Source of the DNA: a virus
Reading direction: 5' to 3' (one strand)
Virus genome (UHGV): UHGV-1421865
Length of the DNA stretch: 64,000 bases
Below are positions 1 to 64,000 of this stretch, piece after piece. How positions within the stretch are numbered: the stretch's first letter is position 1; every line of letters starts with the position of its first letter. The translations under genes and the position numbers were made by a program. The notes beneath the pieces are model-generated. The model ran no database searches. It was not told the DNA's origin and saw only the letters and a list, made by a program, of their open reading frames with translations.

Positions 1-44
1 AAATCAAACTATTATTAGACCAACGAGACAGGTCACAATTGAGA

Positions 45-392
45 TTAGAACAACCATAGAACATCTCTGACATAGTGAACCTCGTGAACTTCGGTAAATT
101 GTACATTGGATGTATTCCAAAGAGACAAATCACAGTTAAAATACTTACAATCGTAGAACATGCCGTGCATATCAGTGACATTACTGACATCCCATCCATC
201 GATTTCAATGTACCTTATATTTTTCCTATAAAATAAGCATTCCATATTATCTATTTCAGATACATCAATGAAATTCAAATCAGCATCCGGACCTTGACGT
301 TCCAGTTCTTGTTCTATGATAGTCTTGAGTTCATCTTTTGTCGATGGTTTAACTATACATGATTTTGTTGTAGATGTGATGTGAATTGCCAT
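45..392 (-). CDS. DUF285-repeat protein (family member, N-module type MAIHITS)
   Basis: N-terminal module MAIHITSTTKS...ELKTIIEQELERQGPDADLNFIDVSEI, followed by WDVSNVT.M.GMF repeats. Confidence 0.6.
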   Translation of the reverse strand: MAIHITSTTKSCIVKPSTKDELKTIIEQELERQGPDADLNFIDVSEIDNMECLFYRKNIRYIEIDGWDVSNVTDMHGMFYDCKYFNCDLSLWNTSNVQFTEVHEVHYVRDVLWLF

Positions 393-413
393 TTGTTCAC
401 TGTTTATACTACA

Positions 414-722
414 TCATTTCTCAAAAACACATTCAATACCGTATGCATCTGCAGCCTGGTGTTCAATCACACAACCACGTGCTTTCTCCCAACCTTTACA
501 AAAGTAAACAAGGTCGGCCTGTGCCATCAATTTCAACGACTCTCCCAAGTACAACAATCCTTTGTTCGGTACGTTAGAATTTTCAAAGTCATTACCAAAG
601 TAGGATTCCAGTACAGTCCAACCTATAGACTCATACCGTTCTTTGACACGATTGCGCACCGCACTGATTTCGATATTAGAAAGACCGTTCATCGGTTGAC
701 TGATAAATACTTTCTTTTTCAT
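414..722 (-). CDS. small DUF4406-like protein (nucleoside deoxyribosyltransferase-like fold), inserted after polymerase fragment
   Basis: 102 aa; MKKKVFISQPMNG... with C-terminal W.K..G...E...A...G pattern typical of DUF4406. Confidence 0.4.
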   Translation of the reverse strand: MKKKVFISQPMNGLSNIEISAVRNRVKERYESIGWTVLESYFGNDFENSNVPNKGLLYLGESLKLMAQADLVYFCKGWEKARGCVIEHQAADAYGIECVFEK

Positions 723-2239
723 TTGTTATTTTTTAATTTAATTAGACTATCGATATACGTAAGTAGTTCAGAATCAATACGTTGACCTGTATACTTAAAC
801 TCGTCGCGTTGCTTTTTCATACGACGCTGCATTTTCTTGAACGTATATTCTTTGTCATTTTTGTACACATTCCCGTTCACCGTAACGAAATAATTCGGAT
901 CTTTTCTGAACTTTTCTAGTTCCTCTTCGTCGAACTTTTCGCCATTTTCGTCGATTACAATGTTGTCGAACGACAGATTACAAGTTTGGATCTGTGACGG
1001 GTAAAGTGACGCGAAGTCATAACACACGTTCCATGTGTAGTGTCCGGAGATGCACTCACAGAAAGCACCTTTGTACGGTTTCTTTTCTCGAACGGTATGA
1101 TCCCAGTTGTATACAATTACTTTATTGTTATCGTAAAACTCATAGAACATGTTCGCATTGGTAATGGCTACCTGTCCGAAAGCATCTTTCAACGTAATCA
1201 TTGTACTGGTCGACATAGAACATGGTACTTCCAGTGACTTCAGTTTTCTATGAATCAGCTGTACCAACAAACTGTCGACAGCATTATAGAAATAATACCA
1301 TTCTACATCACGCTCGTAGAGTTGTTGCAACGAACCGTCGTACTTGATCTTATGTGCGTCGACTGCCCTGGACGATACATAATCCAACGAAAACGACTCG
1401 TACGGTACCAAAATTCTGTCGTACTGTTTACAGATTTCCATATAATCCAACACAACACTATGTTGAGGCGCCGGCAGGCTGTACGACGTACCGTCGAGTT
1501 CTTTCCATGCAATCTTAGTGACTTCCCTTGTCGGTGACGCATTATAGATCATGTTCTTGGCTGTAGTAGCACCGAACAGTCGCTTAATGCGTGTCGTAAG
1601 ATACATCCAGTCGAAACGATATGAATTCCACCCTGCAAGTACCGGTGTATTCGGAACTACCTTATTAAAGAATTCCTCTAACAATTCCTCTTCTGAAGAA
1701 AATGCTTTATAATATACTTTAATATAATCTTCTACTTTCTGTCCCGACTGTTCTACAATCGACATTGCAAATTTGTTGTCGCGGATCCATGAAATATATC
1801 GTTCTTTCAGTAAGTTGATAGACTCCTGCGATAGTCGATGTAGACCGTATACGATACAACTCAAATTATGTCCTACTACAGAGATAGCGGTCACTCGTTG
1901 GTCTGCGACTTCGGGGTCAGGGAACTCGTCCGATACCTCTGTTTCAATATCGAATGTATATAGATTAGGATAATTGTTCTCAAACAACGGAGCGAACTCC
2001 TCCTTGTTATTATAAATGTATTCTAATATATCAAACGTATTAGGGTTGTACTCAGATGTCTTCTTATTTACACGTTTTGCCCTTTGTCCGTCCCAGGTAT
2101 CGTACTCCCCGTCCGGGTCATATTCGTACGACGGCATATAACTAAGGTACTTAGTGATAAAGTCGCGTTTACCTTCTTTTGTAATATATGAAATACTGAG
2201 TTTTTTGTCTCGCTTATTCCAGGTTCTATCTAAGATCAT
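719..2239 (-). CDS. family B DNA polymerase, N-terminal/3'-5' exonuclease part with motif A only (gp43-like fragment)
   Basis: Exo I FDIETEV, Exo II GWNSYRFDWMYL, Exo III YNAVDSLLV, pol motif A DFASLYPS near C-terminus; stops about 90 aa later with no motif B (K...NS.YG) or C (DTD). Confidence 0.75.
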   Translation of the reverse strand: MILDRTWNKRDKKLSISYITKEGKRDFITKYLSYMPSYEYDPDGEYDTWDGQRAKRVNKKTSEYNPNTFDILEYIYNNKEEFAPLFENNYPNLYTFDIETEVSDEFPDPEVADQRVTAISVVGHNLSCIVYGLHRLSQESINLLKERYISWIRDNKFAMSIVEQSGQKVEDYIKVYYKAFSSEEELLEEFFNKVVPNTPVLAGWNSYRFDWMYLTTRIKRLFGATTAKNMIYNASPTREVTKIAWKELDGTSYSLPAPQHSVVLDYMEICKQYDRILVPYESFSLDYVSSRAVDAHKIKYDGSLQQLYERDVEWYYFYNAVDSLLVQLIHRKLKSLEVPCSMSTSTMITLKDAFGQVAITNANMFYEFYDNNKVIVYNWDHTVREKKPYKGAFCECISGHYTWNVCYDFASLYPSQIQTCNLSFDNIVIDENGEKFDEEELEKFRKDPNYFVTVNGNVYKNDKEYTFKKMQRRMKKQRDEFKYTGQRIDSELLTYIDSLIKLKNNK

Positions 2240-2316
2240 TGTTTATACTTAATGTTATATATAAGATATAGTACACATCGCGTGATAAATCAGTATTCCG
2301 AAACTAGTCTAATAGT

Positions 2317-2766
2317 TTAATGCCTAGTACGAATCTCAAATTGAGGATAGTATTCCTCTGGCATCTTATAACAAGCTGCAAACATTAGAAGCGCTTCAAC
2401 CTTATTGGATATATACCAACCAGACAAATCACAATTAAAGTTTTCACACATATAGAACATATTAGACGTGTCTGTCACATTCGATACATCCCAACTGGAC
2501 AAATCGCAATTAAACTTCCAACAATTACTGAACATGCCGCTCATGTTTCTAACATTAGAGACGTCCCATTCGTCTATTTTGATATTTCGGATGTCAAGTG
2601 AATTAAATAAATTAGACATGTCCGTGATCTTCGATGTGTCGATGAAATTGAGATCTGCATCTAGACCTTGATGATACAGTTCTTGTTCTATCAACGAACG
2701 TAACTCATCTTTCGTCGCAGGTCTCACTACAAGCGATTTCGTCTGAGATGTGATGTGTATTGACAT
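2317..2766 (-). CDS. DUF285-repeat protein (start corrected to internal MSIHITSQTKSL)
   Basis: Track ORF extends 39 codons upstream into the neighbouring gene; family N-module begins at the ATG at 2766. Confidence 0.55.
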   Translation of the reverse strand: MSIHITSQTKSLVVRPATKDELRSLIEQELYHQGLDADLNFIDTSKITDMSNLFNSLDIRNIKIDEWDVSNVRNMSGMFSNCWKFNCDLSSWDVSNVTDTSNMFYMCENFNCDLSGWYISNKVEALLMFAACYKMPEEYYPQFEIRTRH

Positions 2767-3409
2767 GCTGATCAAATTTAGGATAATATTCAGGTAGCAT
2801 CTTAGTATACTTGTCAAACATGAATTTGTTGTGCTGAACGTTCGATGTGTTCCAACCAGACAAGTCTGATTTGAATTTTTCACAACAGTAGAACATCGCA
2901 GACATATCCCTCACATTGGACACATTCCAATAGGACAGGTTACCGTTGAATTTTCTACAATTAAAGAACATGCACCACATACTACGTACATTAGAAACGT
3001 CCCAATAGATCAGGTCGGAATTGAAGATGCCACAATTGTAAAACATGTGTGACATGTTGGTGACATTGGACACATTCCAACTAGACAAGTCGCTGTTGAA
3101 AAATAAACACCAATCAAACATGTGTGACATATCCGTCACTTTCGATACATCCCATTTAGACAGATTACAATCTAAACAGGTACAATGACAGAACATCCAA
3201 GACATGTTTGTCACGTTGCTGACATCCCACTCGTCGATTTTGATGCTTCTGGGATTGAGTAACCAAAATAAATTAGACATGTCTGTAATCAGCGATGTGT
3301 CGATATGGTTCAAGTCAGCATCCCAACCTTGACGTTCCAGTTCTTGTTTTATGACAGAACGTAACTCGGCTTTTGTAGTTGGTCTCACTGTTTTAGTACT
3401 ACCATTCAT
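2705..3409 (-). CDS. DUF285-repeat protein (about 7 repeats)
   Basis: N-module ...ELRSVIKQELERQGWDADLNHIDTSLITDMSNLF, then repeated WDVSNVTNMSxMF units. Confidence 0.6.
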   Translation of the reverse strand: MNGSTKTVRPTTKAELRSVIKQELERQGWDADLNHIDTSLITDMSNLFWLLNPRSIKIDEWDVSNVTNMSWMFCHCTCLDCNLSKWDVSKVTDMSHMFDWCLFFNSDLSSWNVSNVTNMSHMFYNCGIFNSDLIYWDVSNVRSMWCMFFNCRKFNGNLSYWNVSNVRDMSAMFYCCEKFKSDLSGWNTSNVQHNKFMFDKYTKMLPEYYPKFDQHVNTHHISDEIACSETCDER

Positions 3410-3417
3410 ATATGAAA

Positions 3418-3696
3418 TTAAATAAAAGATGAAAGCTGTGGGTTAAGCTTAGTAAACAATTTTTGATATTCTTGTATATTCTTTTTCCATAATCCTACAG
3501 GTGTATTGTCAAGCCCACGTTCTATTATACCTTTTAATGTTTTCCACTCCTCAACAGTTAATGTTACAGTTTGCTCCGAACTTCTGTTTTCACTTCGTGG
3601 TCCACTACTTGGAGAGGAGAGGTCTTGTAGATCACATCCTGACGTCCTTTGTTCGTTAGAAGTAGGTCTTAAAATCTGCTTATTTGATACGGGCAT
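3418..3696 (-). CDS. hypothetical small protein (paralog of 40835..41071)
   Basis: Shared motif TLT..EW..L.GII..G with ORF 40835..41071. Confidence 0.4.
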   Translation of the reverse strand: MPVSNKQILRPTSNEQRTSGCDLQDLSSPSSGPRSENRSSEQTVTLTVEEWKTLKGIIERGLDNTPVGLWKKNIQEYQKLFTKLNPQLSSFI

Positions 3697-4210
3697 AGTT
3701 TACAAATGTATAAGGTTGTTCGTTGTGCTCGTCGGCTGGATGTGACTCTCTGAATGTACACTCCCAATCATTGTAGTCGACTTTCGGGAAAAAAGTATCG
3801 GCTTCCAGTGCTACCCCTTCAATGTGTGTCAAACATAGTCTGTCTGCCAGGGGCAATGCCGCTTTGTAGATAGACGCGCCACCGATAATGAATACTCGGT
3901 CGTCATCGTACGCTCCTACTAATGCAGTCTCTAAAGAATGAAACAGATGAGTACCGGGCGGTGCTTCACGGAGCGAACGACTAACCACAAAATTACGACG
4001 ATTAGGAAGAGCACCGTTCGGTAGCGACTCGAAAGTCTTCCGTCCCATAATTACAGTGTGTCCCGAAGTGAGTGTTTTGAAACGTTGTAGATCGCCTCGC
4101 AAATGAAAAAGCATGTGACCTTCGAAGCCGATAGCTCTGTTCTCATCGAGAGCGCAAATTATTGTGATCATATTATATAAATTGAATCCACGATGTCGAT
4201 TTATTGACAT
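3680..4210 (-). CDS. dihydrofolate reductase
   Basis: MITIICALDENRAIGFEGHMLFHLRGDLQRFKTLTSGHTVIMGRKTFESLP matches the DHFR N-terminal signature; 176 aa. Confidence 0.8.
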   Translation of the reverse strand: MSINRHRGFNLYNMITIICALDENRAIGFEGHMLFHLRGDLQRFKTLTSGHTVIMGRKTFESLPNGALPNRRNFVVSRSLREAPPGTHLFHSLETALVGAYDDDRVFIIGGASIYKAALPLADRLCLTHIEGVALEADTFFPKVDYNDWECTFRESHPADEHNEQPYTFVNYARIK

Positions 4211-4719
4211 TATTTTTCAAAAACAATATACGCTATTATAGGAATGACTATGGCGCCTATAAATAATAAAACTAAAGTAGCCAGAACCCAATAAAACTCA
4301 TCTTTACTATCATTGCCTGAATTATGATCTAAGTCAACAAAGTCGGTATACCAACGAGGTAGTTTAACAATGGCATTACAATCACGGAACATGTTTGTCA
4401 TTATCGCAACATTGTTAGTGTCCCAATTGTCTAAACCGGCACCCGTAAACCTATCACAACCGTTGAACATGGATTCCATCGTCTGCACATTGCTAACATT
4501 CCAACTGTCGATTTTGATGTCACGTACATCAAGGCAACAGAACAACCAAGACATGTCGGTGATCTCTGATACGTCAATATGATTCAAATCAGCATCCGGA
4601 CCTTGACGTCGTAGTTCCTGACGTATTAGTTCCTTCAATTCATCTCGTGAAGTAGGCCGCCCGTATGCTGGTTCTGGAACATATAAAGGTCTAGTTTTTG
4701 ACGTGATGTGTAGCGCCAT
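4210..4719 (-). CDS. DUF285-repeat protein with C-terminal transmembrane anchor
   Basis: N-module MALHITSKTRPL..., repeats, then hydrophobic tail YWVLATLVLLFIGAIVIPIIAYIVF. Confidence 0.6.
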   Translation of the reverse strand: MALHITSKTRPLYVPEPAYGRPTSRDELKELIRQELRRQGPDADLNHIDVSEITDMSWLFCCLDVRDIKIDSWNVSNVQTMESMFNGCDRFTGAGLDNWDTNNVAIMTNMFRDCNAIVKLPRWYTDFVDLDHNSGNDSKDEFYWVLATLVLLFIGAIVIPIIAYIVFEK

Positions 4720-4734
4720 TGTAAACTACCGAAT

Positions 4735-5064
4735 TTATTGTGCTTTTACCAGATTATCTTTATTTTCTGGCTTAACCGGATTGTTGTGTCTGTCCGTTGC
4801 ATGTACACATGTACCGTCTTCTGACCATCTGTAATCACACAGCTTACCGAACTGACTGACACTACCGACAATCTCGTTGGGTACTTTTTCCATATCGACT
4901 TCTGTGATGATCACTTGTCGACCATCAGCGGTCATCATCGGTCGTTCGTCGTTAACCCATTGCATATCAACAGGTTCACCTCTTCGTTCGCTTACAACAT
5001 GTGCATCGCACCACTGTTCTAAAATGTCTCGCAATCTTCCCATATTTTTACTTAAAAATTTCAA
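4735..5064 (-). CDS. hypothetical protein
   Basis: 109 aa ORF with coding-like composition. Confidence 0.35.
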   Translation of the reverse strand: MKFLSKNMGRLRDILEQWCDAHVVSERRGEPVDMQWVNDERPMMTADGRQVIITEVDMEKVPNEIVGSVSQFGKLCDYRWSEDGTCVHATDRHNNPVKPENKDNLVKAQ

Positions 5065-5476
5065 ACATCGATGCCTTATGACTCTTTACCTTTGCATACT
5101 GCTTAGGGTCGCCGTCGTCGAGCAACAACGTCATATTACGCTTATTATTGTATTCTTCTGTACACGGTACAGTAAATAGTCGGCTCAATTCAGAACACCA
5201 TACTGCGATAAAGTCACATTCACCGACGTAGTTTCTTGTCTTTTCTGTACTACCGGCCCACGATGCGGTGTTGAACTTTATATAGTCTTGTCCGTGGATT
5301 GTTCTTACACGACCGTGTTTTACTTGTACCTTATATAGCTTACCATATTCCGATTCTACGATAAAGTCATAACGTGCGTCACAGCCGTAAGGTACGTTGA
5401 CTGTATATCCTGCCTCTACAAAGCGTGCAAGAACGGCGAGTTCGGCTGCATTGCCGATTTGTTGTTGTTTTGTCAT
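5048..5476 (-). CDS. PD-(D/E)XK family nuclease (Hjc/resolvase-like)
   Basis: GNAAELAVLARFVEAGYTV...DARYDFIVE...KVQVK layout resembles archaeal Hjc-type PD-(D/E)XK nucleases. Confidence 0.4.
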   Translation of the reverse strand: MTKQQQIGNAAELAVLARFVEAGYTVNVPYGCDARYDFIVESEYGKLYKVQVKHGRVRTIHGQDYIKFNTASWAGSTEKTRNYVGECDFIAVWCSELSRLFTVPCTEEYNNKRNMTLLLDDGDPKQYAKVKSHKASMFEIFK

Positions 5477-5612
5477 ATTTTTATAGTTTACAAAAATCTT
5501 ACAAAGTACTATTAAAGTCTTAAATTGATATTAAAGACCACAAGACTTACAAAGTACTACTAAATACTGTTGTAGACTACCGACGTAGACTACTGCTGTC
5601 TATATAAGACTA
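5477..5612. repeat. short-repeat-rich spacer (CTTACAAAGTACTA twice, TAGACTAC three times)
   Basis: Direct repeats visible in 136-nt non-coding stretch; same motif family as 59170..59300. Confidence 0.5.
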
Positions 5613-6371
5613 CTAGAGGCCACAGAGGGATCTCAATACGGTTTTGAATTCACCCGACATATTACATTTGTCACTGAGACACCAGTCGATGTAGCTCGGA
5701 TCGATTTTATGAATTTTTTGTACGTCACAACTCCGATATTTACCGAAATTGAACACCACTGCACCGTCGCGGAATGTCTTCAACGAATTGTCGGTAACGA
5801 TAATCGGTACCATTAAGTTATCGGTTTGCTCTTTTTGTTTATTAAATACTTCAAACGTAGCTTTCACGTCCGAAAGTGCGTCGTGGGCGTTTAGTCCGGA
5901 CTCTTCCATTGAATGGCCTGTGTATTTTTCATAAATACCTTCCAGGTCGGTCGGATTGATTCTGTTGTTAATCAAGAAAGAGTCGAAAATAACACGGTCA
6001 GTGAAATTAATAGACTTACCGTATCGTTTGAGTTCCTCGTTCAAGAATGGAATATCAAAGCTATTGCCATTGAATGTCAATACAGCATTCTCTTTCGGAT
6101 TACCGAAGAATTCAACAATTTGGTCTGCGACTTCTTCAAAATGGGGGTATTGTTCCAATTGTTTCGGTGTGATACCGTGTTTGAAATATGCACCCATACT
6201 AATCTTATAAGGTTGTACAGGTTGGATTTTAAGGTCGAGTTCATCAACTACCTCATTTGTTTTCGCATCGTATTTAATAGCCGAGAACTGGATAATCTGA
6301 TCCGTCTCACGATACAGTCCGGTACATTCAATGTCAAATGCGACGATATACTTGTAATTTTGACTTTTCAT
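5613..6371 (-). CDS. DnaQ-like 3'-5' exonuclease (DEDDh; T4 DexA-like)
   Basis: Exo I VAFDIECTG, Exo III H.A..D (HDALSDV). Confidence 0.7.
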   Translation of the reverse strand: MKSQNYKYIVAFDIECTGLYRETDQIIQFSAIKYDAKTNEVVDELDLKIQPVQPYKISMGAYFKHGITPKQLEQYPHFEEVADQIVEFFGNPKENAVLTFNGNSFDIPFLNEELKRYGKSINFTDRVIFDSFLINNRINPTDLEGIYEKYTGHSMEESGLNAHDALSDVKATFEVFNKQKEQTDNLMVPIIVTDNSLKTFRDGAVVFNFGKYRSCDVQKIHKIDPSYIDWCLSDKCNMSGEFKTVLRSLCGL

Positions 6372-6559
6372 CGTATATGAAAACCTAAATTGTTTAGCTA
6401 AAATAGTTTCACTTCTTGTTTCAACCTATCACTACTAATAGTCCACAAGCGTAAATTCGGTACTACGAATACCTATTTAATTTCTTTATTTATTATGCAA
6501 CATTTATCATACAACCTTCATAGAATAAATGTTGTGTTCTTATCTATATCCTCAATTGA

Positions 6560-6814
6560 CTATTGTAGTTCAATCACTGTTTCATCATGGTCCAATTTAA
6601 GCGCTTTACGATCGCCTGCCATAATAGTACCACATTTAGTACAGGTGAAAACTGACATAGGATAGTTAATATCTTCACCGGCTTTACCTACTACGACGCC
6701 CGGAATCTTCTTTACGACCATCGCAGGCATAAATACATCGTGTCCGCATTTGTCACACTTTACATTAGGATAGTCTCTGGGGTCTACCGACCTATTCAAA
6801 TTTGGTTGTTCCAT
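6560..6814 (-). CDS. zinc-ribbon protein
   Basis: Two CxxC pairs (CDKCGH ... CTKCG). Confidence 0.4.
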   Translation of the reverse strand: MEQPNLNRSVDPRDYPNVKCDKCGHDVFMPAMVVKKIPGVVVGKAGEDINYPMSVFTCTKCGTIMAGDRKALKLDHDETVIELQ

Positions 6815-6828
6815 TTAATATAAGAAAT

Positions 6829-6978
6829 TTAATTGTCATTGTTAAAAACATACGTCGATACAGCTACACATGTCAGTACAAATACACCCATTGCGTTTAC
6901 AACAAAAGAGTCTGCACAGCATAAAAGTACACCGATAGTGATAAAAAGACTCATAAAAAATGATTTGAACTTTTCCAT
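6829..6978 (-). CDS. possible small membrane protein (49 aa)
   Basis: Manually found ORF MEKFKSFFMSLFITIGVLLCCADSFVVNAMGVFVLTCVAVSTYVF; below the ORF-track length cutoff. Confidence 0.25.
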   Translation of the reverse strand: MEKFKSFFMSLFITIGVLLCCADSFVVNAMGVFVLTCVAVSTYVFNNDN

Positions 6979-7083
6979 ATCTTTAATGTATGTTTAATTG
7001 GTTTACTTGTTCGTATATTTGTATTATAGCGAACTTTGTGAGCAAAATCAGTGCAGTTACAATCAACTTGTAATATACATACA

Positions 7084-7230
7084 AAAACTCAAGAAAATCT
7101 CGTCTGTATCGCGTCGAAATCTTCTAGCCTTCACATACCCAGGTAAGTACGTTTGGACGCGACAGAGAGGCTAAAAAGTGCCTCTATGGACGTGTAATAG
7201 TTCAGCATACCGGTACACGCAACATAAACT
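7084..7230 (-). repeat. conserved about 150-nt intergenic element, copy A (candidate structured RNA or regulatory module)
   Basis: Outer inverted repeat TCTGTATCGCGTC/GACGCGACAGAGA around inner hairpin; flank GAGGCTAAAAAGTGCCTCTATGG; contains TAcgTTTG. Confidence 0.6.
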
Positions 7231-7259
7231 CGAGAAATCAACGTAGTTTGTGCACAAAA

Positions 7260-7622
7260 TCAGCCTCTCGCCTCGGCATAAACTATATCCTGTTTTGGTA
7301 CATAACGATTTCCTGAAAGCCTTTTACCTTCAAACGCTACACATTTTTGTTTTCTTACTTCGTCCCATACAGGATCCCAAATATCGGTTGCGTGCACATA
7401 ACATACACCTCGCAGTCCTAAAATACCGTCTTTCAAGTTGTAATACTCAGTACAAACATCGTATCCTTTATATTTTGTTGTATCAATATCACGGGCTAGT
7501 GTATCGTTAAGATTTATTCGTAGCACACCAATTGCCTCTTGTATGGTACTATAACAGTATTCTGAGTCATTTATTGCTTTTATTGCCGTAGTTATACTTA
7601 TGTCAGTAAATGGTTTCATCAT
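7260..7622 (-). CDS. hypothetical protein (paralog of 42080..42709), start corrected to MMKPFTD
   Basis: Track ORF N-terminus (MCKVQQKSCV) is a translation of element copy B; C-terminal motif YNLKDGILGLRGV shared with 42080..42709. Confidence 0.4.
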   Translation of the reverse strand: MMKPFTDISITTAIKAINDSEYCYSTIQEAIGVLRINLNDTLARDIDTTKYKGYDVCTEYYNLKDGILGLRGVCYVHATDIWDPVWDEVRKQKCVAFEGKRLSGNRYVPKQDIVYAEARG

Positions 7623-7674
7623 AATTATTTTTCTATAGTATAGTACATTTGTACAGGACAAATCAAAACCTCTA

Positions 7675-7815
7675 AAAATTTGCTCTCTGACGCACGATTT
7701 TTGTTGGACCTTACACATACTAAGGTCACTACATTTGAGTGTGTTAGAGAGCCTTAAAAGTGCCTTTACGAGGACGTTAGGTATTTACATACCAGTGCGC
7801 AAAACAGAAACTGTC
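7675..7815 (-). repeat. conserved about 150-nt intergenic element, copy B
   Basis: CTCTCTGACGCAC...GTGTGTTAGAGAG stem with two G-T positions; inner hairpin GGACCTTA..TAAGGTC; TAcaTTTG motif. Confidence 0.6.
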
Positions 7816-7884
7816 TAAATCAGTGCATTTTACAGAATCTACACGTACAGATTTTTACATATACAACAAATATAAACCGACACA
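7815..7884 (+). promoter_or_regulatory. candidate promoter region upstream of giant gene (AAATCAGTGCA ... CAGATTTTTACATATA)
   Basis: Motif pair also present upstream of 26151 array. Confidence 0.3.
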
Positions 7885-10800
7885 ATGGCACGATCGTTAA
7901 TGGATACAATACGACAACGAGGAATTAGAACACCGTCTGGAGAAGAACCCGGATCCGAGGAACGCCCGTCGCTTGTAGACTCTATTATTTCCGGTGCGTT
8001 GGTGTCTTTGTTGTACGGCGTCGACGTATCACCCCGTGATGGAGACGACTTGTCTCGTCAAAGTCAGGCTCTTGGATCGAACAGAAACTCGTTATATAGT
8101 CTTATCGCAGATATTAAACGTACTCTGGAAAGTAGAAATGACGGTACACAACCTACTCTCGTTGAATTCAGTCCTACAACACAGTCTAAAATGGACAACA
8201 TCGTTAGATCGTTAGATAGACTAATTGATATTAAAGGTGTATTAGATACAACGGCTGTAGAATTAGAGTTTATACGTCGACTTTTAGAAAATTCTAATGT
8301 ATTATCTACATTGCCAGATAACAGAAACAGTATACAGCAATTAGATATTGTATTAAGATCCGACGGTAACGGTATAGATAAGTTGGTCGAGCTACTTGAT
8401 AAACTTAAAAATTTTAATATAGACGATGAAACAGCACAAAGACAGATTGTCGGTTTAACAGAAGTAGCTCGTGTTGTAAATACACTGAGTGATGTCAATA
8501 TAAATAGAGACGTACAAAATAATGTAAGTGTACTAAACGACATTATAAAAAACTTATCTAGTATACAAATACCGTCATCCGACACTAAACAAAAACAAAA
8601 CGCTACAGATTTCGGCGAAAGAATAACCAACATCATAAAAGCAATAAATAAGATATTTGAAGATGATACTTTTAAGAACTTAGCTAACAATATAAAGTCT
8701 ATAGAAGAAATTAAACATAAAAACGACCGCGACACTTTCGGTATCGGTATGATCGTCGGCTTCTTGGCATCTTTATCGGCCTTTATCGACAATGCAAATG
8801 TTATATCTAAAAAGAAAGTAAATAAAGGATTTAACAAGGTTTTAGTAAGCATGTCCTCTGAAATAGTAGATTCCCTATCAAAAGTAGCGCATAATATGGG
8901 ATCTGCAAAAAATGACATACTTGTCGTATCAGAAATGTTTTCCGGGTATGCTTCTTTTGTAGATACTGCATTGAAAATATCAGATAGATCGTTAGTATCG
9001 TTGTTATTGTTACATGTTAAATTAAAACTATCGTCGTCTGTATTTAATAAGGCATTTCTGGAACTTGTAACGTCTATAAAAGACATATCTATACAAATGG
9101 GTACTATCAGTGCCGTTACTAGAAGTGACTATAGACAACAAATCAATAACATTAAAGAAACATATTCGCAATTTAACGATACTATAGAAGCAATCGGTGA
9201 CGTTATTAGTATACGGTCGATGATAAAGACGATGCTGAAGTTGAAAGCGGCTAAGGGTACTGTCGACAGTGTTAATAAACTACTTACAGAAATGTTCACT
9301 GTTAGTATACCCCCGCGGGATGCTATGCAAGATCGTTTAGACTATTATATAGAACTCGCAACCGGTCTAAAACTAGTATTCGACGAATTACGACTAGTCA
9401 ACGACGCGGGTATCGGTAGACTCGACAAGTCCATAAAGAACCTCGTCGGTGCCGTTAAAGGACTAGATGCACTTGATAAAGTCGTCGGTAAGAAGACGGG
9501 TAAGAATGTAGGTCGTTTCATCCGAGGTTTCATGCACACCTTGTCTACTATCGACGAAAATGCCATCAATAATGCAGAGGAAACAAGTAAGACCTTCGCG
9601 TTGGTCGTCGGTGTCGCAGTCGGTGCATTACTCGTCGTTAGTGCAGCGTCCCTACTAATATCTTGGAAAGCTGTAGTAATGTTCGCTGCGGCGTTACCGT
9701 TGTTTATCTTAGGTGTATCGAAAGCGGCAGCGAAGATGAGCGGTCTTGATATTGACGACAGATCTATGAGTGCTTTTACTGATTTTGTTCTATCGTCTAC
9801 AATAGCGATGGCAGTCGGTAGTTTCTTGATGCGTTTTGTCCAACTTACCGACCTTACAATGTTCGTAGGAGGACTTATTGCTATGACAATCGGTGTCGGT
9901 ACGGCATATCGTATTATCTCCGCTATAGCAAATGCAGATACTATAAAGAATGTTGAAGCATTCAACCAGATGGTCTTGATGTCTGGTACAGTATTAGTTA
10001 TAGGTTCTTATATAACACAATATACCAATAAAGACGGTATATATAAGTTCCTCGGTATGCTCGGTGGCTTTACAGCCGGCGTCTCGTTAATCTATTTAGG
10101 ACTAGCAAAGATACTTAAAGACGACGTACTCAATGTATCAGAGCAATTTGTTGTGTTAGTCGCTGTATCAGGTGCTATTATGTTCGCCGGTGCATTGGTA
10201 TCTAAACTAATCGACCCCGTCGGTCTTATAACATTCACTGCATCGTTAGGTGCATTCTTGTTCGCCGTCAGCGGTATCTACATATTGCTGTCGAAGAAGA
10301 TTGGTAAGGAAGCCGTACAGATCGGTCGTGATTTCATGGTCTTGTTAGTCGTCTCGGGTGCTATCTTATTAGGCGCCGGTATGTTAATGCCTCTTGTTAA
10401 TAAAGAAGGTCTTATAACATTTACTGTGACACTCGGACTGTTCCTCTTAGGGGTCGGACTTGTATATAAGATAATGGGGTCTGTAGTCGACGACGCATTA
10501 AAGCACGCTCGTGACTTTACTATCCTCATCGCAGTGTCCGGTGCTGTACTCTTAGCCGGTGGTGCTATATTAGAAGCAATGGGTCCGAAAGGTATCGCAC
10601 ATGTTATACTGTTCGGTGTACTGTTATTCGGTTTTGTATACGGACTAACATGGATATACAAGAAGAATGCTAAAGATATAACCACTGCATTCGGTGTAGC
10701 GACAGGTCTTGCATTGTTAGTTGCTGTGTCCGGTGCTGTACTGTTAGCCGGTGGTGCTATACTTGAATTGATGGGCAAAGAAGGTGCCTGGTATACCGTC

Positions 10801-13800
10801 TTGTTCGGTGTCATGCTACTGGGCTTTGTCGCTGCACTAACATGGATATATAAGAAGAACGCTACAGATATTGCGATGTCGATACCGACGGCACTAGCAC
10901 TAGGTATACTCGTTGCTATTTCGGGTGCTGTACTACTGGCAGGGGGCAAAGTCATTGCCGATAACAAAGACATGTGGTGGGCAGTTCCTGAATTTGCGGC
11001 GATAACGGTGTTGTTCGTCGGCGGCATGTCGACTGTAATGTACTTATTAAGTCAAATAAAGGGTAATCTAGTCCAAGGTGGTTTAGCGATGTTGGCTATC
11101 GCAGGCATCACATGGTTGATGGGTAAAGCCCTCCAAGAGGTTGCCCTGGTTGCTCGTATCGCATCCGTCGATGAGGTAAAGCAAGTAATGTTGATAGGGG
11201 GTGTCCTAATTACGGGTGTGACGGCTATCGCCGCTGCATTGGGCGCTATCATAACAAGCGGTGTCGGAGCACTACTGTTGGGGGCCGGTGCCGCCGCACT
11301 TGCTGGTGTAATCGGCTTTGTATTCGCTATCAGTGAAATGGTGCGAAATGTCGTAGTGACAGCTACAATACTAAACAATGCACCTGAAATAGACTTTGAT
11401 AAGGTAAATGGTCTCGTCACCGGTATGTTCGGCATCGCTAAAAATATGGTAGAGGCGGCACCGTGGACGCTGATGGTGAAAGCAAAACTTGTGAGTAGTA
11501 CCATAATGGATCTTATCGGATCACTGGGTACTGTTGCTCAAGTAGTAAAAGACTTGGCAGACTTGAAGATTCCTATATATAACGGTACTAAATTATCCGG
11601 TTATATTACAATAGGCGACGAAACATTCGCTACTGTTGCCTCTAATATAGAAAAAATAATAACGGCGGTAACACGACCGCTTGTCGATACGATAAAAAAG
11701 AACCCAGATCTGTTCGGCACAGGTGATTTCTTCTCGAACCCATTTGTCGATACACCGGCTGTAGCCGCTGCGAAGATGGTAGGACATGTCGGTAATTCGT
11801 TAAGTAAGGTGGCACAGGGTGTTAAAGACTTAGCCGAACTTAAGATTCCTGTATATAACGGTACTACATTAACTAAGTATGTTACATTAGGCAACGAGAC
11901 GTTCAGTAAGGTCTCTACAAACGTAAAGAGTCTTATACTGGCAGTAGCTCGTCCGATTGTGTCGACTATTAAAGACAATCCAGATCTATTCAAAGAAGGT
12001 GCATTCAACGACAGTCCGGCTGTGAATGCGGCGAAAGCCGTCGGTGAAATAGGAAAAACGTTGACGCCGTTGGCACAGGGTGTTCAGTTCTGGTCGATGT
12101 TGAAGGTACCCGTTTACGAAGGTGAAAAGATAAAAGAATACATCACATTAGGAGACGATCAATTTGCACAGGTTGCTATAAATATAAAACGTGTAATCGA
12201 AGCTGTTGGCGGCGCACTTGTCACCACAGTAAAAAACAGTACGTTTATATTCGGTAGCTGGAACGGTGGTCTGATTAGTTCAGATGCACCAGCGTTGAAT
12301 GCGTCCAAGTCTATCTTACTGATTTCCAATTCGTTATCTCCAATAGCACAATGTCTGGCATATTATGCGTCTGGTAAATTCCCTATTATAACAGGATATG
12401 ATGCTCATGGCAAACCGATAATCGACTTGTCGACTACGATAACACAGGACACGATGAAGGTTGCACAACAGAACATCAAAGACGTTCTCACAGCTATATT
12501 AGATGTATTAAAAGACGTACAAGGCGATTTCGGAGGCGACTGGTTCGGTAGCGGTTCGGATGTAGAAAGAGCAAGTAAGGCTGTTACAGAAGTAGCGAAT
12601 TCGTTAAAGACAATGGTCGACGTCGTCGGTAATATGAGTAAAACGGACTTTGCAACTGTTAATGCTCAAGTAAATACGACACAGAAAAACATCAAGAGTC
12701 TATTAGAAGGTGTTGTTAGTATATTCACATTATTTAATAGTACAGCTAAAGATGCCGAGGGTAAAGACATGACAAACGGTTGGTTGAGTCGTATTTGGAA
12801 TGGTAAGAATAAGACAATAGAACAATTCTTAAACGACACTGCCGGTGATATTAAGTCGGCTATTGGTGGTATAGTAGATGCTTCTAAGGAAATAAGTAAG
12901 TTATTTACTGAAATAAGTGATCTTCAAAAGACAATTACCGATAACCAGAATTCAGTTACTAGCTTTATTAAACAAACACCTGTTGAGAAGGGTAGTAAAG
13001 AGATGCAATATGTTATTGTCAAGAACATAGGTAATATACTGTCTACGTTCACTGCGATAGTTAGTAGTATAGACAAAGAAGAACTCTCAAGCAACGCTTC
13101 GGATATTAAAACGATTGCTAAAGACGTTGATACATTCACCGACGGGTTCGGAGATATTCTAAAGTCACTTACCAAGGCGATGCAGTCGACCAATAGTTTT
13201 GTGAGTGCCGATCGCAGTGCGTTGGGTAACTTACAAGCGGTATTAAATGAATACAAGAACAGTATGTTGAAAATGGTAACTGTATTTAAGGGTATCGGAT
13301 CTGTTTCGATGCGAGATATTGCAGACACCACAATGTACCAGGACAGAGCGTTTAATCTACTTATAAGAACAGCACAGAACGCTTCGAACGCCGGAGGTAA
13401 CGGTTATTCTATCCTCGCGAAGGGTATTCTCGAGATTGCTGAAGCCGAAGCACAGCTTGGTCAGAACCAGACATTCGCTCAGCACGCCGCTGTCATGGAA
13501 CGGTATGTACAGACTATCAATGCGGTGAAGGTCGGCAACTTAGACAGGCTGAACAGTTTCGCTATCAGCTTAAACAACCTGGCAGAAAAGTTAGGAAATG
13601 TCGATAAACTCACTCATGCGTTAGCTGTGCATTTGACCGGTGTTCTTAATAGACTGGTTAAGGAAATAGAACGTGCCGAAAAGACCATCAATAACGCCGA
13701 TAAGATGCAGGTTCGTCGCTTCGATATGATCAAGAAATCTGTTAAGGACGTACAAAAGATTATGGACAAGAAGCTCGTTGTAGAAGTGAACCAAGGCATG

Positions 13801-14022
13801 GCTGGCGATGCCACATTAGAAGGCGGGGGTGTAGACTACGGTGGTACATCTAATTCAAGCACGACGATGAACGTTTCGGCGCCGTCCGGTTCTAGCACCG
13901 ACACTACTCCTACCACTAATAAAGCAAATAAAAAGAACGGTAGTATAGGTCTTACAGAACTCAACGAAGCACTCAGTGCAAACAACGACGTACTTGTTCG
14001 TAAATTAAAAGGTCGAAAATAG
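7885..14022 (+). CDS. giant 2045-aa membrane-spanning virion protein (tape-measure or ejection-protein candidate)
   Basis: Single 6.1 kb ORF; coiled-coil-like N-terminal third; at least 10 hydrophobic helices with 4 repeats of SGA.LLAGGAILE.MG...LFGV.L.GFV..LTWIYKKNA.DI; three repeats of about 85 aa KDLADLKIPIYNGT... Confidence 0.5.
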   Translation: MARSLMDTIRQRGIRTPSGEEPGSEERPSLVDSIISGALVSLLYGVDVSPRDGDDLSRQSQALGSNRNSLYSLIADIKRTLESRNDGTQPTLVEFSPTTQSKMDNIVRSLDRLIDIKGVLDTTAVELEFIRRLLENSNVLSTLPDNRNSIQQLDIVLRSDGNGIDKLVELLDKLKNFNIDDETAQRQIVGLTEVARVVNTLSDVNINRDVQNNVSVLNDIIKNLSSIQIPSSDTKQKQNATDFGERITNIIKAINKIFEDDTFKNLANNIKSIEEIKHKNDRDTFGIGMIVGFLASLSAFIDNANVISKKKVNKGFNKVLVSMSSEIVDSLSKVAHNMGSAKNDILVVSEMFSGYASFVDTALKISDRSLVSLLLLHVKLKLSSSVFNKAFLELVTSIKDISIQMGTISAVTRSDYRQQINNIKETYSQFNDTIEAIGDVISIRSMIKTMLKLKAAKGTVDSVNKLLTEMFTVSIPPRDAMQDRLDYYIELATGLKLVFDELRLVNDAGIGRLDKSIKNLVGAVKGLDALDKVVGKKTGKNVGRFIRGFMHTLSTIDENAINNAEETSKTFALVVGVAVGALLVVSAASLLISWKAVVMFAAALPLFILGVSKAAAKMSGLDIDDRSMSAFTDFVLSSTIAMAVGSFLMRFVQLTDLTMFVGGLIAMTIGVGTAYRIISAIANADTIKNVEAFNQMVLMSGTVLVIGSYITQYTNKDGIYKFLGMLGGFTAGVSLIYLGLAKILKDDVLNVSEQFVVLVAVSGAIMFAGALVSKLIDPVGLITFTASLGAFLFAVSGIYILLSKKIGKEAVQIGRDFMVLLVVSGAILLGAGMLMPLVNKEGLITFTVTLGLFLLGVGLVYKIMGSVVDDALKHARDFTILIAVSGAVLLAGGAILEAMGPKGIAHVILFGVLLFGFVYGLTWIYKKNAKDITTAFGVATGLALLVAVSGAVLLAGGAILELMGKEGAWYTVLFGVMLLGFVAALTWIYKKNATDIAMSIPTALALGILVAISGAVLLAGGKVIADNKDMWWAVPEFAAITVLFVGGMSTVMYLLSQIKGNLVQGGLAMLAIAGITWLMGKALQEVALVARIASVDEVKQVMLIGGVLITGVTAIAAALGAIITSGVGALLLGAGAAALAGVIGFVFAISEMVRNVVVTATILNNAPEIDFDKVNGLVTGMFGIAKNMVEAAPWTLMVKAKLVSSTIMDLIGSLGTVAQVVKDLADLKIPIYNGTKLSGYITIGDETFATVASNIEKIITAVTRPLVDTIKKNPDLFGTGDFFSNPFVDTPAVAAAKMVGHVGNSLSKVAQGVKDLAELKIPVYNGTTLTKYVTLGNETFSKVSTNVKSLILAVARPIVSTIKDNPDLFKEGAFNDSPAVNAAKAVGEIGKTLTPLAQGVQFWSMLKVPVYEGEKIKEYITLGDDQFAQVAINIKRVIEAVGGALVTTVKNSTFIFGSWNGGLISSDAPALNASKSILLISNSLSPIAQCLAYYASGKFPIITGYDAHGKPIIDLSTTITQDTMKVAQQNIKDVLTAILDVLKDVQGDFGGDWFGSGSDVERASKAVTEVANSLKTMVDVVGNMSKTDFATVNAQVNTTQKNIKSLLEGVVSIFTLFNSTAKDAEGKDMTNGWLSRIWNGKNKTIEQFLNDTAGDIKSAIGGIVDASKEISKLFTEISDLQKTITDNQNSVTSFIKQTPVEKGSKEMQYVIVKNIGNILSTFTAIVSSIDKEELSSNASDIKTIAKDVDTFTDGFGDILKSLTKAMQSTNSFVSADRSALGNLQAVLNEYKNSMLKMVTVFKGIGSVSMRDIADTTMYQDRAFNLLIRTAQNASNAGGNGYSILAKGILEIAEAEAQLGQNQTFAQHAAVMERYVQTINAVKVGNLDRLNSFAISLNNLAEKLGNVDKLTHALAVHLTGVLNRLVKEIERAEKTINNADKMQVRRFDMIKKSVKDVQKIMDKKLVVEVNQGMAGDATLEGGGVDYGGTSNSSTTMNVSAPSGSSTDTTPTTNKANKKNGSIGLTELNEALSANNDVLVRKLKGRK

Positions 14023-14029
14023 TACTTAT

Positions 14030-14070
14030 CAATAACAAAATAAGACGGTCTCTGGAATGAACGAGATCGT
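14030..14070. terminator. hairpin terminator after giant gene
   Basis: AATAAGACGgtctc...gagatCGTCTTATTTCAG; stem then T-run. Confidence 0.5.
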
Positions 14071-14109
14071 CTTATTTCAGTTATATATCGACTAAACTCT
14101 AAACGTCCA

Positions 14110-14258
14110 AAAATCTCCTCTCTAACGCACGATTTTTCTTTGACCTTCACTAGGCTAAGCCTAGTATATTTGAGTGCGTTAGAGAGCCTTAAAAGTGCCT
14201 TTACGGGCTTGTAATGTATTTGTACGTCCCTGCCCAAAACAGAAAACGTACAAATCAG
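14110..14258 (-). repeat. conserved about 150-nt intergenic element, copy C
   Basis: CTCTCTAACGCAC...GTGCGTTAGAGAG perfect stem; inner hairpin CTAGGCTAAGCCTAG; TAtaTTTG motif preceded by TTTG 22 nt upstream. Confidence 0.6.
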
Positions 14259-14322
14259 GACAAAAAGTATGATTTATCATATAAAAACAGCTATTGTAAA
14301 TATACAAATATAGTAAATAAAT

Positions 14323-14883
14323 GTGATAACAATCGGAATCGACCCGAGTATAAACTCTACCGGCATCTGCGTTAACGAACGAGATGTGAACGGAAAACAA
14401 AAAATAAAGTTCTATATTATAAGACCTAATAACCTTACAAAGAAAGAACAAAATATCAAGTTGAGTAACTTTAAGTTCTTATTGTACGATAAGGTATCGA
14501 GTACAGACAAGCATGAAAACGAGGTGTGTAAAACAAGAAATTTATTATATATAACAGATCATATTAAAACAGTACTAAAATCGGCTGTTCGAAAGGTAGG
14601 TACAGAGAACGTAAAAGTATACATGGAAGGTATCTCATACGGTTCGTTACAGACACTTTCGGTGTTTGACTTGGCCGGTCTAAATTATCTTATTCGCGGT
14701 ACTTGTGAATCGCTTAATATATCATATACCATAGTACCGCCGTCGGAAGCAAAGAAGCACGCCACCGGTAAAGGTAACGCATCGAAGGAACTAATATCGA
14801 AAACTTTCTTGACGTTGTATCCTAAAATGGGTGTACTAAAGAAGGTAGACGACATCGCAGATGCCTATTTCATGTCTATCTAG
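14323..14883 (+). CDS. RuvC-like Holliday junction resolvase
   Basis: MITIGIDPSINSTGICV (GIDPS...G), YMEGISYG, C-terminal ADAYFM acidic residue pattern. Confidence 0.55.
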   Translation: MITIGIDPSINSTGICVNERDVNGKQKIKFYIIRPNNLTKKEQNIKLSNFKFLLYDKVSSTDKHENEVCKTRNLLYITDHIKTVLKSAVRKVGTENVKVYMEGISYGSLQTLSVFDLAGLNYLIRGTCESLNISYTIVPPSEAKKHATGKGNASKELISKTFLTLYPKMGVLKKVDDIADAYFMSI

Positions 14884-14904
14884 ATTTTATAGATAAGTTT
14901 TATA

Positions 14905-15270
14905 ATGAAAGAAAAGAAAATTTTATATCTTTCACTCAAGAAAGAATGGTACAACTTAATCGATGACGGTGTAAAGACTGAGGAATATCGTGAGATTAAA
15001 TCGTATTGGGTTAAGAGATTGTTGTATATGACAAATGGTAAAATGGATGCAACCAATGTTGAGGATATTACAAATAGTATTAAAGAATTTGGTGATATTC
15101 CAACCGATATGTGTTTCGTGCCATATACTGATGTTTGTTTCTCTTATGGCTATATGAAAAAACGTATGACGTTTAAGATTGATGGCATTAGTATTTCCAA
15201 TGGGAAGACAGAATGGGGTGCACCTGAGCAGGACAAAGTATTTGTAATTAAATTAGGAGAACGAATTTAA
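14905..15270 (+). CDS. ASCH-like (PUA-fold) domain protein
   Basis: 121 aa; GVKTEEYRE fits the ASCH G.K..E.R motif; noticeably AT-rich codon usage. Confidence 0.4.
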   Translation: MKEKKILYLSLKKEWYNLIDDGVKTEEYREIKSYWVKRLLYMTNGKMDATNVEDITNSIKEFGDIPTDMCFVPYTDVCFSYGYMKKRMTFKIDGISISNGKTEWGAPEQDKVFVIKLGERI

Positions 15271-15507
15271 TGAAAAAAGATACAAAAGTATTTGGAAAAA
15301 TACTCCAAGTAAAGTATAATAGATTTGTAAGTTAAATGTTAAATTAAAAATTAAGGTAATGAGAGTTATGACAGTTAATGAACGTATTACCCAAGATGTA
15401 GTATTTTGGTAATGTCCCCAATTACGATACGTTCCTGGGAGAGGCGGTACATGATGATGTGCAATACCTTATTGATTCTTTGAAAGAACATAAGAAAGAA
15501 AACACGT

Positions 15508-15530
15508 AATGGAGGATTAATAGTCCTCCA
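15508..15530. terminator. hairpin GGAGGA-TTAATAG-TCCTCC in AT-rich spacer
   Basis: Perfect 6-bp stem followed by T-rich run; lies between ASCH and methyltransferase genes. Confidence 0.3.
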
Positions 15531-15627
15531 ACTTACATTTGTTTTAATGTTTACATTACATAATTTTATAAGTTTTGTTGGTTTTAACCAATCATTATAG
15601 TAAAATAAATAAAAAGACTTAAGATAT

Positions 15628-16893
15628 ATGGATATTATTGAAATGTTTGCGGGTGTTGGTGGTTTTAGAGTTGGCTTTGAACGTGTGAATGAAAATCATA
15701 AAGAAGAGCCGAAGTTCTTTAACACAATATGGAGTAATCAATTTGAACCTTCAACAAAAATACAACACGCTTCACGTACATACCAACGAGTTTTTGGCCA
15801 AGACGGTCATTTTAATCAAGATATTGCAACAGTGAAAAGTGATGATATTCCTATTCACGATATGTTGGTCGGTGGTTTTCCTTGTCAGGATTATAGTGTT
15901 GCACGTGTGCTTAGTCAAGCATCGGGTATTGAAGGAAAGAGTGGTGTATTATGGTGGCAAATTGTTAGAATTATTAAAGATAAAGGAGACAAAGGTCCAA
16001 AGATTTTGTTTTTGGAGAATGTAGACAGACTACTAAGTTCTCCTGCCAAACAACGAGGCCGTGATTTTGCCATTATTTTAGAATCATTGAATGATTTAGG
16101 TTATATTGTCGAATGGAGAATAATTAATGCAGCTGAATATGGTATGCCTCAACGAAGAAAACGTACCTACATTCTTGCATACAAGAAAGGAACAACAATT
16201 GCAAAAAAAATAAAAGAACCAACAGAATGGCTGTTTAATGATGGAGTATTTGCAAAAGCCTTTCCTGTTAGTGATTACTGTGAAGAAACACCAATTGTTG
16301 GTATTCCTTTGAAAAGTAACCCTAATTGGGACTTGGTCGATTTATCACAAGAATTCAATAATGGTGGAAAGAAAACGCCATTTCTAAATGCAGGGTTGAT
16401 GATTGATGGTGTCTTTTACACATACAAGACAAACCCATCATATAATGGAAAATTCACATTCTTAGGGGACATTCTTGTAAGTGGTAAAGATAGAGAATTA
16501 ATTACAGAGGATTTTTATATTTCAGAAAATGAGTTACCCAAGTGGAAATACTTAAAAGGTTCAAAACGTGAAATTCGTAAAACGAAAGATGGTAATGAAT
16601 TTACTTACACAGAGGGAGCAATGGTTTTTCCTGACCCACTTGATAAGGCATCAAGAACTATTATAACATCTGAAGGTGGTAAGACACCATCTCGTTTCAA
16701 ACACGTCATTAAAGACCCAATAAACGGAAGATATAGAAGACTTGTTCCATTAGAACTTGAACGATTAGATATGTTTCCTGACAATCACACAGAAGGAGAA
16801 AACGACGTAAAACGAGCATTCTTTATGGGCAATGCGCTTGTTTGTGGTGTAATCACAAAAGTTGGTGAAGAAATACGGAAAAGATTGATATGA
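15628..16893 (+). CDS. DNA (cytosine-5)-methyltransferase
   Basis: Motif I FAGVGGF, motif IV GGFPCQDYS, motif VI LFLENVDRLL, motif VIII QRRKRTYI, motif X FFMGNALV; low GC. Confidence 0.85.
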   Translation: MDIIEMFAGVGGFRVGFERVNENHKEEPKFFNTIWSNQFEPSTKIQHASRTYQRVFGQDGHFNQDIATVKSDDIPIHDMLVGGFPCQDYSVARVLSQASGIEGKSGVLWWQIVRIIKDKGDKGPKILFLENVDRLLSSPAKQRGRDFAIILESLNDLGYIVEWRIINAAEYGMPQRRKRTYILAYKKGTTIAKKIKEPTEWLFNDGVFAKAFPVSDYCEETPIVGIPLKSNPNWDLVDLSQEFNNGGKKTPFLNAGLMIDGVFYTYKTNPSYNGKFTFLGDILVSGKDRELITEDFYISENELPKWKYLKGSKREIRKTKDGNEFTYTEGAMVFPDPLDKASRTIITSEGGKTPSRFKHVIKDPINGRYRRLVPLELERLDMFPDNHTEGENDVKRAFFMGNALVCGVITKVGEEIRKRLI

Positions 16894-17082
16894 TTTGGAT
16901 TATTAACCAACACCGTGGTATAATGATTTAAACTATAATGGTTGATTTATGTTACTCTTCCTTAATAGAACTACCAAAAGGTTCAAAGGTAAAAGGTATA
17001 TGTCAAAACGACACAGGTACAGTAGAGTTCAAATTTACACACAGAGCATCGTTGAGATTATTATTTATAACTAGTATAATAT

Positions 17083-17781
17083 ATGTCAAATTTAGGAACA
17101 GCACATATCCTTGTCGGTGAACTGGCAAAGGATTATAGTAAACTTTCTACAGAAGAAAAAAATAAACTAGCACGTACCTTGTTCGGCATTTCCGATAAGG
17201 CGTCGTCTGAGTCTACACCAAAACCTACACTACCTACTAGTGATCTATCGTCTATCACAGAAATAACATCCGGCGATGCCGTTGCAACTGTTAAACCTGT
17301 AGCAGTTACTGAACCTACAGTTGTAGTAGGAGAAACAAAAGAGATTACCATATCGGCTGTGAAAGTATCTACTTTTTATAGCGATAAAGCGATGAAACTC
17401 CCCGAAGGGATTGTCGCAAACGCCGTAGAGGTCAATAAAGAGAACGGTACAGTCAAACTTAAAGACATCGGTCGTGTAGTACCTGCAAATACCGGTGTTA
17501 TCCTCACAGGAGAGTCCGGAACCTATACACTAACGTCGACTACAGAAGCTGCAAAGGAATTCGGTAAAAACGACCTTAAAGGTTCATTGACAGACATTCC
17601 TGCAAGTGAAGTATCCACATCGTCTGATGTTTATTATGCGCTGGCTGTTAATAAAGGAACTCCTTGTTTCGGTATTGTAGAAACCGATATTCCGGCAGGC
17701 AAAGCTTACTTCACTGTTCCTAAGTCTGATTCGACGGATAGTCGATTCCCCAATGGTTTTACTATTTCAAATCAAGACTAA
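17083..17781 (+). CDS. hypothetical Ser/Thr-rich protein
   Basis: 232 aa ORF. Confidence 0.4.
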   Translation: MSNLGTAHILVGELAKDYSKLSTEEKNKLARTLFGISDKASSESTPKPTLPTSDLSSITEITSGDAVATVKPVAVTEPTVVVGETKEITISAVKVSTFYSDKAMKLPEGIVANAVEVNKENGTVKLKDIGRVVPANTGVILTGESGTYTLTSTTEAAKEFGKNDLKGSLTDIPASEVSTSSDVYYALAVNKGTPCFGIVETDIPAGKAYFTVPKSDSTDSRFPNGFTISNQD

Positions 17782-17797
17782 CTTTGTACACAGAAAA

Positions 17798-17843
17798 AAA
17801 ATAACAGTCGAGCAACTCATTATGAATTGTTCGACTGTTATTA
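17798..17843. terminator. bidirectional hairpin terminator between convergent genes
   Basis: ATAACAGTCGA...TCGACTGTTAT, 11-bp stem flanked by A-run and T-run. Confidence 0.55.
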
Positions 17844-17845
17844 TG

Positions 17846-18958
17846 TTAATACAGTTCTATACGTAGACCTAACTTATTGGCTTTTAACATCTTAGATGAT
17901 GTAGAGTTTATATCACCCGTGAAGAGTACTTTCGCGTCTGACCAACTGTTTGTTTGAACGTACTGTGGATTCTTCTCCAGAAATTCTTTCTTAGACGCAT
18001 ATTTAGACGGACTACCCGTCAACATCACAGGCACTTGTGTAGTCTTGCTTGTACCGACGTGTAAGTTTGTAAGTTGACACATACCAATGCCGTAGTCAGT
18101 AAGTGCGTTAACCAACGCATTGAATTGCAACCATTTAGGTGATTGGTGATTATAGACCCAACTGTACCCTTCCGATGCGACACCACTGAAATCGGCTTGT
18201 CCAGTACCGATGAACTGCGCACATTTCTTAGCGCATGTGGAACCACATTTGTTGAAATTCAACGACTTGATGATGTCTACTAATGTGATTTGTCGTCGGT
18301 AATTCTTAAACGATTCGGCGGCTTTCTGCCCTCGTTTACCTTTCAACGCTTGTTCTATCTGTTCCGGTCTTACTTGGAGTATATTTGTTAAACTCTCGAA
18401 GTTATGTTGTAAAGTGTCGTACAACGCAGCCGCTACAGACGGACCGATGTTAGGTATCTTCAGAGTTTGTGCAGACGCGATGAACTGCCCACGGTTACTC
18501 ACAAGACCCACCAGATGACAACCTTCTACAACAGCATCATTTGGTAAACTACCGAGGTCCTTTGATGGATTGTCAAGTACAGAATAAAGAAACGGAATAA
18601 TGTCACCGGCTAAGGAAACTTCAATCTCCGTACCTATACCTACTTGATTATCAATAAGATAGCCGTAGTTATGTCCAGAACATTTAGTGACTATTTTATC
18701 AAGTAGTACAACAGGTTCAAAGACAATCACCGGTGTATACTCTCCGGTCTTACCTTGGTTCCATACAATATCTACTACCTTCGTCTTTTGAATTTCCGGA
18801 ACAAATTTCACAGCAACGCAGTCCGACGGTCGAACTTTATCGGTATTCTGTTCTCTGACAGGGAGTATAGGCTTGATAACAAACCCGTCCAGAGCATATT
18901 CACACTCTTCGGTACGGTATTTGTTAAAGTCGTTATATAGTTCTTGTAAGGTACTCAT
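17846..18958 (-). CDS. NAD-dependent DNA ligase, C-terminal polypeptide (NTase motifs IV-V, OB, HhH and BRCT-like regions)
   Basis: Begins inside adenylation domain: LDGFVIKP (motif IV), VAVKF (motif V); start ATG overlaps stop of upstream TS-like gene (TAATG). Confidence 0.7.
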   Translation of the reverse strand: MSTLQELYNDFNKYRTEECEYALDGFVIKPILPVREQNTDKVRPSDCVAVKFVPEIQKTKVVDIVWNQGKTGEYTPVIVFEPVVLLDKIVTKCSGHNYGYLIDNQVGIGTEIEVSLAGDIIPFLYSVLDNPSKDLGSLPNDAVVEGCHLVGLVSNRGQFIASAQTLKIPNIGPSVAAALYDTLQHNFESLTNILQVRPEQIEQALKGKRGQKAAESFKNYRRQITLVDIIKSLNFNKCGSTCAKKCAQFIGTGQADFSGVASEGYSWVYNHQSPKWLQFNALVNALTDYGIGMCQLTNLHVGTSKTTQVPVMLTGSPSKYASKKEFLEKNPQYVQTNSWSDAKVLFTGDINSTSSKMLKANKLGLRIELY

Positions 18959-19926
18959 TATACTGCGATAGGTGCTTTAATAACAGGGGGTGTATAAGAA
19001 CCGTCGAAATGTTTCTTTACCTTTATCTGTCGGCTTTCGTACATCTCCAAAATATAACACAAATAAGCGTCTAAGGACATCGGTACATTCACAGTAGACA
19101 TGGTCATATCCAAGGTGCATTCTACGGTATGATAACATTGCGTCACATAGTCATCGGTATTAGTAAAGAACGAATCGATATATTCCTGTACAGCATCTTT
19201 ATGATTGTCGTAGATATGGAAATTATCGGCGGTATAGTATATATTTCCGCATTTTACTTTATCGATACCATATTTCTTTTTGAACCATTCATGGTTGACC
19301 TTAAAATAGCCGTTTATAAACCAGTTGAACCAAGAACAGAATATGAAATTATACGGCGCACCCAAGAACGCGTCGTTACTGCGAATATGAGCATGTAGGT
19401 TGTGTGTAAGTACTGTATTCCCAGCGTCGTCTGTGTCCAACTGAAATGTAACGTTATATTCGAACATACAAGGTGCCAGTGCCATTTCCGGTAGGTCGTT
19501 CACATTCCAAAGTGAGATAATATGTCGGCGCGAGAATAAATTGTTATTGAAACCTTCAAATAGTTGTTTCAACTGATCAATACCGTTAAAGTTTCGAAAC
19601 TGATAACCGTACGCCTTACCGATAGTACCATCTTCCTGTACCCATTCATCCCAATAGGTAACACCGTGGTCGCGAAGCCACTGTACGTCGGTCCGTCCTT
19701 GCAGCATCCAGAGTAGTTCGGTGAGTGCCATTCGAGGATAAACACGTTTTCCGTTCACCACCATCAGTCGAACTTCGTCGGACGGTGAAGGAGACTGTTC
19801 AAATACAAAGTTGATACCGTAAGAGTTCAACGTACTGATGTCGGTTCTATTCGACATTTTCTGTGTGACAGTCGACAATATGTTAGTAAGCTGTCTTACA
19901 TAGTCTGTTTCAAATAGTTGTGTCAT
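18958..19926 (-). CDS. thymidylate synthase family enzyme (ThyA or dUMP-hydroxymethylase-like) with about 100-aa C-terminal extension
   Basis: LTELLWMLQGRTDV, RRHIISLWNVNDL, MALAPCM (catalytic Cys), PYN (Asn, uracil-specific); 322 aa versus about 260 typical. Confidence 0.75.
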   Translation of the reverse strand: MTQLFETDYVRQLTNILSTVTQKMSNRTDISTLNSYGINFVFEQSPSPSDEVRLMVVNGKRVYPRMALTELLWMLQGRTDVQWLRDHGVTYWDEWVQEDGTIGKAYGYQFRNFNGIDQLKQLFEGFNNNLFSRRHIISLWNVNDLPEMALAPCMFEYNVTFQLDTDDAGNTVLTHNLHAHIRSNDAFLGAPYNFIFCSWFNWFINGYFKVNHEWFKKKYGIDKVKCGNIYYTADNFHIYDNHKDAVQEYIDSFFTNTDDYVTQCYHTVECTLDMTMSTVNVPMSLDAYLCYILEMYESRQIKVKKHFDGSYTPPVIKAPIAV

Positions 19927-20602
19927 TGTTTAATGGATATTCTAGTTTATAAAATTTAGGTGTCTTGGGAAGTCCGTACCATTCTCGTTCTGTCCACTTA
20001 CCGTTTTCTAATACTCTATAATCGTATATGATAATGTCTAAATCATCGTCGTATTCGTGAGATGTACTATTCAAGACACCCGATACCATCGAACGAGGAC
20101 TCGAGAACTTATCTTTGTATTTCTCTTCAAATGTCTTCAGTTTTACCAGCACCTCACCACGTATAACTGCCTGTGCACCATATACATAGTAGTCTGGATA
20201 AACCGATCGAATTTGCTTAATAAGGTGGCTACGCAAGTCTTTACCGTAATTCCCGTCGCCCCGAGACGATATGCTGCCAACAGTACCGTTCGCATTGATA
20301 ACACATTCGAAAGAACAACCGTCGAATTTCGGGGTCACTTCTATGGCATTATCACCGACATATTTTTTAATATCTTCTGTATAATTAGAAAAATCATCTA
20401 AGCTATGAACTTGGACCTTGTAGAGGGATCCCATTATAAACGGATGCCGTACAGTATATGTTGTACTGGATTTAGTACCGATATAAGACTTGTTCTCGAG
20501 ACCTAGCTCTTTCTCTAACGCGTCAAATTCTGTGTCAGACATTATCTCCTGCCCATTGTAGTATGCTTCTTTTGCTTTATGGTATAATTCTTCTTTTGTC
20601 AT
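19910..20602 (-). CDS. NAD-dependent DNA ligase, N-terminal polypeptide (domain Ia plus NTase motif I)
   Basis: YYNGQEIMSDTEFDALEKEL (domain Ia), HPFIMGSL, KxDG lysine motif TPKFDGCSF; ends 17 nt after start of TS-like gene. Confidence 0.7.
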   Translation of the reverse strand: MTKEELYHKAKEAYYNGQEIMSDTEFDALEKELGLENKSYIGTKSSTTYTVRHPFIMGSLYKVQVHSLDDFSNYTEDIKKYVGDNAIEVTPKFDGCSFECVINANGTVGSISSRGDGNYGKDLRSHLIKQIRSVYPDYYVYGAQAVIRGEVLVKLKTFEEKYKDKFSSPRSMVSGVLNSTSHEYDDDLDIIIYDYRVLENGKWTEREWYGLPKTPKFYKLEYPLNNDTTI

Positions 20603-20684
20603 CTTATCATCATATAGTTTATACTTTATATAGTATAGTTTACAAGAAAAATCAGCTACTTAAAACATTGTTTTGGGTCTACTT

Positions 20685-20835
20685 TGACAGTTTCTATTTC
20701 GTGTACCGACGTGTACAAATCTAGAATCGTCATAAAGGCACTTTAGAGCTCCTGTATCGCGTCGAAATTATCTAGCCTTACTACAACCAAGGTCAACTAA
20801 TTTGTACGCGATACAGGAGAGATTTTTATTGAGTT
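20685..20835 (+). repeat. conserved about 150-nt intergenic element, copy D (core inverted relative to flanks)
   Basis: Flanks in the same orientation as copies E-H, but the core CCTGTATCGCGTC-gaaattatctagcctt...-CGCGATACAGGA matches copy A core as read on the opposite flank orientation. Confidence 0.55.
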
Positions 20836-20924
20836 TCAAATGGGTACACTGACGCCGTGTGGGACACGTTGTGTGTACCGTCTTGATGCTTTGCATCAAA
20901 TTGTTCACAAAGTGAACATAATTA

Positions 20925-20965
20925 AGACCTCAGTAGACTTATAACAATCTACTGAGGTCTCTAAC
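20925..20965. terminator. hairpin AGACCTCAGTAGA...TCTACTGAGGTCT
   Basis: 13-bp perfect stem. Confidence 0.45.
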
Positions 20966-21039
20966 TATGACTACTAAATCAATTTATAAATCAATCAAAT
21001 TTCGGCAGTTTATAAGTCAGTAGGGACCTTGGTTTTTAA

Positions 21040-21172
21040 TCTCTTGCTCTATTAGTACACGCAACTCGTTGTAAGTAGCAGGTTTTAATTTAGCCGATTT
21101 CGTATTCGATGTGATCTTTAGACGTTCGTTAATGAAATTTTGTAGACTCATTTATTCGCTAGTATTGTTTAT
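21040..21172 (-). pseudogene. DUF285 N-module remnant (truncated after about 44 codons)
   Basis: Translates MSLQNFINERLKITSNTKSAKLKPATYNELRVLIEQEIKNQGPY then stop; no repeats follow. Confidence 0.4.
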
Positions 21173-21810
21173 CAGTCTTTGAATTTTGGTTGAAGTTGTG
21201 GATTAGTTCCCATATTAGGACATTTATCAAATGTCATATAATACTTGATTACTTTCGACACATCCCACTCAGACAAGTCACAATTGAAACGTTCGCAAAA
21301 ATAGAACATATAACTCATATTTTTAACATTGGTGACATTCCAAGAACTTAAATCTACATTTAGCTTTTTACACCAAGAGAACATATCTTCCATGTTTTCT
21401 ACTTTACTAACGTTCCAATTTTCTATACCTTTGCCTTCAAATTTTTTACATTCATAAAACATGAAAGACATGTTCGTTACATTAGAGGTGTTCCAATTTT
21501 CTACTCCATCGCCTCTGAAGTTATCTTGACCTACAAACATGTTTTGCATAGTAGTTACATTTGATGTATTCCACTGGTCAATTTTGATATTTCCGATGTT
21601 TAATTTATAAAACAAACTAACCATATCTGTAATCTCCGATGTATCTATAAAGTTCAAATCGGCGTTCGGACCTTGTTCTTTTAGTTCTTGTTCTATAATA
21701 GATCTGAGTTCGTCTTTTGTTTTAGGTCTCAATCTTAATGGTTGGGTATCGGGCGTAATCTTTAATCGTTCTGTGATTAAACTATCGTGAATGTATCGTG
21801 AAAGTGACAT
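21172..21810 (-). CDS. DUF285-repeat protein; C-terminal 71 aa identical to 26151..26696
   Basis: N-module MSLSRYIHDSLITERLKITPD...; 3' 214 bp identical in inverted orientation to 26478..26694. Confidence 0.6.
   Translation of the reverse strand: MSLSRYIHDSLITERLKITPDTQPLRLRPKTKDELRSIIEQELKEQGPNADLNFIDTSEITDMVSLFYKLNIGNIKIDQWNTSNVTTMQNMFVGQDNFRGDGVENWNTSNVTNMSFMFYECKKFEGKGIENWNVSKVENMEDMFSWCKKLNVDLSSWNVTNVKNMSYMFYFCERFNCDLSEWDVSKVIKYYMTFDKCPNMGTNPQLQPKFKD
21177..21392. repeat. left arm of perfect 214-bp inverted repeat
   Basis: Reverse complement identical to 26478..26694. Confidence 0.8.
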
Positions 21811-21827
21811 TGAAGTAAATATGTATG

Positions 21828-23525
21828 TTAAACACCAGTACCGTCTAAAATCTTTCTAGCAACGTCATTTATTATTAAATGTTGGTTATTAGGAAACATT
21901 TGAAGTACTTCGCTTAAGTTGTCGACATAGTAGTCGTACACTTTGATATTTGTTATATTGCCAGGAAATGAATACAATACTATCTCCGATTTCTGTAATA
22001 TAGGAATATCCATGGTATATTGTTCGTGAAGCGTACTATTATCGCCGGCGGCATTGTCCATATCGAAGAAATAATGAACCGGTGCTAACTTATATATCGG
22101 TAATCGTTTATCGAAAGTGTATTTATAAGATGAAAACTCTACTGTTTTCAAATCGGGACAACATCTAAACACGACAAACCAGGTATCGCCTGTTTCCAAT
22201 TTAAGACCGCCGCTCTTCATTTTGTTTACCTTTAACGTACCGTTTTTGATATTGAATTTGAAGTCTCCAATAGAAAATAAAGGACCGTCATAGAGGTCGT
22301 CTGTCATACTGACAATAAATGATATAGTAAAAGCCTGCCCACAGAACTTTCGTTGGTATATCGTCGACGGTCGACCGAAGATCTTACTCATGTCGACATT
22401 CGGATCTTGTATATAATTAGACGAACGAACAAAATTGTACTGTGAGTCTGCGATTAAGGTTCCTTTATAATAGAGATTTTCACCCGTATTGATGTGTGTC
22501 GTTACGGTATCAACATATTTTCGTATCGCATCGCTTTCGTATACCGGTGTTAGGGTATTCGGTGCAGGTAACGGTGCTGATAATGTCTGGGTACCGGCGT
22601 CAACAGTGTCGTCGTATTCTGTAAACAAGTCCTCGTATTTCTTAGTAACAAAACTGTCTACCATCACCGAAAACTCGTCTTTCATATTAACACTGTCTTT
22701 CTCTTGGTATTTTACCAGTGCTAATTTGAACGTTGTGCCTATCCACATCAGCCCTTCCGATTTCTCTTCGTACGCACCGTTTACCATCCACATTCTCTTT
22801 GTTAACGGTATATAAATAAGATCACCTTCCATAGGTTGCACAGTATCACCAAAAGCCGTTGCAAAAGCCTCTTTTGTGACTTCTGTTTCCCAGTCGAGTT
22901 GAAAGTCCATTCCGAAGTCGGCAAATTCTGGTTTCGACGACGGCATCCTACCTTCCGGAACGACGAGTTTAATCATCTTAACACTTTCGACGTCCATCAA
23001 GGCGTATTCTTTGAATGTAAGATCCTTCGAACCGACATTGGGACTGAGTTTGAAATAGTAAACGGGAATACCGAAAAGGTCCCCTACCATATTCACCAGT
23101 TTGTTCTGTAATGCGACAGCGCCGTCGAGATTAGAATAAGGATTGAAATTGGCAGGTGTTGATTTACCGTACAAGAACTCAAAACATGACTCTTGACTAG
23201 TATTGTAGTCAATAACGTCTTCGCTGTTTATCTTTATTCCGCTAACAAGGCCTTTTATTTTAATACGAACATACAGGTCTTGACCTACTGCATTGATACC
23301 TGACAAGAACTCTTCCCACGACATATAGCACGACCAGGTAACAGTATCTAACGAATAAGCATATTCTAAACATGTCTCGTCGTACTGTGCTCCTTTATCG
23401 TCATACAAGTATATAGACGACAATTTTGACGGTGACAGCGGGAGATTGATGTTGATCACCTGGGGTACCGTCAAACATCCGGTGGCTGCATTTGTCGTTA
23501 CATCTTCCGGAATCGTAGAAATCAT
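21828..23525 (-). CDS. large hypothetical protein, probably virion-associated (adjacent to and overlapping CHAP lysin)
   Basis: 565 aa; ATGA-type overlap with upstream CHAP gene. Confidence 0.35.
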   Translation of the reverse strand: MISTIPEDVTTNAATGCLTVPQVININLPLSPSKLSSIYLYDDKGAQYDETCLEYAYSLDTVTWSCYMSWEEFLSGINAVGQDLYVRIKIKGLVSGIKINSEDVIDYNTSQESCFEFLYGKSTPANFNPYSNLDGAVALQNKLVNMVGDLFGIPVYYFKLSPNVGSKDLTFKEYALMDVESVKMIKLVVPEGRMPSSKPEFADFGMDFQLDWETEVTKEAFATAFGDTVQPMEGDLIYIPLTKRMWMVNGAYEEKSEGLMWIGTTFKLALVKYQEKDSVNMKDEFSVMVDSFVTKKYEDLFTEYDDTVDAGTQTLSAPLPAPNTLTPVYESDAIRKYVDTVTTHINTGENLYYKGTLIADSQYNFVRSSNYIQDPNVDMSKIFGRPSTIYQRKFCGQAFTISFIVSMTDDLYDGPLFSIGDFKFNIKNGTLKVNKMKSGGLKLETGDTWFVVFRCCPDLKTVEFSSYKYTFDKRLPIYKLAPVHYFFDMDNAAGDNSTLHEQYTMDIPILQKSEIVLYSFPGNITNIKVYDYYVDNLSEVLQMFPNNQHLIINDVARKILDGTGV

Positions 23526-24037
23526 GCGAAACGAAATATATTACAAACACCGTCACCGGAATACGGCCACATTTTGTTCTGAATAAAATCGCTAATCCAT
23601 CGCTTTCCTGTCCACATACAGATATGACCGTGTTGACCGTGGTTCATTACGGCAATATCACCGGGCACGGCGCTGGTATTCGTCCATTCCGCCTGTTTTG
23701 TGACACCGGACAGCATAGCAACGTGTTTGAAACCGATCTTGGGTAAGAATTCGGTGTATTTATACGCCGACGTAGGACGACCTGCGGTAGAAAGACCTCC
23801 GGCTTCTATTGCCTGACGAACATACATCGCACACCGCCCTACAGAAGACACATTCGCCGCAGATGTTAGGTGTGTTAGCGCTTTACGAATATCCCATCCT
23901 GTTTTCGACGGAATATAATTTCCTATAAGACTATTTCCTGACATAGATACATTTTGTCCTAAATTTATAGACGAGAGTATTCCGGATAGGATACCCTCTT
24001 TTGTATAACCTTCCATATACTTAAAAATCAGATACAA
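23522..24037 (-). CDS. CHAP-domain peptidoglycan hydrolase
   Basis: Catalytic Cys in GRCAMYVRQAIE and His in GDIAVMNHGQHGHICMW; 171 aa. Confidence 0.65.
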   Translation of the reverse strand: MYLIFKYMEGYTKEGILSGILSSINLGQNVSMSGNSLIGNYIPSKTGWDIRKALTHLTSAANVSSVGRCAMYVRQAIEAGGLSTAGRPTSAYKYTEFLPKIGFKHVAMLSGVTKQAEWTNTSAVPGDIAVMNHGQHGHICMWTGKRWISDFIQNKMWPYSGDGVCNIFRFA

Positions 24038-24135
24038 TCTGATTCAACATTTCAATTTATTGAAATCAAAAATCCATCGCATGTGGATTTCACAATTAGG
24101 CTCTACAGAAATCTACTTCGTAGTTATTTAGTATA
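24038..24135. promoter_or_regulatory. spacer with three consecutive palindromes (TCAGAtacaaTCTGA, TTCAATttaTTGAA, AAATCCAtcgcatgTGGATTT)
   Basis: Between topoisomerase gene end and CHAP gene start; terminator and/or promoter. Confidence 0.35.
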
Positions 24136-25998
24136 TCACACAGAAGCAGATCGTCTGTCGGAGATATTGTCTTTATCGAACCATAATGTAATAGCGGCAT
24201 CCGCAGCGTCGTCTTTTGTGAAATAGAGATAGTTCTTACTTCGCATCATCTCTTTGTACTGTGCCGTATTCTGTCCACCGAGACCTTTGATGTGTTTGAT
24301 GTCGCAGCCTTTCAATTTTGACGGATACTTCTTTTGGAAATCCCTAAATTCGTCTAATGTATAGAAATTATAACTATCTTTCTTCGACGATGCGATGATA
24401 ATAGGACTGATAACACGGCAGATTAGTTTCTGTTCGAACAGTTCGGGGAAATGATTAAAGAACACTAACAACAGCGACGCAATCTTATCCCCGTCATAGT
24501 CCATATCGGTAGAGATAACGATACGAGAGAACTTTAGATCTTTTTTATTATTGTATTTGCCCCATTGTAGACCTATCACTTTTACGATGTCGTTAAAGAC
24601 TTGGTTCGTCATCACCTTGGTTGGTTTAAGCCCATAGGTATTGAGGGGAACACCGCGCATTAGATAACCGGCTTGATTATCCGGATTTCTACCGGCTCTG
24701 AATCCCGATGCCGCGGAATCGCCTTCGAAAATCCATAGTTCGTTGTCCTGAGTCTTTTTAGAGTTACAGTTGATGAACTTGTCGTTACGAAGTAGCTTAC
24801 CGGCGTCTTTATTTAGTTTTCGTAGCTTCTTTGCGTCTTCGGCTTGCTCTTTCTTGGTATACCAGTCTAAGATGTTGTCGATAATCTCAGACTTCAGAAC
24901 TTTGTTTATAACATCTTGCGATAGTTCGTAATTGGGGTCCTTCGACAGGTTGTTGGTAAGACATTCTTTCGTCTGTGAGTCGTAAGTCGGATTATATACG
25001 GTGAATTTACAAAACAAGCTATACTGTGCGTCTATGGACTGCAATGTCGTTTGTATTTTCTTCTTTTTAAGTAAGAACTCTTGAATAGCCTTATTAAGTA
25101 CGCTCTTAATAGACTGAATGTGTGTGCCTCTGGAACATTCTACACCGTTTACAAAGCCTACTGTTACTTGTTTATCGTCCGACGGCAGTATGGTGTATTC
25201 TTTAATTGTATCCTTATATGATACTACTTTATTAGATACATCAAGACCGTACAGTTTAATATAGTCGTCAAAGTTGCCGAATTTGAATTTGTGGTGCTCG
25301 GTATTGTCGTTATAAGTCACTTCGAGACCTGGATTCGCAGCGGCGGCGTCGGCACATCGTTTGATAATAAGCGGTACAATGTCTTTAATAGAGAAAGCTT
25401 CGAATCTACTGTCGTCGATAACAAATATCGTCCGCATATAATGTTTCTTAGACGGCTTTACTTTTAGATCGTCGCAGAGCTCCCGCATATTGTTCTTCCA
25501 TGTACGATGGTATGCTTTCTTGCCGTCGGCACATTCGATAACAAATTCTTTAGAGAAGATATTGGCCAGCGACGCACCGACACCGTTTGTTCCGACAACA
25601 TTGCGGGACTCATCGTCGTTATAATTAGAAGATGTACGAAGTCGACCGAAAATGAACTCGGGAAGATAACAACCGGCGGTGCTGTGCTTTTGAACGGCGA
25701 TACCCCCGTTGTCTTCTACCGTTACCTTGTTTGTCTTCAAGTCGATTGTAACATTGATTTTATTAAGCCCCATATTAGAATCGCGACGGTATTCGTCGCA
25801 CGAGTTTGAGATAACTTCGTCGATAATCTTCAACACACCCGGTACGTAACTAATTTCCGACTGAACTATTACGTCACCCGACCAATGATAGGTATTAGAC
25901 TGCGTTAGTTTAGTCGATCCGATGTACATACCCGGACGGAGGAGGATATGATCTAGTTCGTCTAATTCTTTATATATATCTTCAATTTTCTTTTTCAT
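24136..25998 (-). CDS. type II DNA topoisomerase large subunit (GyrB-like ATPase plus Toprim; T4 gp39/gp60-like)
   Basis: HILLRPGMYIGS ATPase N-terminus, GTNGVGAS, Toprim EGDSAASG. Confidence 0.85.
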   Translation of the reverse strand: MKKKIEDIYKELDELDHILLRPGMYIGSTKLTQSNTYHWSGDVIVQSEISYVPGVLKIIDEVISNSCDEYRRDSNMGLNKINVTIDLKTNKVTVEDNGGIAVQKHSTAGCYLPEFIFGRLRTSSNYNDDESRNVVGTNGVGASLANIFSKEFVIECADGKKAYHRTWKNNMRELCDDLKVKPSKKHYMRTIFVIDDSRFEAFSIKDIVPLIIKRCADAAAANPGLEVTYNDNTEHHKFKFGNFDDYIKLYGLDVSNKVVSYKDTIKEYTILPSDDKQVTVGFVNGVECSRGTHIQSIKSVLNKAIQEFLLKKKKIQTTLQSIDAQYSLFCKFTVYNPTYDSQTKECLTNNLSKDPNYELSQDVINKVLKSEIIDNILDWYTKKEQAEDAKKLRKLNKDAGKLLRNDKFINCNSKKTQDNELWIFEGDSAASGFRAGRNPDNQAGYLMRGVPLNTYGLKPTKVMTNQVFNDIVKVIGLQWGKYNNKKDLKFSRIVISTDMDYDGDKIASLLLVFFNHFPELFEQKLICRVISPIIIASSKKDSYNFYTLDEFRDFQKKYPSKLKGCDIKHIKGLGGQNTAQYKEMMRSKNYLYFTKDDAADAAITLWFDKDNISDRRSASV

Positions 25999-26019
25999 AC
26001 ATTTATTTATAGCGATTTT

Positions 26020-26150
26020 TGTGAACTGAATCAGTGCATATCATGTAGTGAATCAACATGTTTACATACAAAAAATCAATGTAGCCAATATAATTAAAAT
26101 GTGAAATCCGTTATACACTGATTTTTACATATAAGAACAAAAGAATTCTA
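26020..26150 (+). promoter_or_regulatory. candidate promoter region for the plus-strand DUF285 array
   Basis: AATCAGTGCA at about 26027 and CTGATTTTTACATATA about 30 nt before ATG. Confidence 0.3.
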
Positions 26151-26696
26151 ATGTCACTTTCAACATTCATCACAGAACGATTAAAGATTACATCTAACTC
26201 TAAATCAGCTATACACAAACCATCGTCGAGAGACGAACTCAAATCTATTATAGAACAAGAACTGGAACGTCAAGGTCCGGATGCCGATTTGAACCATATT
26301 GACGTATCTTACATTACAGATATGTCTTATTTATTTTACAAATTAAACATCGAAAACATTAAAATCGACCAGTGGGACGTTTCCAATGTCACTAATATGG
26401 AAGGGATGTTTTATGAATGTAGTAATTTTGAAGGCAACGGCCTAGAAAACTGGGACGTATCGAACGTCACTACTATGGAAGATATGTTCTCTTGGTGTAA
26501 AAAGCTAAATGTAGATTTAAGTTCTTGGAATGTCACCAATGTTAAAAATATGAGTTATATGTTCTATTTTTGCGAACGTTTCAATTGTGACTTGTCTGAG
26601 TGGGATGTGTCGAAAGTAATCAAGTATTATATGACATTTGATAAATGTCCTAATATGGGAACTAATCCACAACTTCAACCAAAATTCAAACAGTAA
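26151..26696 (+). CDS. DUF285-repeat protein (N-module type MSLS.FITERLKITS)
   Basis: N-module plus repeats; 3' 214 bp identical in inverted orientation to 21177..21392. Confidence 0.6.
   Translation: MSLSTFITERLKITSNSKSAIHKPSSRDELKSIIEQELERQGPDADLNHIDVSYITDMSYLFYKLNIENIKIDQWDVSNVTNMEGMFYECSNFEGNGLENWDVSNVTTMEDMFSWCKKLNVDLSSWNVTNVKNMSYMFYFCERFNCDLSEWDVSKVIKYYMTFDKCPNMGTNPQLQPKFKQ
26478..26694. repeat. right arm of perfect 214-bp inverted repeat
   Basis: Reverse complement identical to 21177..21392. Confidence 0.8.
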
Positions 26697-26702
26697 TCAA
26701 CA

Positions 26703-27299
26703 ATGGCAATACACATCACATCAAATACAAAATCTCTCAGAGTAAAACCTACGGACGAAACAGAATTACGTGACATTGTCGAACAAGAGTTAGACAGTCA
26801 AGGTCCAGATGCCGACCTGAACTTCATTGATACGTCTCTTATAACAGATATGAGGGGGCTATTTTATAGTTTTAGAGGTATTAGAAATATCAAGATAGAC
26901 AAGTGGGACACTTCAAATGTTTTGGACATGCGTTCTATGTTCGGCAAATGTTACGAATTAAACACTGATCTATCTAAGTGGGACGTTTCAAATGTTAAAA
27001 ATATGTCACACATGTTCATCGAATGTTATAAATTCAATTCGGACCTATCCGGTTGGGACACATCAAGTGCGGTTAACATGGAATCTATGTTCGACAGCTG
27101 TACAATTTTTGAATCCGACTTATCCGAATGGAATACCAGTAAAGTTACCCACATGTCTAGTATGTTTCAAAAATGCTCTAAATTCGAGTCTGACCTATCC
27201 GCTTGGGATGTATCGAATGTCAAAAAGAACGGTGGGATGTTTTATATGTGTACTAAAATGATGGGTAAAAAACATCTACAACCTAAATTTAATATATAA
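26703..27299 (+). CDS. DUF285-repeat protein (N-module type MAIHITS)
   Basis: MAIHITSNTKSLRVKPTDETELRDIVEQELDSQGPDADLNFIDTSLITDM plus about 6 repeats. Confidence 0.6.
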   Translation: MAIHITSNTKSLRVKPTDETELRDIVEQELDSQGPDADLNFIDTSLITDMRGLFYSFRGIRNIKIDKWDTSNVLDMRSMFGKCYELNTDLSKWDVSNVKNMSHMFIECYKFNSDLSGWDTSSAVNMESMFDSCTIFESDLSEWNTSKVTHMSSMFQKCSKFESDLSAWDVSNVKKNGGMFYMCTKMMGKKHLQPKFNI

Positions 27300-27304
27300 A
27301 TAAT

Positions 27305-28081
27305 ATGTCACTTTCAAAATACATCACAGAACGGTTAAAGATTACGTCGAATACAAAATCGGCCAATAACCAACATACATTGTTTCCTAAAGATTTAAAG
27401 GAGCTCCTACCGATATTAGAAGATGAAATTAAAAAACAAGGTCCAGATGCTGACTTGAATCACATTGACGTATCGCAAATTACAGAAATGCACGATTTAT
27501 TTTATAGAATTTACATTAGAAACATCAAAGTCGACAAATGGGACGTGTCGAATGTAGTGAATATGCGTAAAGCGTTTACTGGTCATAAAGACTTTAACGC
27601 TGACCTATCATCCTGGGATGTATCAAATGTAGAGAATATGCGTAGTATGTTTGAAGGATGCCCGAACTTCAATGCTGACCTGTCAGAATGGGATGTATCT
27701 AAGTGTAGAGATTTCTGTAACGTATTTAATGGATGTGAAAAATTCAACCATGATCTGTCTAATTGGGATGTTTCTAAGGCTTGGATTACAGCAGGTATGT
27801 TTCAGGATTGTAATAGTTTTGAATCAGATTTATCTTCTTGGAATGTATCTAATGTAAAGGACATGAATAGGATGTTCCAAAACTGTTGGAAATTCAATTC
27901 CGATCTGTCTGGTTGGAATGTATCAAAAGTTGAAACAGTATCACAAATGTTCGAGAATTGTACAAGATTTAGAAGTAATTTATCTAAATGGGATGTAAAT
28001 CGTGTAAAAACTTGGTATAAGTTCAGTGCTGAGTGTCCAAATTTTAATGATAAGAGTAATTTGCCTGAAAAACTTAGATAG
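27305..28081 (+). CDS. DUF285-repeat protein
   Basis: MSLSKYITERLKITSNTKSA... plus about 8 repeats. Confidence 0.6.
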   Translation: MSLSKYITERLKITSNTKSANNQHTLFPKDLKELLPILEDEIKKQGPDADLNHIDVSQITEMHDLFYRIYIRNIKVDKWDVSNVVNMRKAFTGHKDFNADLSSWDVSNVENMRSMFEGCPNFNADLSEWDVSKCRDFCNVFNGCEKFNHDLSNWDVSKAWITAGMFQDCNSFESDLSSWNVSNVKDMNRMFQNCWKFNSDLSGWNVSKVETVSQMFENCTRFRSNLSKWDVNRVKTWYKFSAECPNFNDKSNLPEKLR

Positions 28082-28113
28082 ATTTAAACAATACTAACTA
28101 TATTTAATACACT

Positions 28114-28965
28114 ATGTCACTTTCAAAATACATCACAGAACGATTAAAAATTACGTCAAATAGCAAATCGGCTACTAGACTAAAACCTAAAACAAGATAT
28201 GAGCTTAGTTCGTTGATAGGGGAAGAATTAGAACGTCAAGGTCCCGATGCCGATTTGAACTTTATCGACACATCGGATATTACAGACATGTCTGAGTTGT
28301 TTTCTGGGTTTAACATAGAAAACATCAAAATAGACCAGTGGGACGTTTCTAATGTCGATAATATGTATCGTATGTTTAATTTATGTACTAGCTATAATGG
28401 TGACTTGAGCAATTGGGACGTTTCTAATGTTGAGAACATGTATGGTATGTTTAACGGTTGTATGTCATTTACCGGAGAAGGTATAGGAAATTGGAATGTC
28501 TTAAATGTTACTAATATGTCGACAATGTTTATGGGTTGTAAAGTATTGAATCCTGACCTATCTGGATGGGACGTTTCTAATGTCAATGACATGCGCGCTA
28601 TGTTCGATATGGCAAATTCTTTTGAAGGGAAAGGTTTAGATAAATGGCGTACCACCAAGCTTACTGATACAAAACAGATGTTTTATGGTTGTGATAATTT
28701 CAATTGTGACTTGTCTGACTGGGATGTGTCTAACGTAACAACCATGTTATCTATGTTTGAGTCTTGTTATAAATTTGATTCTAATTTGGGTAAGTGGGAC
28801 GTTAGCAATGTGACGGATATGAAATTTATGTTCAGAAACTGTTATAATTTCAAAGGCATCGGTTTGGAAATGTGGAATACTTCAAATGTAATTACAATGA
28901 ATTCAATGTTCGACGGTTGTAAGAAATTAAATGTCGATTTAAGTTCTTGGAATGTTTGTTTCTAA
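28114..28965 (+). CDS. DUF285-repeat protein
   Basis: MSLSKYITERLKITSNSKSA... plus about 10 repeats; first 45 nt nearly identical to 27305 start. Confidence 0.6.
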   Translation: MSLSKYITERLKITSNSKSATRLKPKTRYELSSLIGEELERQGPDADLNFIDTSDITDMSELFSGFNIENIKIDQWDVSNVDNMYRMFNLCTSYNGDLSNWDVSNVENMYGMFNGCMSFTGEGIGNWNVLNVTNMSTMFMGCKVLNPDLSGWDVSNVNDMRAMFDMANSFEGKGLDKWRTTKLTDTKQMFYGCDNFNCDLSDWDVSNVTTMLSMFESCYKFDSNLGKWDVSNVTDMKFMFRNCYNFKGIGLEMWNTSNVITMNSMFDGCKKLNVDLSSWNVCF

Positions 28966-29044
28966 AGTAGGACCTTATAATACATTTAAGCTAAAATCTG
29001 GCACCCACCCAAATTCAATATCTAAAAATAACACAGTTTCACTA

Positions 29045-29506
29045 ATGTCACTTTCACAATACATCACAGAACGACTAAAGATTACATCTAATAGTAAATC
29101 TGCAACAGTGACACCAAAGTCAAGAGACGAACTCAGATCTCTTATAGAAAAAGAATTAGAACACCAAGGCCCAGATGCTGATCTAAATTTCATTGATACA
29201 TCTGAGATTACCGATATGTCATACCTGTTCGAAGACTGTAATATCAGAAACATCAAAATAGACGAATGGGATGTCAGCAATGTAACTGATATGCGCGGCA
29301 TGTTTGTTTGGCGTAAAGATTTCAATTGTGACTTGTCTCGTTGGGACGTATCTAACGTCACAAACATGACTGATATGTTCAACACCTGTAAAGAATTTAA
29401 CTGTGACTTATCCGGTTGGGATGTATCTAATGTTGTTAAGCATTTTAGTGTATTTTTTAACTGTGATAAGATACAAGATAACATGACTCCTAAATTCAAT
29501 AAATAA
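29045..29506 (+). CDS. DUF285-repeat protein (start corrected to MSLSQYITERLK)
   Basis: Track ORF extended 31 codons upstream; family N-module begins at 29045. Confidence 0.55.
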   Translation: MSLSQYITERLKITSNSKSATVTPKSRDELRSLIEKELEHQGPDADLNFIDTSEITDMSYLFEDCNIRNIKIDEWDVSNVTDMRGMFVWRKDFNCDLSRWDVSNVTNMTDMFNTCKEFNCDLSGWDVSNVVKHFSVFFNCDKIQDNMTPKFNK

Positions 29507-29523
29507 ATAAATAAATCAAAAAT

Positions 29524-30051
29524 ATGAGTTTACAAAAATACATCAAAGAAGCACTGTCGCCCGGTAGCTTTAATAACAAACCTACTACGACACAAGAACT
29601 CAGAGATCTTATAAAAGAGGTGTTTGATAAACAAGGACACAATGCCGACCTGAACTTCATCGATACGTCGTTGATTACTGATATGTCCGAACTATTCAGA
29701 GACCTTTATCCCCAAAACATCAAAATCGACAAATGGGATGTCTCTAATGTGACGAAGATGAACCACATGTTTGTCGATTGTATGTATCTTAAAACAGATA
29801 TTTCTGATTGGGACACCAGCAATGTTACAGATATGCAATATATGTTCTGTAATTGTAGTTACTTCAACGGTGACTTGTCCGGTTGGGACGTATCTAACGT
29901 TACTAACATGGATTTGATGTTCAAAGGTTGTGCGCGACTGGAATGCGACTTATCCTATTGGGATGTCGACAATGTAGAAACTCACTTCGACGCTTTTGAA
30001 GGTTGTGAAAAGATGACCGATGAAATGCTACCGAAATTTGAATTTTCATAA
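29524..30051 (+). CDS. DUF285-repeat protein (divergent N-module)
   Basis: MSLQKYIKEALSPG...ELRDLIKEVFDKQGHNADLNFIDTSLITDMS plus repeats. Confidence 0.55.
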   Translation: MSLQKYIKEALSPGSFNNKPTTTQELRDLIKEVFDKQGHNADLNFIDTSLITDMSELFRDLYPQNIKIDKWDVSNVTKMNHMFVDCMYLKTDISDWDTSNVTDMQYMFCNCSYFNGDLSGWDVSNVTNMDLMFKGCARLECDLSYWDVDNVETHFDAFEGCEKMTDEMLPKFEFS

Positions 30052-30840
30052 ATGAAACTACAAAAATTCATCACAGAACGGTTAAAGATTACGTCTAAGT
30101 CAAGACCACTCAAACTAACAGAACGTACATTGTTTCCGACTAACTCCGGGCAACTTAAAGCTGTAATAAAACATGAATTGAAACATCAAGGTCCGGATGC
30201 CGATTTGAACCATATCGATACTTTTAAGATCACCGATATGTCTAAATTATTTGAATCTCTACAAATCGGAAACATCAAAATCAACGAATGGGACGTCAGT
30301 AATGTCACTAATATGAGGTTCATGTTTAGCGGGCGTACTAAATTCAATTGCGACTTGTCCGGTTGGGACGTCAGTAATGTAACAGATATGGGGTTCATGT
30401 TTAGTAGTTGTACGTTATTTGAGGGTGGTGGTTTAGATCATTGGGATACGTCCAACGTGGCAGATATGGAACAGATGTTTTACGGTTGTGAGAATTTCAA
30501 TTGTGACCTATCTAGTTGGTCTTCGCGTGTCTCTAATGTGACAAATATGAACGGTATGTTTTCTGGAGCTGATAAATTTGAAGGTAATGGTTTAGATCAT
30601 TGGGATACGTCCAACGTGACACGCATGCGTGCTATGTTTAAGGGTTGTAAGGTTTTTGAAAGCGACATATCCGGTTGGGATACGTCAAATGTTGAGGACA
30701 TGTCGTATATGTTTATGGACTGCGGTAAGTTCAAATCAAATCTATCAGGCTGGAACGTATCTAAATTAGGCGGTCCTCAGATTAATATATTCAAAAATTG
30801 TCCTAAGATGATACCTCCGTTGAGACCTCGATTTGAATAG
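30052..30840 (+). CDS. DUF285-repeat protein
   Basis: MKLQKFITERLKITSKSRPL... plus about 8 repeats. Confidence 0.6.
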   Translation: MKLQKFITERLKITSKSRPLKLTERTLFPTNSGQLKAVIKHELKHQGPDADLNHIDTFKITDMSKLFESLQIGNIKINEWDVSNVTNMRFMFSGRTKFNCDLSGWDVSNVTDMGFMFSSCTLFEGGGLDHWDTSNVADMEQMFYGCENFNCDLSSWSSRVSNVTNMNGMFSGADKFEGNGLDHWDTSNVTRMRAMFKGCKVFESDISGWDTSNVEDMSYMFMDCGKFKSNLSGWNVSKLGGPQINIFKNCPKMIPPLRPRFE

Positions 30841-30868
30841 TGAAATCTAACTTAGCTGATTTTCATAT

Positions 30869-31381
30869 ATGAAACAGGAATTCATATATAACCGAAACAC
30901 AATGCCCGCGTCGTTTAAGGATATTATTTCTGAACGACGCGGTCGTCTTTATACACAGTATCTCGATATTTGTCTGTATCGGTACTTTTTAGACTCGAAA
31001 CAACTACGGGCTATTATAACCAGTACAAATCCGGACATCAAGACCGACAAAGACTATATTAAGGAGATATATAACAAGTTTACTATAATAAACCGTTCTA
31101 AAGCGAACTATGTCGAATGCCCAAGAATTCTACTGATGCCGAAAGACGTTCGTATATCGTCACCTATCGACGTCGACTTGACAGATTATTGGAACGACGT
31201 GATTGAGATAGAACCCAGCAAGCTGACTGCACAGGAGATAGGTCATAAAGAATTAGTGTATCTTGATTATGTTAACGGGCAAGCGCGACTGCGAGACAAG
31301 ATAGAACAGGACATTACTAATTACGATTTTGACGTGATACCCGACGAGCTGCACATTGCAGACGAATATAAACTTAATTAA
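30869..31381 (+). CDS. hypothetical protein
   Basis: 170 aa ORF. Confidence 0.4.
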   Translation: MKQEFIYNRNTMPASFKDIISERRGRLYTQYLDICLYRYFLDSKQLRAIITSTNPDIKTDKDYIKEIYNKFTIINRSKANYVECPRILLMPKDVRISSPIDVDLTDYWNDVIEIEPSKLTAQEIGHKELVYLDYVNGQARLRDKIEQDITNYDFDVIPDELHIADEYKLN

Positions 31382-31387
31382 AACAAT

Positions 31388-33907
31388 ATGAGCTTATTTA
31401 GTAGTTTAGGCGGTGCGTTGCGGAACGGACTGCGTCTCGGTGTCGCACAAGGTATCAAAGACGGGCTCAAATTAGCGACTAACGAATCGGCCGGTGGTAA
31501 TGGGTACGAATACTATAAACATGCCGATTCTATACCAGTTAACTTGTATTCGCTACGCAGTGCAGGTATTTCGGCTAATGATAAGTCTACAGTAGAAAAC
31601 GACGACAGCACCAATCCTGGTATGAAACCCGTCAATGCACAAAACATAAAAGAAAACGGTGATGTACTTGTTACAAAGTATATTAAAAACGATGCGTACA
31701 GAGATTCCGATAAAATGGACATCGCCGTTCCTTCTTGGGGGTACGATGACTTTATAAATACCCGGGCTATATTCCAAAAAGGGATTCACTCGCCGTTTTC
31801 TTTGCCTGGCTTCTTTTATTTTAAGGTATTCTTTAAGTTCGATACACAGCACGGTCTTTTCGGCGGCATCTTAAATAATGGCAACTCAAAAAGCGATCAC
31901 AATTATACAACACAAAACGTAGAGCAAGACAAAGACGGTAATAAAAAAATAGTAGATAAAAAGCACACGGAAAGTGTAGATGGTATTTATGTCGGCACAA
32001 ATACGGCTGCGAAATACCTCAGTGTCTTACATCATTCTAAAAGATACAAGATGTCGGCACCCGGTGAACGATTGAACGCGTTGGTGAAATTTACCAAGAT
32101 GCTTTCTCATATATCTTGTAAAGAACCGTGGTACATTAAATCTATCAAGGGACTAGGACAGGCCGATTCTATTAAATTAGAAGATATGTCTAAAGAGAAG
32201 GTGATAGAAATCGGCATGGGAATGGAGGCTGTCGATATGCGTCTTACCACGATGTTCGACCTGTATCGCTTCGCATGTTATGATATGGCGAACTGTAGAG
32301 AGATTATCCCTGATAACCTACGGAAGTTCGAAATGCAGGTCGTCGTGTTCAATGTACCGTTGAAGAATTTCCACCAGGCGTTAAAGACCAACAGGGAGAC
32401 CTTTAAGTACAAACGGCTGGAAGGAGACGAAAAGATGTCTTATAAAGTATATACCTTCCAAAACTGCGAATTCGACCCGGAATCGTTCGGTTCCGGAATG
32501 CCGGATTTAGATGTAGAAAAAGCCGGTGAATTAGGACATCATACAATTAAGATAAAATACGACAGAGTCTATACGACAACCAGTGCAGAGTTTTATAATC
32601 TGTTGCTGTCACCGACCGGCTTCATTCCTAGTTACAACAACAAACATGTCGCTCGAATGAAGGCGATACAAGACGCTGTATTAAATAACAAATATCACGA
32701 CAAAAACGGCGAATACTCTAAAGACGTTATCTGTGCGTCGGAAGCGATAGCACAAAACGCACTATCAGAGCAAGCGGGACGTACTTTGTTGGGAAATATA
32801 TACGCTGAAGATGCCGTACCCGGGTTTAGAACAAAGAAATACGACAATGCACAGGTTAGTATCGCGAAAGGCGGTAAGCTTGGGTCTTATTATAAAACTA
32901 AATTAAAATATCTTAAAACAAGAGGTATGGAATCGTCTTTTATGACAGACGGTTTTAATATATTACTGAACAAGATACTCGGCGGTCGGGGTATGTCAAT
33001 CACGTCGCTGGGGAACATCTACGGATCTATCGGTAACAACGGTAATTATATTAAAGACAAAATAAAGAATCTAAAACGTGGTACACTGTATACGGGCTAT
33101 TCTTGGACACCTCCGTCGGAAGCCGACTTGCGAAGCCAAGAATTCGATAGATTCCGAAGCGGTGGTTACCGAGTCAATAAAACAACAAGCTCCGAAACGA
33201 TACTACCGTCGGCACCGAAAGAACGTCGTACCGATGCTCAACAGAAAGAACGTATTAGAAATAAGACATCCGATATTAAGAAGGGTTGGCAGAACGAAGT
33301 CGTCGGTATACCCGGTAACAATACAACTACAATGACTGTTTCGGAACATCAGTATAATATGGCTGAGTCAATCAAAGACGGTACTATTTCAAGTACGAAC
33401 GACACCGACCATGTTGCATATAAGACTAAATTAGAACAGATGACCGAACGTGTTAAGAACGGCAACGGTGACGTATTAAGTACAGTTGAGGCTGATCATG
33501 CAGCATACAAGGCTAAGATGTCTACTATGGTCGAGAAAGTCAAACAAGGAAACGGTGAAATTGTAGCTAACATACAAGCTGATCATCAAAACTACTTGGA
33601 CGAAATACAACAAATGACCGAACGTGTTAAGAACGGTAATGGTGACGTGTTAAGTACAGTCGAAGCTGATCATGTTGTATATAAGAACAAATTACAACAA
33701 ATGACCGAGCGTGTCAAACAAGGCAATGGTGATATAACAACTAACGTACAAGCTGATCATCAAAATTACTTAGATGAAATACAACAGATGACTGAACACA
33801 TAAAGAACGGCGATGAAAGTATAACATCTGGTACATCAACTGACGCTATCAGTGAACGAGGAAATCTAAAAGCTAAATTAGAAGCACTCAAAAACGGCAC
33901 TTTATAA
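31388..33907 (+). CDS. large hypothetical virion protein with C-terminal tandem coiled-coil-like repeats
   Basis: 839 aa; five repeats of about 30 aa (TVEADH..YK.KL.QMTERVKNGNGDVLS alternating with N.QADHQNYLDEIQQMTE.VK.GNG); DNA-level tandem repeats near 33400..33800. Confidence 0.45.
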   Translation: MSLFSSLGGALRNGLRLGVAQGIKDGLKLATNESAGGNGYEYYKHADSIPVNLYSLRSAGISANDKSTVENDDSTNPGMKPVNAQNIKENGDVLVTKYIKNDAYRDSDKMDIAVPSWGYDDFINTRAIFQKGIHSPFSLPGFFYFKVFFKFDTQHGLFGGILNNGNSKSDHNYTTQNVEQDKDGNKKIVDKKHTESVDGIYVGTNTAAKYLSVLHHSKRYKMSAPGERLNALVKFTKMLSHISCKEPWYIKSIKGLGQADSIKLEDMSKEKVIEIGMGMEAVDMRLTTMFDLYRFACYDMANCREIIPDNLRKFEMQVVVFNVPLKNFHQALKTNRETFKYKRLEGDEKMSYKVYTFQNCEFDPESFGSGMPDLDVEKAGELGHHTIKIKYDRVYTTTSAEFYNLLLSPTGFIPSYNNKHVARMKAIQDAVLNNKYHDKNGEYSKDVICASEAIAQNALSEQAGRTLLGNIYAEDAVPGFRTKKYDNAQVSIAKGGKLGSYYKTKLKYLKTRGMESSFMTDGFNILLNKILGGRGMSITSLGNIYGSIGNNGNYIKDKIKNLKRGTLYTGYSWTPPSEADLRSQEFDRFRSGGYRVNKTTSSETILPSAPKERRTDAQQKERIRNKTSDIKKGWQNEVVGIPGNNTTTMTVSEHQYNMAESIKDGTISSTNDTDHVAYKTKLEQMTERVKNGNGDVLSTVEADHAAYKAKMSTMVEKVKQGNGEIVANIQADHQNYLDEIQQMTERVKNGNGDVLSTVEADHVVYKNKLQQMTERVKQGNGDITTNVQADHQNYLDEIQQMTEHIKNGDESITSGTSTDAISERGNLKAKLEALKNGTL
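33400..33800 (+). repeat. intragenic tandem DNA repeats (period about 180 bp)
   Basis: Near-identical segments gaccgaacgtgttaagaacggYaaYggtgacgtRttaagtacagtYgaRgctgatcatg. Confidence 0.6.
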
Positions 33908-33920
33908 CATACTTTATATA

Positions 33921-33958
33921 TTAAAAGACGATCTCAGCTATTTTGGGTCGTCTTTTTT
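33921..33958. terminator. hairpin terminator AAAAGACGATCtcagctattttgggTCGTCTTTTTTGT (left inverted-repeat arm)
   Basis: Stem plus T-run immediately after plus-strand gene stop; inverted copy at 34449..34492. Confidence 0.6.
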
Positions 33959-33982
33959 GTATCATTTTACATCGATTTGTAT

Positions 33983-34130
33983 GATTTCTGTTTTGTGTAC
34001 TGGTATACCAAACTATAACAAGCCCGTAAAGGCACTTTTTAGCCTCTCTAACGCACTCAAATGTACTTACCTTGGTACTACCAAGCCTCAACAAAAATCG
34101 TGCGTTAGAGGGGAGATTTTTGTGTGTTTT
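33983..34130 (+). repeat. conserved about 150-nt intergenic element, copy E
   Basis: GTTTCTGTTTTGTGTACTGGTAT...CGTAAAGGCACTTTTTAGCC-TCTCTAACGCAC-[CCTTGGTAgTACCAAGG]-GTGCGTTAGAGG-GGAGATTTTTGTG. Confidence 0.65.
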
Positions 34131-34296
34131 CAAAATCAACCTACCTATTATGATGTTGGTTGTGTCACAACGTATAATAAAATACATATAAAGCGTACTT
34201 TACGTATATTATATGATACCTTATGGAAAATCACATTAACTTTATTAGTACAGTATCTTTAGTACTGTTTGGTAGCAGTTTAGTGTGATTTTGTCG

Positions 34297-34445
34297 GTTT
34301 CTGTTTTGTGTACTGGTATACCAAACTATAACAAGCCCGTAAAGGCACTTTTTAGCCTCTCTAACGCACTCAAATGAAGTGACCTTAGTAGTACCAAGGT
34401 CAAAGAAAAATCGTGCGTTAGAGGGTAAATTTTGTAGGTTTTTGA
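34297..34445 (+). repeat. conserved about 150-nt intergenic element, copy F (tandem with E)
   Basis: Same architecture; inner hairpin GACCTTaGTAgTACcAAGGTC. Confidence 0.65.
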
Positions 34446-34448
34446 TTT

Positions 34449-34492
34449 AGCAAAAAAAAAGACGACCTCAAAATAACTGAGATCGTCTTTTC
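34449..34492. terminator. hairpin terminator (right inverted-repeat arm)
   Basis: AAAAAGACGAcctcaaaataactgagaTCGTCTTTT; reverse complement matches 33921..33958 including the loop. Confidence 0.6.
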
Positions 34493-34502
34493 TTATATGG
34501 TA

Positions 34503-34859
34503 TTAGTGTGGTAGCGACTTATAGTTTTTATCAAATGACCTACCGACCTGTGTTAGTACAGGACCGTAACTAGTGCCGATAGTGTCACCTAAATGGTCTA
34601 TTTCACCTGTACCGTATTCCATGTATACGGAAAAGTCGCGGTCTTCAAATTCCTTATTTACAGCATCGACTAAATTGTCTACTGTGTCCGGTGCTGTAAT
34701 TATCTGAAAACAACATTGCTGAAATACCTCATAGTCGAACGTATACAACTTTTGTAGTCTTTTCAATATATTGTTAATATACCATGAACGAGGCATTTGT
34801 GTATACATCACTTTATCAGACTTAACAAGACCGCCTAAGATTACACTGTATTCTTTCAT
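34503..34859 (-). CDS. hypothetical protein
   Basis: 118 aa ORF, ATGA overlap with next gene. Confidence 0.4.
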   Translation of the reverse strand: MKEYSVILGGLVKSDKVMYTQMPRSWYINNILKRLQKLYTFDYEVFQQCCFQIITAPDTVDNLVDAVNKEFEDRDFSVYMEYGTGEIDHLGDTIGTSYGPVLTQVGRSFDKNYKSLPH

Positions 34860-35260
34860 AATTTCTTAAATTGTGAGTTATATAATGAAAAATCTGGTTT
34901 ATGTCTATCTAAGATATAACAGCCGAAGAACATTAATGCCGCACTTTTTACATTCGATACGTCCCAACTAGCTAAATCACAATCGAAATCTTTACACAAA
35001 GTAAACATACCGTGCATGTCAGTGACGTTGCTGACGTCCCACTCGTCGATTTTGATGTTTCGAGGGTATAAATTTAGAAATAAATCAGACATGTCTGTTA
35101 TTTTGGATGTGTCGATGAAATTTAGATCTGCATCTGGTCCTTGGCGTTCTAATTCTTTTTCTATAATAGATCTGAGTTCGTCTTTTGTTGTTGATTTTAT
35201 ACTGAGTAATTTAGACTTAGATGTAATACGCAGTCTACTGGGTCTATTATGTATCGCCAT
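34856..35260 (-). CDS. DUF285-repeat protein (N-module type MAIHNRPSRLRITS)
   Basis: N-module plus 3 repeats. Confidence 0.6.
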   Translation of the reverse strand: MAIHNRPSRLRITSKSKLLSIKSTTKDELRSIIEKELERQGPDADLNFIDTSKITDMSDLFLNLYPRNIKIDEWDVSNVTDMHGMFTLCKDFDCDLASWDVSNVKSAALMFFGCYILDRHKPDFSLYNSQFKKL

Positions 35261-35269
35261 AATAACATA

Positions 35270-36628
35270 CTAAAACTGTTTTGTTAATACTGTATTAAGT
35301 CTCTTCAAATCGGCGATGTACATTTCTTCGATTGTTTGTTTCTTAATACGTTTTATTTCTGCTTCTAGTTCTTTGTTGTCTTTTAATAGCTTGTCGTACT
35401 CTTCTTTTGTACACCGCACCATGGAGGTATGAACAAGTTCCCAGAGTAGCTTGTGCTTGTCCATATCGACCTTAATGTCTTTCTGTGGACGGTTGTTGAT
35501 CTTCAATTTGTTCTTTATAATAAGATCTATAAAACGAGCGAGGTCTGTATTCTTGTTGAGTTTCTTATTTAAGATGTCCAACAACAATGTTTTACGCTTC
35601 TTATAAATAGACAACCGCCAGTTTACAAAGTATTCTGTCAATTCATAGATGTTATTGAAATAACGAATTTTCTTGTTCTCGTCTAAGACGTACAACTGGT
35701 CGGACGGTACTTGTTTCGTCAGCTTCAGTGTCGTTCCAACGTATTTGTCGACTTGCTTGTCTGTCAATTTAGCCTTACCGGTACTGGTGAACTTGATTTT
35801 GTAGCTAATGTTAGAACCACTACTATTATTGACATAGTCCTTAACGATACCTTTCTCAATTTGTTTATTAAGGATACTTTCGAAATCGTCGAAGTCTATA
35901 TTATACGGCAACTCTGTTATTTCTAGTGTTGTCGAATTTAGTACTTTGTAAGTACCAGAACACAACCATGTGTTGTTTTCTTTATCGAACAACCATGCCG
36001 ACTTAGGAATATCTCTTATATAAGGACTAATCGTCGGTTTCTTCTTCGATTTTTCCAGGACGGCGATACAGTATTTTGTAACGTCGACAGGATTGTACGA
36101 CATACAGTAGAATCTATACCCCGGCGCCATTCCTTCTTGCATATTACAAATCACAGTCGGAATAATAGGAAGAAAACATTCCGGTTCGACATACTGTCCT
36201 TCGTCGTAGATATATTCCAACAACTCGCTGTCTGTTTTCCATATATCGGCATATTCTGATAACGACACATAAAGATAACGCGGTGCAGAAATTGCCTTCG
36301 GTGTTCGTAGCGTTCCGTTTTGTCCGTCGACGTACAGCGGATTTAGATTGAATCTAAACTGTTGCGACAGGGTGATGATAGTACCGTTCAGTGAGGCGTC
36401 ACCGTGAGGGTATAACGACAGGTTGAGTGTATCGCCCGACAGGTTGAGTAGTTTTTTCGAAGCACCGGATTTTAATCCACCGTTAAACGCAGCGTGCATG
36501 ATCTTTCGAGCACCCGTCTTTAAGCCGTCTCGTAGGTCGGGAAGGGCTCTGTTCTGGAGCACATAAAATACGTACCCTTTGTATTCTTCTGAAAGGAATT
36601 TAGATATATCTTTAGATTGTTTTGTCAT
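35270..36628 (-). CDS. type II DNA topoisomerase medium subunit (GyrA-like N-terminus; T4 gp52-like)
   Basis: RALPDLRDGLKTGARK and LYPHGDASL signatures of the topo II A subunit. Confidence 0.8.
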   Translation of the reverse strand: MTKQSKDISKFLSEEYKGYVFYVLQNRALPDLRDGLKTGARKIMHAAFNGGLKSGASKKLLNLSGDTLNLSLYPHGDASLNGTIITLSQQFRFNLNPLYVDGQNGTLRTPKAISAPRYLYVSLSEYADIWKTDSELLEYIYDEGQYVEPECFLPIIPTVICNMQEGMAPGYRFYCMSYNPVDVTKYCIAVLEKSKKKPTISPYIRDIPKSAWLFDKENNTWLCSGTYKVLNSTTLEITELPYNIDFDDFESILNKQIEKGIVKDYVNNSSGSNISYKIKFTSTGKAKLTDKQVDKYVGTTLKLTKQVPSDQLYVLDENKKIRYFNNIYELTEYFVNWRLSIYKKRKTLLLDILNKKLNKNTDLARFIDLIIKNKLKINNRPQKDIKVDMDKHKLLWELVHTSMVRCTKEEYDKLLKDNKELEAEIKRIKKQTIEEMYIADLKRLNTVLTKQF

Positions 36629-36906
36629 ACTTTACTTCTATTGTGCCGTCTGTGATCATAAAACATGTTGTGTAGGTATCTTACGCTACTAGTGTCCCAT
36701 TTATCTATTTTGATGTTACCGACACAAAGACCTTCGAATAAGTAAGACATGTCTGTGATCTTAGATGTGTCGATAAAGTTCAAATCGGCATCGGGACCTT
36801 GAAGTTCCAACTCATGTTTTATAAGAATCTTCAATGCTAATTTTGACGTCGGTCTAGGTCTATACAGCTTTGTAGATGAAGTGATGTGTATTGCCATATA
36901 AATCAA
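36625..36906 (-). CDS. short DUF285-family protein (N-module plus one repeat)
   Basis: MIYMAIHITSSTKLY...DADLNFIDTSKITDMSYLF...WDTSSV. Confidence 0.5.
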   Translation of the reverse strand: MIYMAIHITSSTKLYRPRPTSKLALKILIKHELELQGPDADLNFIDTSKITDMSYLFEGLCVGNIKIDKWDTSSVRYLHNMFYDHRRHNRSKV

Positions 36907-37343
36907 ATAATAGGTCTATTATTAGGTTCTAATTTATGTGCACCAAAGAACATTCCTGCTTTAGATCTTAATTTAGAAAGATTCCAGTTTGATAGATCAC
37001 AATTGAATTCACTACAGTTACGGAACATTTGGTGTGTATCTTCCAGATTCGATACGTCCCATCTTGAGATGTTACTATTGAAATGTCGACAATCGTGAAA
37101 CATATAGCGCATGTTTTTCACATTAGAGACATCCCAGTATTCGATTTTGATGTTTCTGATTTGAAGATTTTCAAATAAATAACACATGTCTGTCATCTCT
37201 GATGTGTCGATAAAGTTCAAATCAGCATCCGGACCTTGACGTTCAATTTCTTGTAATATAAGCGCCTTTAATGTATATCGTGATAATACTTTAACTTTGT
37301 ATAGTTTTGAAGATGACGTAATATGTAGTGCCATATAAATCAA
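36903..37343 (-). CDS. DUF285-repeat protein
   Basis: MIYMALHITSSSKLY...; C-terminal HKLEPNNRPII identical to next gene; 50-bp junction repeat. Confidence 0.6.
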   Translation of the reverse strand: MIYMALHITSSSKLYKVKVLSRYTLKALILQEIERQGPDADLNFIDTSEMTDMCYLFENLQIRNIKIEYWDVSNVKNMRYMFHDCRHFNSNISRWDVSNLEDTHQMFRNCSEFNCDLSNWNLSKLRSKAGMFFGAHKLEPNNRPII

Positions 37344-37780
37344 ATAATAGGTCTATTATTAGGTTCTAATTTATGTGCGTACAATAACATACCGTCTGAG
37401 TATTTTAGATTAGACAAGTTCCAACTCGATAGATCACAATTGAATTGTTTACAGCCGTAAAACATCTCTGTCATGTCTGTTACATTCGACACGTCCCAAT
37501 CACCTATACCGGCGCAATTTAAGTCGGTACAGTCATAAAACATGTGTGACATATTTTTGACATTTGAAACGTCCCACTCGTCGATTTTGATGTTTCCTAT
37601 TTCATAGCCTGTATTCTCAAACAAACCACACATATCGGTGACAAGTGATACGTCAATATGGTTCAAATAGGCATCCGGACCTTGTGTACGTAGTTCTTGT
37701 TCTATTATAGCCCGTAATTCCCCCCAAAGTATAGGTTTTATAACGAGATGTTTAGTCTTTGAAGTAATCTTGATTGCCAT
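37340..37780 (-). CDS. DUF285-repeat protein
   Basis: MAIKITSKTKHL... plus repeats; tandem duplicate of 36903..37343. Confidence 0.6.
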   Translation of the reverse strand: MAIKITSKTKHLVIKPILWGELRAIIEQELRTQGPDAYLNHIDVSLVTDMCGLFENTGYEIGNIKIDEWDVSNVKNMSHMFYDCTDLNCAGIGDWDVSNVTDMTEMFYGCKQFNCDLSSWNLSNLKYSDGMLLYAHKLEPNNRPII

Positions 37781-38325
37781 TATACTTTGAATTTTGGTCT
37801 AAACTTCTTCGGTAGCGCACTACATTTTTCAAAAATGTTATTTATGCGTTTTACTTTTGATACATTCCATCGTGATATGTCTGCATTAAATATCTTACAA
37901 CAATAAAACATATTACTCATCCAAATTACGTTCGAGACATCCCATTCTGAAATATGTGCATTAAATTGTTTACAGCAATAAAACATTGCGCTCATTTCTG
38001 CCACTTTTGATACATTCCAGTTTGACAGATCTGAATTGAACTGTGTACAGCCATAAAACATGTACGACATATTCGTTACGTTTGAAGTGTCCCAGTAGTC
38101 GATTTTGATGTTTCTAGGTTTAAGTTTATTAAATAACGAAGACATGTCTTCAATCAACGACGTGTCGATGAAATTTAGATCTGCATCGGGACCTTGCTGT
38201 TCTAACTCTTGTTCTATCAACAAATGTAACTCCTCTTTCGATGTAGGTCTCTGTATCGCAGATCTAGACTTTGATGTGATTCGTATACGCATAAATTTAG
38301 ATATTATACATAATAATACAATCAA
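37780..38325 (-). CDS. DUF285-repeat protein
   Basis: N-module ...ELHLLIEQELEQQGPDADLNFIDTSLIEDMSSLF plus about 6 repeats. Confidence 0.6.
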   Translation of the reverse strand: MIVLLCIISKFMRIRITSKSRSAIQRPTSKEELHLLIEQELEQQGPDADLNFIDTSLIEDMSSLFNKLKPRNIKIDYWDTSNVTNMSYMFYGCTQFNSDLSNWNVSKVAEMSAMFYCCKQFNAHISEWDVSNVIWMSNMFYCCKIFNADISRWNVSKVKRINNIFEKCSALPKKFRPKFKV

Positions 38326-38870
38326 ACCAACGACAGTAATCCGTTGACGATACCTTCATCTATTACCGAATTTACACATTTAGATAATACATCAATAGTA
38401 GCTCTGTATATCTTGTTCCTTTTCGGTGTAAATCCAGCATGCTTAGGTTTGTTCTTATTATCAAATGAACTACAAATAGCGAACATAAACCGTACATCGG
38501 TGACCTTACTCATGTTCCAACTGCGTAGGTTACAGTTGAAGTTATGACAATTCATAAACATCCCGTACATATTCCGCACGTTGTGGACGTCCCAATTAGA
38601 TAAGTCACAGTTGAAACTAGGACAGTTATAAAACATGTTCGACATATCCCTCACATTAGAAACGTCCCAGTAGTCGATTTTGATATTTCTAATGTAAAAG
38701 TGATGAAATAAAAAAGTCATGTCTTCAATATCGGACACGTCGATAAAGTTCAAATCGGCATCTGGACCTTGACGTTCTAATTCCTGACGTATCAGTTCTT
38801 GTAGCTCTTCTTTCGTAGTCGGCTTGGGTATTTTTAAGACTCTAGAACTAGATGTGATATGTAGTGCCAT
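38322..38870 (-). CDS. DUF285-repeat protein with distinct C-terminal tail
   Basis: MALHITSSSRVL...; C-terminal about 45 aa (DNKNKPKHAGF...LLSLV) shared with 39510..40052. Confidence 0.6.
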   Translation of the reverse strand: MALHITSSSRVLKIPKPTTKEELQELIRQELERQGPDADLNFIDVSDIEDMTFLFHHFYIRNIKIDYWDVSNVRDMSNMFYNCPSFNCDLSNWDVHNVRNMYGMFMNCHNFNCNLRSWNMSKVTDVRFMFAICSSFDNKNKPKHAGFTPKRNKIYRATIDVLSKCVNSVIDEGIVNGLLSLV

Positions 38871-38883
38871 AGTTGTATTTTTT

Positions 38884-39489
38884 TTATAACATAAACATAA
38901 ACAGTTGTGGTTTATGATCTGGTTCTATACCACAATTAAGAAATGTACCTGTACAATTTGCACTGTTACATGTAATAAACCAGCTGGAAAGGTCGCCGTT
39001 GAAAATTGTACAACCTTCAAATGTATTATTTAGGGATCTGACATTGGACACTTGTGGTCCCCATTCAGACAAACTACAGTTTAATTTGAAACACTCGTAA
39101 AATGTATTATCTAAGTTCTGTACGTTTGATACATTCCAAAAGTCAAGACCAATACCTTCGAAGTTGTGGCAACCGGAAAACATAGAATCCATCTTTGTGA
39201 CATTGGATACGTCCCACTTAGAAAGATCACAATTCAGTCCAGAACATCCCAAAAACATACCCTCCATATCGGTCACATTGCTGACGTCCCATTCATCGAT
39301 TTTGATATTTCGAATGTAAAATTGGTGAAACAAATACGTCATGTTGGTGATCAAAGATGTGTCTATGAAATTAAGATCAGCATCCGTACCTTGACGTTCT
39401 AGTTCATGAAATATCAACGTAATTAGTTCACGTTTGGTTTCAGGTCTTATTTTGAGTGCTCTTGTCTTAGATGTTATGTGAATTGCCAT
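38884..39489 (-). CDS. DUF285-repeat protein
   Basis: MAIHITSKTRAL... plus about 7 repeats. Confidence 0.6.
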   Translation of the reverse strand: MAIHITSKTRALKIRPETKRELITLIFHELERQGTDADLNFIDTSLITNMTYLFHQFYIRNIKIDEWDVSNVTDMEGMFLGCSGLNCDLSKWDVSNVTKMDSMFSGCHNFEGIGLDFWNVSNVQNLDNTFYECFKLNCSLSEWGPQVSNVRSLNNTFEGCTIFNGDLSSWFITCNSANCTGTFLNCGIEPDHKPQLFMFML

Positions 39490-39509
39490 AATAATAACAA
39501 TTATAAGAA

Positions 39510-40052
39510 TTACATTAGTCCTAGTATTTTACTAGCAATAGCGTTATCAATAGATTTATTGATAGTTGTAGTCATTTCATCGACTATTTCTTTATCTATA
39601 CTTCCGAGTAACTTTATACCTGGATGATTCGGCTTGTTATTTTCGTCAAAAGATTTACACATCGATAACATAAAGTTTACATTCCTTACACTTGACATGT
39701 CCCAACGTGATAAATCACAATTGAATTCATAACAATTCATAAACATAGCTTGCATGTTTGTCACTTTCGATACATCCCAATATGATAAATCACAGTTGAA
39801 TTTGGTGGCACCGCTAAACATCCCTTCCATTGTTGTCACGTTTGAAGTGTCCCAACTCTCTATCCCGATGTTCCTTATATCGAAATAATAGAATAACCAA
39901 GACATATCGGTAATCAACGACGTATCGATAAAGTTCAAGTCAGCATCCGGACCTTGCTTATATAGTTCTTTATCTATAAGTTGCCTAAGTTCTTTTCTGG
40001 TGGTAGGTCTAAATACCGCCAATTTAGAATCTGATGTGATGTGTATTGCCAT
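39510..40052 (-). CDS. DUF285-repeat protein with C-terminal tail like 38322..38870
   Basis: MAIHITSDSKLAV...; tail DENNKPNHPGIKLL...ILGLM. Confidence 0.6.
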   Translation of the reverse strand: MAIHITSDSKLAVFRPTTRKELRQLIDKELYKQGPDADLNFIDTSLITDMSWLFYYFDIRNIGIESWDTSNVTTMEGMFSGATKFNCDLSYWDVSKVTNMQAMFMNCYEFNCDLSRWDMSSVRNVNFMLSMCKSFDENNKPNHPGIKLLGSIDKEIVDEMTTTINKSIDNAIASKILGLM

Positions 40053-40055
40053 AGA

Positions 40056-40835
40056 TCAATAAACTGTGTAAGACCAACCACCACGATCCCCGAAACGTCG
40101 GTACATATCGAGTAGGACAAATTTAGTGTTGTTATACATTGTCGTTTGTGAACCGTGATAGTGACCGTAGTACCATTCTTTTATAGTATATTTTCTAATC
40201 AGTTTGTCGTGCAGCTTGTTTAGACCTTCACGTTCTGCCTTTATATCGTCTTCCAATCTGTCGTCTTGTTCGTACCACTCTTTTAGGTTTATATCACTGT
40301 AAGGGTACACATAATACGGGCTTGAATGTGTGACGACAGTGTCTATATCGAAGTCGGATTTCAGAATCTCGTCTAATACTTCTGGTTTATATACAAAAGC
40401 CTCACCAGGCCAGTAGGTTTTATATACACTATCTTTATCACAACCTATACGCATCTTCCTGTCAATAGACACAGCCCCACCGACAAACAGAAACGTTCTA
40501 TTTTGTGTTTTAATAACAGTATAGTCCGGTACAAACAGTATGTGACCGAAATCGTATGTTAGACGAAACCAAGAAGGATCGTCGTGGTTACCTCGGATAG
40601 CGACAACAGTGCAATCTCGTTCTTCAAGTGTTTTATTAAGGTTGTTTATTCGGATCATCGTGTTTTGAAAGTCACCGAATCCTACACCGAAATCCCCTAC
40701 TTGAACAAGTAGCGTATTTGTTATATCGTTATCTTGAACAAACTTAGAGATAGCTTCGAATTCACCGTGGATGTCACCCAACATTATCACGCTATCGTAG
40801 TCCAGTTTAATTTTGCTTAGTATTTTATAGTCCAT
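40056..40835 (-). CDS. calcineurin-like metallophosphoesterase
   Basis: GDIHG, GDFGVG, RGNHD motifs. Confidence 0.7.
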   Translation of the reverse strand: MDYKILSKIKLDYDSVIMLGDIHGEFEAISKFVQDNDITNTLLVQVGDFGVGFGDFQNTMIRINNLNKTLEERDCTVVAIRGNHDDPSWFRLTYDFGHILFVPDYTVIKTQNRTFLFVGGAVSIDRKMRIGCDKDSVYKTYWPGEAFVYKPEVLDEILKSDFDIDTVVTHSSPYYVYPYSDINLKEWYEQDDRLEDDIKAEREGLNKLHDKLIRKYTIKEWYYGHYHGSQTTMYNNTKFVLLDMYRRFGDRGGWSYTVY

Positions 40836-41071
40836 TATTCATTATTAAAATTAGCAAATTGCTCGTTCATTTTATCAAACAGGTCAATGTATTGATCATG
40901 GTACTTTTCTCGACGCTCTTGTGACATATTAAGAATACCTGTTTGAATAATACCATCTAATAAGCGCCATTCTTGTCTAGTTAATGTAAGAGAATAATTT
41001 TGTGATGACGGTACGCTCCTTTTACATATACGTCTTACTCGTTTAATTATATCTTTAATGAAGTCTAACAT
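40835..41071 (-). CDS. hypothetical small protein (paralog of 3418..3696)
   Basis: SLTLTRQEWRLLDGIIQTG motif shared. Confidence 0.4.
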   Translation of the reverse strand: MLDFIKDIIKRVRRICKRSVPSSQNYSLTLTRQEWRLLDGIIQTGILNMSQERREKYHDQYIDLFDKMNEQFANFNNE

Positions 41072-41074
41072 ATT

Positions 41075-41506
41075 CTAATTTATGTTTTGATGTATCTTAA
41101 ATAGAATTTTTACATTATTGTTTTCTACAATCTCCAACACAGACCAGTAGGTATCGTACTCGTACACAGTAACGACGACCTTGTCTCCGGTATATGTATT
41201 TAGACCTTTCATGATAAGTTTTTTGAGCCGCTTGCCGTCCCGCTTATAATATGTTTTCTTATAAGACTCAAATGTATAAAAGTATTGGTCTCCTTCGTTG
41301 TCTTCCATCGCCATTCTGGGATAGTCGAGTTCCATATACAGCTTAATCTGTGACTCTCTGTACTCGGACCAACGTTCACCTTCATTGTTCGATACGTAAA
41401 CAGTTCCACATTTATAAGTGCGTATAGGGCCGGCACCCACACTACTTGCATTGAATAACAAAGCCATTAATACTGTGATTATTCCATATTTGAGATAGAT
41501 ACCCAT
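41075..41506 (-). CDS. secreted hypothetical protein
   Basis: N-terminal signal peptide MGIYLKYGIITVLMALLFNASSVGA. Confidence 0.45.
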   Translation of the reverse strand: MGIYLKYGIITVLMALLFNASSVGAGPIRTYKCGTVYVSNNEGERWSEYRESQIKLYMELDYPRMAMEDNEGDQYFYTFESYKKTYYKRDGKRLKKLIMKGLNTYTGDKVVVTVYEYDTYWSVLEIVENNNVKILFKIHQNIN

Positions 41507-41867
41507 GTTGATTAAATAGTTGATTTGTGTATTATATAGTCTATTTTATGCTGAGAATCAGTGCATGTGACGTCCAGATTATTAACTATATTTTTGATAC
41601 AGATATGGACATCAAAAACGCACCGAAAAGTAAAATGTCGTTATATAAAGAAAAATATGAATACAACGGTAGTAACAAGTACGACTATGCCGCGAACGGG
41701 GTACTCACCAAAACACTTCCGAAGATACTATTTAAGGGCAATTCCTTGTTCGTTACATTCTTACAACTCATTGACCTTCGTATTATCAACCTACTAAAAT
41801 ACATCGACGAACTTAAAAACTTCAAGTCTGTTTGATACTATTTTGCTCGCATTTTGGTCTGATTTGC

Positions 41868-42020
41868 GCGGTTTCTGTTTTGTGTACTGGTATGCAAATA
41901 CCCAACGTCCACGTAAAGGCACTTTTTAGGCTCTCTGGCGCACTCAAATTAGTTGGGCTTAGTATGTGTAAGGTCCAACAAAAATCGTGCGTTACAGGGC
42001 AAATTTTCTTAGGTTTGGAC
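41868..42020 (+). repeat. conserved about 150-nt intergenic element, copy G
   Basis: Stem GCTCTCTGGCGCAC/GTGCGTTACAGGGC with G-T positions; inner hairpin TTGGgCTTA...TAAGgtCCAA. Confidence 0.6.
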
Positions 42021-42029
42021 TTTAGAAAA

Positions 42030-42075
42030 TAAACAAGACGATCTTATTCACTTAGGATCGTCTTGTTTATTGTGT
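42030..42075. terminator. hairpin AAACAAGACGATC...GATCGTCTTGTTT
   Basis: 13-bp stem sharing the AAGACGATC core with terminators at 33921 and 34449. Confidence 0.55.
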
Positions 42076-42079
42076 GTTA

Positions 42080-42709
42080 TTATTTCGAAGTGCCATAGAA
42101 ATATAGCACTTCGTCTTCTTTTTGGTCTTGAAGGTACTTATAATATCTCATTGTAATGAATACTCTATCGTCGTGACGTGTAACCTCACAAATCCGAACA
42201 ACACCGTCATCGGAGCGAACAAGATAAAGATCTTTGTTTGTAGTCACGTCAAACGACTTGCCCAGGATAAGCAACGTTTCCTTACCTCGTTTTAGGATGT
42301 ACTCGTCTTCTACGGTGTACACACCAGCGTATATCGTAGTGTACTTTGTTTTCTGGTGGACGATACTATTATATAAGCGTTTTATAAATTGCGTCAAAGT
42401 ATCAAACACATTCATATTATATTGTTTTTTATTTGTACATTGGCTGACTACGAAAGCGCGACACGGAATTCCCACATCATAGAATGTAACGTAGTCTTCG
42501 TTGTCGAAAATTCTAGTAACACCGCGTAGTTCTAAGATACCGTCTTCTAACTGATAATAAAACGAACTGATTTCATACCAACCGCTATCGCTATTAGTTA
42601 TAGTTGTCAATGTTGGTGTTCCTAACTTTAACAGAGCTGCCGCTTCATGTATGCTATAACAAGGTCTCTCTTTGTTATTGATGAGTTCAATTGCTTCTTT
42701 CACTTTCAT
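42080..42709 (-). CDS. hypothetical protein (paralog of 7260..7622)
   Basis: YQLEDGILELRGV motif shared. Confidence 0.45.
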   Translation of the reverse strand: MKVKEAIELINNKERPCYSIHEAAALLKLGTPTLTTITNSDSGWYEISSFYYQLEDGILELRGVTRIFDNEDYVTFYDVGIPCRAFVVSQCTNKKQYNMNVFDTLTQFIKRLYNSIVHQKTKYTTIYAGVYTVEDEYILKRGKETLLILGKSFDVTTNKDLYLVRSDDGVVRICEVTRHDDRVFITMRYYKYLQDQKEDEVLYFYGTSK

Positions 42710-42974
42710 AGTCCAACCAAATCCATTTATTCAAGATACAATGATATGCGAACGCTAAACCGGAGTTTGCCACTAAGTAATTCACTTGCTCGTCCGTAAC
42801 GTCGGTAATATAACATACAGGATTAAAATCCCACCAGTCAATTGTTTTAGGTAAACCAACGGCACTTTCGTCAATAAAATACTCATCAAGTTCTAAAAGA
42901 ACACGTAAGTCAATTTGTACTTTTTGAAACTGTTGCATCGTTATAGTTTTTGAATTACAGAAAGGACTTTCCAA
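42687..42974 (-). CDS. hypothetical protein
   Basis: 95 aa ORF in a co-oriented operon. Confidence 0.35.
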   Translation of the reverse strand: MESPFCNSKTITMQQFQKVQIDLRVLLELDEYFIDESAVGLPKTIDWWDFNPVCYITDVTDEQVNYLVANSGLAFAYHCILNKWIWLDYESERSN

Positions 42975-43273
42975 TAGTCGAATACAGAAAACAGTTCGGC
43001 CATTTCTTTCATTGCTTCGTCTGATGTTATAGCCAATATATGTAGGTTAGTAATATGCTCGGTGTCCAACCCGTGTGCAGAAATAAAATTCAGTACGTCA
43101 TCAACACTTGAAATTCTGTATTTTACCAAATCAGAAGGTGTAATGTCTAAGGTGTATTCATCCTTGTCCGTAGAGAATTGACATTCTAGTGCCAATTTAT
43201 CGTCGTATTTGTCATATCTAGACACATAGTAGTTGTGTTTATGATAGAACGTCATGTTAATTTGTTGCGACAT
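42941..43273 (-). CDS. hypothetical protein
   Basis: 110 aa ORF. Confidence 0.35.
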   Translation of the reverse strand: MSQQINMTFYHKHNYYVSRYDKYDDKLALECQFSTDKDEYTLDITPSDLVKYRISSVDDVLNFISAHGLDTEHITNLHILAITSDEAMKEMAELFSVFDYWKVLSVIQKL

Positions 43274-43467
43274 AAATACTGTTTTACACTGTTCAAATCA
43301 AAACTGGCGTGATGAATGGCGCGCCATGCCCCGTAGAGGTACGTTTGTTCATATTGCCCAAGCGAATTTACGATGTTAGGCTCTAATATCTGTCTTAGTC
43401 GCTCATCAGCTTTGTTTATAATTTTACTTAATTCGACTATTTCGTTGTAAAATTCTTTTGTATTCAT
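43252..43467 (-). CDS. hypothetical protein
   Basis: 71 aa ORF. Confidence 0.3.
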   Translation of the reverse strand: MNTKEFYNEIVELSKIINKADERLRQILEPNIVNSLGQYEQTYLYGAWRAIHHASFDLNSVKQYLCRNKLT

Positions 43468-43522
43468 GTGCGTTTAAGTTCAATGAATAAATATATAAGT
43501 CCTCCAACAAATACGATACCGA

Positions 43523-43855
43523 TTACATAAGCAATACAACCGGAAGGACATAGTTGTTATCGTTGGCAACTCTCTGCCTCGTATGCAACGGAATGCTTAC
43601 ACCACCACCGTAAGTCTGGTAAGTCGAGAAACTGACCGGCATGTTATAAGGCATATAATCAGGATAATATGGCTTGATGTTCATATACAAGTCATCATCA
43701 CCCATTATTTCGTCACAGTCATTTTGAGTCATTTCTATACCAGCTACAATACCGGTACAGTTTTCTTCGGTAAGATTCCAACCATAAAGTGCGCACAGTC
43801 CAGAAACAACAATTGCTACAACAACGATGGTTTTGAGATTCATCAACTTAGTCAT
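43523..43855 (-). CDS. putative lipoprotein
   Basis: Signal peptide with VSGLC lipobox-like cysteine. Confidence 0.4.
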   Translation of the reverse strand: MTKLMNLKTIVVVAIVVSGLCALYGWNLTEENCTGIVAGIEMTQNDCDEIMGDDDLYMNIKPYYPDYMPYNMPVSFSTYQTYGGGVSIPLHTRQRVANDNNYVLPVVLLM

Positions 43856-43872
43856 GATTTATTACCTTTTAA

Positions 43873-44058
43873 TTACAATACGAAATTCAAAAGTCCGAAA
43901 CCGACGACCATCAAGATAATACCACCGATCATACCTACAACAGAAAGACCGTGCACAAACTGGTCCTTCTTACTGAGAAACGGTACAGGACGAATGGAGC
44001 TGAGTGACAGAACTGCCAACAAGGCAATTGCAAACAACGGGAAAATCATAATCATCAT
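43873..44058 (-). CDS. small two-TM membrane protein (family member 1)
   Basis: 61 aa; two hydrophobic helices; upstream mini-ORF ATGTTTCACCGCTCG... Confidence 0.45.
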   Translation of the reverse strand: MMIMIFPLFAIALLAVLSLSSIRPVPFLSKKDQFVHGLSVVGMIGGIILMVVGFGLLNFVL

Positions 44059-44144
44059 GATAAAATAGAATTTGTGCTCTTGTACGAGCGGTGAAACATA
44101 GTTGATTCAATGCAGATATAAAGCGTTACTATGAATTGTCATGT

Positions 44145-44315
44145 TCAGAAAATTACATATACAAAACAGAAACCTACACCCACAGTACCGAGGATAATGC
44201 CAAGACCGGAGAGGACGTACAGGAACACTTCTTCATTTTTGAGGAATTCCGACATACGAACAAAACCAAGTACCAGAGATACCAACAAACCGATTACAAA
44301 CAGAATGAGTGTCAT
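44145..44315 (-). CDS. small two-TM membrane protein (family member 2; 56 aa, manually found)
   Basis: MTLILFVIGLLVSLVLGFVRMSEFLKNEEVFLYVLSGLGIILGTVGVGFCFVYVIF; preceded by conserved cassette. Confidence 0.4.
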   Translation of the reverse strand: MTLILFVIGLLVSLVLGFVRMSEFLKNEEVFLYVLSGLGIILGTVGVGFCFVYVIF

Positions 44316-44520
44316 GATAGAATGTATTTTGTGCTCTTTTTAAGAGCGGTGAAACATTGTCTTTTTGATTACAATACAAAGATAGCAATTTATTTTGAAC
44401 TGTAAAACATTAAGGCAGTTTTTATTTCACCTTTAACGTCTTTTGACGTTTGACTCAATCAGTGTATCGACTGTACTACCGTAGATGGTTCAAGACACAG
44501 TAAATAAATTACTATCGTCT
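44316..44520 (-). repeat. conserved upstream cassette (copy 1) of small membrane-protein genes
   Basis: ACGTC..GACGT hairpin, then GTTCAAAATAAATTGCTATCTTTGTATTGTAATC, then ATGTTTCACCGCTCTTAA. Confidence 0.55.
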
Positions 44521-44649
44521 TCATCTTCGTTACGAGACTTAAAATAGTCCCAACTCGAAACATCAATATCGTCTGTTAATGGTTTATAATGACCCAGTTC
44601 TTGACATTTTATTTCAATCTGAATGTCTTTGAATGTTACCATAATAGAG

Positions 44650-44841
44650 TTATTTTGACAATAACAAAACTACGAGACAAGTGAAGATGATAAGAGGACC
44701 GGCAATTATACCGACACGAGACAGAACGTCCATCCAAAAGTCTTTCTTTAGAAGTGTTTCTTTGGGCAGAACAGAAATCGAAATCAAAAAGAGACCGACG
44801 AAAAATCCAAAGAACACGGACATAATCATAACCATAAGCAT
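44650..44841 (-). CDS. small two-TM membrane protein (family member 3; start at MLMVMIM)
   Basis: 63 aa; upstream CTCTATTATATC-ATG context like other members. Confidence 0.4.
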   Translation of the reverse strand: MLMVMIMSVFFGFFVGLFLISISVLPKETLLKKDFWMDVLSRVGIIAGPLIIFTCLVVLLLSK

Positions 44842-44854
44842 GATATAATAGAGT

Positions 44855-45040
44855 TTACGTGTTAAACACAAAAATAAGGAGATAGAAGAGGATAGCGCAG
44901 AGCGTCCCAAAACCACCCAACATAAAAATTTCAGTCTTGCTGAACATGTTGTTTCCATATTTGATGTTACCATGAATCCAAATGATGCAAGGGGTAAAAC
45001 CAAGAATAACGGCACTGATAAACAAAACAATTTGGTCCAT
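44855..45040 (-). CDS. small two-TM membrane protein (family member 4)
   Basis: 61 aa; preceded by cassette GTTCAAAATAAATTGCTATCTTTATATTGTAATC. Confidence 0.45.
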   Translation of the reverse strand: MDQIVLFISAVILGFTPCIIWIHGNIKYGNNMFSKTEIFMLGGFGTLCAILFYLLIFVFNT

Positions 45041-45171
45041 AATAGAATAACGTCTTTTTGATTACAATATAAAGATAGCAATTTGTTTTTTACACAGAAA
45101 AATTATGTAACTGTTTTAACGTCAGTTCACTGACGTAGTCAGTTTAATGTCAATTAACTAACGTAGATGGT
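45041..45171 (-). repeat. conserved upstream cassette (copy 2, partial)
   Basis: TTAACGTCAGTtcaCTGACGT hairpin plus GTTCAAAATAAATTGCTATCTTTATATTGTAATC. Confidence 0.5.
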
Positions 45172-45387
45172 TCAATTGCAGTTACAAAGTTCAGCACCAT
45201 AAAAAATAACCACAAATCCGACAATCGTAAAACAAAGTCCCAAAATAGTAACAAAACCAATCCAGAAGTTGCTGAAGACCTTACCACCATTTACCTTGTC
45301 CACATTATCGGAAAGCATAAGAGGAAGCGGTGAAAATGAAATCATAAGCCACATGATAAACAAAACAACCTTAAGAAGCATTGTCAT
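45172..45387 (-). CDS. small two-TM membrane protein (family member 5)
   Basis: 71 aa; two hydrophobic segments. Confidence 0.45.
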   Translation of the reverse strand: MTMLLKVVLFIMWLMISFSPLPLMLSDNVDKVNGGKVFSNFWIGFVTILGLCFTIVGFVVIFYGAELCNCN

Positions 45388-45600
45388 AATAGAATAGAGT
45401 TATGCTCTTGTAAGAGCGGTGAAACATTATCTTTTTTGATTACAATATAAAGATAGCAATTTATTTTGAACAAATCACCTGTTATATAGACTTTAACGCT
45501 AGTTAGACTACCGTGAGGTATCTTAACACCAGTAAATCAACTATGTCGATTCATTGACATTAAACCAGTGTAGTTGGTTCAACGTCACTCGACTCTGTCT
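45388..45600 (-). repeat. conserved upstream cassette (copy 3)
   Basis: ATGTTTCACCGCTCTTACAAGAGC (GCTCTTgtaAGAGC hairpin) plus GTTCAAAATAAATTGCTATCTTTATATTGTAATC. Confidence 0.55.
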
Positions 45601-45663
45601 GACGACTACATAATAAAAATAAGACACCTCAAATTGAAGCATCTTATTTTTGTAGACTGATAG

Positions 45664-46494
45664 TCATCGTTTGATATTCCACATCGGTACTTCTGAACCA
45701 CCTACAAGTACATCAATGTTAGCACCGTCCTTCTTTTCAATTACGTCCCATTGGCGAAGTTGGATAAACTGTGAAGGTGACAGATTCATTGCGTTCATAT
45801 AGGCCTTGTCGGCAATAGCACGGGCATTTTCTGCCTTGGCGCGGGCATTTTCCATCTCAACTCGTTTCTCTTGAGTCTGCTTGGCCTGGATAGCCGCGGC
45901 CGTCTTGTTCATCTCGTGGAGCTGCTCCGAATTCGGCATCACACGGTCGGTAACAACTTGATTGATTGTAATAGGGAACTCGCCTTGTTTCTTGGACAAT
46001 TCCTTAATATAATTGTCCATACTTGTCTTCAGCGTATTGTCGAACTTGGCAAGTACCTCACGGTTACTCATCAAATCAAAAGGAGAATAAGTCGATACCA
46101 ATTCACGGACCTTGTTGCGAAAATATGGCTCGATGAATGTATTATAATAGTCCGCTCCGTAATTCCTCAACAACTGCGGCGTATGCCCTTTCTTGATTTG
46201 ATAAACAAGATACATGTTCACATCCAAAGGGGTGTTGTCGTTACTGAGCAAGTCGTCGAACTTAAATTCCTTCTTTTGAGGTAGGATGTTAAACTTCACC
46301 GCCTGGGTCGTAGGTGCATACATTGTGAAATTATTAGCCGGCTCGTCGAGGACCTTTGTATCGCCGAAGAAAATAGGTCGTGCCTTAAAGGCTACTTCTT
46401 CGTCATATTCTGGGTTCGTACAACTTACTGTTACGAGGCTAAGTGCCGCTAGTGCCATCGCACCGACACTGAAAATAATTTGTTTGATGTTCAT
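45664..46494 (-). CDS. lipoprotein with C-terminal coiled coil (possible SPFH/band-7-like)
   Basis: Signal MNIKQIIFSVGAMALAALSLVTVSC; C-terminal QAKQTQEKRVEMENARAKAENARAIADKAY. Confidence 0.35.
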   Translation of the reverse strand: MNIKQIIFSVGAMALAALSLVTVSCTNPEYDEEVAFKARPIFFGDTKVLDEPANNFTMYAPTTQAVKFNILPQKKEFKFDDLLSNDNTPLDVNMYLVYQIKKGHTPQLLRNYGADYYNTFIEPYFRNKVRELVSTYSPFDLMSNREVLAKFDNTLKTSMDNYIKELSKKQGEFPITINQVVTDRVMPNSEQLHEMNKTAAAIQAKQTQEKRVEMENARAKAENARAIADKAYMNAMNLSPSQFIQLRQWDVIEKKDGANIDVLVGGSEVPMWNIKR

Positions 46495-46501
46495 TTTTGT
46501 T

Positions 46502-46717
46502 TTATTTATAAATTCTAATATAACCGTCTCCGTCACATCGCGAGCATTCTTCGTGGTACATATTATCGTCGGGATAGAGATAACCCAGTCCTAACGTAAT
46601 CACCGCTGCGAAATAATTTGTATGGTAACCTTTACCACCACACTTTGGACATTTTACAATTTTACTACTCATCTGTTTCTTTGAAATTACAAAATTTATA
46701 CGAATTAGCCATTTCAC
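46502..46717 (-). CDS. DnaJ-type zinc-finger small protein
   Basis: CPKCGGKG ... CSRCDGDG (CxxCxGxG twice). Confidence 0.4.
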   Translation of the reverse strand: MKWLIRINFVISKKQMSSKIVKCPKCGGKGYHTNYFAAVITLGLGYLYPDDNMYHEECSRCDGDGYIRIYK

Positions 46718-46910
46718 TCAATGTCATACAAGCAACTCTCAAACTATGGTGAGATCCACACAACATGACTTGTTCAAGCTTTTGAAGTTTATCAAAATGA
46801 TCAGGTTGTCCTTCTTGACCTTCCCAAATAATATCCTTCAACAACTTCTGGGCTTCTTCAATCAAATGCAAAGCATCGTCAACACGTTTAATACGTTCTT
46901 CTTTTTTCAT
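46665..46910 (-). CDS. hypothetical protein
   Basis: 81 aa ORF. Confidence 0.3.
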   Translation of the reverse strand: MKKEERIKRVDDALHLIEEAQKLLKDIIWEGQEGQPDHFDKLQKLEQVMLCGSHHSLRVACMTLSEMANSYKFCNFKETDE

Positions 46911-46920
46911 GCGATTTCAT

Positions 46921-47280
46921 TTACTTAAAACTATACTTTTCAAATACTGCTTCGATTTGTTGTCTGTCGAACTCGTTGATTCCGTCTTTAATTTTATTAT
47001 AGAATTCTACAGCACTAAGTGGTTTAGATTCTTTAGTGAATCGTGCAGATTCCCAGTCTACCACCATTGATACGTAATCTTTAGGTCCGTATTTGTACTC
47101 TAAATGGTGTGCACTATGTTTTCGATGAAATTTCTGTACTGTTTTGTCAGACAAAAAACACAGAAGAAACGGCTTCTCAATGTCATGAAACAAATGCCTG
47201 AATCCCCAACACTTATGATTCATTGCTGTCATATTAAACGCGCACCAGTGGCTGAACCACCATGTAAAATTTTCTTTCAT
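46921..47280 (-). CDS. hypothetical His-rich protein
   Basis: 119 aa ORF. Confidence 0.35.
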   Translation of the reverse strand: MKENFTWWFSHWCAFNMTAMNHKCWGFRHLFHDIEKPFLLCFLSDKTVQKFHRKHSAHHLEYKYGPKDYVSMVVDWESARFTKESKPLSAVEFYNKIKDGINEFDRQQIEAVFEKYSFK

Positions 47281-47312
47281 ATTTATATTATAGCATTATT
47301 CGCCCGTATAAA

Positions 47313-48029
47313 TCAGTAAGGCATCGTCGGAAATTGTTTATAAAATACTGTATAAACATCTAACTTCGTATTGTCAAATATGCCGTCCATTCTCTTGATA
47401 TTCGATATATCCCAATTTTCAAGACCCTTACCTCTAAACAGTATTGCACCTTCAAACATCCAACGCATGTCCACTACTTTTGATACATTCCATCTTGAGA
47501 TATTACCGTTAAATACCTTCGCTTTGTTGAACATCATGTACATGTACATTACATTACCGGTATCCCAATTTTCAACACAGATTCCAGTGAACGATACTGC
47601 GCTACAAAACATACGAGACATATTCGTCACATTACCGACGTCCCATTTTGAAAGATCACCGTTGAATGACATTGCATCCTCAAACATCTGACTCATGTTC
47701 CATACATTACCGACGTCCCAAGTTGAGATGTTACCAATAAACATGTCACAACCATGGAACATTCCACTCATGTCTTCAACATTCGAAGTGTCCCACTCGT
47801 CGATTTCGACATTTCTAACACCAAGCCCCTTGAACAACTCAGACATATCGGTGATCAACGACGTATCGATGAAATTAAGATCGGCATCCGGCCCTTCCCT
47901 CACCAGTTCACATATTATCAACTCACGTAGTTCAAGTTTCGATGTTGGTTGGGATCGCTGTAAAGATTTAGACTGTGATGTAATACGCAGTCTACTGGGT
48001 CTATTATGTATAGCCATGTCAAACAGCAC
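47313..48029 (-). CDS. DUF285-repeat protein (N-module type MAIHNRPSRLRITS)
   Basis: N-module plus about 8 repeats. Confidence 0.6.
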   Translation of the reverse strand: MLFDMAIHNRPSRLRITSQSKSLQRSQPTSKLELRELIICELVREGPDADLNFIDTSLITDMSELFKGLGVRNVEIDEWDTSNVEDMSGMFHGCDMFIGNISTWDVGNVWNMSQMFEDAMSFNGDLSKWDVGNVTNMSRMFCSAVSFTGICVENWDTGNVMYMYMMFNKAKVFNGNISRWNVSKVVDMRWMFEGAILFRGKGLENWDISNIKRMDGIFDNTKLDVYTVFYKQFPTMPY

Positions 48030-48516
48030 AGAACATAATAATTGTTTTCAAATCTTTTTCTTCAAGCCAATCTGCTAGCACATCAATGTATTCAGTTTGT
48101 ATAGATTTCAAGAACTTATCCAATGTCAGATTATCGTCCAAATCGTAGTAGTCGACAATACCTTCAAAGTCACGTTCGATAAGGGCCTTGAGTATAATAA
48201 AAAAGTCATTTGTTGTAGCGGGATCTGCATACAGTTTGTTAACTTGTTTTACTAGTTCTCCTTTACTATAACCGAAAAGCCGTTCGTTAAAAAACTGAGC
48301 ATCGTAAACCCCGTCGAGGATTCTATGATACAGTTTGATCATCGGGTGATCGTCGGTATAATCCGGAAAGGAATTACTCAACTTTCGTTCGATTTCACTG
48401 TCTGTTCTCTTAGAGTCGTTGAACCAGTCAATCGATTCTTCTGTCAGATACGTAAGAATATCGATGTCTGTTTCATTGAGACGAGAAAGGTTCTCTTTAA
48501 GTTTGTTGCGATTCAT
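48019..48516 (-). CDS. hypothetical protein
   Basis: 165 aa ORF. Confidence 0.4.
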   Translation of the reverse strand: MNRNKLKENLSRLNETDIDILTYLTEESIDWFNDSKRTDSEIERKLSNSFPDYTDDHPMIKLYHRILDGVYDAQFFNERLFGYSKGELVKQVNKLYADPATTNDFFIILKALIERDFEGIVDYYDLDDNLTLDKFLKSIQTEYIDVLADWLEEKDLKTIIMFCAV

Positions 48517-48539
48517 AATGTTTACTTTTGAGTTGTCTT

Positions 48540-48920
48540 CTAAATCATATTATAGTACTCTTTATAAGACGAATCTTCATCATTGGCATTTTCGTAATAT
48601 ATAAGACCGTAAAATCGATAATTGAAGATCTCTGTCAACGTACGATACCGTTTACACGGCTTTACTGTTTTCTTTTCTTTGTCGATTTCAAATACAAATA
48701 ATGTATTATCGATTTCTTTTAGTACAACTAAATGTGATTTTACCTGGTTCACATTCGCACACTTTTCCGTTCTTTTCTTATACTTGTCCTTTTCGTTTCG
48801 TAAGATACAAACACCGAGTACATCACCGTCCCGTGGGTACGGACACGTCAGTACAGTCGTCTTAGGAAAAAGAATGTAATCCTTATAGTTAATTTGAGTG
48901 TAGTCTGTATGTTGTGTCAT
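48540..48920 (-). CDS. hypothetical protein
   Basis: 126 aa ORF. Confidence 0.4.
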   Translation of the reverse strand: MTQHTDYTQINYKDYILFPKTTVLTCPYPRDGDVLGVCILRNEKDKYKKRTEKCANVNQVKSHLVVLKEIDNTLFVFEIDKEKKTVKPCKRYRTLTEIFNYRFYGLIYYENANDEDSSYKEYYNMI

Positions 48921-49087
48921 TGTCTACTTTGCTTAAACAAAATTATGTAGTCTGGAAAAGTAGGCCCGATGTCGTTTAGATAAGCCCACTCTTTATATTC
49001 CTTCTCAAGCACCTCTTTCAGTGTGTTTTCTAAATAACACCGTAGTTGGTTTAGATACGTCTTATTCATCACCACTTTGTTTTTATA

Positions 49088-49372
49088 TTAAAATTCTTCT
49101 ACCACTTCAACATCGCAATAGATTAAATCACCGGCTTCTGTCTCTACCTTGATTCTGTTTGTATCCTCAGTAATAATAAAAGCATCTTCGAGAAGGCCTC
49201 CGTCGGTATAGCCCCACTCATCCATCCACTTGTTAATGCAATCACAAATTGTTTTTCTTTGCATCTTACGAGCCTTTGTTTCATCACCGATTACCACACC
49301 ATGATGAGTGATGATAGGATCTTCAAAGGCAATGATTTCAACCAAGGTGATAAGATAAATCTTCTTGTCCAT
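49088..49372 (-). CDS. hypothetical protein
   Basis: 94 aa ORF. Confidence 0.35.
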   Translation of the reverse strand: MDKKIYLITLVEIIAFEDPIITHHGVVIGDETKARKMQRKTICDCINKWMDEWGYTDGGLLEDAFIITEDTNRIKVETEAGDLIYCDVEVVEEF

Positions 49373-49384
49373 AACGTCGAGAGT

Positions 49385-49849
49385 TTACCAAGGTAAGCTA
49401 CAATCTAATTCGGTAATTTCAACCCCATCATAGAGTATAGAGCTATAGCTACCTCCACCGTCATCTGAATCACAATAATGCGTCTTCGTAGCCAGTTTGT
49501 CTTGTACACGAGCGTCGATTACCGAATTGATTTGCTCTTCCAATTCCGAAACAAACAACTTACGGTTGTCAGAAAGGAGCGTCTTAATAAGGCCCTTAGA
49601 CCAGTTGTCGGTTTCTTTCTTGTACTCTTCGAGTGCTGCCAACTTAGTCGATTTCTCTTCTACTTCAGTCTTGCACGACTTCAAATCGCCTTCACACTTA
49701 GCCAATTGTTCTTCGAGCTTGATAACACGTTCAATCAGCTGGTCTTTCTTAAACTTCTTGTAAAATTCTTCGTTGGTCATTTTCTTGTTCTTTTTTTTAT
49801 TACAATACAAAGATAGCACTTTATTTTGAAGAAGACAAGTATTATACAT
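49385..49849 (-). CDS. coiled-coil hypothetical protein
   Basis: 154 aa; heptad-like LEEQLAKCEGDLKSCKTEVEEKSTKLAALEEYKKE; preceded by partial cassette at 49790..49870. Confidence 0.4.
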   Translation of the reverse strand: MYNTCLLQNKVLSLYCNKKKNKKMTNEEFYKKFKKDQLIERVIKLEEQLAKCEGDLKSCKTEVEEKSTKLAALEEYKKETDNWSKGLIKTLLSDNRKLFVSELEEQINSVIDARVQDKLATKTHYCDSDDGGGSYSSILYDGVEITELDCSLPW

Positions 49850-49870
49850 CTTTTAACGTCAGTATTAGTA
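49790..49870 (-). repeat. partial copy of conserved upstream cassette
   Basis: TTCAAAATAAAGTGCTATCTTTGTATTGTAAT plus TTTAACGTC motif. Confidence 0.45.
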
Positions 49871-49956
49871 TCTTTTAACGATATACATACATAAATCAAA
49901 AAAGTACCGTCTGTTATAATATATAATAACAAACGATACTTTGTAGTATCACTGAG

Positions 49957-50991
49957 TCACTGAGTAATCACAATAGCTACTCGATTAGACGTTTCATTTA
50001 AGGCACCGTAACCTACGACTTCCTTTACCGTAACACCTTGTGCTTTCAGGAATCGCGCAACAACCTCTGCACGGCGATATGAAAGCATATCATTGTGTTC
50101 CTTCTTACCTTCAGGGGAGGCATAGCCGTATACATTCACCGTACCTACGATGTTCTTCAATACGTTCTGTACCTCTTCAGTAAGGTCATAACTGTTCTTT
50201 GCGAAGAACACGACGTGCTCTGTCGTGGTTTGTACTGTCACGGTTTGTACCACTGTGTCTTTTACTGACAAGTCCTTTACCACCTCTCGTACTTGTACTT
50301 CCTGGTGACGTAGTTGTTCACGAAGACGTGCAATAGTCGACTCGTAGGTTTCAATGTTGTATTCCTTGAAATAATGCGTACCGTTGCTCGTCTTAAAATG
50401 ATAGGTATAACCCACCGTCAGTAGATACTGGCTCCCATGTCGGTTAAAAGCAAGCTGCGAGTAACGATTACCAGGCTCCGAAAGGTTCCAGAAAATCTCA
50501 GGACGGACATTGATAGTATGTTTCTTACTCTGCCCGAGATTAAAAGCGATGTCAAGACCGGTCTTCGCCCCCAAATAATTGTTGTACTTATCGCTTTGAT
50601 GAGGCGTATAGTTGTGGATCCACCCGGTACCGGCAACGGCGCTTACTTCGAAAGTACGCGGCTTGTTATTATAACCGCAGAATAGGTTATTGAGATTAAC
50701 AAGACCGTTAAGTCCCAAATACGACGTCTTCACTGTATTATCGCTCTTGTTAGTACTGAAGAAGGCGAGACCTTCGATTTCTGCACTATAAACAGGAGAG
50801 AATTGCTTGCCCACCCGTAGAGACAACACAGGACTATCGGGTGATACTGTATTTAGACCTTTGTCAGTGGCGACACCACCGTTAAGACCTACATAAACAT
50901 TATCAAAAGGCTTTGTAGTCTGGAGTGACGTCTGAGCGCTCGCACCGAGCATCGTCATCAAACCCAAAGCAAAAATAAACATTTTCTTCAT
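49957..50991 (-). CDS. OmpA-family outer membrane protein (signal peptide, beta-barrel, OmpA C-terminal domain)
   Basis: MKKMFIFALGLMTMLGASAQ signal; C-terminal FAKNSYDL...GYASPEGKKEHNDMLSYRRAEVVARFL peptidoglycan-binding motif. Confidence 0.7.
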   Translation of the reverse strand: MKKMFIFALGLMTMLGASAQTSLQTTKPFDNVYVGLNGGVATDKGLNTVSPDSPVLSLRVGKQFSPVYSAEIEGLAFFSTNKSDNTVKTSYLGLNGLVNLNNLFCGYNNKPRTFEVSAVAGTGWIHNYTPHQSDKYNNYLGAKTGLDIAFNLGQSKKHTINVRPEIFWNLSEPGNRYSQLAFNRHGSQYLLTVGYTYHFKTSNGTHYFKEYNIETYESTIARLREQLRHQEVQVREVVKDLSVKDTVVQTVTVQTTTEHVVFFAKNSYDLTEEVQNVLKNIVGTVNVYGYASPEGKKEHNDMLSYRRAEVVARFLKAQGVTVKEVVGYGALNETSNRVAIVITQ

Positions 50992-51125
50992 ATAATATAC
51001 TTTATTTCTAATCAATTTGTTTTGGTACACTTGTACAACATCTTGTTCAGTATAATCAATTATCACAACTTAAATCACTGTAGACTGTAAACCTATGATA
51101 AAGGTTGCACAATATATCTGAATGA

Positions 51126-51668
51126 TCACGAAATCATCATTGCCAAAGTTTTCTTACGTCGCTCTACATGTCCCGTAGACCGTACAGCATGCGACCGAAC
51201 TGCAGCGCAAACATATTTCATTTCTTTATCGTTACGGCAACGACTGAGCCGAGCATAGAATTTAGACCGACGGACAGAACCTTCGCCGCAGTTGAACAAC
51301 AGATCACCAAGACCGTCGATAAATTTCTGTGAGAACTTGTGAGTTTTATTCTTCAGTAGCTTATTGATCGTCATGTTCACAATTGCCATATCCTCCACAA
51401 AGTAGCGTTCTGCTTGTGCCTTAGAAATCACTTGTCCTGGTCGTACCGATTTACTATGGTGACCGTAACCGATAGACCAACCACCTGCATCGCGATACGC
51501 TTTCAACGACAGTCCTTCGTTGCGTTTAATGAACGATTCACCCTGTGCCGACACTTTGTATGTTGCATAGGTAGGTACTGTACTGACCACCAACAAGAGT
51601 ACTGTCAAAATAACTGTCCAAAAACTTTTAAGATTCATGTCAAATTGTTTGTTAATGGTGACTGACAC
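51126..51668 (-). CDS. T4-type (GH24) lysozyme with N-terminal hydrophobic segment
   Basis: ESFIKRNEGLSLKAYRDAGGWSIGYGH catalytic region; N-terminal TM-like WTVILTVLLLVVSTV. Confidence 0.75.
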   Translation of the reverse strand: MSVTINKQFDMNLKSFWTVILTVLLLVVSTVPTYATYKVSAQGESFIKRNEGLSLKAYRDAGGWSIGYGHHSKSVRPGQVISKAQAERYFVEDMAIVNMTINKLLKNKTHKFSQKFIDGLGDLLFNCGEGSVRRSKFYARLSRCRNDKEMKYVCAAVRSHAVRSTGHVERRKKTLAMMIS

Positions 51669-51714
51669 ATTACCATGCCAGCCACCATAGTTATAAACTA
51701 GGCTAAACTAGACC

Positions 51715-52764
51715 TTAGAAAGGCAAGTCGTCAAGATTAGGCTCGGTCGTCGGCTTAGCCTGTTCTGCATTCGCCGTCACCTCTGTACTACCGACCTGAG
51801 CTGTAGCCTGAACGGTGCCTGCAAGAGGATTACCACCGCTCATAACAACATCCAACCAACGTTGAACACGTTCCTTTTGGTTATCCGACCACTCATGGTA
51901 GCTCAATTCGTTGAGGTCGGGGACGATTTCCTTCATACGAGCCAGTACCGTGTTGTAGATCTGTTTCAGAGCCACCGTATTGGGGTCTGCATTGATCTCT
52001 GCCATCATCTCGGCACGCTTTTCGGGGTCTTTGAGCTTCCATACCGGCATCATTGCCTCGATGTACTTGTCGAGAACCGCTTGTTCGTCACCGGTGAGAA
52101 GAGGACTGCCGTCGACATTCGTGTTCGATACACATTCGTCGGAGATTTCACACATATAAGAGATTTCTCGTGTCTTACGCTCAGGAGCACTCTTGTCGTC
52201 GGGGCCGGGATTAACCTCAAGCTCGATAGAACGACCGAACAAGAAGTCCATCACAGGAATCGGTGTACGACCGCTTTCTTCGGAAGGCTTCATCTTCGCG
52301 TTCACCACGTCGAGAACCGACTTCGGGAGCTTCCAGAAGAGGTATTTACCGACTAGGTCAGGTTGGTTCTTGTCTTCGAGGACCTGAACGATGCACCAGC
52401 GAGCGAAACGCTTTTCGAAGTACTTCTCTTGTTCTTTGAGCATATCCCCTTCCTTTGCATAGTGGCATTTCTTCCATGCAGTGAAGATAGGACAGCTGCG
52501 ATCGTTTACGGTGAGTGAAGATACCACCGAGAAGAAACCGTCGGTATCTTGCATCGCATAGTTTTGCTGCTCGAGAATCGAGTTCTTGAGGTCGAACGGA
52601 TTGTACACCATCTTAATGGTTGCACGGTACACACCGTCCTTACTTACGCTCTCTGAAGGACGAGTACGATAGATCTTCGAATCAGCGTACGATTGCTGGT
52701 CGTTTTCCGAAAAGGCCGTGAGGTCCGACGGATTGAAGTTAAGCGGATCAAAATTTTCTGTCAT
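51715..52764 (-). CDS. gp32-like single-stranded DNA-binding protein
   Basis: Cys/His cluster (C..C.H), GKYLFWKLPKSV resembles T4 gp32 core, acidic C-terminus ending LDDLPF. Confidence 0.55.
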   Translation of the reverse strand: MTENFDPLNFNPSDLTAFSENDQQSYADSKIYRTRPSESVSKDGVYRATIKMVYNPFDLKNSILEQQNYAMQDTDGFFSVVSSLTVNDRSCPIFTAWKKCHYAKEGDMLKEQEKYFEKRFARWCIVQVLEDKNQPDLVGKYLFWKLPKSVLDVVNAKMKPSEESGRTPIPVMDFLFGRSIELEVNPGPDDKSAPERKTREISYMCEISDECVSNTNVDGSPLLTGDEQAVLDKYIEAMMPVWKLKDPEKRAEMMAEINADPNTVALKQIYNTVLARMKEIVPDLNELSYHEWSDNQKERVQRWLDVVMSGGNPLAGTVQATAQVGSTEVTANAEQAKPTTEPNLDDLPF

Positions 52765-52886
52765 AATACTGTTAAGTTAATTACTGTTAAAAATTGTCAA
52801 ATTGGTGTGTGTACCCCCTGTCACACCGTCTTGTTAGGTTATATTAAATAAGTCTGTATTAGGGTACGTATACAGACGCTGTACAG

Positions 52887-53063
52887 TCACTGTCTGATGA
52901 CGGTCAACCAGTTGCTATGAATGCGATCTTCTGGGACATGTTGTCCGTCTTCAAATTCGAAATAACCACCTCTGTAGTAGGCCATTCCCCAGTCGACACC
53001 GTCGGCACTCATACGAACCAGGCTGTCACCTTTGATTTCGACGTTGTTTTTATCGTACATCAT
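52887..53063 (-). CDS. possible small protein (58 aa, manually found)
   Basis: MMYDKNNVEIKGDSLVRMSADGVDWGMAYYRGGYFEFEDGQHVPEDRIHSNWLTVIRQ; ATGA overlap with upstream stop. Confidence 0.3.
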   Translation of the reverse strand: MMYDKNNVEIKGDSLVRMSADGVDWGMAYYRGGYFEFEDGQHVPEDRIHSNWLTVIRQ

Positions 53064-53341
53064 TCTTCGTTTACACGGTTAAGGACGTCCGTAAATGTAT
53101 CTTCCAAGATTTCAGTCATATCCTCAAGATACCGAAGCGCCGGTTTATCGTCGGTGTACAAATCGGGGTGGTTGGTAAGCATACCGTTAGCCACGTCGAT
53201 CAAGAACCGTTGAACTTTGATAACGAGTTCAAATTCGTCCTCTGTCATCACGTCATTGTAAATTCGGACAGTATTGTTAACAACATTGATAACGGTCTGC
53301 ATGTTGTCAAGGCACTGGTCATATTCTTTAATTCCAAACAT
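53060..53341 (-). CDS. hypothetical protein
   Basis: 93 aa ORF. Confidence 0.4.
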   Translation of the reverse strand: MFGIKEYDQCLDNMQTVINVVNNTVRIYNDVMTEDEFELVIKVQRFLIDVANGMLTNHPDLYTDDKPALRYLEDMTEILEDTFTDVLNRVNEE

Positions 53342-53363
53342 AGTCTTTTATTGTTTTGATTGT

Positions 53364-53603
53364 TTATACATGTGACGTTACGTACTGGTCACGGAGCTTT
53401 TCGAGTTGCGTCAAGGCCTCACTTACTGTGATGGTATCGTCCAAAGCGATAGCCGGAAAGTCGTCGAATGTGACGTACAGCTTACCCTTATTGTCCGAAA
53501 TGTAGATTCTATGCTTAGCGTCGTGACGTACTCTTTTAAGTAGTTTCTCTTTAGAACGGTCGTCCCGAAGAGTAAACCAGTCTTTAATTGCTTTGATAAT
53601 CAT
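53364..53603 (-). CDS. hypothetical protein
   Basis: 79 aa ORF; upstream direct repeats. Confidence 0.35.
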   Translation of the reverse strand: MIIKAIKDWFTLRDDRSKEKLLKRVRHDAKHRIYISDNKGKLYVTFDDFPAIALDDTITVSEALTQLEKLRDQYVTSHV

Positions 53604-53625
53604 TGTTGTTGTTGTGAACTAACTA

Positions 53626-53747
53626 ACTTACATATATAATATAGACTGTTATGGTAACAAAATCAGTCTACACCAGTAGTAAAATCAGTGAGTTGTTTGT
53701 TGCTTACATATATAATATAGCGGACTTTGTGAGATAAATCAGTACAA
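53626..53747. repeat. two direct repeats of about 45 bp (CTTACATATATAATATAG...AAATCAGT) in upstream region
   Basis: Copies at about 53626 and about 53702; related to TATAGCGAACTTTGTGAGCAAAATCAGTGCA at 7020. Confidence 0.5.
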
Positions 53748-53753
53748 CTGAGA

Positions 53754-54116
53754 TCAAAATGTCAACGACGCTGTACTTTTGTATCTTAGAAAGTCCTCCG
53801 ACGATACTGTGCATTCACGAACAAGACCTTGTACTACGCAATTATAGTTATAAATAAGGTGGAAATAATAAGACTTACCGTTCGTTATATGAATGAACCA
53901 TGTGTTTTTGTTGAAATGATAAATGAATTCTACCGGACCTTCATTGATATTGTTTATATACAAGTCGTGAACAGCATCGGGGCGAAGATCTACCCAACTA
54001 TAATTAGAGGCTTTCTTTATAATGTACGAAAATTCCTCGGCGTGCTTGTTCATTCTCTCGACTGTGAAGTAAATACCCAGTACTATTAGTAGTATAATTA
54101 CTATAAGACCTGTCAT
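53754..54116 (-). CDS. membrane protein (N-terminal TM)
   Basis: MTGLIVIILLIVLGIYFTV. Confidence 0.4.
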   Translation of the reverse strand: MTGLIVIILLIVLGIYFTVERMNKHAEEFSYIIKKASNYSWVDLRPDAVHDLYINNINEGPVEFIYHFNKNTWFIHITNGKSYYFHLIYNYNCVVQGLVRECTVSSEDFLRYKSTASLTF

Positions 54117-54129
54117 GATGTTATGTTGT

Positions 54130-54639
54130 TTATATACCTGCCGGTTTTAACGGACGTGTCATTTTTCTACATTTATAGAACATGTCATCTGATATAATCA
54201 AATTAGGCATTTTCCAATTAGATAGATCTGATTTGAATATCGTACAATGTGAAAACATGCCTATTGTATCTATTACACTCTCAGGTCGCCACGACGACAG
54301 ATCAGAATTAAATAAATTACAATCGTAAAACATGTGAGACATAGATTCTACGTTTGAAACGTCCCAACCAGACAGATCACAGTTGAATGCAGCATGTTCA
54401 AAAAACATACTCGTCATGTTCTTCACATTGCTGGTGTTCCACTGGTCGATTTTGATGTTGTGAATAATTAAATATGCAAATAAGTTAGACATGTCTGTGA
54501 TGAGAGACGTGTCGATAAAATTTAGATCTGCATCTGGGCCTTGTTTACTCAATTCGCTAAATACCAAAGATCTAAGTTCGTCTTTTGTTGTGGGTCTTAA
54601 TGTTAATGATTTCGAATTTGATGTGATGTGTATACTCAT
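54130..54639 (-). CDS. DUF285-repeat protein
   Basis: MSIHITSNSKSLTLRPTTKDELRSLVFSELSKQGPDADLNFIDTSLITDMS plus about 5 repeats. Confidence 0.6.
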   Translation of the reverse strand: MSIHITSNSKSLTLRPTTKDELRSLVFSELSKQGPDADLNFIDTSLITDMSNLFAYLIIHNIKIDQWNTSNVKNMTSMFFEHAAFNCDLSGWDVSNVESMSHMFYDCNLFNSDLSSWRPESVIDTIGMFSHCTIFKSDLSNWKMPNLIISDDMFYKCRKMTRPLKPAGI

Positions 54640-54769
54640 TTTACTTTGATATTAGGTATTTTATCATGCGTTTTGAACTACACGTTATTATAATAACTAA
54701 GTATAATAAAAGTGACTTCGATGTTTCCATCAAAGCCACCAAATAATCCACAATTTACACCGTGTATTA

Positions 54770-55780
54770 TCAAGCAAACTCAAACACAACTCTTGTGTTG
54801 CATCGTTTGATCTTACCACTATTGGCGATTTCAAATCCAGGACGTCCCTTTGCGACTTCAAACTCCTTTACTTTAACCTTTACAGGCTGACCGGGTTTGT
54901 AGTTCACGAGGTCGTACGAGGATACTTCCAAAAAGCCGGTGATACAGCGTTCTTCCAACTCAACGAAGATACCACACTTCTTTTGTGACTTGATAACACC
55001 ACTCACCTTACCTTCGATAACAGCACGCGGCTTCTTTGCTTTGTCGTCGGCTTTCGTAGACTCTACCAGTTTGTACATTTCCAACATACCGTTGTACTGA
55101 AGCAATTTCTTTCGAGAACAGAGTAGTACGTTCGTCATCACACCGTCGATACGGTATTCAGAGAAGCTGTCGCTGAGTACATCGACGTACTGTCCTACCC
55201 ACCGTGCGAAGTCGCTTTCTATGTTCAACACAATTTGTGAACCGGGAACAAAGATAGGCTGCGTGTAGACGTTATCGCTGAGCGGTTCGAGACTGTCGAT
55301 AAGCATACTGCCGATATAACCACCGCGAACAAGACGGTCCAGGCGAACAGTGCGCATTGCACTGTAGTCGAAATGTTCCAGCCAGTACTTGTAGTACGCA
55401 TTCTTGATCGATACGTTGTACTGACCATGTACATTACTAAACGAACGAACCTCAAACATCACTTCACCGTCCGTCGTTTCGAGATAGTGCTTAAACTTCT
55501 CCTGACCGTAGAAATTATCGTTAGCAAAGATGATCTCTGAAACACCGGGTACTTCCAGAATAACACCGGACTTGTTGATCTCTTTAACCTTACCGGTATA
55601 AACCTGCCCCATTTCCAACGTAACAGGATTTACTACCCGTACATTTTTAAGCTTAATAGAATAAGCATCACAAAAAGCCTCGTTAATGGACTTTTTAGCA
55701 TACTTTTTTGTGTTTGACTTGATACGATCTAAGTCGTTGGCACAAAAATCATCATTTGGTGTTGCTGTTACAACTGCCAT
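54770..55780 (-). CDS. S1 RNA-binding domain protein
   Basis: Two S1-like OB segments (GQVYTGKVKEINKSGVILEV; IEGKVSGVIKSQKKCGIFVELEE...GFLEVSS). Confidence 0.45.
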   Translation of the reverse strand: MAVVTATPNDDFCANDLDRIKSNTKKYAKKSINEAFCDAYSIKLKNVRVVNPVTLEMGQVYTGKVKEINKSGVILEVPGVSEIIFANDNFYGQEKFKHYLETTDGEVMFEVRSFSNVHGQYNVSIKNAYYKYWLEHFDYSAMRTVRLDRLVRGGYIGSMLIDSLEPLSDNVYTQPIFVPGSQIVLNIESDFARWVGQYVDVLSDSFSEYRIDGVMTNVLLCSRKKLLQYNGMLEMYKLVESTKADDKAKKPRAVIEGKVSGVIKSQKKCGIFVELEERCITGFLEVSSYDLVNYKPGQPVKVKVKEFEVAKGRPGFEIANSGKIKRCNTRVVFEFA

Positions 55781-55931
55781 ATATTTTTTATTATGCTATA
55801 TGATAACTATTGTAAGGTACCGACGTCTATAAATACCTTAACATAGCTATCATATAACGGATTGAAATTAAAAACTATTGTGTAGACGTCTAAGCTATAT
55901 ATATAATATATTAAAACAATAAATTGACACA

Positions 55932-56401
55932 TCAGAACGGTCTCAATTGCGGCCAATTTAATTTGCTTGTATCTAATGCACGGCAGTTGTCAAACATACC
56001 AGTTATACCAATCAAATTCCTCGTGTCCCAAACAGACAGGTCACATTTGAAATCAAAACAACAACCGAACATTCTATTCATTCTCCTCACATTCTTTGTG
56101 TTCCAAGTAGATATATCAGTCATAAGCATATCACAACCCATAAACATCCCGTCCATATCAGTGACATTGCTAACGTCCCACTCGTCGATTTTGATGTTCC
56201 GAATATCCAGTTTGTGAAATAATCCGAACATGTCTGTGATCTCTGATGTATCAATTACATATAACACGGTAGTGTTATTAAGTTCAAGTCGGCATCCGGA
56301 CCTTGACGTTCTAATTCAGATCTTATTATAGACTGTAATTGTTCTCTCGATGTAGGTCTCACATAAAGTGATCTTGTATTAGATGTTATGTGAATTGACA
56401 T
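55932..56401 (-). pseudogene. DUF285-family gene disrupted by about 23-bp palindromic insertion
   Basis: N-module MSIHITSNTRSL...QGPDADLN then frame broken by TACATATAACACGGTAGTGTTAT; repeats resume in another frame (track ORF 55932..56267). Confidence 0.5.
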
Positions 56402-56414
56402 AGCTATTTTAATA

Positions 56415-56903
56415 TCATAAAAAGAACCAAACATATATGAAAGTGGCCCAAGTAAGTATACCGATAATCGACTGAACGATAGACATAAACAATGACGTTT
56501 TGTTGGTCGGCTTTATCAGACTGGGTAGTACTAATTGATTACCTTTATACCATTCAGGTAGTTTGTCAAGCGAACAACAAAGATCGAACATGTTACTCAT
56601 GTCTTTCACATTGGATGTGTTCCAAGAACTCAAATCACAATTGAACTCTGTACGAAAAGCAAACATACAAGACATGTTCGTCACATTAGAGACATTCCAC
56701 TGGTCTATCTTGATGTTTCTGACACTGATATACGGATTACAAAACAAAAACGACATGTCGCTGATCTCTTCTGTGTCGATATGATTCAGATCAGCATCTG
56801 GTCCTTGACGTTTCAGTTCTTGTTCTATTATAGACTGTAGTTGTTCTTTCGATGTAGGTCTTATAACAGACGACTTCGCCTGTGAAGTGATGTGTAATGC
56901 CAT
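56415..56903 (-). CDS. DUF285-repeat protein with C-terminal TM anchor
   Basis: MALHITSQAKSS...; tail MSIVQSIIGILTWATFIYVWFFL. Confidence 0.6.
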   Translation of the reverse strand: MALHITSQAKSSVIRPTSKEQLQSIIEQELKRQGPDADLNHIDTEEISDMSFLFCNPYISVRNIKIDQWNVSNVTNMSCMFAFRTEFNCDLSSWNTSNVKDMSNMFDLCCSLDKLPEWYKGNQLVLPSLIKPTNKTSLFMSIVQSIIGILTWATFIYVWFFL

Positions 56904-56937
56904 TATTTGTAGTCGGCTTATACATTCTTATAAAAAT

Positions 56938-57903
56938 TTAACAACCTCTACCACCACAATTGCCCAGAATAGGTTCTGCACTGTAACATTTCGGTTCTCG
57001 TTTCGGTTTGCTGGTTATAGTTACTGTAGTTCGATTGTCTAAATCACGAATCTTTTTAAGATCGATAGACGGGCTGTCCCAATCCAGTTTTATATCACCG
57101 TCTGGGAATATAATGACATCATTCACTTCAAAATAAGTAGAATTGTCTATCAACGTAAACCTTACACCTTTATGAAAGGAGATGGTATTATATCCGTTGT
57201 AGATAACAAGTACTGAATTGCACACATTACAACCGCTTATGTGTACATTTGTACCATATTTATTTCCGTAAGTATCAATTAGATAGCGCGATGTCTTATC
57301 GTCGTTATCCTTCAATGTAAATGTAGACCGTGTACCCGTCGATGTCTTCAGATAGTTTGCACGCAACTGAATATCGAAGTAATCGTAACGTTTAATGTCT
57401 TCGATATATGACAAGAACTTATCGCTATCGACCAAATCCTGAATATGGTCGTTGAGTAAGATATTGATTCGCACCCGCGCATTTGAAGTGACCGCTGCGA
57501 TAATCTCGTCGAAGGTACTAAAATCGGCGTAGTTATGTCCGTAATGACGAGATACATTAAATCCGTCTACAATACCTAAAATCTCATGAAAGATCTCACT
57601 GTCTGGATCGACCTTAGGAAACGACGTGTTTACGTATACATTGTATTTAGTCTTGTCGATACCTTTAATGATTTGGTACAGACTATCCAGATTGTCCAAC
57701 GGTTCGCCACCGGAGATAACAATGTCTTTAATAGACGATACCTTAGAAAGGACACTCTTGATTCGGCTCTTGATCTTTCGAACAGATGCCAGCTCTTTCT
57801 TGTACAGCGACTTTGTCGTACAAAAACTACAATTTTTCGTACAATCCCAAGGTACGAATACCGTCAATGCGAGATTAACTCTACCTGATTTGATGTCAAT
57901 CAT
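56938..57903 (-). CDS. radical SAM enzyme (QueE or activase-like core with about 120-aa C-terminal extension)
   Basis: CTKNCSFC (CX3CX2C) at residues about 21-28, SGGEP SAM-binding motif; Cys-rich C-terminal region. Confidence 0.65.
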   Translation of the reverse strand: MIDIKSGRVNLALTVFVPWDCTKNCSFCTTKSLYKKELASVRKIKSRIKSVLSKVSSIKDIVISGGEPLDNLDSLYQIIKGIDKTKYNVYVNTSFPKVDPDSEIFHEILGIVDGFNVSRHYGHNYADFSTFDEIIAAVTSNARVRINILLNDHIQDLVDSDKFLSYIEDIKRYDYFDIQLRANYLKTSTGTRSTFTLKDNDDKTSRYLIDTYGNKYGTNVHISGCNVCNSVLVIYNGYNTISFHKGVRFTLIDNSTYFEVNDVIIFPDGDIKLDWDSPSIDLKKIRDLDNRTTVTITSKPKREPKCYSAEPILGNCGGRGC

Positions 57904-57906
57904 AAC

Positions 57907-58467
57907 TTAGCACATTTCGAGTTCTTCGAAGATTCTTTCGTAGTCTGTTTTATCTTTAAGACTAGATACGTTCCAATTACGGATAGTATTTACGTCAAAA
58001 CAATAGTTTTCTTCACAAAAAATACCGTCCATGTATTCTACTTTGGACACGTCCCAGTGGCACAAATTAGAATCAAACAGTCCACAGCAATAAAACATAC
58101 TGCGCATGTCCTTCACGTTGCTGACATTCCAGTCGTACAAGTCGGCTCTAAATTCAACATCCTGGAACATACCTTGCATATTCGTGACGTTACTGACGTC
58201 CCACTTATCAATCAGTAGATAGAAACCTTGAAAGTCGTCGAATTTGATAACAAGATCCTTATTCTCCCACGAAATCGCCTGATTGAACACATAAGACATG
58301 TCCGTGATCTTCGATACATCGATGAAGTTGAGATCGATAGTTACAAGACCATATCTGTCATCGTCCTCTTCGATATAGTCATACGCCTCATCGAGTTGAC
58401 GTTGCGTTTCATCTTTGATGATTTGAATGAGCTCTTCTCTGGTTTGTGGTTGATACTTAAATTCCAT
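57907..58467 (-). CDS. divergent DUF285-family protein
   Basis: Degenerate N-module (DLNFIDVSKITDMSYVF) plus 3 repeats WDVSNVTNMQGMF. Confidence 0.5.
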   Translation of the reverse strand: MEFKYQPQTREELIQIIKDETQRQLDEAYDYIEEDDDRYGLVTIDLNFIDVSKITDMSYVFNQAISWENKDLVIKFDDFQGFYLLIDKWDVSNVTNMQGMFQDVEFRADLYDWNVSNVKDMRSMFYCCGLFDSNLCHWDVSKVEYMDGIFCEENYCFDVNTIRNWNVSSLKDKTDYERIFEELEMC

Positions 58468-58563
58468 TGTCGTACATTACTTTAGGCGTTCTCACTTTGT
58501 TTTCTTATATTATATATAGCTTACTTGTACGTACAAATCAATGTGGCAGACTAAAGATCTACA

Positions 58564-59145
58564 TCAGAGATTTAGTTGTTTACAAGCATCGGCTAGAATT
58601 GAGTTGATTCTACTTCGAACCGACGAGCATTCAGCATTAGACACCGCTCGTTCCATTGTACGCAATAAGGATTCGACTTCGGAACACGTCTTGTTGAATA
58701 GATGCTCTACATCGTCGTCGTTTTGAATGTTCTCGTCTAGATCGTAGTATTTGTTCAAAAACTCGTCGTAATCGTCTTCGGCTTTATTATAAAGCAATAT
58801 ATTTTGTGGACTGTATACAATAGCCGTATTTCGTATATGCTCAGCTACCGGATCCAGTTCATCGCCGCTAATAGTGTACGAATCGTTCAACTTAGCGAAG
58901 TCAACTACATTGTATTCTACCTCAAATGCCGCATTAGAACGACGCAGGTCGATAAACGACTCACAAAATACATCCTCGTCGTCGACATCGCAACAAAGAT
59001 GATATATGTAATCTCCGAACTTAAAGTATACATCGTTTTTGAGCAAATAGTCAACACCGTCGACATGAACCAAGATACCACGATACTTATATTGAACAGT
59101 TTTCTCCTCCTTGTCGGTGAGATACCTAAATGTAATCGTACTCAT
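58564..59145 (-). CDS. hypothetical acidic protein
   Basis: 193 aa ORF. Confidence 0.4.
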   Translation of the reverse strand: MSTITFRYLTDKEEKTVQYKYRGILVHVDGVDYLLKNDVYFKFGDYIYHLCCDVDDEDVFCESFIDLRRSNAAFEVEYNVVDFAKLNDSYTISGDELDPVAEHIRNTAIVYSPQNILLYNKAEDDYDEFLNKYYDLDENIQNDDDVEHLFNKTCSEVESLLRTMERAVSNAECSSVRSRINSILADACKQLNL

Positions 59146-59169
59146 ATTTTTACTTTTTACACGTTATAA

Positions 59170-59300
59170 CACTATTTTAGACACTACTGTAGACTACACA
59201 AGACAATACAGTAGACCCAACAAGACTGTACAAGACAATACAGTAGACCCAACAAGACTGTACAAGACTCGACAAGACTACACAAGATCAAAAAATATCT
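59170..59300. repeat. iteron-like cluster: ACAAGAC(T/A) repeated at least 7 times, including a perfect 31-bp tandem duplication
   Basis: caagacaatacagtagacccaacaagactgta occurs twice in tandem; motif TAGACTAC also present. Confidence 0.7.
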
Positions 59301-59374
59301 GCCAAGCAAAATAAATAATAGAATTTACTTTACCGTAAAACACAGCTATTTCTTGTCCATCAACTACAGCTCTA

Positions 59375-59430
59375 TATAATGTCAATAAATTGACATAGTC
59401 AATTCAATGTCAATAAATCGACATCGTGAT
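59375..59430. promoter_or_regulatory. two copies of palindrome ATGTCAATAAAT(T/C)GACAT
   Basis: Perfect 18-bp palindrome plus imperfect second copy 22 bp away, in a 450-nt non-coding region. Confidence 0.5.
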
Positions 59431-59598
59431 TCAATGAACTATCGTCGGTACCGGATAATTCGTTCAAATCTTGTAATGACGATTCCATAGTCTCCAAGAA
59501 CTCGTCTACGTCCGAACATGTTCTATTAAACAAATTCTCAAATTGTTTCTGAAAATTATTGTAGTACTCTTTAATAAATATAATCGATAGTTCTCATA

Positions 59599-59994
59599 TC
59601 ACAGGAAATAATCGTTTATCACTAAGTCATAATAATCTGGATAAACACAAATTTGTCTGAAGGTATCATTATGACCAACTTGTTCGCCGCTTTCATCAAA
59701 AATCAAATAGCTGAAATCTTCATCGCTATATACTAGCTTACAATCCATGTAATTACCATCGTGTTTAATATAAAAATTGATAGTATCATTGGAGTAAATT
59801 TCCCTACCGTCTTCTAATTCCGATACTAGTATACCAATAGTTTTGTTGTCGTTTACGTCAACTACAACATCTAATCCATTGTATTTATCTTCAATGAAAT
59901 GATATTCGTATTCAGTTTCAGAACTGTATACCTTAACTATTTGACCAAAGTAACTTTTGGAAAAATCACTATAACGATATTTGATATGTAACAT
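59599..59994 (-). CDS. hypothetical protein
   Basis: 131 aa ORF. Confidence 0.4.
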   Translation of the reverse strand: MLHIKYRYSDFSKSYFGQIVKVYSSETEYEYHFIEDKYNGLDVVVDVNDNKTIGILVSELEDGREIYSNDTINFYIKHDGNYMDCKLVYSDEDFSYLIFDESGEQVGHNDTFRQICVYPDYYDLVINDYFL

Positions 59995-60077
59995 AATTAG
60001 GCTGTTTTATGCTGTATAAATAGCAACATTTACAGACAAAATCAGTGTACCGTATAGATTCCTACACATATTTCTAC

Positions 60078-60228
60078 AGTTTCTATTTCGCGTACTGGTA
60101 TATACAAACATAGAATCGACGTAAAGGTACTTTTTAGCCTCTCTGACGCACTCAAATGCACTGACCTTGGTACTACTAAGGTCAAACAAAAATCGTGCGG
60201 TACAGGGCAAATTTTTGTACGTTTTGAA
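60078..60228 (+). repeat. conserved about 150-nt intergenic element, copy H
   Basis: CAGTTTCTATTTCGCGTACTGGTAT...CGTAAAGGTACTTTTTAGCC-TCTCTGACGCAC-[GACCTTgGTAcTACtAAGGTC]-GTGCGGTACAGGG-CAAATTTTTGT. Confidence 0.6.
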
Positions 60229-60240
60229 CAGCACAACAAG

Positions 60241-60612
60241 TTACTTGAAATTCGGACGGAACTTAGGTTGCATTTTATAACAACCCAAAAACGCATACTC
60301 ATGTTTTGTAACATTACTAACGTCCCATTTAGATAGGTCGCAACTGAATTTATCTTGATTCATAAACATAAAAGACATATCTGTAACATTACTAACGTCC
60401 CACTCGTCGATTTTAATGTTTTCGATATGAAGTAGGTCGAACAACTTCGACATATCTGTGATCTCTGATGTATCAATGAAATTTAAGTCGGCATCCAGCC
60501 CCTGTCGTTTTAGTTCTTTGTCTATGATGACTTTCAGTTCGCTATACGATGTAGGACGTACACTTAGGGATTTGCTCTTAGATGTTATTTTAAGCCGTTC
60601 GTTGATGTACAT
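60241..60612 (-). CDS. DUF285-repeat protein (short)
   Basis: MYINERLKITSKSKSL... plus 2 repeats. Confidence 0.55.
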   Translation of the reverse strand: MYINERLKITSKSKSLSVRPTSYSELKVIIDKELKRQGLDADLNFIDTSEITDMSKLFDLLHIENIKIDEWDVSNVTDMSFMFMNQDKFSCDLSKWDVSNVTKHEYAFLGCYKMQPKFRPNFK

Positions 60613-60617
60613 TGAAA

Positions 60618-61400
60618 TTAGTTTTTTATTTTAGGACGGAATCGTTGAGGTTGATTATCACAACCGTAGAACATTTTCTTTTTACTATCTCTATGTATTT
60701 TTGATAAGTCCCAATGTGATAAATTACATCTAAATTTTTTACAGCCGTAGAACATCAATAATGTATCACGAACATTGGTCGCAATCGTTCCCCATTTACT
60801 TAAATCTACATTTAGATTTTCACAGTTTTCAAACATTCTAGACATGTTTTCTACATTGGACACGTCCCAATTTTCTAGTCCTTTGCCTTCAAAGTTTTTA
60901 CAAATAGCAAACATACTGGACATGTTTTCAACATTTGATACATTCCATTTATCTAAACTAATACCTGCAAATTTTGAACAACCATTAAACATACTGGACA
61001 TGTTTTCAACATTTGATACATTCCATTTATCTAAACCAATACCTTCGAATGCTGAACACTTAAAAAATATAATTGACATATCCTTAACCTTAGACACATC
61101 CCAACCGGACAAGTCACAATTGAAGTCACTACAAAGTTTGAACATGCCGCGCATATTTGTCACATTAGATGTGTCCCATTTGTCTATCTTAATGTTTCCA
61201 ATCTTATTCCACCAAAACAGCATAGACATATCTGTAATACGCGATGTATCAATATGATTCAAATCGGCATCCGGACCCTGACGTTCTATTTCGTCTTTTA
61301 TTATATCTATAAGCTCCTCTTTTGTAGTAGGCGTTTTTGTTATTGATTTAGTATTAGACGTAATCTTTAATCGTTCATTTATGAAATGTGAAAATGACAT
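60618..61400 (-). CDS. DUF285-repeat protein
   Basis: MSFSHFINERLKITSNTKSI... plus about 8 repeats. Confidence 0.6.
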   Translation of the reverse strand: MSFSHFINERLKITSNTKSITKTPTTKEELIDIIKDEIERQGPDADLNHIDTSRITDMSMLFWWNKIGNIKIDKWDTSNVTNMRGMFKLCSDFNCDLSGWDVSKVKDMSIIFFKCSAFEGIGLDKWNVSNVENMSSMFNGCSKFAGISLDKWNVSNVENMSSMFAICKNFEGKGLENWDVSNVENMSRMFENCENLNVDLSKWGTIATNVRDTLLMFYGCKKFRCNLSHWDLSKIHRDSKKKMFYGCDNQPQRFRPKIKN

Positions 61401-61409
61401 AATATAGTG

Positions 61410-62186
61410 TTATTTTGTTTTCGCTCTAAATCGTTGCGGTTGATTATCACAACCATAGAACACTTTCTTTTTATTATTCGGATTTATTTTAGATAAGTCC
61501 CAGTGTGATAAATTACATCTAAGTTTTCTACAATTATAGAACATCGATGATATGTTTCTAACATTAGAGACGTCCCATTTTGAAAGATCTGTATCGAGAT
61601 TTTCACATACGTTGAACATATTCTCCATATTAGTCACATTAGATACGTTCCAATTTCCTAATCCGTCACCGACAAGATTTTCACAACCATCGAACATACC
61701 TAACATATTTTTAACGTTAGAAACGTCCCACTTACCTAAACTATTACCTTCAAAAATGTCACAATCTAAAAACATATAAGCCATATTAGTCACATTAGAG
61801 ACGTCCCAACCAGATAACTCACCATTAAAGTTCTTACAACTGTCGAACATTGAGTTCATCTTGGTTACTTTTGAAGTGTCCCATTTAGATAACGCAGTTT
61901 GTCCTGTAAATTCCTCACAACCATAAAACATCGATGCCATATCTGTAACATTAGATGTGTCCCACTTGTCAACTTGGATATTTCTTATATCGAGATCCTC
62001 AAATAACGCAGACATGTCTGTTATATTCGACGTATCGATGCAGTTCAAATCGGCATCTGGACCCTGACGTTTTAGTTCTTGTTCTATAATAGATCTAAGT
62101 TCGTCTTTTGTTTCAGCTGTTCGTGTAGCTGACTTGCTATTAGATGTTATTTTAAGCCGTTCTGTCACGAAATTTTGTAGGTCCAT
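61410..62186 (-). CDS. DUF285-repeat protein
   Basis: MDLQNFVTERLKITSNSKSA... plus about 8 repeats; C-terminus similar to 60618..61400. Confidence 0.6.
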   Translation of the reverse strand: MDLQNFVTERLKITSNSKSATRTAETKDELRSIIEQELKRQGPDADLNCIDTSNITDMSALFEDLDIRNIQVDKWDTSNVTDMASMFYGCEEFTGQTALSKWDTSKVTKMNSMFDSCKNFNGELSGWDVSNVTNMAYMFLDCDIFEGNSLGKWDVSNVKNMLGMFDGCENLVGDGLGNWNVSNVTNMENMFNVCENLDTDLSKWDVSNVRNISSMFYNCRKLRCNLSHWDLSKINPNNKKKVFYGCDNQPQRFRAKTK

Positions 62187-62237
62187 ACAGTAATAAAACT
62201 TGTTATATATCTAAAAATCAAAAATCAACTCACAAGC

Positions 62238-63278
62238 CTACAAGAAGCTCGTGAGTTGATCTATATTATTTCTCGTACCTATAACATCGTTCATTGCATT
62301 CTCTAGTCTGTCTCTTAACGTACCGTCCAGGGATTCTGTGAAAGTGTCCGGCAAGTCGTAATCGTCAAGCACTCTTAAGATATTCTCCGGATAGTTTCGT
62401 CTGTCGAGATAAACAAGACGACGATTGTACTTATAATGCTCTAAGGCATCGTCGACACTACCGACTACATTAGTACTATATTTGTCGTACATCCGTTTAA
62501 TGTAATTAGTATAGTCGTCTGGGTTAAAGACGTCTATGTCCAAGACCATGTCCCCCTTAGAGATCTTATAGTTCCGGTCTTTCTTCCGTCGAACAAGAAT
62601 AGGTAATATATTATCCGATACATCACCGTGAAGTATCTTATCGACGACTACCTCGTACGGATTGATTCGTTTCTCCCCCGCTACACCGAACAGGCTGTTG
62701 TAGATATTAAACGTATCTTCTGCACTCGAAAAGAAGAAATCCATCTCATCGTACTTGTACGTTCCGTCCACGATGATGTTCTTTCCGTTGTAACATACTG
62801 TAAATGAGTCCTTTGTAGACCGAACAAGTTGTGTTAAGTCCTTGTCGGTACTCCATATCATACAGTTGTTACCCTTCTCGTTCAATTTTGTCGACCAAAA
62901 CCAACACCAGTCGTCACCTTCTATACCGTATTCTTTGTACGTCGGAATATACCTGGACATCTGGTCTTGCCATTTGTCATATACTTTATATAACTTCGAC
63001 CAGTCAAATTCATCGGTATGTACTCTGTTCGATTTGTAAACCTCCTCAGATAGATAATTAGGCTTCGGTAATTTCTTTCGCCAGCTACCACCGTCACAGA
63101 CTAAGATACATTCTGTAAATTCGAATGTATTCACCATTTGACGTATCGAATTCGTCAGCAACTGCGGTAACTCTGCAAAGACTCGGTTTTGATCGTTTTT
63201 GTACTTCGATCGTAAGACGGAAACACGACTCATCAAGAGCCAGTTTCCATCCACGACTAACGTTAGTCTATAATTCAT
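62238..63278 (-). CDS. T4 RNase H-like 5'-3' exonuclease (FEN family)
   Basis: LVVDGNWLLM, ILVCDGGSWRKK, YKSNR aligning with T4 rnh (CLIDFS.., CIDNAKSGYWRRDF, YKKNR). Confidence 0.65.
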   Translation of the reverse strand: MNYRLTLVVDGNWLLMSRVSVLRSKYKNDQNRVFAELPQLLTNSIRQMVNTFEFTECILVCDGGSWRKKLPKPNYLSEEVYKSNRVHTDEFDWSKLYKVYDKWQDQMSRYIPTYKEYGIEGDDWCWFWSTKLNEKGNNCMIWSTDKDLTQLVRSTKDSFTVCYNGKNIIVDGTYKYDEMDFFFSSAEDTFNIYNSLFGVAGEKRINPYEVVVDKILHGDVSDNILPILVRRKKDRNYKISKGDMVLDIDVFNPDDYTNYIKRMYDKYSTNVVGSVDDALEHYKYNRRLVYLDRRNYPENILRVLDDYDLPDTFTESLDGTLRDRLENAMNDVIGTRNNIDQLTSFL

Positions 63279-63280
63279 AT

Positions 63281-63451
63281 TTACTGAACTACAGAGTCAC
63301 AAAGTACGGTATCACATTGTACACTGTCGAGACTGTCGACTTGTACAGTGTCAATAGAATCAACGTCAGTAGTTTTCTTCGCGGTGCCGTTGCATGCCAC
63401 GAATGATGATGCCATTACCATAGCAATGGCTGCGATAACTAAACTTTTCAT
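63281..63451 (-). CDS. possible small lipoprotein (56 aa, manually found)
   Basis: MKSLVIAAIAMVMASSFVAC signal with lipobox-like FVAC. Confidence 0.35.
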   Translation of the reverse strand: MKSLVIAAIAMVMASSFVACNGTAKKTTDVDSIDTVQVDSLDSVQCDTVLCDSVVQ

Positions 63452-63615
63452 TTTTGTTTTTATTATAGATTTGTTAAAAATTTTGATACTTACTTGTATA
63501 TTCTTGAACAGACTGTATAAGACTGTTAAATTTGAAGTAGTTATATATAGATGACTATTAAAGCCTATCGACTAAATTGTGCTTATGAAGACTGTAGTAG
63601 TGTGTGTAGACTAGA

Positions 63616-63987
63616 CTATTTCCGACTATTAAAAACGTCGACGAGGATTTTCCCTAATCTAACCGCCTTGTTAGCGACGTCTCTGTAATACTTTTCGTCG
63701 TTCAGTCGATCTTTGTCCGCTAAATTCGTAAATATAGTAGCTGCGACCTGCAGGGGCTTATCTATATTCGGATTTAAAGATTTAATAGCCTGTACGATTT
63801 CTTCTGAACTTGTGTCGGACGTTGTTGTACTGCTTTTATCAGAAGAATCAGTCGAACTTTGTCCTTTTGTGTCGATAGAGCGTACAATGTCGCCTAATTT
63901 ATTTACCAATTCGTCTAATTTGTCAACTATAGGTGCTATATCGACCGGATCGTGTTGTTGTATTACTAGTTTGTTTGCTGTCGGCAT
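63616..63987 (-). CDS. hypothetical Ser/Thr-rich protein
   Basis: 123 aa ORF. Confidence 0.35.
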   Translation of the reverse strand: MPTANKLVIQQHDPVDIAPIVDKLDELVNKLGDIVRSIDTKGQSSTDSSDKSSTTTSDTSSEEIVQAIKSLNPNIDKPLQVAATIFTNLADKDRLNDEKYYRDVANKAVRLGKILVDVFNSRK

Positions 63988-64000
63988 TTGTTCAGATCAT

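What the first reader, a model, noticed from the sequence alone, without database searches (positions are those of the whole stretch)
45..2239. Family B DNA polymerase gene ends after motif A; a DUF4406-like gene and a DUF285 gene occupy the position where motifs B and C should be
ORF 719..2239 has Exo I (FDIET), Exo II (GWNSYRFDWMYL), Exo III (YNAVD) and polymerase motif A (DFASLYPS at about residue 415, as in T4 gp43). It stops about 90 aa later with no motif B (K...NS.YG) or motif C (DTD). Immediately downstream on the same strand lie a 102-aa DUF4406-like ORF and a DUF285 gene, not the rest of a polymerase. This resembles the split gene 43 (43A/43B) of some T4-like phages. The C-terminal half must lie beyond the window start or elsewhere.
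Basis: partly seen in the sequence, partly recalled or inferred. Interest (0 to 1): 0.65.

Follow-up and report, generated by a model that had tools for sequence, protein, structure and literature searches.

The report
Split phage DNA polymerase, N-terminal half
This gene is a working N-terminal piece of a T4-type DNA polymerase in a ~222-kb phage from human mouth metagenomes; it is a known kind of split gene, but I could not find the matching C-terminal piece in the ~100 kb of the genome I could read.

Summary
Window 719..2239 (-) encodes a 506-aa family B polymerase fragment with Exo I, II and III, motif A and the first fingers helix. It ends at a TGA that overlaps the ATG of a DUF4406 gene. 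A DUF285 gene follows.

It is not an artefact or a pseudogene:
- The identical protein is on 9 independent contigs.
- A strain 93% identical in DNA has the same 506-aa ORF, with dN/dS 0.02.
- More than 100 related protein clusters are also about 510 aa.

The end point aligns with the ends of Aeromonas phage 25 gp43A, Sphingomonas phage PAU gp105, Chryseobacterium phage MA9V-1 ORF135 and Tenacibaculum phage PTm1 ORF236. Each of those has a separate gene for the C-terminal part. The break lies at the tip of the fingers domain.

Relatives show every arrangement:
- an unsplit gene of about 929 aa;
- halves separated by DUF7487 genes;
- C-half before N-half;
- halves more than 8 kb apart;
- an extra split at motif C by an intein.

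The C-half of this phage was not found. A profile search of the window plus about 36 kb of flanking contig (about 100 kb of a ~222-kb circular map) was negative, so it lies at least 18.6 kb downstream.

Verdict: a new member of a known kind, of moderate interest.

The parts
719..2239 (-). N-terminal half of a split family B (T4 gp43-like) DNA polymerase, 506 aa. It holds the N-terminal domain, the 3'-5' exonuclease, palm motif A and the first fingers helix.
   Evidence: Pfam DNA_pol_B_exo1 and DNA_pol_B positions 18-135 of 453. phmmer against RB69 gp43: residues 88-481 align with 105-485, E 1e-33. dN/dS 0.02 against a related strain. The identical protein is on 9 contigs.
1937..1954 (-). Exo I motif FDIETE (residues 96-101)
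   Evidence: D97, I98 and E99 are invariant in the 13-sequence alignment A3.
1598..1633 (-). Exo II motif GWNSYRFDWMYL (residues 203-214)
   Evidence: N205, F209 and D210 are invariant in A3.
1271..1288 (-). Exo III motif YNAVDS (residues 318-323)
   Evidence: Y318, N319 and D322 are invariant in A3.
995..1018 (-). Polymerase motif A DFASLYPS (residues 408-415)
   Evidence: D408, S411, L412, Y413 and P414 are invariant in A3. It aligns with RB69 DLTSLYPS.
722..826 (-). First fingers helix and C-terminal tail (residues 472-506). R478 and K482 correspond to RB69 R482 and K486. The protein ends here, at the fingers tip.
   Evidence: RB69 alignment. R478 and K482 are invariant in A3. The end coincides with the ends of gp43A, gp105, ORF135 and ORF236. 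The AlphaFold model has helices at 468-480 and 488-505, at low confidence.
719..722 (-). ATGA junction: the TGA stop of the polymerase half overlaps the ATG of the DUF4406 gene.
414..722 (-). DUF4406 gene (102 aa), directly downstream of the polymerase half. It is a conserved neighbour in this phage species only.
   Evidence: Pfam PF14359, 31.8 bits. 93% identical copy at the same place in the related strain L015. Absent from all other loci.
45..392 (-). DUF285 gene (115 aa), the first of a run of four DUF285 genes that varies between strains.
   Evidence: Pfam PF03382, 56.4 bits. The run continues beyond the window in L004 and L153 and is absent from the related strain L015.

Best explanation
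Window 719..2239 (-) is the intact, expressed N-terminal subunit gene of a two-piece family B replicative DNA polymerase. It belongs to a ~222-kb jumbo phage found in human oral metagenomes.

The gene is cut at the tip of the fingers domain. The N-half carries the exonuclease site, the palm motif A aspartate and the first fingers helix, with the equivalents of RB69 R482 and K486. A second polypeptide of about 410-420 aa should carry the second fingers helix (motif B), motif C and the thumb. It must be encoded elsewhere in the genome and should bind the N-half non-covalently to rebuild the active site, as reported for gp43A and gp43B of Aeromonas phage 25.

The split probably began with a mobile gene inserted into the fingers-tip coding region. 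Related phages still carry DUF7487 genes exactly at that point. Later rearrangement and accessory-gene insertions then moved the halves apart.

Shown: the truncated ORF is real, conserved and under strong purifying selection; its break point matches known split polymerases; no C-half lies within about 100 kb.
Inferred: the C-half exists in the unread ~123 kb; the halves associate; the origin was a mobile-gene insertion.
For: 1. The ORF is real and selected.
- The identical 506-aa protein is on 9 contigs from different samples.
- A strain with 93% DNA identity has the same 506-aa ORF, with 89 synonymous and 9 non-synonymous changes, dN/dS 0.02, and no amino-acid change after residue 429.

2. 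Catalytic motifs are intact and invariant in relatives.

3. The break point is shared.
- The ends align with Aeromonas 25 gp43A, PAU gp105, MA9V-1 ORF135 and PTm1 ORF236.
- Each of those phages has a separate C-terminal gene 1-4 genes away.

4. The family has both parts.
- The 120 best matches to the N-half are mostly proteins of 506-518 aa.
- 609 matches to the C-half were found; most of the 120 listed are stand-alone proteins of about 412-420 aa with PF00136.
- In one relative both halves are on one contig with three genes between them.

5. Arrangements in relatives.
- 42 loci have an unsplit ORF; the five I translated are 926-929 aa.
- Halves separated by a DUF7487 gene exactly at the break: L035, L079, L222.
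- C-half before N-half: L076, L094.
- 19 loci have no N-half within 8 kb or more on either side of the C-half.

6. Function of a split enzyme. The review PMC2988022 states that gp43A and gp43B of phage 25 co-purify and have polymerase activity.

7. Alternatives at the junction fail.
- Read-through adds only 9 codons.
- No intron family was found.
- There is no polymerase-like sequence in any frame downstream.
Against: - The C-half of this phage was not found. A profile HMM of C-halves, run with filters off, gave nothing at E <= 1 beyond short chance matches in the window, L004, L015, L017, L153 and L155. These cover about 100 kb of a ~222.5-kb map.
- Scans of JGI metagenome contigs, IMG/VR and GTDB genomes with the same alignment did not return this genome.
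- The nearest candidate, P0241, comes from a different phage. That phage carries its own one-piece ligase, about 50% identical to the one in the window.
- Many relatives have an unsplit gene, so the split is not a fixed trait of the clade.
- The AlphaFold model of the N-half is only moderate: mean pLDDT 63, and low in the palm and fingers.
Confidence: 0.85

Rival explanations
1. The N-half works alone, for example as a proofreading exonuclease or an accessory factor. The phage has lost the C-half and replicates with another polymerase.
For: No C-half was found in about 100 kb, nor in three collection scans.
Against: - Motif A and the fingers residues R478 and K482 are invariant, and the last 77 residues show no amino-acid change between strains. 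These residues have no role in exonuclease activity alone.
- The phage already has a separate DnaQ/RNase T-type exonuclease at 5613..6371.
- No other DNA polymerase was seen among the genes examined in the window or the annotated flanks.
- About 123 kb of the genome remains unread.
- Relatives that I could check have a C-half.
Confidence: 0.08
2. The two parts are joined after transcription or translation, by a split intein or by a trans-spliced or very long intron, to give one polypeptide.
For: Relatives do use inteins in this gene. P0060 and PTm1 ORF239/241 have an intein at motif C, broken by an endonuclease gene.
Against: - In those relatives the intein sits after DTD of motif C, not at the fingers tip.
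- This protein ends with ordinary extein sequence (...IDSLIKLKNNK) aligned with the ends of intein-free N-halves. It has no Hint or intein match in Pfam.
- Stand-alone C-halves in relatives begin with a conserved Met (M-E-F-S...) and no C-intein.
- Rfam found no group I or II intron in the window or in L153.
Confidence: 0.03
3. The truncation is an assembly or sequencing error, or a recent pseudogene.
For: None beyond the truncation itself.
Against: - The same ORF is found in 9 contigs and in a cluster of 43 sequences.
- dN/dS is 0.02.
- The same end point occurs in cultured phages.
- Downstream DNA holds no polymerase remnant in any frame.
Confidence: 0.02

Closest known systems
Split gene 43 (43A/43B) of Aeromonas phages 25 and 44RR (T4-like)
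   Same: Both are family B polymerases cut at the same aligned position at the fingers tip. gp43A is 498 aa and this protein is 506 aa. The N-piece carries the exonuclease, motif A and the first fingers helix. The two pieces are reported to co-purify and to be active (PMC2988022).
   Different: In phage 25 the halves are separated by one homing endonuclease gene. In 44RR they are separated only by an untranslated spacer. Here the C-half is at least 18.6 kb away, and the gene directly after the break is a DUF4406 gene, not a recognisable endonuclease. Sequence identity to RB69-type polymerases is low (E 1e-33).
Two-gene polymerases of jumbo phages PAU (gp105 + gp110), MA9V-1 (ORF135 + ORF138) and PTm1 (ORF236 + 239 + 241)
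   Same: These are the closest cultured relatives by tblastn, at 28-30% identity over 91-98% of the query. They share the break point, and other genes lie between the halves.
   Different: Their halves are 2-4 genes apart on the same strand. PTm1 has a further intein-associated split. This phage comes from human oral metagenomes, belongs to a separate uncultured clade and has distant halves.
Uncultured gut, rumen and oral jumbo-phage clade (for example P0002, P0060, P0112; contigs up to 473 kb)
   Same: N-halves are 55-59% identical to this one and of the same length. The clade holds split and distant arrangements like this one.
   Different: This phage and its 98% variant P0001 form an outgroup to the rest. 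GC is 38% here against 24-36% in most relatives. 42 related loci keep an unsplit gene.
Archaeal split PolB (Methanothermobacter two-gene PolB; Nanoarchaeum equitans split-intein PolB). Recalled from my own knowledge, not tested here.
   Same: A family B polymerase encoded by two widely separated genes.
   Different: The lineage and break points differ. N. equitans joins its halves by protein trans-splicing, for which there is no sign here.

Membership tests
Family B DNA polymerase (T4/RB69 gp43 type) | 3'-5' exonuclease motifs Exo I, II and III | tested here: met
   FDIETE, GWNSYRFDWMYL and YNAVDS are present. Pfam DNA_pol_B_exo1 E 2.6e-15. Aligned with RB69.
Family B DNA polymerase (T4/RB69 gp43 type) | Palm motif A (D..SLYPS) | tested here: met
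   DFASLYPS at residues 408-415 aligns with RB69 DLTSLYPS.
Family B DNA polymerase (T4/RB69 gp43 type) | Motif B (K...NS.YG), motif C (DTD) and thumb in the same polypeptide | tested here: not met
   The Pfam DNA_pol_B match stops at profile position 135 of 453. No motif B or C lies in the ORF, and the window holds only one isolated loose motif B match at 41718-41747 with no polymerase similarity. This ORF is therefore a fragment, or subunit, of the family and not a complete member.
Split gp43A/gp43B-type polymerase | The N-terminal ORF ends at the fingers tip, at the same position as gp43A | tested here: met
   MAFFT alignment with Aeromonas 25 gp43A, PAU gp105, MA9V-1 ORF135 and PTm1 ORF236. 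RB69 numbering.
Split gp43A/gp43B-type polymerase | A separate ORF in the same genome encodes motif B, motif C and the thumb | tested here: inconclusive
   Absent from about 100 kb of the ~222-kb map. The other ~123 kb could not be read with the tools.
Split gp43A/gp43B-type polymerase | The two polypeptides associate and polymerise DNA | not testable with these tools
   Known only for phage 25, as cited in PMC2988022.
Split-intein ('fractured') polymerase gene | An N-intein (Hint) segment at the C-terminus of the N-piece | tested here: not met
   No intein family in Pfam. The tail aligns with extein sequence. Relatives' inteins lie at motif C.
DUF4406 (PF14359) | Pfam score above the gathering cut-off | tested here: met
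   31.8 bits against a cut-off of 22, covering profile positions 1-90 of 91.
DUF285 (PF03382) | Pfam score above the gathering cut-off | tested here: met
   56.4 bits against a cut-off of 25 for ORF 45..392.

The most novel reading that the evidence does not exclude
In this oral jumbo phage, essential replication enzymes are broken up again and again by ordinary metabolic or accessory genes rather than by homing endonucleases. The polymerase is followed at the break by a DUF4406 gene, and the NAD-dependent ligase is split by a thymidylate synthase gene. The polymerase halves have drifted so far apart (at least 18.6 kb) that the enzyme behaves as a true two-subunit polymerase with independently placed, and perhaps independently regulated, genes. 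The clade holds unsplit, split, reordered and intein-split forms, so it would be a natural series for studying how a single-chain polymerase becomes multi-subunit.
Probability: 0.3. Interest if true: 0.5.

Novelty: new member of a known kind. Interest (0 to 1): 0.33.

Why it matters
Split family B polymerases are already known in T4-like Aeromonas phages, in PAU-like and PTm1-like jumbo phages, and in some archaea. This case therefore adds a member, not a principle. Its value is comparative. It belongs to a large uncultured clade of gut, rumen and oral jumbo phages in which the same polymerase occurs unsplit, split at the fingers tip with DUF7487 genes in the gap, with the halves in reverse order, with the halves far apart, or further split by an intein at motif C. 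That range could show how a permissive surface loop lets a replicative enzyme be divided, and whether DUF7487 proteins are the mobile agents responsible. For annotation, polymerase genes of about 510 aa in such phages should not be called pseudogenes.

Tried and rejected
1. Searches for the C-half in the window and flanks. All were negative.
- Motif regular expressions in six frames.
- tblastn with the C-halves of PAU, MA9V-1 and PTm1.
- tblastn with the C-terminal parts of the 55%-related phage L009.
- hmmsearch with filters off, using the C-half profile A2, on the window, L004, L015 and L017 and on L153 and L155.
- Weak tblastn hits near 40170-40430 turned out to be a calcineurin-like phosphoesterase.

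2. Searches for the C-half in public data.
- A protein search with a spliced C-half from L009.
- A representative search with alignment A1.
- Cluster look-ups.
- A protein search with P0241.
P0241 looked promising: 46-52% identical to the family and locus GC 39%. I rejected it for three reasons. It comes from other samples (ERZ28613921, ERR2245444, ERR2241630), none of which is among those that yielded this phage's contigs. It has relatives at 57-81% identity that have no counterpart among the N-halves. Its locus L012 carries a one-piece ligase about 50% identical to the one in the window.

3. Collection scans with alignment A2 of JGI metagenome contigs, IMG/VR and GTDB genomes. None returned DNA matching this phage. 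A JGI-sourced protein included in A2 (P0435) was also not returned, so that collection seems incomplete for this purpose.

4. Walking along the contig. Ids obtained through cluster look-ups allowed one step on each side. No C-half was found.

5. The phage collection has no close genome (megablast). IMG/VR has no close N-half.

6. The AlphaFold model of the N-half has mean pLDDT 63, too low for a fold search.

7. Read-through or a changed genetic code at the TGA was rejected. An intron was rejected.
Full report
**1. The observation**

Window 719..2239 on the minus strand is a 506-aa ORF. Pfam finds the family B exonuclease domain (E 2.6e-15). It also finds the polymerase domain, but only profile positions 18-135 of 453.

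Motif positions are Exo I FDIETE at residues 96-101, Exo II GWNSYRFDWMYL at 203-214, Exo III YNAVDS at 318-323 and motif A DFASLYPS at 408-415. The protein ends 91 residues later.

A six-frame search of the whole window found no motif C and no strict motif B. The loose motif B pattern gave one isolated match at 41718-41747 (-), with no polymerase similarity around it.

The stop is TGA at 719-721 and overlaps the ATG of the next gene (ATGA). That gene, 414..722, matches DUF4406. The following gene, 45..392, matches DUF285. Reading through the TGA adds nine codons. All three stop codons end long ORFs in the window, so the standard code is in use.

**2. A real gene, not an artefact**

- The identical 506-aa protein is encoded on nine contigs from different samples. 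Its 90% cluster has 43 sequences.
- A related strain on a 207-kb scaffold (L015) is 93% identical in DNA across the gene and has the same 506-aa frame. Of 98 differences, 89 are synonymous, giving dN/dS 0.02. No amino acid changes after residue 429.
- The exonuclease carboxylates, the motif A residues, and R478 and K482 are invariant in an alignment with twelve relatives.

**3. Where the break lies**

phmmer against solved structures aligns residues 88-481 with RB69 gp43 residues 105-485 (E 1e-33). R478 and K482 therefore correspond to RB69 R482 and K486. From my own knowledge of the RB69 structures, these lie on the first long fingers helix and contact the incoming nucleotide. The protein then ends at about RB69 residue 510, the tip of the fingers, before the second helix that carries motif B.

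In a MAFFT alignment, the ends of this protein, its relatives P0002 and P0112, PAU gp105, MA9V-1 ORF135, PTm1 ORF236 and Aeromonas phage 25 gp43A fall within a few columns of each other.

**4. What known relatives do**

The best matches among sequenced phages are jumbo phages: PAU, MA9V-1 and MA9V-2, PTm1, PTm5 and pT24, the Lak megaphages and other huge uncultured phages, at 25-33% identity.

- In PAU the polymerase is gp105 (N) and gp110 (C), with four genes between. One of those four, gp109, was proposed to be the sliding clamp (PMC4889955).
- In MA9V-1 it is ORF135 and ORF138.
- In PTm1 it is ORF236, then ORF239 (annotated as an intein-containing split polymerase precursor), a VSR endonuclease gene, then ORF241.
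- In Aeromonas phage 25, gp43A (498 aa) and gp43B flank a homing endonuclease gene. The review PMC2988022 reports that the two products co-purify and have polymerase activity, and that phage 44RR has only an untranslated spacer between the halves.

**5. The uncultured clade**

A protein search with the N-half returned 1124 hits. The best 120 are mostly 506-518 aa and 54-59% identical. This phage plus its 98% variant P0001 forms an outgroup to the rest, which are at least 65% identical to one another.

Three hits of about 776 aa (P0026, P0035, P0060) continue through motif B and motif C (YSDTD) into an N-intein. In locus L009 the gene order is:
- this 776-aa gene;
- a 420-aa gene;
- a 324-aa gene that begins with a C-intein ending in HN and continues SVYTTYG... 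into the thumb.

A spliced C-half from that locus found 609 proteins. Most of the 120 listed are stand-alone, 412-420 aa, carry PF00136 and start with a conserved M-E-F-S.

I examined 128 loci from JGI metagenomes, IMG/VR and GTDB genomes:
- 42 have one uninterrupted ORF. The five I translated are 926-929 aa.
- Four (L035, L044, L045, L079) have about 1.1 kb inserted exactly at the break. The inserts I scanned, in L035 and L079, encode DUF7487 proteins.
- Three (L110, L111, L132) have a 1.3-1.7 kb gap and a C-terminal piece that starts only near motif C.
- Two have the C-half directly upstream of the N-half.
- 19 have no N-half within 8 kb or more on either side of the C-half.
- The remaining loci had flanks too short to classify.

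In one relative, P0020 (N) and P0203 (C) sit on one contig with three genes between them. Two of the three are DUF7487 genes.

The split is therefore common but not universal in the clade. The gap at the break is repeatedly occupied by genes of one uncharacterised family.

**6. This phage's genome and the search for its C-half**

Contigs carrying the window's proteins come from human oral metagenomes (PRJEB6997) and other samples.

The 187,286-bp contig NODE_12 of ERZ772909 ends at window position 20,890 and begins at window position 56,141. This implies a circular or circularly permuted map of about 222.5 kb. Assemblies of 205-223 kb carry proteins of the same 90% clusters.

By look-ups I read 18.6 kb downstream of the polymerase half and 19.5 kb beyond the right end of the window.

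Downstream of the N-half lie, in order:
- the DUF4406 gene;
- four DUF285 genes;
- a hexapeptide-repeat protein;
- 16 tRNA genes;
- a TnpB-like gene in two pieces;
- small ORFs;
- large genes on the opposite strand.

The related strain lacks the DUF285 run and the TnpB gene but keeps the DUF4406 gene.

A profile HMM of 23 C-halves, run without filters on every open frame of 25 codons or more, found nothing credible anywhere in these ~100 kb. The C-half must therefore lie in the unread ~123 kb. That is at least 18.6 kb downstream or 79.5 kb upstream of the N-half.

Attempts to find it in protein and contig collections failed. The protein lists show only the best 120 hits, and this phage is an outgroup that ranks below them. 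The contig collections did not contain this genome. The candidate P0241 belongs to a different, related phage.

**7. Mechanism**

The most likely reading is a two-subunit polymerase. The N-half supplies the exonuclease, motif A and the first fingers helix. A separately encoded C-half supplies motif B, motif C and the thumb. The two assemble without covalent joining.

Three points support this:
- The break is in a surface loop between two antiparallel helices, a place where chain continuity is least needed.
- Relatives tolerate any gene order and any distance between the halves.
- The phage 25 enzyme is reported active.

Splicing is unlikely. The tail is ordinary extein sequence, stand-alone C-halves begin with their own Met and lack a C-intein, and no intron family was detected.

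Origin by insertion of a mobile gene is an inference from the DUF7487 genes at the break in relatives and the endonuclease gene in phage 25.

**8. Verdict**

It is a new member of a known kind of split gene. Its context is of some evolutionary interest. One gap remains: the partner gene was not located.

Noticed in passing
window 17846-20602 (-): The NAD-dependent DNA ligase is also split. A 230-aa adenylation-domain ORF (19910..20602) and a 370-aa OB-fold ORF (17846..18958) are separated by a complete thymidylate synthase gene (18958..19926), with overlapping gene ends. A related phage (L012) has a single 619-aa ligase.
   Followed up: partly
window 45-392, 2317-3409, 4210-4719, 36903-40052, 56415-56903, 57907-58467, 60241-60612: DUF285 genes are greatly expanded, with at least 13 copies in the window, including a tandem run of six at 36.9-40.1 kb. 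The run next to the polymerase half is present in one strain and absent in another.
   Followed up: partly
L153 4840-10817 (downstream of the window start; ENA ERZ772909 NODE_12): Sixteen tRNA genes lie 3-9 kb downstream of the polymerase half, around a TnpB (IS605 OrfB) gene called in two pieces (284 + 93 aa). The window itself has no tRNA gene.
   Followed up: no
window 7885-14022 (+): A 2045-aa ORF has no Pfam match. The related strain has a 2255-aa version at the same place.
   Followed up: no
L035 2826-3977; L079 2123-3127; L222 5568-6635 and 7261-8421; L147 12845-13897 and 18717-20156: Genes of the uncharacterised family DUF7487 sit exactly between the polymerase halves, or directly next to the N-half, in several related phages. 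This suggests a mobile, possibly endonuclease-like, element that targets this site.
   Followed up: partly
L009 10001-14554: A related rumen phage has a different split. A 776-aa gene runs through motif C into an N-intein, a 420-aa gene follows, and a 324-aa gene then starts with the C-intein. This is the same layout as PTm1 ORF239/240/241.
   Followed up: partly
L076 1401-4174; L094 1-2699: In two related metagenome contigs the C-half gene lies directly upstream of the N-half gene, so the order of the two parts is reversed.
   Followed up: no
window 20890 and 56141 (ends of contig NODE_12): The 187-kb contig ends at window 20,890 and starts at window 56,141. The genome map therefore closes at about 222.5 kb. 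Contigs of 205-223 kb from many samples carry proteins of the same 90% clusters.
   Followed up: partly
window 15628-16893 (+), 24136-25998 (-), 35270-36628 (-), 5613-6371 (-): Other replication and DNA-modification genes in the window: a C5 cytosine methyltransferase, type II topoisomerase B-like and A-like subunits encoded 9 kb apart, and a DnaQ/RNase T-type exonuclease.
   Followed up: no

Follow-up and report, generated by a model that had tools for sequence, protein, structure and literature searches.

The window, a 64,000-nt stretch of viral genome UHGV-1421865, carries eight copies (A to H) of a repeated module, every one of them between genes. Copy A (7074-7240, minus strand) separates two co-oriented minus-strand genes, and copy B (7655-7822, minus) occupies the divergent gap between a 120-aa and a 2045-aa gene. 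Copy C (14090-14257, minus) points its 3' end toward the stop of the 2045-aa gene, such that B and C form direct repeats bracketing it. Copies D (20679-20846, plus) and H (60068-60235, plus) each lie antisense between two minus-strand genes, H only 6 nt from the stop of the gene at 60241-60612. Copies E (33973-34140, plus) and F (34286-34453, plus) are the first and second members of a pair between convergent genes, while the 3' end of copy G (41860-42027, plus) faces a terminator and the stop of a convergent gene (42080-42709).

All eight had been reported by a first-pass annotation and were found where it placed them, alignable over ~168 nt and intergenic without exception. A covariance model returned exactly these copies from the window at 149-182 bits (149 for A, 175 for B), with no further match there. 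Simpler searches of the window agree: the 20-mer core, at most 3 mismatches allowed, gave 7 matches against 0 expected, and TAAAGGCACTTT gave 8 against 0.28. In metagenome contigs of related huge phages the model retrieved 40 more distinct copies, 48 with those of the window, whereas it matched nothing in Rfam, GenBank phages, IMG/VR or bacterial genomes. We estimate ~40-60 copies per genome. The nested-hairpin module is a real, hitherto uncatalogued repeat family with dozens of copies in a huge T4-like phage, and is best explained as a family of lineage-specific repetitive extragenic elements within a clade of such phages. The closest relatives in GenBank are Lak megaphages of Prevotella, with a topoisomerase II 49% identical in amino acids; the phage's own topoisomerase II is encoded within the window.

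The module is ~170 nt long, fixed in length, and non-coding, with no reading frame open throughout the copies. It starts with a weak ATTTTrG motif followed by the -35 box of the same phage's promoters (rYAC-TGATTT), and its 5' part is T-rich. After the box come GTTTCTGTTTTG and a 30-nt spacer of constant length and free sequence. The near-invariant palindrome TAAAGGCACTTTA lies 3' of the spacer, and the most conserved stretch of this core is a 13-bp palindrome, TAAAG-GCA-CTTTA. A nested hairpin follows, comprising a 14-bp outer stem, an A-rich 11x11 internal loop, and a variable inner hairpin closed by an invariant CCTT/AAGG whose sequence is itself fixed, beyond mere pairing. About 3 nt past the stem is a T-run that is kept in both stem subtypes.

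Copy F serves as the reference. On its plus strand, the TGATTT box (34286-34291), GTTTCTGTTTTG (34297-34308), variable spacer (34309-34337) and palindromic core (34338-34357) precede the outer-stem 5' arm (34356-34369), a loop (34370-34380), the inner hairpin (34381-34401), the A-rich loop (34402-34412), the outer-stem 3' arm (34413-34426) and AAATTTT (34427-34433). Across copies, the 5'-most 58 nt lack structure (mean z -0.4) and the hairpin energy ranges from -18 to -45 kcal/mol. The unpaired blocks TAAAGGCACTTT, TCAAATG, AAAAATCG and GTTTCTGTTT, together with the exact length, are strictly conserved across strains whose neighbouring proteins are just 67-80% identical, and the bubble sequences are more strongly conserved than the stems.

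The hairpin is supported as a target of selection for pairing. As first described, the outer stem reads CTCTnACGCAC/GTGCGTTAsAG in six copies and CTGTATCGCG/CGCGATACAG in A and D (type 2), and the inner hairpins vary in sequence while retaining the ability to pair; from one copy to the next the inner hairpin may be substituted, flipped or enlarged, and is always still a hairpin. Across the 48 distinct copies the outer stem is paired in 92.9% of cells; sliding the partner column lowers this to 55% or less. Covariation scores 0.231, versus 0.141+/-0.010 in shuffled alignments (0/500), with 40 double-change cells observed against 11 expected, and compensatory changes fall at 7 of 14 outer-stem pairs. 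This signal comes mostly from one old split between types 1 and 2, with a small number of independent events besides. At three stem positions most copies have G.T or C.C mismatches, and the internal bubble is closed in some type-2 copies (wD, L156:13615). The proposed conserved secondary structure holds as selection for pairing, but its extension to a structured-RNA gene is not supported: there is neither an Rfam match nor a consistent promoter, the 5' part lacks structure, the covariation is mainly that of the one split, and the strand evidence is mixed.

The strand tests bear on whether the module could nonetheless encode a family of small RNAs, which we regard as possible but rather unlikely. 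Such an RNA would run ~130-150 nt along the consensus strand from the 5' TGATTT box, with a U-rich 5' part free of structure, then a variable segment of 30 nt, a conserved single-stranded core, and finally a terminator hairpin of its own with a U-tail. This architecture is classical for sRNAs, and the extended box of real promoters recurs at the 5' end. RNAalifold likewise favours the consensus strand (-10.1 kcal/mol versus -3.2 for the opposite), as do the wobble counts of the common subtype, whose outer stem has 36 G.U against 5 A.C. The original caution that G-T pairs leave the strand unsettled was nevertheless fair: those counts are confined to two inherited columns, G.U and A.C are roughly even in the divergent type-2 copies (per-copy table), and the two strands do not differ in hairpin MFE (p=0.12). 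Also in favour, the units are insulated by terminators and invertible without loss, and intergenic regions of true Lak phages are highly expressed (10.1101/356790). Against this, no -10 element follows the TGATTT box, the N16-17 position reading GYGTAC, and no other promoter was found at a consistent position relative to the copies. The sole conserved external promoter, P2 (TGATTT-N16-TAATAT, 34200-34227, minus strand), lies in the E-F spacer and reads the reverse strand of E up to the terminator; it is kept in L154 and L155. Nowhere else in the window is there significant complementarity to the variable segment, Rfam holds no match, and 40-60 copies per genome would be unusual for an sRNA.

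The opposite strand was also considered, in the form of a Bacteroidota promoter cassette. The first-pass annotation had noted exact TAnnTTTG motifs in A, B, C and E; these are present on the non-consensus strand (CAAATnTA in the consensus), and the motif is exact at the same reverse-strand position in 14 of 30 copies, within a nearly invariant CATTTGA core. With a TTTG upstream as the -33 element and TAnnTTTG as the -7 element inside the hairpin, the cassette might drive early transcription of the next gene, which at about half of sites starts 12-125 nt away in that direction. The hint does not extend to a full promoter: the two elements are spaced 22-26 nt apart, and TTTG-N17-23-TAnnTTTG fits only one window copy. 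Half of the copies aim at a terminator or gene end, the downstream genes have TGATTT/TATAWT promoters of their own, and TAnnTTTG is common in the window (101 occurrences versus ~70 by chance, a rough composition-based estimate). The Bacteroidota consensus may also not be that of the host, and we consider this role very improbable.

Copies lie where transcription units end, in many cases adjoining a canonical terminator or set between two, and they are over-represented where genes converge. Within the window, three of the eight copies occupy 2 of ~5 convergent junctions, while four are spread over ~80 tandem junctions. In 21 of 25 cases the 3' end of a copy points toward the stop of a convergent gene, 0-70 nt away. 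Many copies have a canonical terminator alongside, some of them one on each side, although the claim that most copies adjoin hairpin terminators sharing one core proved too broad: only C, E, F and G (4/8) have paired AAGACGATC hairpins beside them, and these four hairpins are all of that kind in the window. One lies between copy C and the 2045-aa gene (~14040-14075). The E-F cassette is bounded by two bidirectional canonical terminator hairpins, one 5' of E and of AAGACGATC type (33923-33960) and one 3' of F (34457-34491). Neighbouring genes have their own TGATTT-N16-TATAWT promoters, outside the element. Tandem-gene contexts show the non-terminating orientation at ~12 independent sites and the terminating orientation at 3, a skew expected of a polar element under selection.

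Many copies follow directly 3' of a stop codon with no other terminator (H, L124a, L132a, L146C) and must therefore be part of the upstream mRNA. This fits an intercistronic RNA-processing or stabiliser signal, in which cleavage in the bubble between the lower stem and the upper stem-loop would leave the upstream message with a hairpin protecting its 3' end. The two stems and their strongly conserved bubble presumably resemble the RNase III sites of T7. We doubt this account, however, and rate it as quite unlikely: copies run either with or against transcription, a canonical terminator stands between about half of them and the gene, the 90 nt outside the hairpin are unaccounted for, and the bubble is closed in the type-2 copies named above.

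Several copies lie between two terminators, shielded from transcription, which fits a DNA-level site for a phage or host protein. This could be a topoisomerase II or nucleoid-protein site like gyrase- and IHF-binding BIMEs, a hotspot for recombination or replication priming, or the recognition site of an HUH enzyme or recombinase that also mobilises the element. Conservation peaks at the 13-bp palindrome, CCTT/AAGG is invariant in sequence, and the spacer of fixed length and free sequence is what would be expected between two protein contacts. Stem pairing is strand-symmetric overall, the orientation of E-F is free, convergent junctions are where positive supercoils accumulate, and the phage encodes a topoisomerase II in the window. 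Nevertheless, two arm-sequence subtypes in one genome would require two specificities or structure-only recognition, and majority G.T and C.C mismatches at three stem positions are odd for symmetric half-sites. The T-run and the tandem orientation bias suggest a strand-specific, transcription-related effect instead. No candidate protein emerged, and we judge a DNA-level site, which would include the protein-bound hairpin that the first-pass annotation offered as an alternative, possible but unlikely.

Comparison among strains revealed turnover at otherwise persistent sites. Element sites persist through diverged strains: copy B has orthologues in L146, L148, L149 and L150, the site of copy G is occupied too in L154, L155, L156 and L157, and L122a is the orthologue of copy H, with a 37-nt insertion in the inner loop. 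Subtypes are swapped at orthologous sites (D versus L126b, G versus L120), the L126 site holding a type-1 copy where D is type 2. Copy A is found in the window lineage only and has no counterpart in four related strains; it arrived as part of a cassette with a TGATTT promoter and a 49-aa ORF (6829-6978), in place of which L146, L148 and L149 have ~75 nt. In L155 the E-F cassette lies inverted within its pair of terminators, and one copy has decayed (L134:1903). A 31-nt mini-hairpin module with a ACGTGTCCCACACG core adjoins copy D (20847-20880, no strand assigned) and is also inserted in or beside other copies, and other mini-hairpins are inserted into copies as well.

Our preferred reading, held tentatively, is an extragenic boundary element of the REP/BIME, ERIC or BOX kind, acting in cis on transcripts and spread by recombination. 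The anatomy, the selection for pairing, the positions, and the turnover and exchange of copies are observed, whereas the cis action and the recombinational spread are inferred. The module would sit in "safe" gaps where transcription units end, and the phage recombination machinery, as opposed to a dedicated transposase, would copy, exchange and homogenise it. Its hairpin could fold in any single strand running through it. In the consensus orientation, the hairpin and U-run would be polar and terminator-like; in the opposite one, a stable hairpin would stand in the 3' UTR or between cistrons. In both cases, transcript ends would be defined and protected, and neighbouring units insulated. Two features sit uneasily with the boundary element. 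The strict conservation of unpaired blocks and length exceeds what a passive hairpin needs and suggests a specific protein or RNA partner that this reading does not name, and a purely cis-RNA role is hard to see for copies shielded from read-through by terminators on both sides. We also note that the bona fide -35-type box at the 5' end fits a transcribed RNA product, as does the conserved promoter of E, which makes only E's reverse strand. Terminal inverted repeats, target-site duplications and a mobilising enzyme, none of which was found for the element, likewise speak against the boundary reading by their absence.

Known systems share parts of this picture. REP/BIME, ERIC, BOX and Correia elements are likewise dispersed in many copies, strictly extragenic and non-coding, with an imperfect palindrome at the centre and a modular or mosaic make-up. 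They too favour gene 3' ends and gaps between convergent genes, are found in either orientation, are retained at orthologous sites, and show subfamilies and nested insertions. They reside in bacterial chromosomes, however, whereas the present element is in a phage genome, is 170 nt long with more than half of it non-palindromic yet conserved in sequence, starts with a promoter-type box, keeps a strict length, and lacks an identified RAYT or transposase partner, terminal inverted repeats and target duplications. Rho-independent terminators and terminator-tailed sRNAs share the stable hairpin, the one-strand T-run and an unstructured conserved 5' region, but here the T-run begins ~3 nt beyond the stem, ~50 nt with an 11x11 loop lie inside that stem, most copies do not follow a co-oriented gene, and no promoter was found. 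Integron attC sites are similar in their imperfect hairpin just past an ORF, arms of ...TAAC / GTTA... (6/7 matches to RYYYAAC/GTTRRRY by eye), unpaired central region and terminal structure of variable length. In contrast to attC sites, the present copies are highly identical, have a 90-nt conserved flank, form no cassette arrays, accompany no visible integrase, and neighbour genes with their own promoters.

The PeSL/PmSL cassettes of T4-type phages are conserved intergenic stem-loop and promoter modules that flank ORF cassettes and coincide with indels and exchanges among close relatives (PMC2839356, PMC4122927). The cassette of copy A, the B/C direct repeats around one gene, and the E-F inversion are parallels here. 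PeSLs, however, are short, gene-co-oriented and equipped with a complete -35/-10 promoter, while the present element has the -35-type box only, is ~3x longer and mostly antisense to its neighbours, and forms a nested hairpin unlike the phage's ordinary terminators. The true PeSL equivalents of this phage, an AAGAC...GTCTT terminator with a TGATTT-N16-TATAWT promoter, are separate and lie beside the element.

A covariance model built from the eight window copies of the element and searched against the window returned exactly those eight and no ninth, so the count in the first-pass annotation holds, with copies A, B and C on the minus strand and D–H on the plus strand. Core motifs occur 7–8 times in the window against 0–0.3 expected. 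Over the window and related loci from huge-phage metagenomes (L-numbered below), the model yielded 48 distinct copies altogether. No homologue was found in bacteria, GenBank phages or IMG/VR: an initial 14-mer scan returned chance matches only, and none of eleven chance pattern matches in bacterial genomes fits the model. Rfam held no counterpart either, with nothing at or above the gathering threshold over the whole window and only noise (E>1) in an E-value scan of the E–F region. Protein coding was rejected because no reading frame is open across copies, and tRNA or tmRNA identity because none was found.

The window carries a T4-like replication set that comprises a family B DNA polymerase, large and medium topoisomerase II subunits, a gp32-like SSB, an NAD-dependent ligase, a thymidylate synthase, a neck/head-closure protein, a cytosine methylase and a 2045-aa membrane-rich protein. 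Topoisomerase II finds its best GenBank phage matches in the Prevotella Lak megaphages, at 49% identity. At the nucleotide level the window has no match in GenBank phages, and IMG/VR holds no relative of the phage; related metagenome contigs measure 130–223 kb, and ERZ651108.4 is syntenic with the window at 80–93% nucleotide identity. The standard genetic code suits the window, and stop-codon recoding as the origin of the gaps was rejected, as there is no sign of it. The polymerase ORF (719-2239) is only 506 aa long, and the ligase is split (17846-20602, minus strand), with the thymidylate synthase gene (18958-19926) sitting between its adenylation domain (19910-20602) and its OB/C-terminal part (17846-18958). 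More than 30 paralogous ORFs for DUF285/BspA-like repeat proteins, with a 75-nt periodicity and many of them abutting, occupy 100-4700, 21170-21810, 26150-30840, 34850-40050, 47300-48030, 54130-54640, 56130-58470 and 60240-62190.

Alignments and an information profile defined the anatomy of the element, given here in consensus orientation. It opens with a weak ATTTTrG, followed by rYAC-TGATTT and GTTTCTGTTTyG, and continues into a 30-nt spacer of hypervariable sequence, free of indels. The core, CrTAAAGGCACTTTwAGG, has at its heart the palindrome TAAAG-GCA-CTTTA. The core is followed by a 14-bp outer stem that encloses TCAAATG as its conserved 5′ loop, an inner hairpin whose closing pairs, CCTT/AAGG, are invariant, and a conserved A-rich 3′ loop (AAAGAAAAATC) leading into the outer-stem 3′ arm. 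The element ends in (G/C)A(A/G)ATTTTT, about five variable nucleotides and GTTTT(GA). Nearly all copies are 167–169 nt long, and the exceptions are discrete insertions. The unpaired blocks and the length are strictly conserved and the core is palindromic, all of which implies that the element has a specific protein or RNA partner; this keeps alive both a small RNA and a DNA site as rival readings of the element.

Two kinds of insertion were observed. Copies L122a and L129a (L122:10924-11128; L129:1397-1601) carry in the inner loop a 37-nt insert made of two small extra hairpins, ATTCAC-TGAC-GTGAAT and CAACGC-GTA-GCGTTG, and the remainder of both copies is intact. A 31-nt mini-hairpin, TGGTACACACAACGTGTCCCACACGGTGTTA, with TA/TTA flanks, occurs eight times in the window and related loci (window 20847-20880; L121:10919-10936; L129:1628-1645; L131:12718-12731; L134:2000-2017; L154:3598-3615; L155:10818-10835; L157:14-31). 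Seven of these occurrences lie inside an element copy or at most 30 nt from one, and two share one identical internal site, CACTTTTA^AGG. The mini-hairpin is absent from IMG/VR and has the look of a very small insertion module directed at the element.

Comparison of the copies indicates that pairing in the hairpin is under selection. Across 33 copies, 89.5% of cells pair, versus at most 47% with slid partners; across all 48, a set that takes in a more distant lineage whose copies all have the type-2 outer stem, 92.9% do. The covariation score of the 48 copies, in an alignment fitted to the model, is 0.231 versus 0.141±0.010 in shuffles (0/500), double-change cells number 40 versus 11 expected, and 7 of the 14 outer pairs have compensatory changes. 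Most double changes reflect one old split between the two outer-stem subtypes, type 1 (CTCTnACGCAC) and type 2 (CTGTATCGCGTC; A and D in the window). Independent pair changes are few; examples are a UA/CG change seen at a single pair in two copies from L156/L157, and the series UA-UG-CG and AU-GU-GC. The inner hairpin is rewritten at orthologous sites (C versus L126a), expanded in some copies and exactly reverse-complemented between others (F, CCTTAGTAGTACCAAGG, versus H, CCTTGGTACTACTAAGG); that it is altered yet always a hairpin lends independent support to selected pairing. The conserved secondary structure proposed in the first-pass annotation is supported for the hairpin, where pairing is kept with covariation, albeit with changes that are mostly one split, and not for the 5′ domain: neither strand of its first 58 nt folds significantly (mean z ~−0.4). 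A screen for pairs over all columns gave too much noise to be usable, and pairing of the 5′ box with the AAAATCG loop was rejected on uncompensated breaks in five copies.

Evidence on the transcribed strand is mixed, in agreement with the earlier view that G-T positions do not settle it. On the consensus strand, counts over the first 30 copies give 36 G.U against 5 A.C for the outer stem, RNAalifold gives −10.1 kcal/mol versus −3.2 on the opposite strand, and the conserved T-run counts for the same strand. We give this evidence limited weight because the outer-stem wobbles are confined to two inherited columns, the copy-by-copy G.U and A.C counts are about even in divergent type-2 copies, and single-sequence hairpin energies do not differ between strands (p=0.12).

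We compared the element with the transcription signals of the phage itself. Its ordinary promoters (for example 7023-7050, 20627-20654, 26006-26033, 53638-53665, 53714-53741 and 60017-60044, all on the minus strand) follow rYAC-TGATTT-N16/17-(C)TATAWT, a layout that resembles sigma-70 or T4 middle (Mot-box) promoters and not the Bacteroidota −33/−7 type. Of 18 matches to this pattern, 11 lie in non-coding sequence, which makes up 13% of the window. The element shares with them the −35-type TGATTT box alone: its −10 position reads GYGTAC, no TATAWT stands at N15–18 after the box, and no consistent promoter was found elsewhere in or near the copies. The −7 motif TAnnTTTG is exact at a recurring position in 14 of 30 copies; a Bacteroidota sigma-A promoter was rejected because only one window copy fits the TTTG/TAnnTTTG spacing and half of the copies are not directed at a gene. 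Also rejected was a sigma-54-like GG-N10-GC in the core, correctly spaced in only about two-thirds of copies, whose start would fall inside the stem.

Ordinary terminators of the phage are A-run/GAC...GTC/T-run hairpins. The element is neither such a promoter nor such a terminator. Towards its 3′ end it has a hairpin and a conserved T-run in both subtypes, with a 3-nt gap between them, and a terminator scan of the consensus made no call. Flanking terminators, read directly from sequence, place some copies between two terminators. The 3′ end faces the stop of a convergent gene 0–70 nt away in 21 of 25 cases, about a dozen of them with a canonical terminator in between; in the cases without one, at least seven, the reverse strand of the element must belong to the mRNA of the convergent gene. 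In 13 cases a divergent gene starts on the side of the 5′ end and has its own promoter 12–70 nt away (exactly 30–31 nt in five); in the other 13 the 5′ end looks onto the end of a co-oriented gene, as a rule with a terminator. All four paired AAGACGATC hairpins in the window adjoin copies, namely C, E, F and G.

By junction type, three of the eight window copies occupy two of about five convergent junctions, one is divergent, and four lie among about 80 tandem junctions. Tandem contexts comprise about 12 independent sites antisense to genes versus 3 co-oriented (p~0.04, site independence being approximate). A rho-independent terminator of the upstream gene was rejected, since only about 3 of about 15 tandem sites have the terminating orientation; many gene ends have a separate canonical terminator. 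Replication polarity as the determinant of orientation was likewise rejected, because GC skew just follows the gene strand. The tandem bias and the conserved hairpin plus T-run suggest that the consensus orientation is polar, which would explain why most surviving copies are antisense to genes or lie between convergent ones.

Sites of the element are conserved between strains while their contents change. Sites B and C are direct repeats flanking the giant 2045-aa gene in four further strains, in which a neighbouring protein is 70–78% identical. Those four strains lack copy A; the window has A, a promoter and a 49-aa membrane ORF in place of about 75 nt, and the junction of A versus the empty site is a replacement, not a duplication. 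At site B the adjacent giant-gene promoter is almost 100% conserved and the element cores are conserved, with spacer and inner loop scrambled. Sites E/F and G are retained in L154 and L155, and in the distant L156 and L157 the counterparts of G and of the site at the end of the 839-aa gene are also preserved. Subtypes differ at single sites, D being type 2 and its counterpart L126b type 1, G type 1 and its L120 counterpart type 2, which points to exchange among copies. One decayed copy scores 38 bits (L134:1903).

The E–F cassette of about 620 bp, between two terminators, is inverted in L155 (10358-10991) relative to L154 (10358-10957) and the window (33908-34502). Its break points lie at the two flanking AAGACGATC terminator hairpins, which are mutually inverted repeats. 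Promoter P2 in the E–F spacer is conserved in the three strains and would yield nothing except the reverse strand of E, as far as the terminator; a promoter aimed at F occurs in the window only.

We read these data as favouring a functional extragenic module, spread by recombination, over a classical sRNA gene family, because the element has no dedicated promoter and context exposes both of its strands to transcription. The module is likewise favoured over a plain terminator or promoter, neither of which agrees with the orientation and motif spacing seen. In its workings the element is closest to the REP/BIME, ERIC, BOX and Correia elements of bacteria and the PeSL cassettes of T4-type phages (PMC4122927). 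PeSLs have a complete sigma-70-like −35/N17/−10 promoter and are co-oriented with genes, whereas the element lacks a −10 and is mostly antisense; PeSL-like indels and exchanges between relatives are seen in the presence or absence of A, the E–F inversion and the subtype swaps. Unlike MITEs, the element has neither terminal inverted repeats nor target-site duplications. With REP/REPIN it shares extragenic placement and palindromic features, and no HUH or RAYT gene was found among the proteins scanned, which come from fragments of genomes of at least 200 kb. Its arms resemble the R″/R′ boxes of integron attC sites, with 6 of 7 positions in each, and neither a cassette array nor an integrase was seen in the window. 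An IS200/IS605-derived PATE or a TnpB omega-RNA was rejected, as the element has no match at the truncated TnpB locus of L151. The L151 contig, from a related phage, has genes for this truncated TnpB (OrfB_IS605, 291 aa) and for a Ro60/TROVE protein (L151:2751-3626 and 6269-7840), with no element copy near either gene.

A further reading starts from the reverse-strand core, GCCTTAAAAGTGCCTTTAyGGGCTTGTwAT (e.g. window 34330-34359). A solitary CRISPR repeat unit or an RNA anti-CRISPR would be nearly identical to a repeat of the host; this core matches a Prevotella CRISPR repeat reported to target Lak phages, GGTTTAATCGTACCTTTATGGAATTGAAAT (PMC6784885), at up to 22/30 positions, against a best of 20/30 in 300 shuffles. 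The 3′ handle of the repeat aligns with the variable spacer, a part that differs from copy to copy, and we regard the likeness as a weak lead only. Weak but above chance (22/30), it points to a programmable guide-like or decoy family of ~40–60 paralogous phage RNAs with one scaffold and differing fixed-length 30-nt segments, a reading we consider quite improbable. The putative scaffold would be a protein-binding core plus the nested hairpin, and the RNAs would, for example, mimic host CRISPR repeats or guides, loading and misleading a host or phage effector. A guide role of the variable spacer towards window sequences was rejected, since it has no significant matches there.

To our knowledge, the content of the long non-coding gaps of huge phages is almost unstudied. 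In true Lak phages, some such gaps rank among the most expressed parts of the genome (10.1101/356790). The element offers an alignable family of 48 copies, in which two subtypes are old and sites are conserved. Should it prove to be a boundary or recombination module, the PeSL concept of 'mobile regulatory cassettes' would reach megaphages from 170-kb T4 relatives, and the element would help explain gene-cassette shuffling in these genomes; as an RNA family or a protein-binding array, it would add a layer of regulation that is new and restricted to this clade. The covariance model is also usable as a cheap marker of a lineage missing from GenBank phages and IMG/VR.

Other repeats were noted in the window. 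Segments of DUF285 genes form a 332-nt inverted repeat, 89% complementary (21164-21495 / 26373-26704), which flanks the genes for the neck protein and the large subunit of topoisomerase II and could provide a substrate for inversion. A 453-nt gap adjoining copy H holds iteron-like tandem repeats at 59179-59291 and 59378-59436 (32 nt x 2.4 copies at 95% identity; 28 nt x 2.1 copies). A second non-coding cassette, likewise repeated (44040-45480, minus strand), consists of AAATTGCTATCTTTrTATTGTAATC followed by the hairpin GTTTCACCGCTCTTA...AGAGC, and is placed upstream of several small membrane ORFs.

What the first reader, a model, noticed from the sequence alone, without database searches (positions are those of the whole stretch)
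7885..14022. 2045-aa protein with a block of repeated transmembrane hairpins and triplicated 85-aa repeats
The product has a long N-terminal coiled-coil-like region. About residues 560-1100 carry at least 10 hydrophobic helices, including four tandem units of the form (F.VLVAVSGA.LLAGGAILE.MG..G......LFGV.L.GFV..LTWIYKKNA.DI). Three further repeats of about 85 aa begin KDLADLKIPIYNGT.L..Y.T.G.ETF..V..N... It is the only plus-strand gene in a minus-strand block and is followed by a strong terminator. Candidate roles are tape-measure protein, ejection protein or membrane-channel protein. It is unusually membrane-rich for a tape-measure protein.
Basis: partly seen in the sequence, partly recalled or inferred. 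Interest (0 to 1): 0.55.

Follow-up and report, generated by a model that had tools for sequence, protein, structure and literature searches.

The report
Giant membrane-rich phage tape measure protein
This 2,045-residue gene is most likely the tail tape measure protein of an uncultured jumbo phage of gut or rumen Bacteroidota, enlarged by tandem copies of a membrane hairpin and of a new 90-residue unit, and it belongs to a very large family that no database has named.

Summary
The ORF (7885-14022, +, 2,045 aa) is real. Its features are as described or stronger: 8 tandem 62-aa transmembrane hairpins (16 helices) plus about 3 more helices, then 4 copies of a 90-aa helix/beta-hairpin/helix unit, flanked by long amphipathic-helical regions. 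It is not the only plus-strand gene; four more follow.

It has no Pfam or PHROG match. A profile search found 617 clusters (50% identity) of unnamed, metagenome-only giants of 1,500-3,727 aa with the same layout. Copy numbers of both repeats vary (2-12 hairpins, 4-16 units).

The key link is a compact homologue in isolated Bacteroidota jumbo myoviruses: Chryseobacterium phage MA9V-2 gene 061 (1,082 aa), PAU gp97 and PTm1 ORF-027/028. hhalign gives 96.5% probability over 573 collinear columns. In each phage the gene lies just downstream of the tail sheath gene.

MA9V-1 and MA9V-2 tails measure 170 and 166 nm. At 1.5 A per residue, 1,082 aa gives 162 nm.

Best explanation, confidence about 0.7: a tape measure protein that also builds the inner-membrane conduit. 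It predicts a tail of about 310-320 nm. This is a new variant of a known kind.

The parts
7885..14022 (+). Whole gene: 2,045-aa giant protein, putative tail tape measure protein
   Evidence: ORF list and translation. 15 close homologues. 617 family clusters. hhalign to MA9V2_061: 96.5% probability.
7885..9585 (+). N-terminal hydrophilic region, aa 1-567, amphipathic-helical and coiled-coil-like
   Evidence: 3.5-residue hydrophobic periodicity z = 7, 1.2% Pro, no Cys. Extreme N-terminus conserved across the family.
9586..11067 (+). Array of 8 tandem transmembrane-hairpin units of about 62 aa (aa 568-1061, 16 helices)
   Evidence: Self-BLAST period of 62 aa. Hairpin HMM finds units at 568-621, 629-685, 691-748, 752-810, 814-872, 875-936, 939-1000 and 1003-1061. 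K/R is concentrated at unit boundaries. Relatives have 8, 9 or 10 units.
11068..11364 (+). About 3 further hydrophobic Gly/Ala-rich helices (aa 1062-1160)
   Evidence: Hydropathy and charge-free runs. Aligned collinearly with MA9V2_061.
11476..12564 (+). Four tandem units of about 90 aa (aa 1198-1560), each helix / beta-hairpin / helix / linker; the family hallmark
   Evidence: Self-BLAST E down to 8e-28. Repeat HMM finds 4 units here and 1,232 units in 163 proteins. AF2 secondary structure, low confidence.
12565..13809 (+). C-terminal helical region (aa 1561-1975). It contains the most conserved family core, aa 1782-1970 (nt 13228-13794).
   Evidence: Invariant columns cluster here across distant homologues. 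Periodicity z = 12. AF2 predicts nearly all helix.
13810..14019 (+). Ser/Thr/Gly-rich linker and conserved basic C-terminal peptide (aa 1976-2045)
   Evidence: Translation and consensus. MA9V2_061 has a similar Q/N-rich stretch and a basic end.
14038..14077 (+). Terminator-like hairpin 16 nt after the stop codon
   Evidence: RNA fold -24.1 kcal/mol, z = -5.53, 0 of 200 shuffles as stable.
7683..7830 (+). Upstream copy of a repeated intergenic element of about 150 nt; likely a promoter or 5' leader of the gene
   Evidence: Six copies in the window, none expected by chance. Alignment. Same 138-nt offset upstream of the orthologue in L005.

Best explanation
The gene encodes the tail tape measure protein (TMP) of an uncultured jumbo myovirus of about 220 kb that infects Bacteroidota. 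The phage belongs to the broad lineage containing Sphingomonas/Sphingobacterium phage PAU, Tenacibaculum phages PTm1 and pT24, Chryseobacterium phages MA9V-1/2 and, more distantly, the Lak megaphages.

Inferred mechanism: during assembly, several copies lie extended and largely alpha-helical inside the tail tube and set its length at about 1.5 A per residue. That gives roughly 310-320 nm for this phage. After sheath contraction the protein is expelled through the tube tip. Its central block of 8 tandem hydrophobic hairpins, plus about 3 more helices, inserts into the host inner membrane and builds the conduit for the DNA.

The protein has grown, and varies between relatives, by tandem duplication of two modules: the 62-aa hairpin (about 9 nm each) and a 90-aa helix/beta-hairpin/helix unit (about 13.5 nm each).

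Shown here: the architecture, the repeats, the family, the homology to the tail-module gene of isolated myoviruses, and the length match in those phages. Inferred: presence in the virion, the ruler function in this phage, and membrane insertion on infection.
For: 1. Homology to a tail-module gene. tblastn of family member P0057 hit MA9V2_061. My repeat HMM hits it twice (domain E 8e-12 and 1e-16, 95 bits), and the full-length family HMM gives 88 bits. hhalign of the window family against MA9V2_061 gives 96.5% probability, E 7.7e-10, over 573 collinear columns spanning the TM block and the repeats.

2. Position. MA9V2_061, PAU gp97 and PTm1 ORF-027/028 each lie a few kb downstream of the tail sheath gene, after several small genes. 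MA9V2_068 downstream hits a PHROG tail protein at 4e-22.

3. Ruler. MA9V2_061 and its MA9V-1 orthologue are 1,082 aa, which gives 162 nm at 1.5 A per residue. Measured contractile tails are 166 nm (PMC13414440) and 170 nm (PMC10537231).

4. MA9V2_061 is the only one of 12 large MA9V-2 ORFs with hydrophobic helices or a family match, and no other gene there is annotated as a TMP.

5. Weak direct TMP signals. MA9V2_061 hits phrog_4372 'tail length tape measure protein' at E 1e-6 over about 330 residues. Two of 16 diverse family members hit TMP PHROGs at 3e-8 and 6e-7.

6. TMP-type anatomy. The ends are hydrophilic and helical (periodicity z = 7-12), there is a central hydrophobic block, and there are tandem repeats with quantised copy-number differences between close relatives. 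Known TMPs are described the same way (PMC8616913, which cites Mahony 2016 and Belcaid 2011).

7. The phage is a T4-type myovirus relative. A neck protein lies in the window, and gp13 and gp2 homologues lie in related loci.
Against: In the window and in all 8 divergent metagenomic loci, the gene is not in a recognisable tail module. In the window it lies among replication genes. Elsewhere it lies next to an OmpA-like outer-membrane protein gene and metabolic genes. No sheath or tube homologue lies within 10 kb.

The window protein itself has no Pfam or PHROG hit, and the TM blocks alone hit no TMP PHROG.

The alternating K/R pattern of the loops is what a co-translationally inserted membrane protein would show.

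Structure predictions were low-confidence (pLDDT 41 and 57) and gave no fold match.

The beta-hairpin-containing repeat is not a plain coiled coil.

The ruler match rests on two closely related phages measured by one laboratory using negative-stain EM. No virion proteomics were available for any homologue.

Only 64 kb of about 223 kb of this genome was visible, so another TMP candidate elsewhere cannot be excluded.
Confidence: 0.7

Rival explanations
1. It is an integral inner-membrane protein made in the infected cell and is not a virion part. It is anchored by about 19 helices, with its large N- and C-terminal domains in the cytoplasm. It works with the phage-encoded OmpA-like outer-membrane protein to remodel or stabilise the envelope, exclude superinfecting phages, or organise replication or assembly at the membrane.
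For: The inter-hairpin loops are K/R-rich and the hairpin tips are not: 12 against 4 K/R in the window, and 40-60% against 10-20% of units family-wide. In divergent lineages the gene directly follows an OmpA-domain gene whose product has a Bacteroidota-type signal peptide and a beta-barrel-like N-terminal half. The gene sits among non-structural genes in the window.
Against: The homologue in isolated myoviruses lies in the tail module and matches tail length (PMC13414440, PMC10537231). The conserved blocks in these genomes mix unrelated functions, so adjacency to OmpA is weak evidence. Quantised length variation from 1,500 to 3,700 aa is hard to explain for a membrane scaffold. The positive-loop pattern does not exclude post-translational insertion from outside.
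Confidence: 0.12
2. It is a virion-borne ejection or pilot protein that is injected and forms a trans-envelope or inner-membrane channel for DNA. It is not the length-determining ruler; it is carried in the head or at the tail tip, and a different protein measures the tail.
For: The hydrophobic content (16-19 helices, and 13-28 across the family) far exceeds what a ruler needs and suits channel building. The gene is detached from the tail module in the metagenomic lineages.
Against: The 162 nm against 166-170 nm match in MA9V-1/2 would be a coincidence. No other TMP candidate exists among the large ORFs of MA9V-2. The gene holds the TMP position after sheath and tube in three isolated phages. 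Myoviruses are not known to need head-borne channel proteins (general knowledge).
Confidence: 0.13
3. It is a surface, adhesin-like or fibre protein of the virion, such as a tail fibre or head decoration, whose repeats vary for host-range reasons.
For: Copy number of a 90-aa unit with a beta-hairpin is variable. Many BspA-like DUF285 surface-type paralogues are present in the same genome.
Against: About 19 hydrophobic helices are incompatible with a soluble fibre. The protein is mostly alpha-helical. The C-terminus, not a variable tip, is the most conserved part. No fibre or adhesin family matches.
Confidence: 0.03

Closest known systems
MA9V2_061 (Chryseobacterium phages MA9V-2 and MA9V-1), PAU gp97, PTm1/PTm5 ORF-027/028, pT24: 'hypothetical' proteins of isolated Bacteroidota jumbo myoviruses
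   Same: Same family. They share the 90-aa helix/beta-hairpin/helix unit, a central block of 9-13 hydrophobic helices, helical ends and a basic C-terminal end, with collinear hhalign at 96.5%. The phages share T4-type replication and neck genes with the window.
   Different: They are half the size (about 880-1,100 aa), with only 1-2 repeat units and no recognisable 62-aa hairpin periodicity (the hairpin HMM does not hit). They are encoded next to the sheath and tube genes, whereas the window gene is not. None is annotated as a TMP in its record.
Classical tape measure proteins (lambda gpH, T4 gp29, TP901-1 TMP, HK97 TMP, T5 pb2)
   Same: Long and mostly helical. Hydrophilic ends and a central hydrophobic block. 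Tandem repeats whose number scales with tail length. About 1.5 A of tail per residue. Proposed to form the membrane channel for DNA (PMC8616913 and references there; general knowledge).
   Different: No detectable sequence similarity for the window protein. About 19 hydrophobic helices arranged as 8 tandem hairpins, against a few (about 6 in the example read). The repeat is a 90-aa unit with a beta-hairpin, not the 11-residue aromatic periodicity described for siphovirus TMPs. No muralytic domain was found.
Giant tape measure proteins of long-tailed or jumbo phages: P23-45 TMP (5,002 aa, 800-nm tail; bioRxiv 10.1101/2022.12.01.518664) and phiKZ gp181 (2,237 aa, recalled from memory)
   Same: They show that TMPs of 2,000-5,000 aa exist and that length tracks very long tails.
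   Different: Those carry fused enzymatic domains (an RNA polymerase, a lytic transglycosylase). This family has none detectable and instead expands membrane hairpins and a structural repeat.

Membership tests
Phage tail tape measure proteins (functional class) | Encoded in the tail module, downstream of the sheath/tube (or major tail) genes and their small chaperone genes | tested here: not met
   For the window gene: its neighbours are DNA polymerase, resolvase, methyltransferase and ligase, and there is no sheath or tube within 10 kb in 9 related loci. For the homologues in isolated phages the feature is met.
Phage tail tape measure proteins (functional class) | Protein length proportional to tail length (about 1.5 A per residue) | tested here: met
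   Tested on homologues only. 1,082 aa gives 162 nm, against 166 nm (MA9V-2, PMC13414440) and 170 nm (MA9V-1, PMC10537231). It cannot be tested for the window phage, which has no virion image. The prediction is 307-322 nm.
Phage tail tape measure proteins (functional class) | Predominantly alpha-helical, extended protein with hydrophilic ends and a central hydrophobic segment | tested here: met
   Hydropathy. 3.5-residue periodicity z = 6-12. AF2 secondary structure is mostly helix, though at low pLDDT.
Phage tail tape measure proteins (functional class) | Internal tandem repeats, with length variation between relatives by whole units | tested here: met
   The TM block is 600, 662 or 724 aa, and the C part is 880 against about 970 aa. 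Hairpin units 8/9/10, and 2-12 family-wide. 90-aa units 4-16.
Phage tail tape measure proteins (functional class) | Physical presence inside the tail tube of the virion, and ejection on infection | not testable with these tools
   No proteomics or cryo-EM for any homologue was found in the accessible literature.
Curated TMP sequence families (Pfam and PHROG tape measure models) | Significant match to a TMP profile | tested here: inconclusive
   The window protein has no Pfam or PHROG hit. The homologue MA9V2_061 hits phrog_4372 at E 1e-6. Two of 16 diverse members hit phrog_1272 and phrog_4200, in a region I could not locate; it is not the TM block.
Co-translationally inserted polytopic inner-membrane proteins | Alternating loop charge (positive-inside rule) across consecutive helices | tested here: met
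   K/R 12 against 4 in alternate loops of TM3-TM10. Family-wide, K/R occurs at 40-60% of unit boundaries against 10-20% of hairpin tips. This does not by itself exclude a TMP.

The most novel reading that the evidence does not exclude
In the gut and rumen lineages the protein is no longer, or not only, a tail ruler. It has left the tail module and forms a conserved operon with two unknown proteins (58 aa and 218 aa), next to a phage-encoded OmpA-like outer-membrane protein. It has multiplied its membrane hairpins to as many as 28 helices. On this reading it would be the core of a phage-built, envelope-spanning machine: either a very large DNA-entry pore assembled from the ejected protein, or a structure built in the infected cell's envelope. 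No such machine has been described for tailed phages.
Probability: 0.12. Interest if true: 0.8.

Novelty: new variant of a known kind. Interest (0 to 1): 0.5.

Why it matters
The result gives a functional name to a very large, completely unannotated protein family. The family has 617 clusters at 50% identity and is the hallmark giant gene of abundant gut and rumen jumbo phages of Bacteroidota. No member of this family was found in any isolated gut or rumen phage.

If the assignment holds, gene length becomes a direct readout of virion shape from metagenomes alone. It predicts contractile tails of about 230-590 nm, and about 310-320 nm for this phage. That would fit old electron-microscope sightings of rumen Prevotella phages with extremely long tails (cited in the Lak megaphage paper).

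The tandem hairpin array, 16-28 membrane helices per chain, is the most membrane-rich tape measure proposed so far. With MA9V-2 as a cultivable model, it offers a tractable system for asking how myovirus tape measures build the inner-membrane DNA channel.

The 90-aa helix/beta-hairpin/helix unit has no match in Pfam, PHROGs or PDB sequences. It had no structural match either, though the model was of low confidence.

Tried and rejected
- Megablast and tblastn of the window protein against 50,697 phage records: no match. P0138 and P0081: none. P0020: only a weak hit in an uncultured 462-kb phage, LR756500.1.
- Pfam and PHROGs on the window protein and on 16 diverse members: no consistent family. 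TM blocks alone against PHROGs: nothing.
- PDB sequence profile search: only chance coiled-coil and haemagglutinin matches.
- AF2 of the C-terminal 880 aa (pLDDT 41) and of three repeat units with 41 sequences (pLDDT 57). Foldseek against PDB and BFVD: no match with E < 0.4.
- The search for homologous proteins with the repeat alignment returned nothing. No source names any family member.
- The conserved 218-aa and 58-aa downstream partners: no PHROG, Pfam or PDB match. The 218-aa link to MA9V2_201, which lies next to the gp5-like hub gene, is inconclusive at hhalign 15%.
- Rfam on the window: no hits. tRNAs: none.
- The PTm1 paper with possible virion proteomics is not held. PAU dimensions are not tabulated.
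- Surface-fibre or adhesin reading: rejected because of the 19 hydrophobic helices and the helical content.
Full report
**Observation**

The window contains one uninterrupted ORF at 7885-14022 on the plus strand, 2,045 codons with an ATG start. The extreme N-terminus (M1, A2, G13, P17, E21) is conserved in homologues. This supports the ATG at 7885, even though the JGI call for the identical protein is 55 residues shorter.

Hydropathy analysis finds a dense block of hydrophobic, charge-free helices between residues 567 and 1160. Fragment-against-self BLAST shows two independent repeat families. One has a 62-residue period across about 626-1024 (E down to 3e-30). The other has an 88-92-residue period across about 1204-1586 (E down to 8e-28).

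HMMs built from these units refine the picture:
- Eight tandem hairpin units at 568-1061, which is 16 helices, followed by about three Gly/Ala-rich helices.
- Four units of about 90 residues at 1198-1560.

The N-terminal (60-560) and C-terminal (1561-1975) regions show strong 3.5-residue hydrophobic periodicity (z = 7 and 12 against shuffles). They contain almost no proline and no cysteine.

A 15-bp hairpin (-24 kcal/mol, z = -5.5) lies 16 nt after the stop codon.

One claim fails. The gene is not the only plus-strand gene. A RuvC-like resolvase, a 121-aa ORF, a DNA methyltransferase and a 232-aa ORF follow on the same strand.

**Context**

The window is part of a large phage genome with a T4-style toolkit: a split family-B DNA polymerase, topoisomerase II subunits, a split NAD-dependent ligase, ThyA, SSB and an exonuclease. 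It also holds a neck-protein homologue at 21828-23525.

The identical giant protein lies on a 223-kb JGI contig, and close relatives lie on contigs of 207-228 kb. The best catalogued match for the topoisomerase is the Lak megaphages of Prevotella, at 49% identity. A phage-encoded OmpA-like protein with a Bacteroidota-type signal peptide and many BspA-like DUF285 paralogues point to a Bacteroidota host.

**The family**

The window protein has no Pfam or PHROG match and no DNA or protein match among 50,697 phage records.

A profile of its C-terminal 880 residues, which excludes the membrane block, was searched against 1.84 billion cluster representatives. It found 617 clusters at E <= 1e-3, of which 286 are at E <= 1e-30. 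Nearly all are giants of 1,500-3,727 residues.

Every one of the 163 proteins in hand has the 90-residue unit, with 4 to 16 copies and a median of 7. Although the search profile excluded it, they also have the membrane block, with a median of 17 hydrophobic segments and 13-28 in 16 diverse members. 153 of them have recognisable hairpin units, from 2 to 12.

Length differences among close relatives are quantised. The membrane block is 600, 662 or 724 residues, and the C part is 880 against about 970 residues.

None of the ten clusters examined carries any name from any source; all are metagenomic. Sixteen diverse members share no Pfam domain.

**Structure**

Two AlphaFold2 runs gave low confidence (pLDDT 41 and 57), but both gave the same secondary-structure pattern. 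Each 90-residue unit is a helix of about 28 residues, a beta-hairpin, another helix of about 28 residues and a flexible linker. The remaining C-terminal 450 residues are almost entirely helical.

Foldseek against PDB and BFVD found nothing with E below 0.4. A PDB sequence profile search gave only chance coiled-coil matches.

**The link to function**

A tblastn search with one divergent member (P0057) gave a weak hit in Chryseobacterium phage MA9V-2, an isolated 218.5-kb myovirus, inside gene MA9V2_061 (1,082 aa, 'hypothetical').

Local profile searches show this is a real, compact relative. It has two copies of the 90-residue unit (domain E 8e-12 and 1e-16, 95 bits), and the full-length family HMM scores 88 bits. 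hhalign of the window's family alignment against it gives 96.5% probability, E 7.7e-10, over 573 collinear columns. These run from the second half of the membrane block through the Gly/Ala-rich helices into the repeats.

MA9V2_061 has the same layout: a short helical N-terminus, 13 hydrophobic helices, the repeats, a helical C part and a basic end.

Further homologues are:
- The MA9V-1 orthologue, 96% identical.
- PAU gp97, 1,096 aa, with 9 hydrophobic segments and one repeat.
- PTm1 and PTm5 ORF-027/028.
- A pT24 gene.

In MA9V-2, PAU and PTm1 the gene lies a few kb downstream of the tail sheath gene, after several small genes. That is the standard tape-measure position in myoviruses. A PHROG 'tail protein' follows in MA9V-2 (4e-22), and MA9V2_061 itself hits a PHROG tape-measure family (phrog_4372, E 1e-6, one stretch of 330 residues). 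Two of 16 diverse family members also hit TMP PHROGs. Those hits are not in the membrane block, and I could not locate them further.

Across the whole MA9V-2 genome, gene 061 is the only one of 12 large ORFs with any hydrophobic helix or family match. No gene there is annotated as a tape measure.

**The ruler test**

The papers describing these phages report contractile tails of about 166 nm for MA9V-2 (PMC13414440) and about 170 nm for MA9V-1 (PMC10537231). At the classical 1.5 A per residue, 1,082 residues give 162 nm.

The same scaling predicts about 307-322 nm for the window protein and about 226-587 nm across the family. One hairpin unit corresponds to about 9 nm and one 90-residue unit to about 13.5 nm.

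The Lak preprint cites an old image of a rumen Prevotella phage with a tail up to 800 nm (bioRxiv 10.1101/356790). The published version uses PAU as the outgroup of the Lak phages (PMC6784885).

**Relatedness**

Twelve of 75 window ORFs have BLAST-detectable homologues in MA9V-2 at 23-39% identity, mostly replication genes plus a neck protein and a lysozyme domain. MA9V-2 is therefore a distant cultured cousin, not a close relative.

**What does not fit**

In the window and its close relative L005 the gene sits among replication genes.

In eight divergent metagenomic loci it sits in a different conserved block: Peptidase_G2 domain protein, glycosyltransferase, further genes, OmpA-like protein, GIANT, a 58-aa gene, a 218-aa gene, then IMPDH or a DNA methylase. 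The last three genes of the core (giant, 58 aa, 218 aa) are separated by only 0-30 nt. No sheath or tube homologue lies within 10 kb.

The 58-aa and 218-aa partners have no recognisable relatives. A hint that the 218-aa protein resembles MA9V2_201, which lies beside the gp5-like hub gene, is not significant.

The OmpA-like neighbour looks like a complete secreted outer-membrane protein. The loops between hairpins are K/R-rich while the hairpin tips are not, as in ordinary inner-membrane proteins.

These points keep alive the rival that the protein works in the infected cell's envelope. Against that rival, structural genes are scattered throughout these genomes: gp13, gp2, gp4 and neck homologues turn up next to metabolic genes. 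Adjacency therefore carries little weight.

**Conclusion**

The most economical reading is a tape measure protein that has been expanded by tandem duplication of two modules. Its very large hydrophobic block is the part that inserts into the host inner membrane after ejection. I put this at about 0.7.

The rivals are:
- A non-ruler ejected channel protein, 0.13.
- An infected-cell membrane protein partnered with the OmpA-like protein, 0.12.

As a tape measure it is a known kind of protein. As a family it is unannotated, very large, built from two new repeat modules, and more membrane-rich than any tape measure I could find described. I therefore rate it a new variant of a known kind, of moderate interest.

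**In passing**

A structured intergenic element of about 150 nt flanks the gene on both sides and occurs six times in the window, always oriented with local transcription. It lies at the same 138-nt offset upstream of the orthologue in L005. It has no Rfam match.

Noticed in passing
window ~7683-7830 (+), ~14118-14265 (+), ~33965-34118 (-), ~34278-34431 (-), ~41852-42005 (-), ~60062-60213 (-); L005 9863-9886: A conserved intergenic element of about 150 nt occurs six times, always oriented with local transcription. Its core is GAGAGCCTTAAAAGTGCCTTTACG, and none are expected by chance. It contains an 11-13-bp inverted repeat (CTCTCTAACGCAC...GTGCGTTAGAGAG) that encloses a variable inner hairpin. 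Two copies flank the giant gene, and one lies at the same 138-nt offset upstream of the orthologue in a relative. There is no Rfam hit and covariation is weak. It may be a promoter or leader cassette, or a recombination hotspot like the promoter stem-loops of T4-like phages.
   Followed up: partly
window 49957-51066 (-), with neighbour 51126-51668 (-): The phage encodes an OmpA-like protein with a Bacteroidota-type signal peptide (…LGASAQ), a beta-barrel-like N-terminal half and a C-terminal OmpA peptidoglycan-binding domain. In eight divergent relatives its orthologue lies directly upstream of the giant gene. The neighbouring 180-aa ORF matches the lysozyme domain of the MA9V-2 gp5-like hub protein at 39% identity.
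   Followed up: partly
L001 16923-17730; L003 17452-18258; L006 17342-18174; L011 21184-22035; L012 16083-16943; L008, L009, L010: A tightly packed operon of giant gene, 58-60-aa gene and 208-218-aa gene is conserved in 8 of 8 divergent metagenomic loci, but is absent from the 64-kb window. Both small partners lack any Pfam, PHROG or PDB relative. The 218-aa protein is highly conserved (56-62% identity across lineages in which the giant is about 25% identical).
   Followed up: partly
window 2705-3409 (-), 21172-21810 (-), 26151-28081 (+), 28114-28965 (+), 30052-30840 (+): At least seven paralogous DUF285 / BspA-like leucine-rich-repeat genes (phrog_17273 / PF03382), several of them in a tandem plus-strand array. 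This is a large investment in surface-type repeat proteins by a phage.
   Followed up: no
window 719-2239 (-) and 5613-6371 (-); 17846-18958 (-) and 19910-20602 (-): Two replication enzymes are split into separate genes. The family-B DNA polymerase has its polymerase part and exonuclease part separated by about 3.4 kb holding eight ORFs. The NAD-dependent ligase has its adenylation domain and its OB/C-terminal part separated by thymidylate synthase.
   Followed up: no
window 21828-23525 (-): A 565-aa ORF is homologous to the annotated 'neck protein' MA9V2_087 (25% identity over 250 aa) and hits a PHROG head-closure family. A virion gene therefore sits among replication genes, which shows that structural genes are scattered in this genome.
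   Followed up: partly
window 7885-8049: The public (JGI) gene call for the identical protein (P0001, 1,990 aa) starts 55 codons downstream of the ATG at 7885. The first 55 residues are conserved in homologues, so the public call is probably truncated.
   Followed up: yes
L019 (PTm1) 7796-10446: In Tenacibaculum phage PTm1 the homologue is annotated as two overlapping genes, ORF-027 (391 aa) and ORF-028 (492 aa, labelled 'ubiquitin-like proteins'). That label looks like a mis-annotation of a tape-measure-type protein. Whether the split is real was not examined.
   Followed up: no
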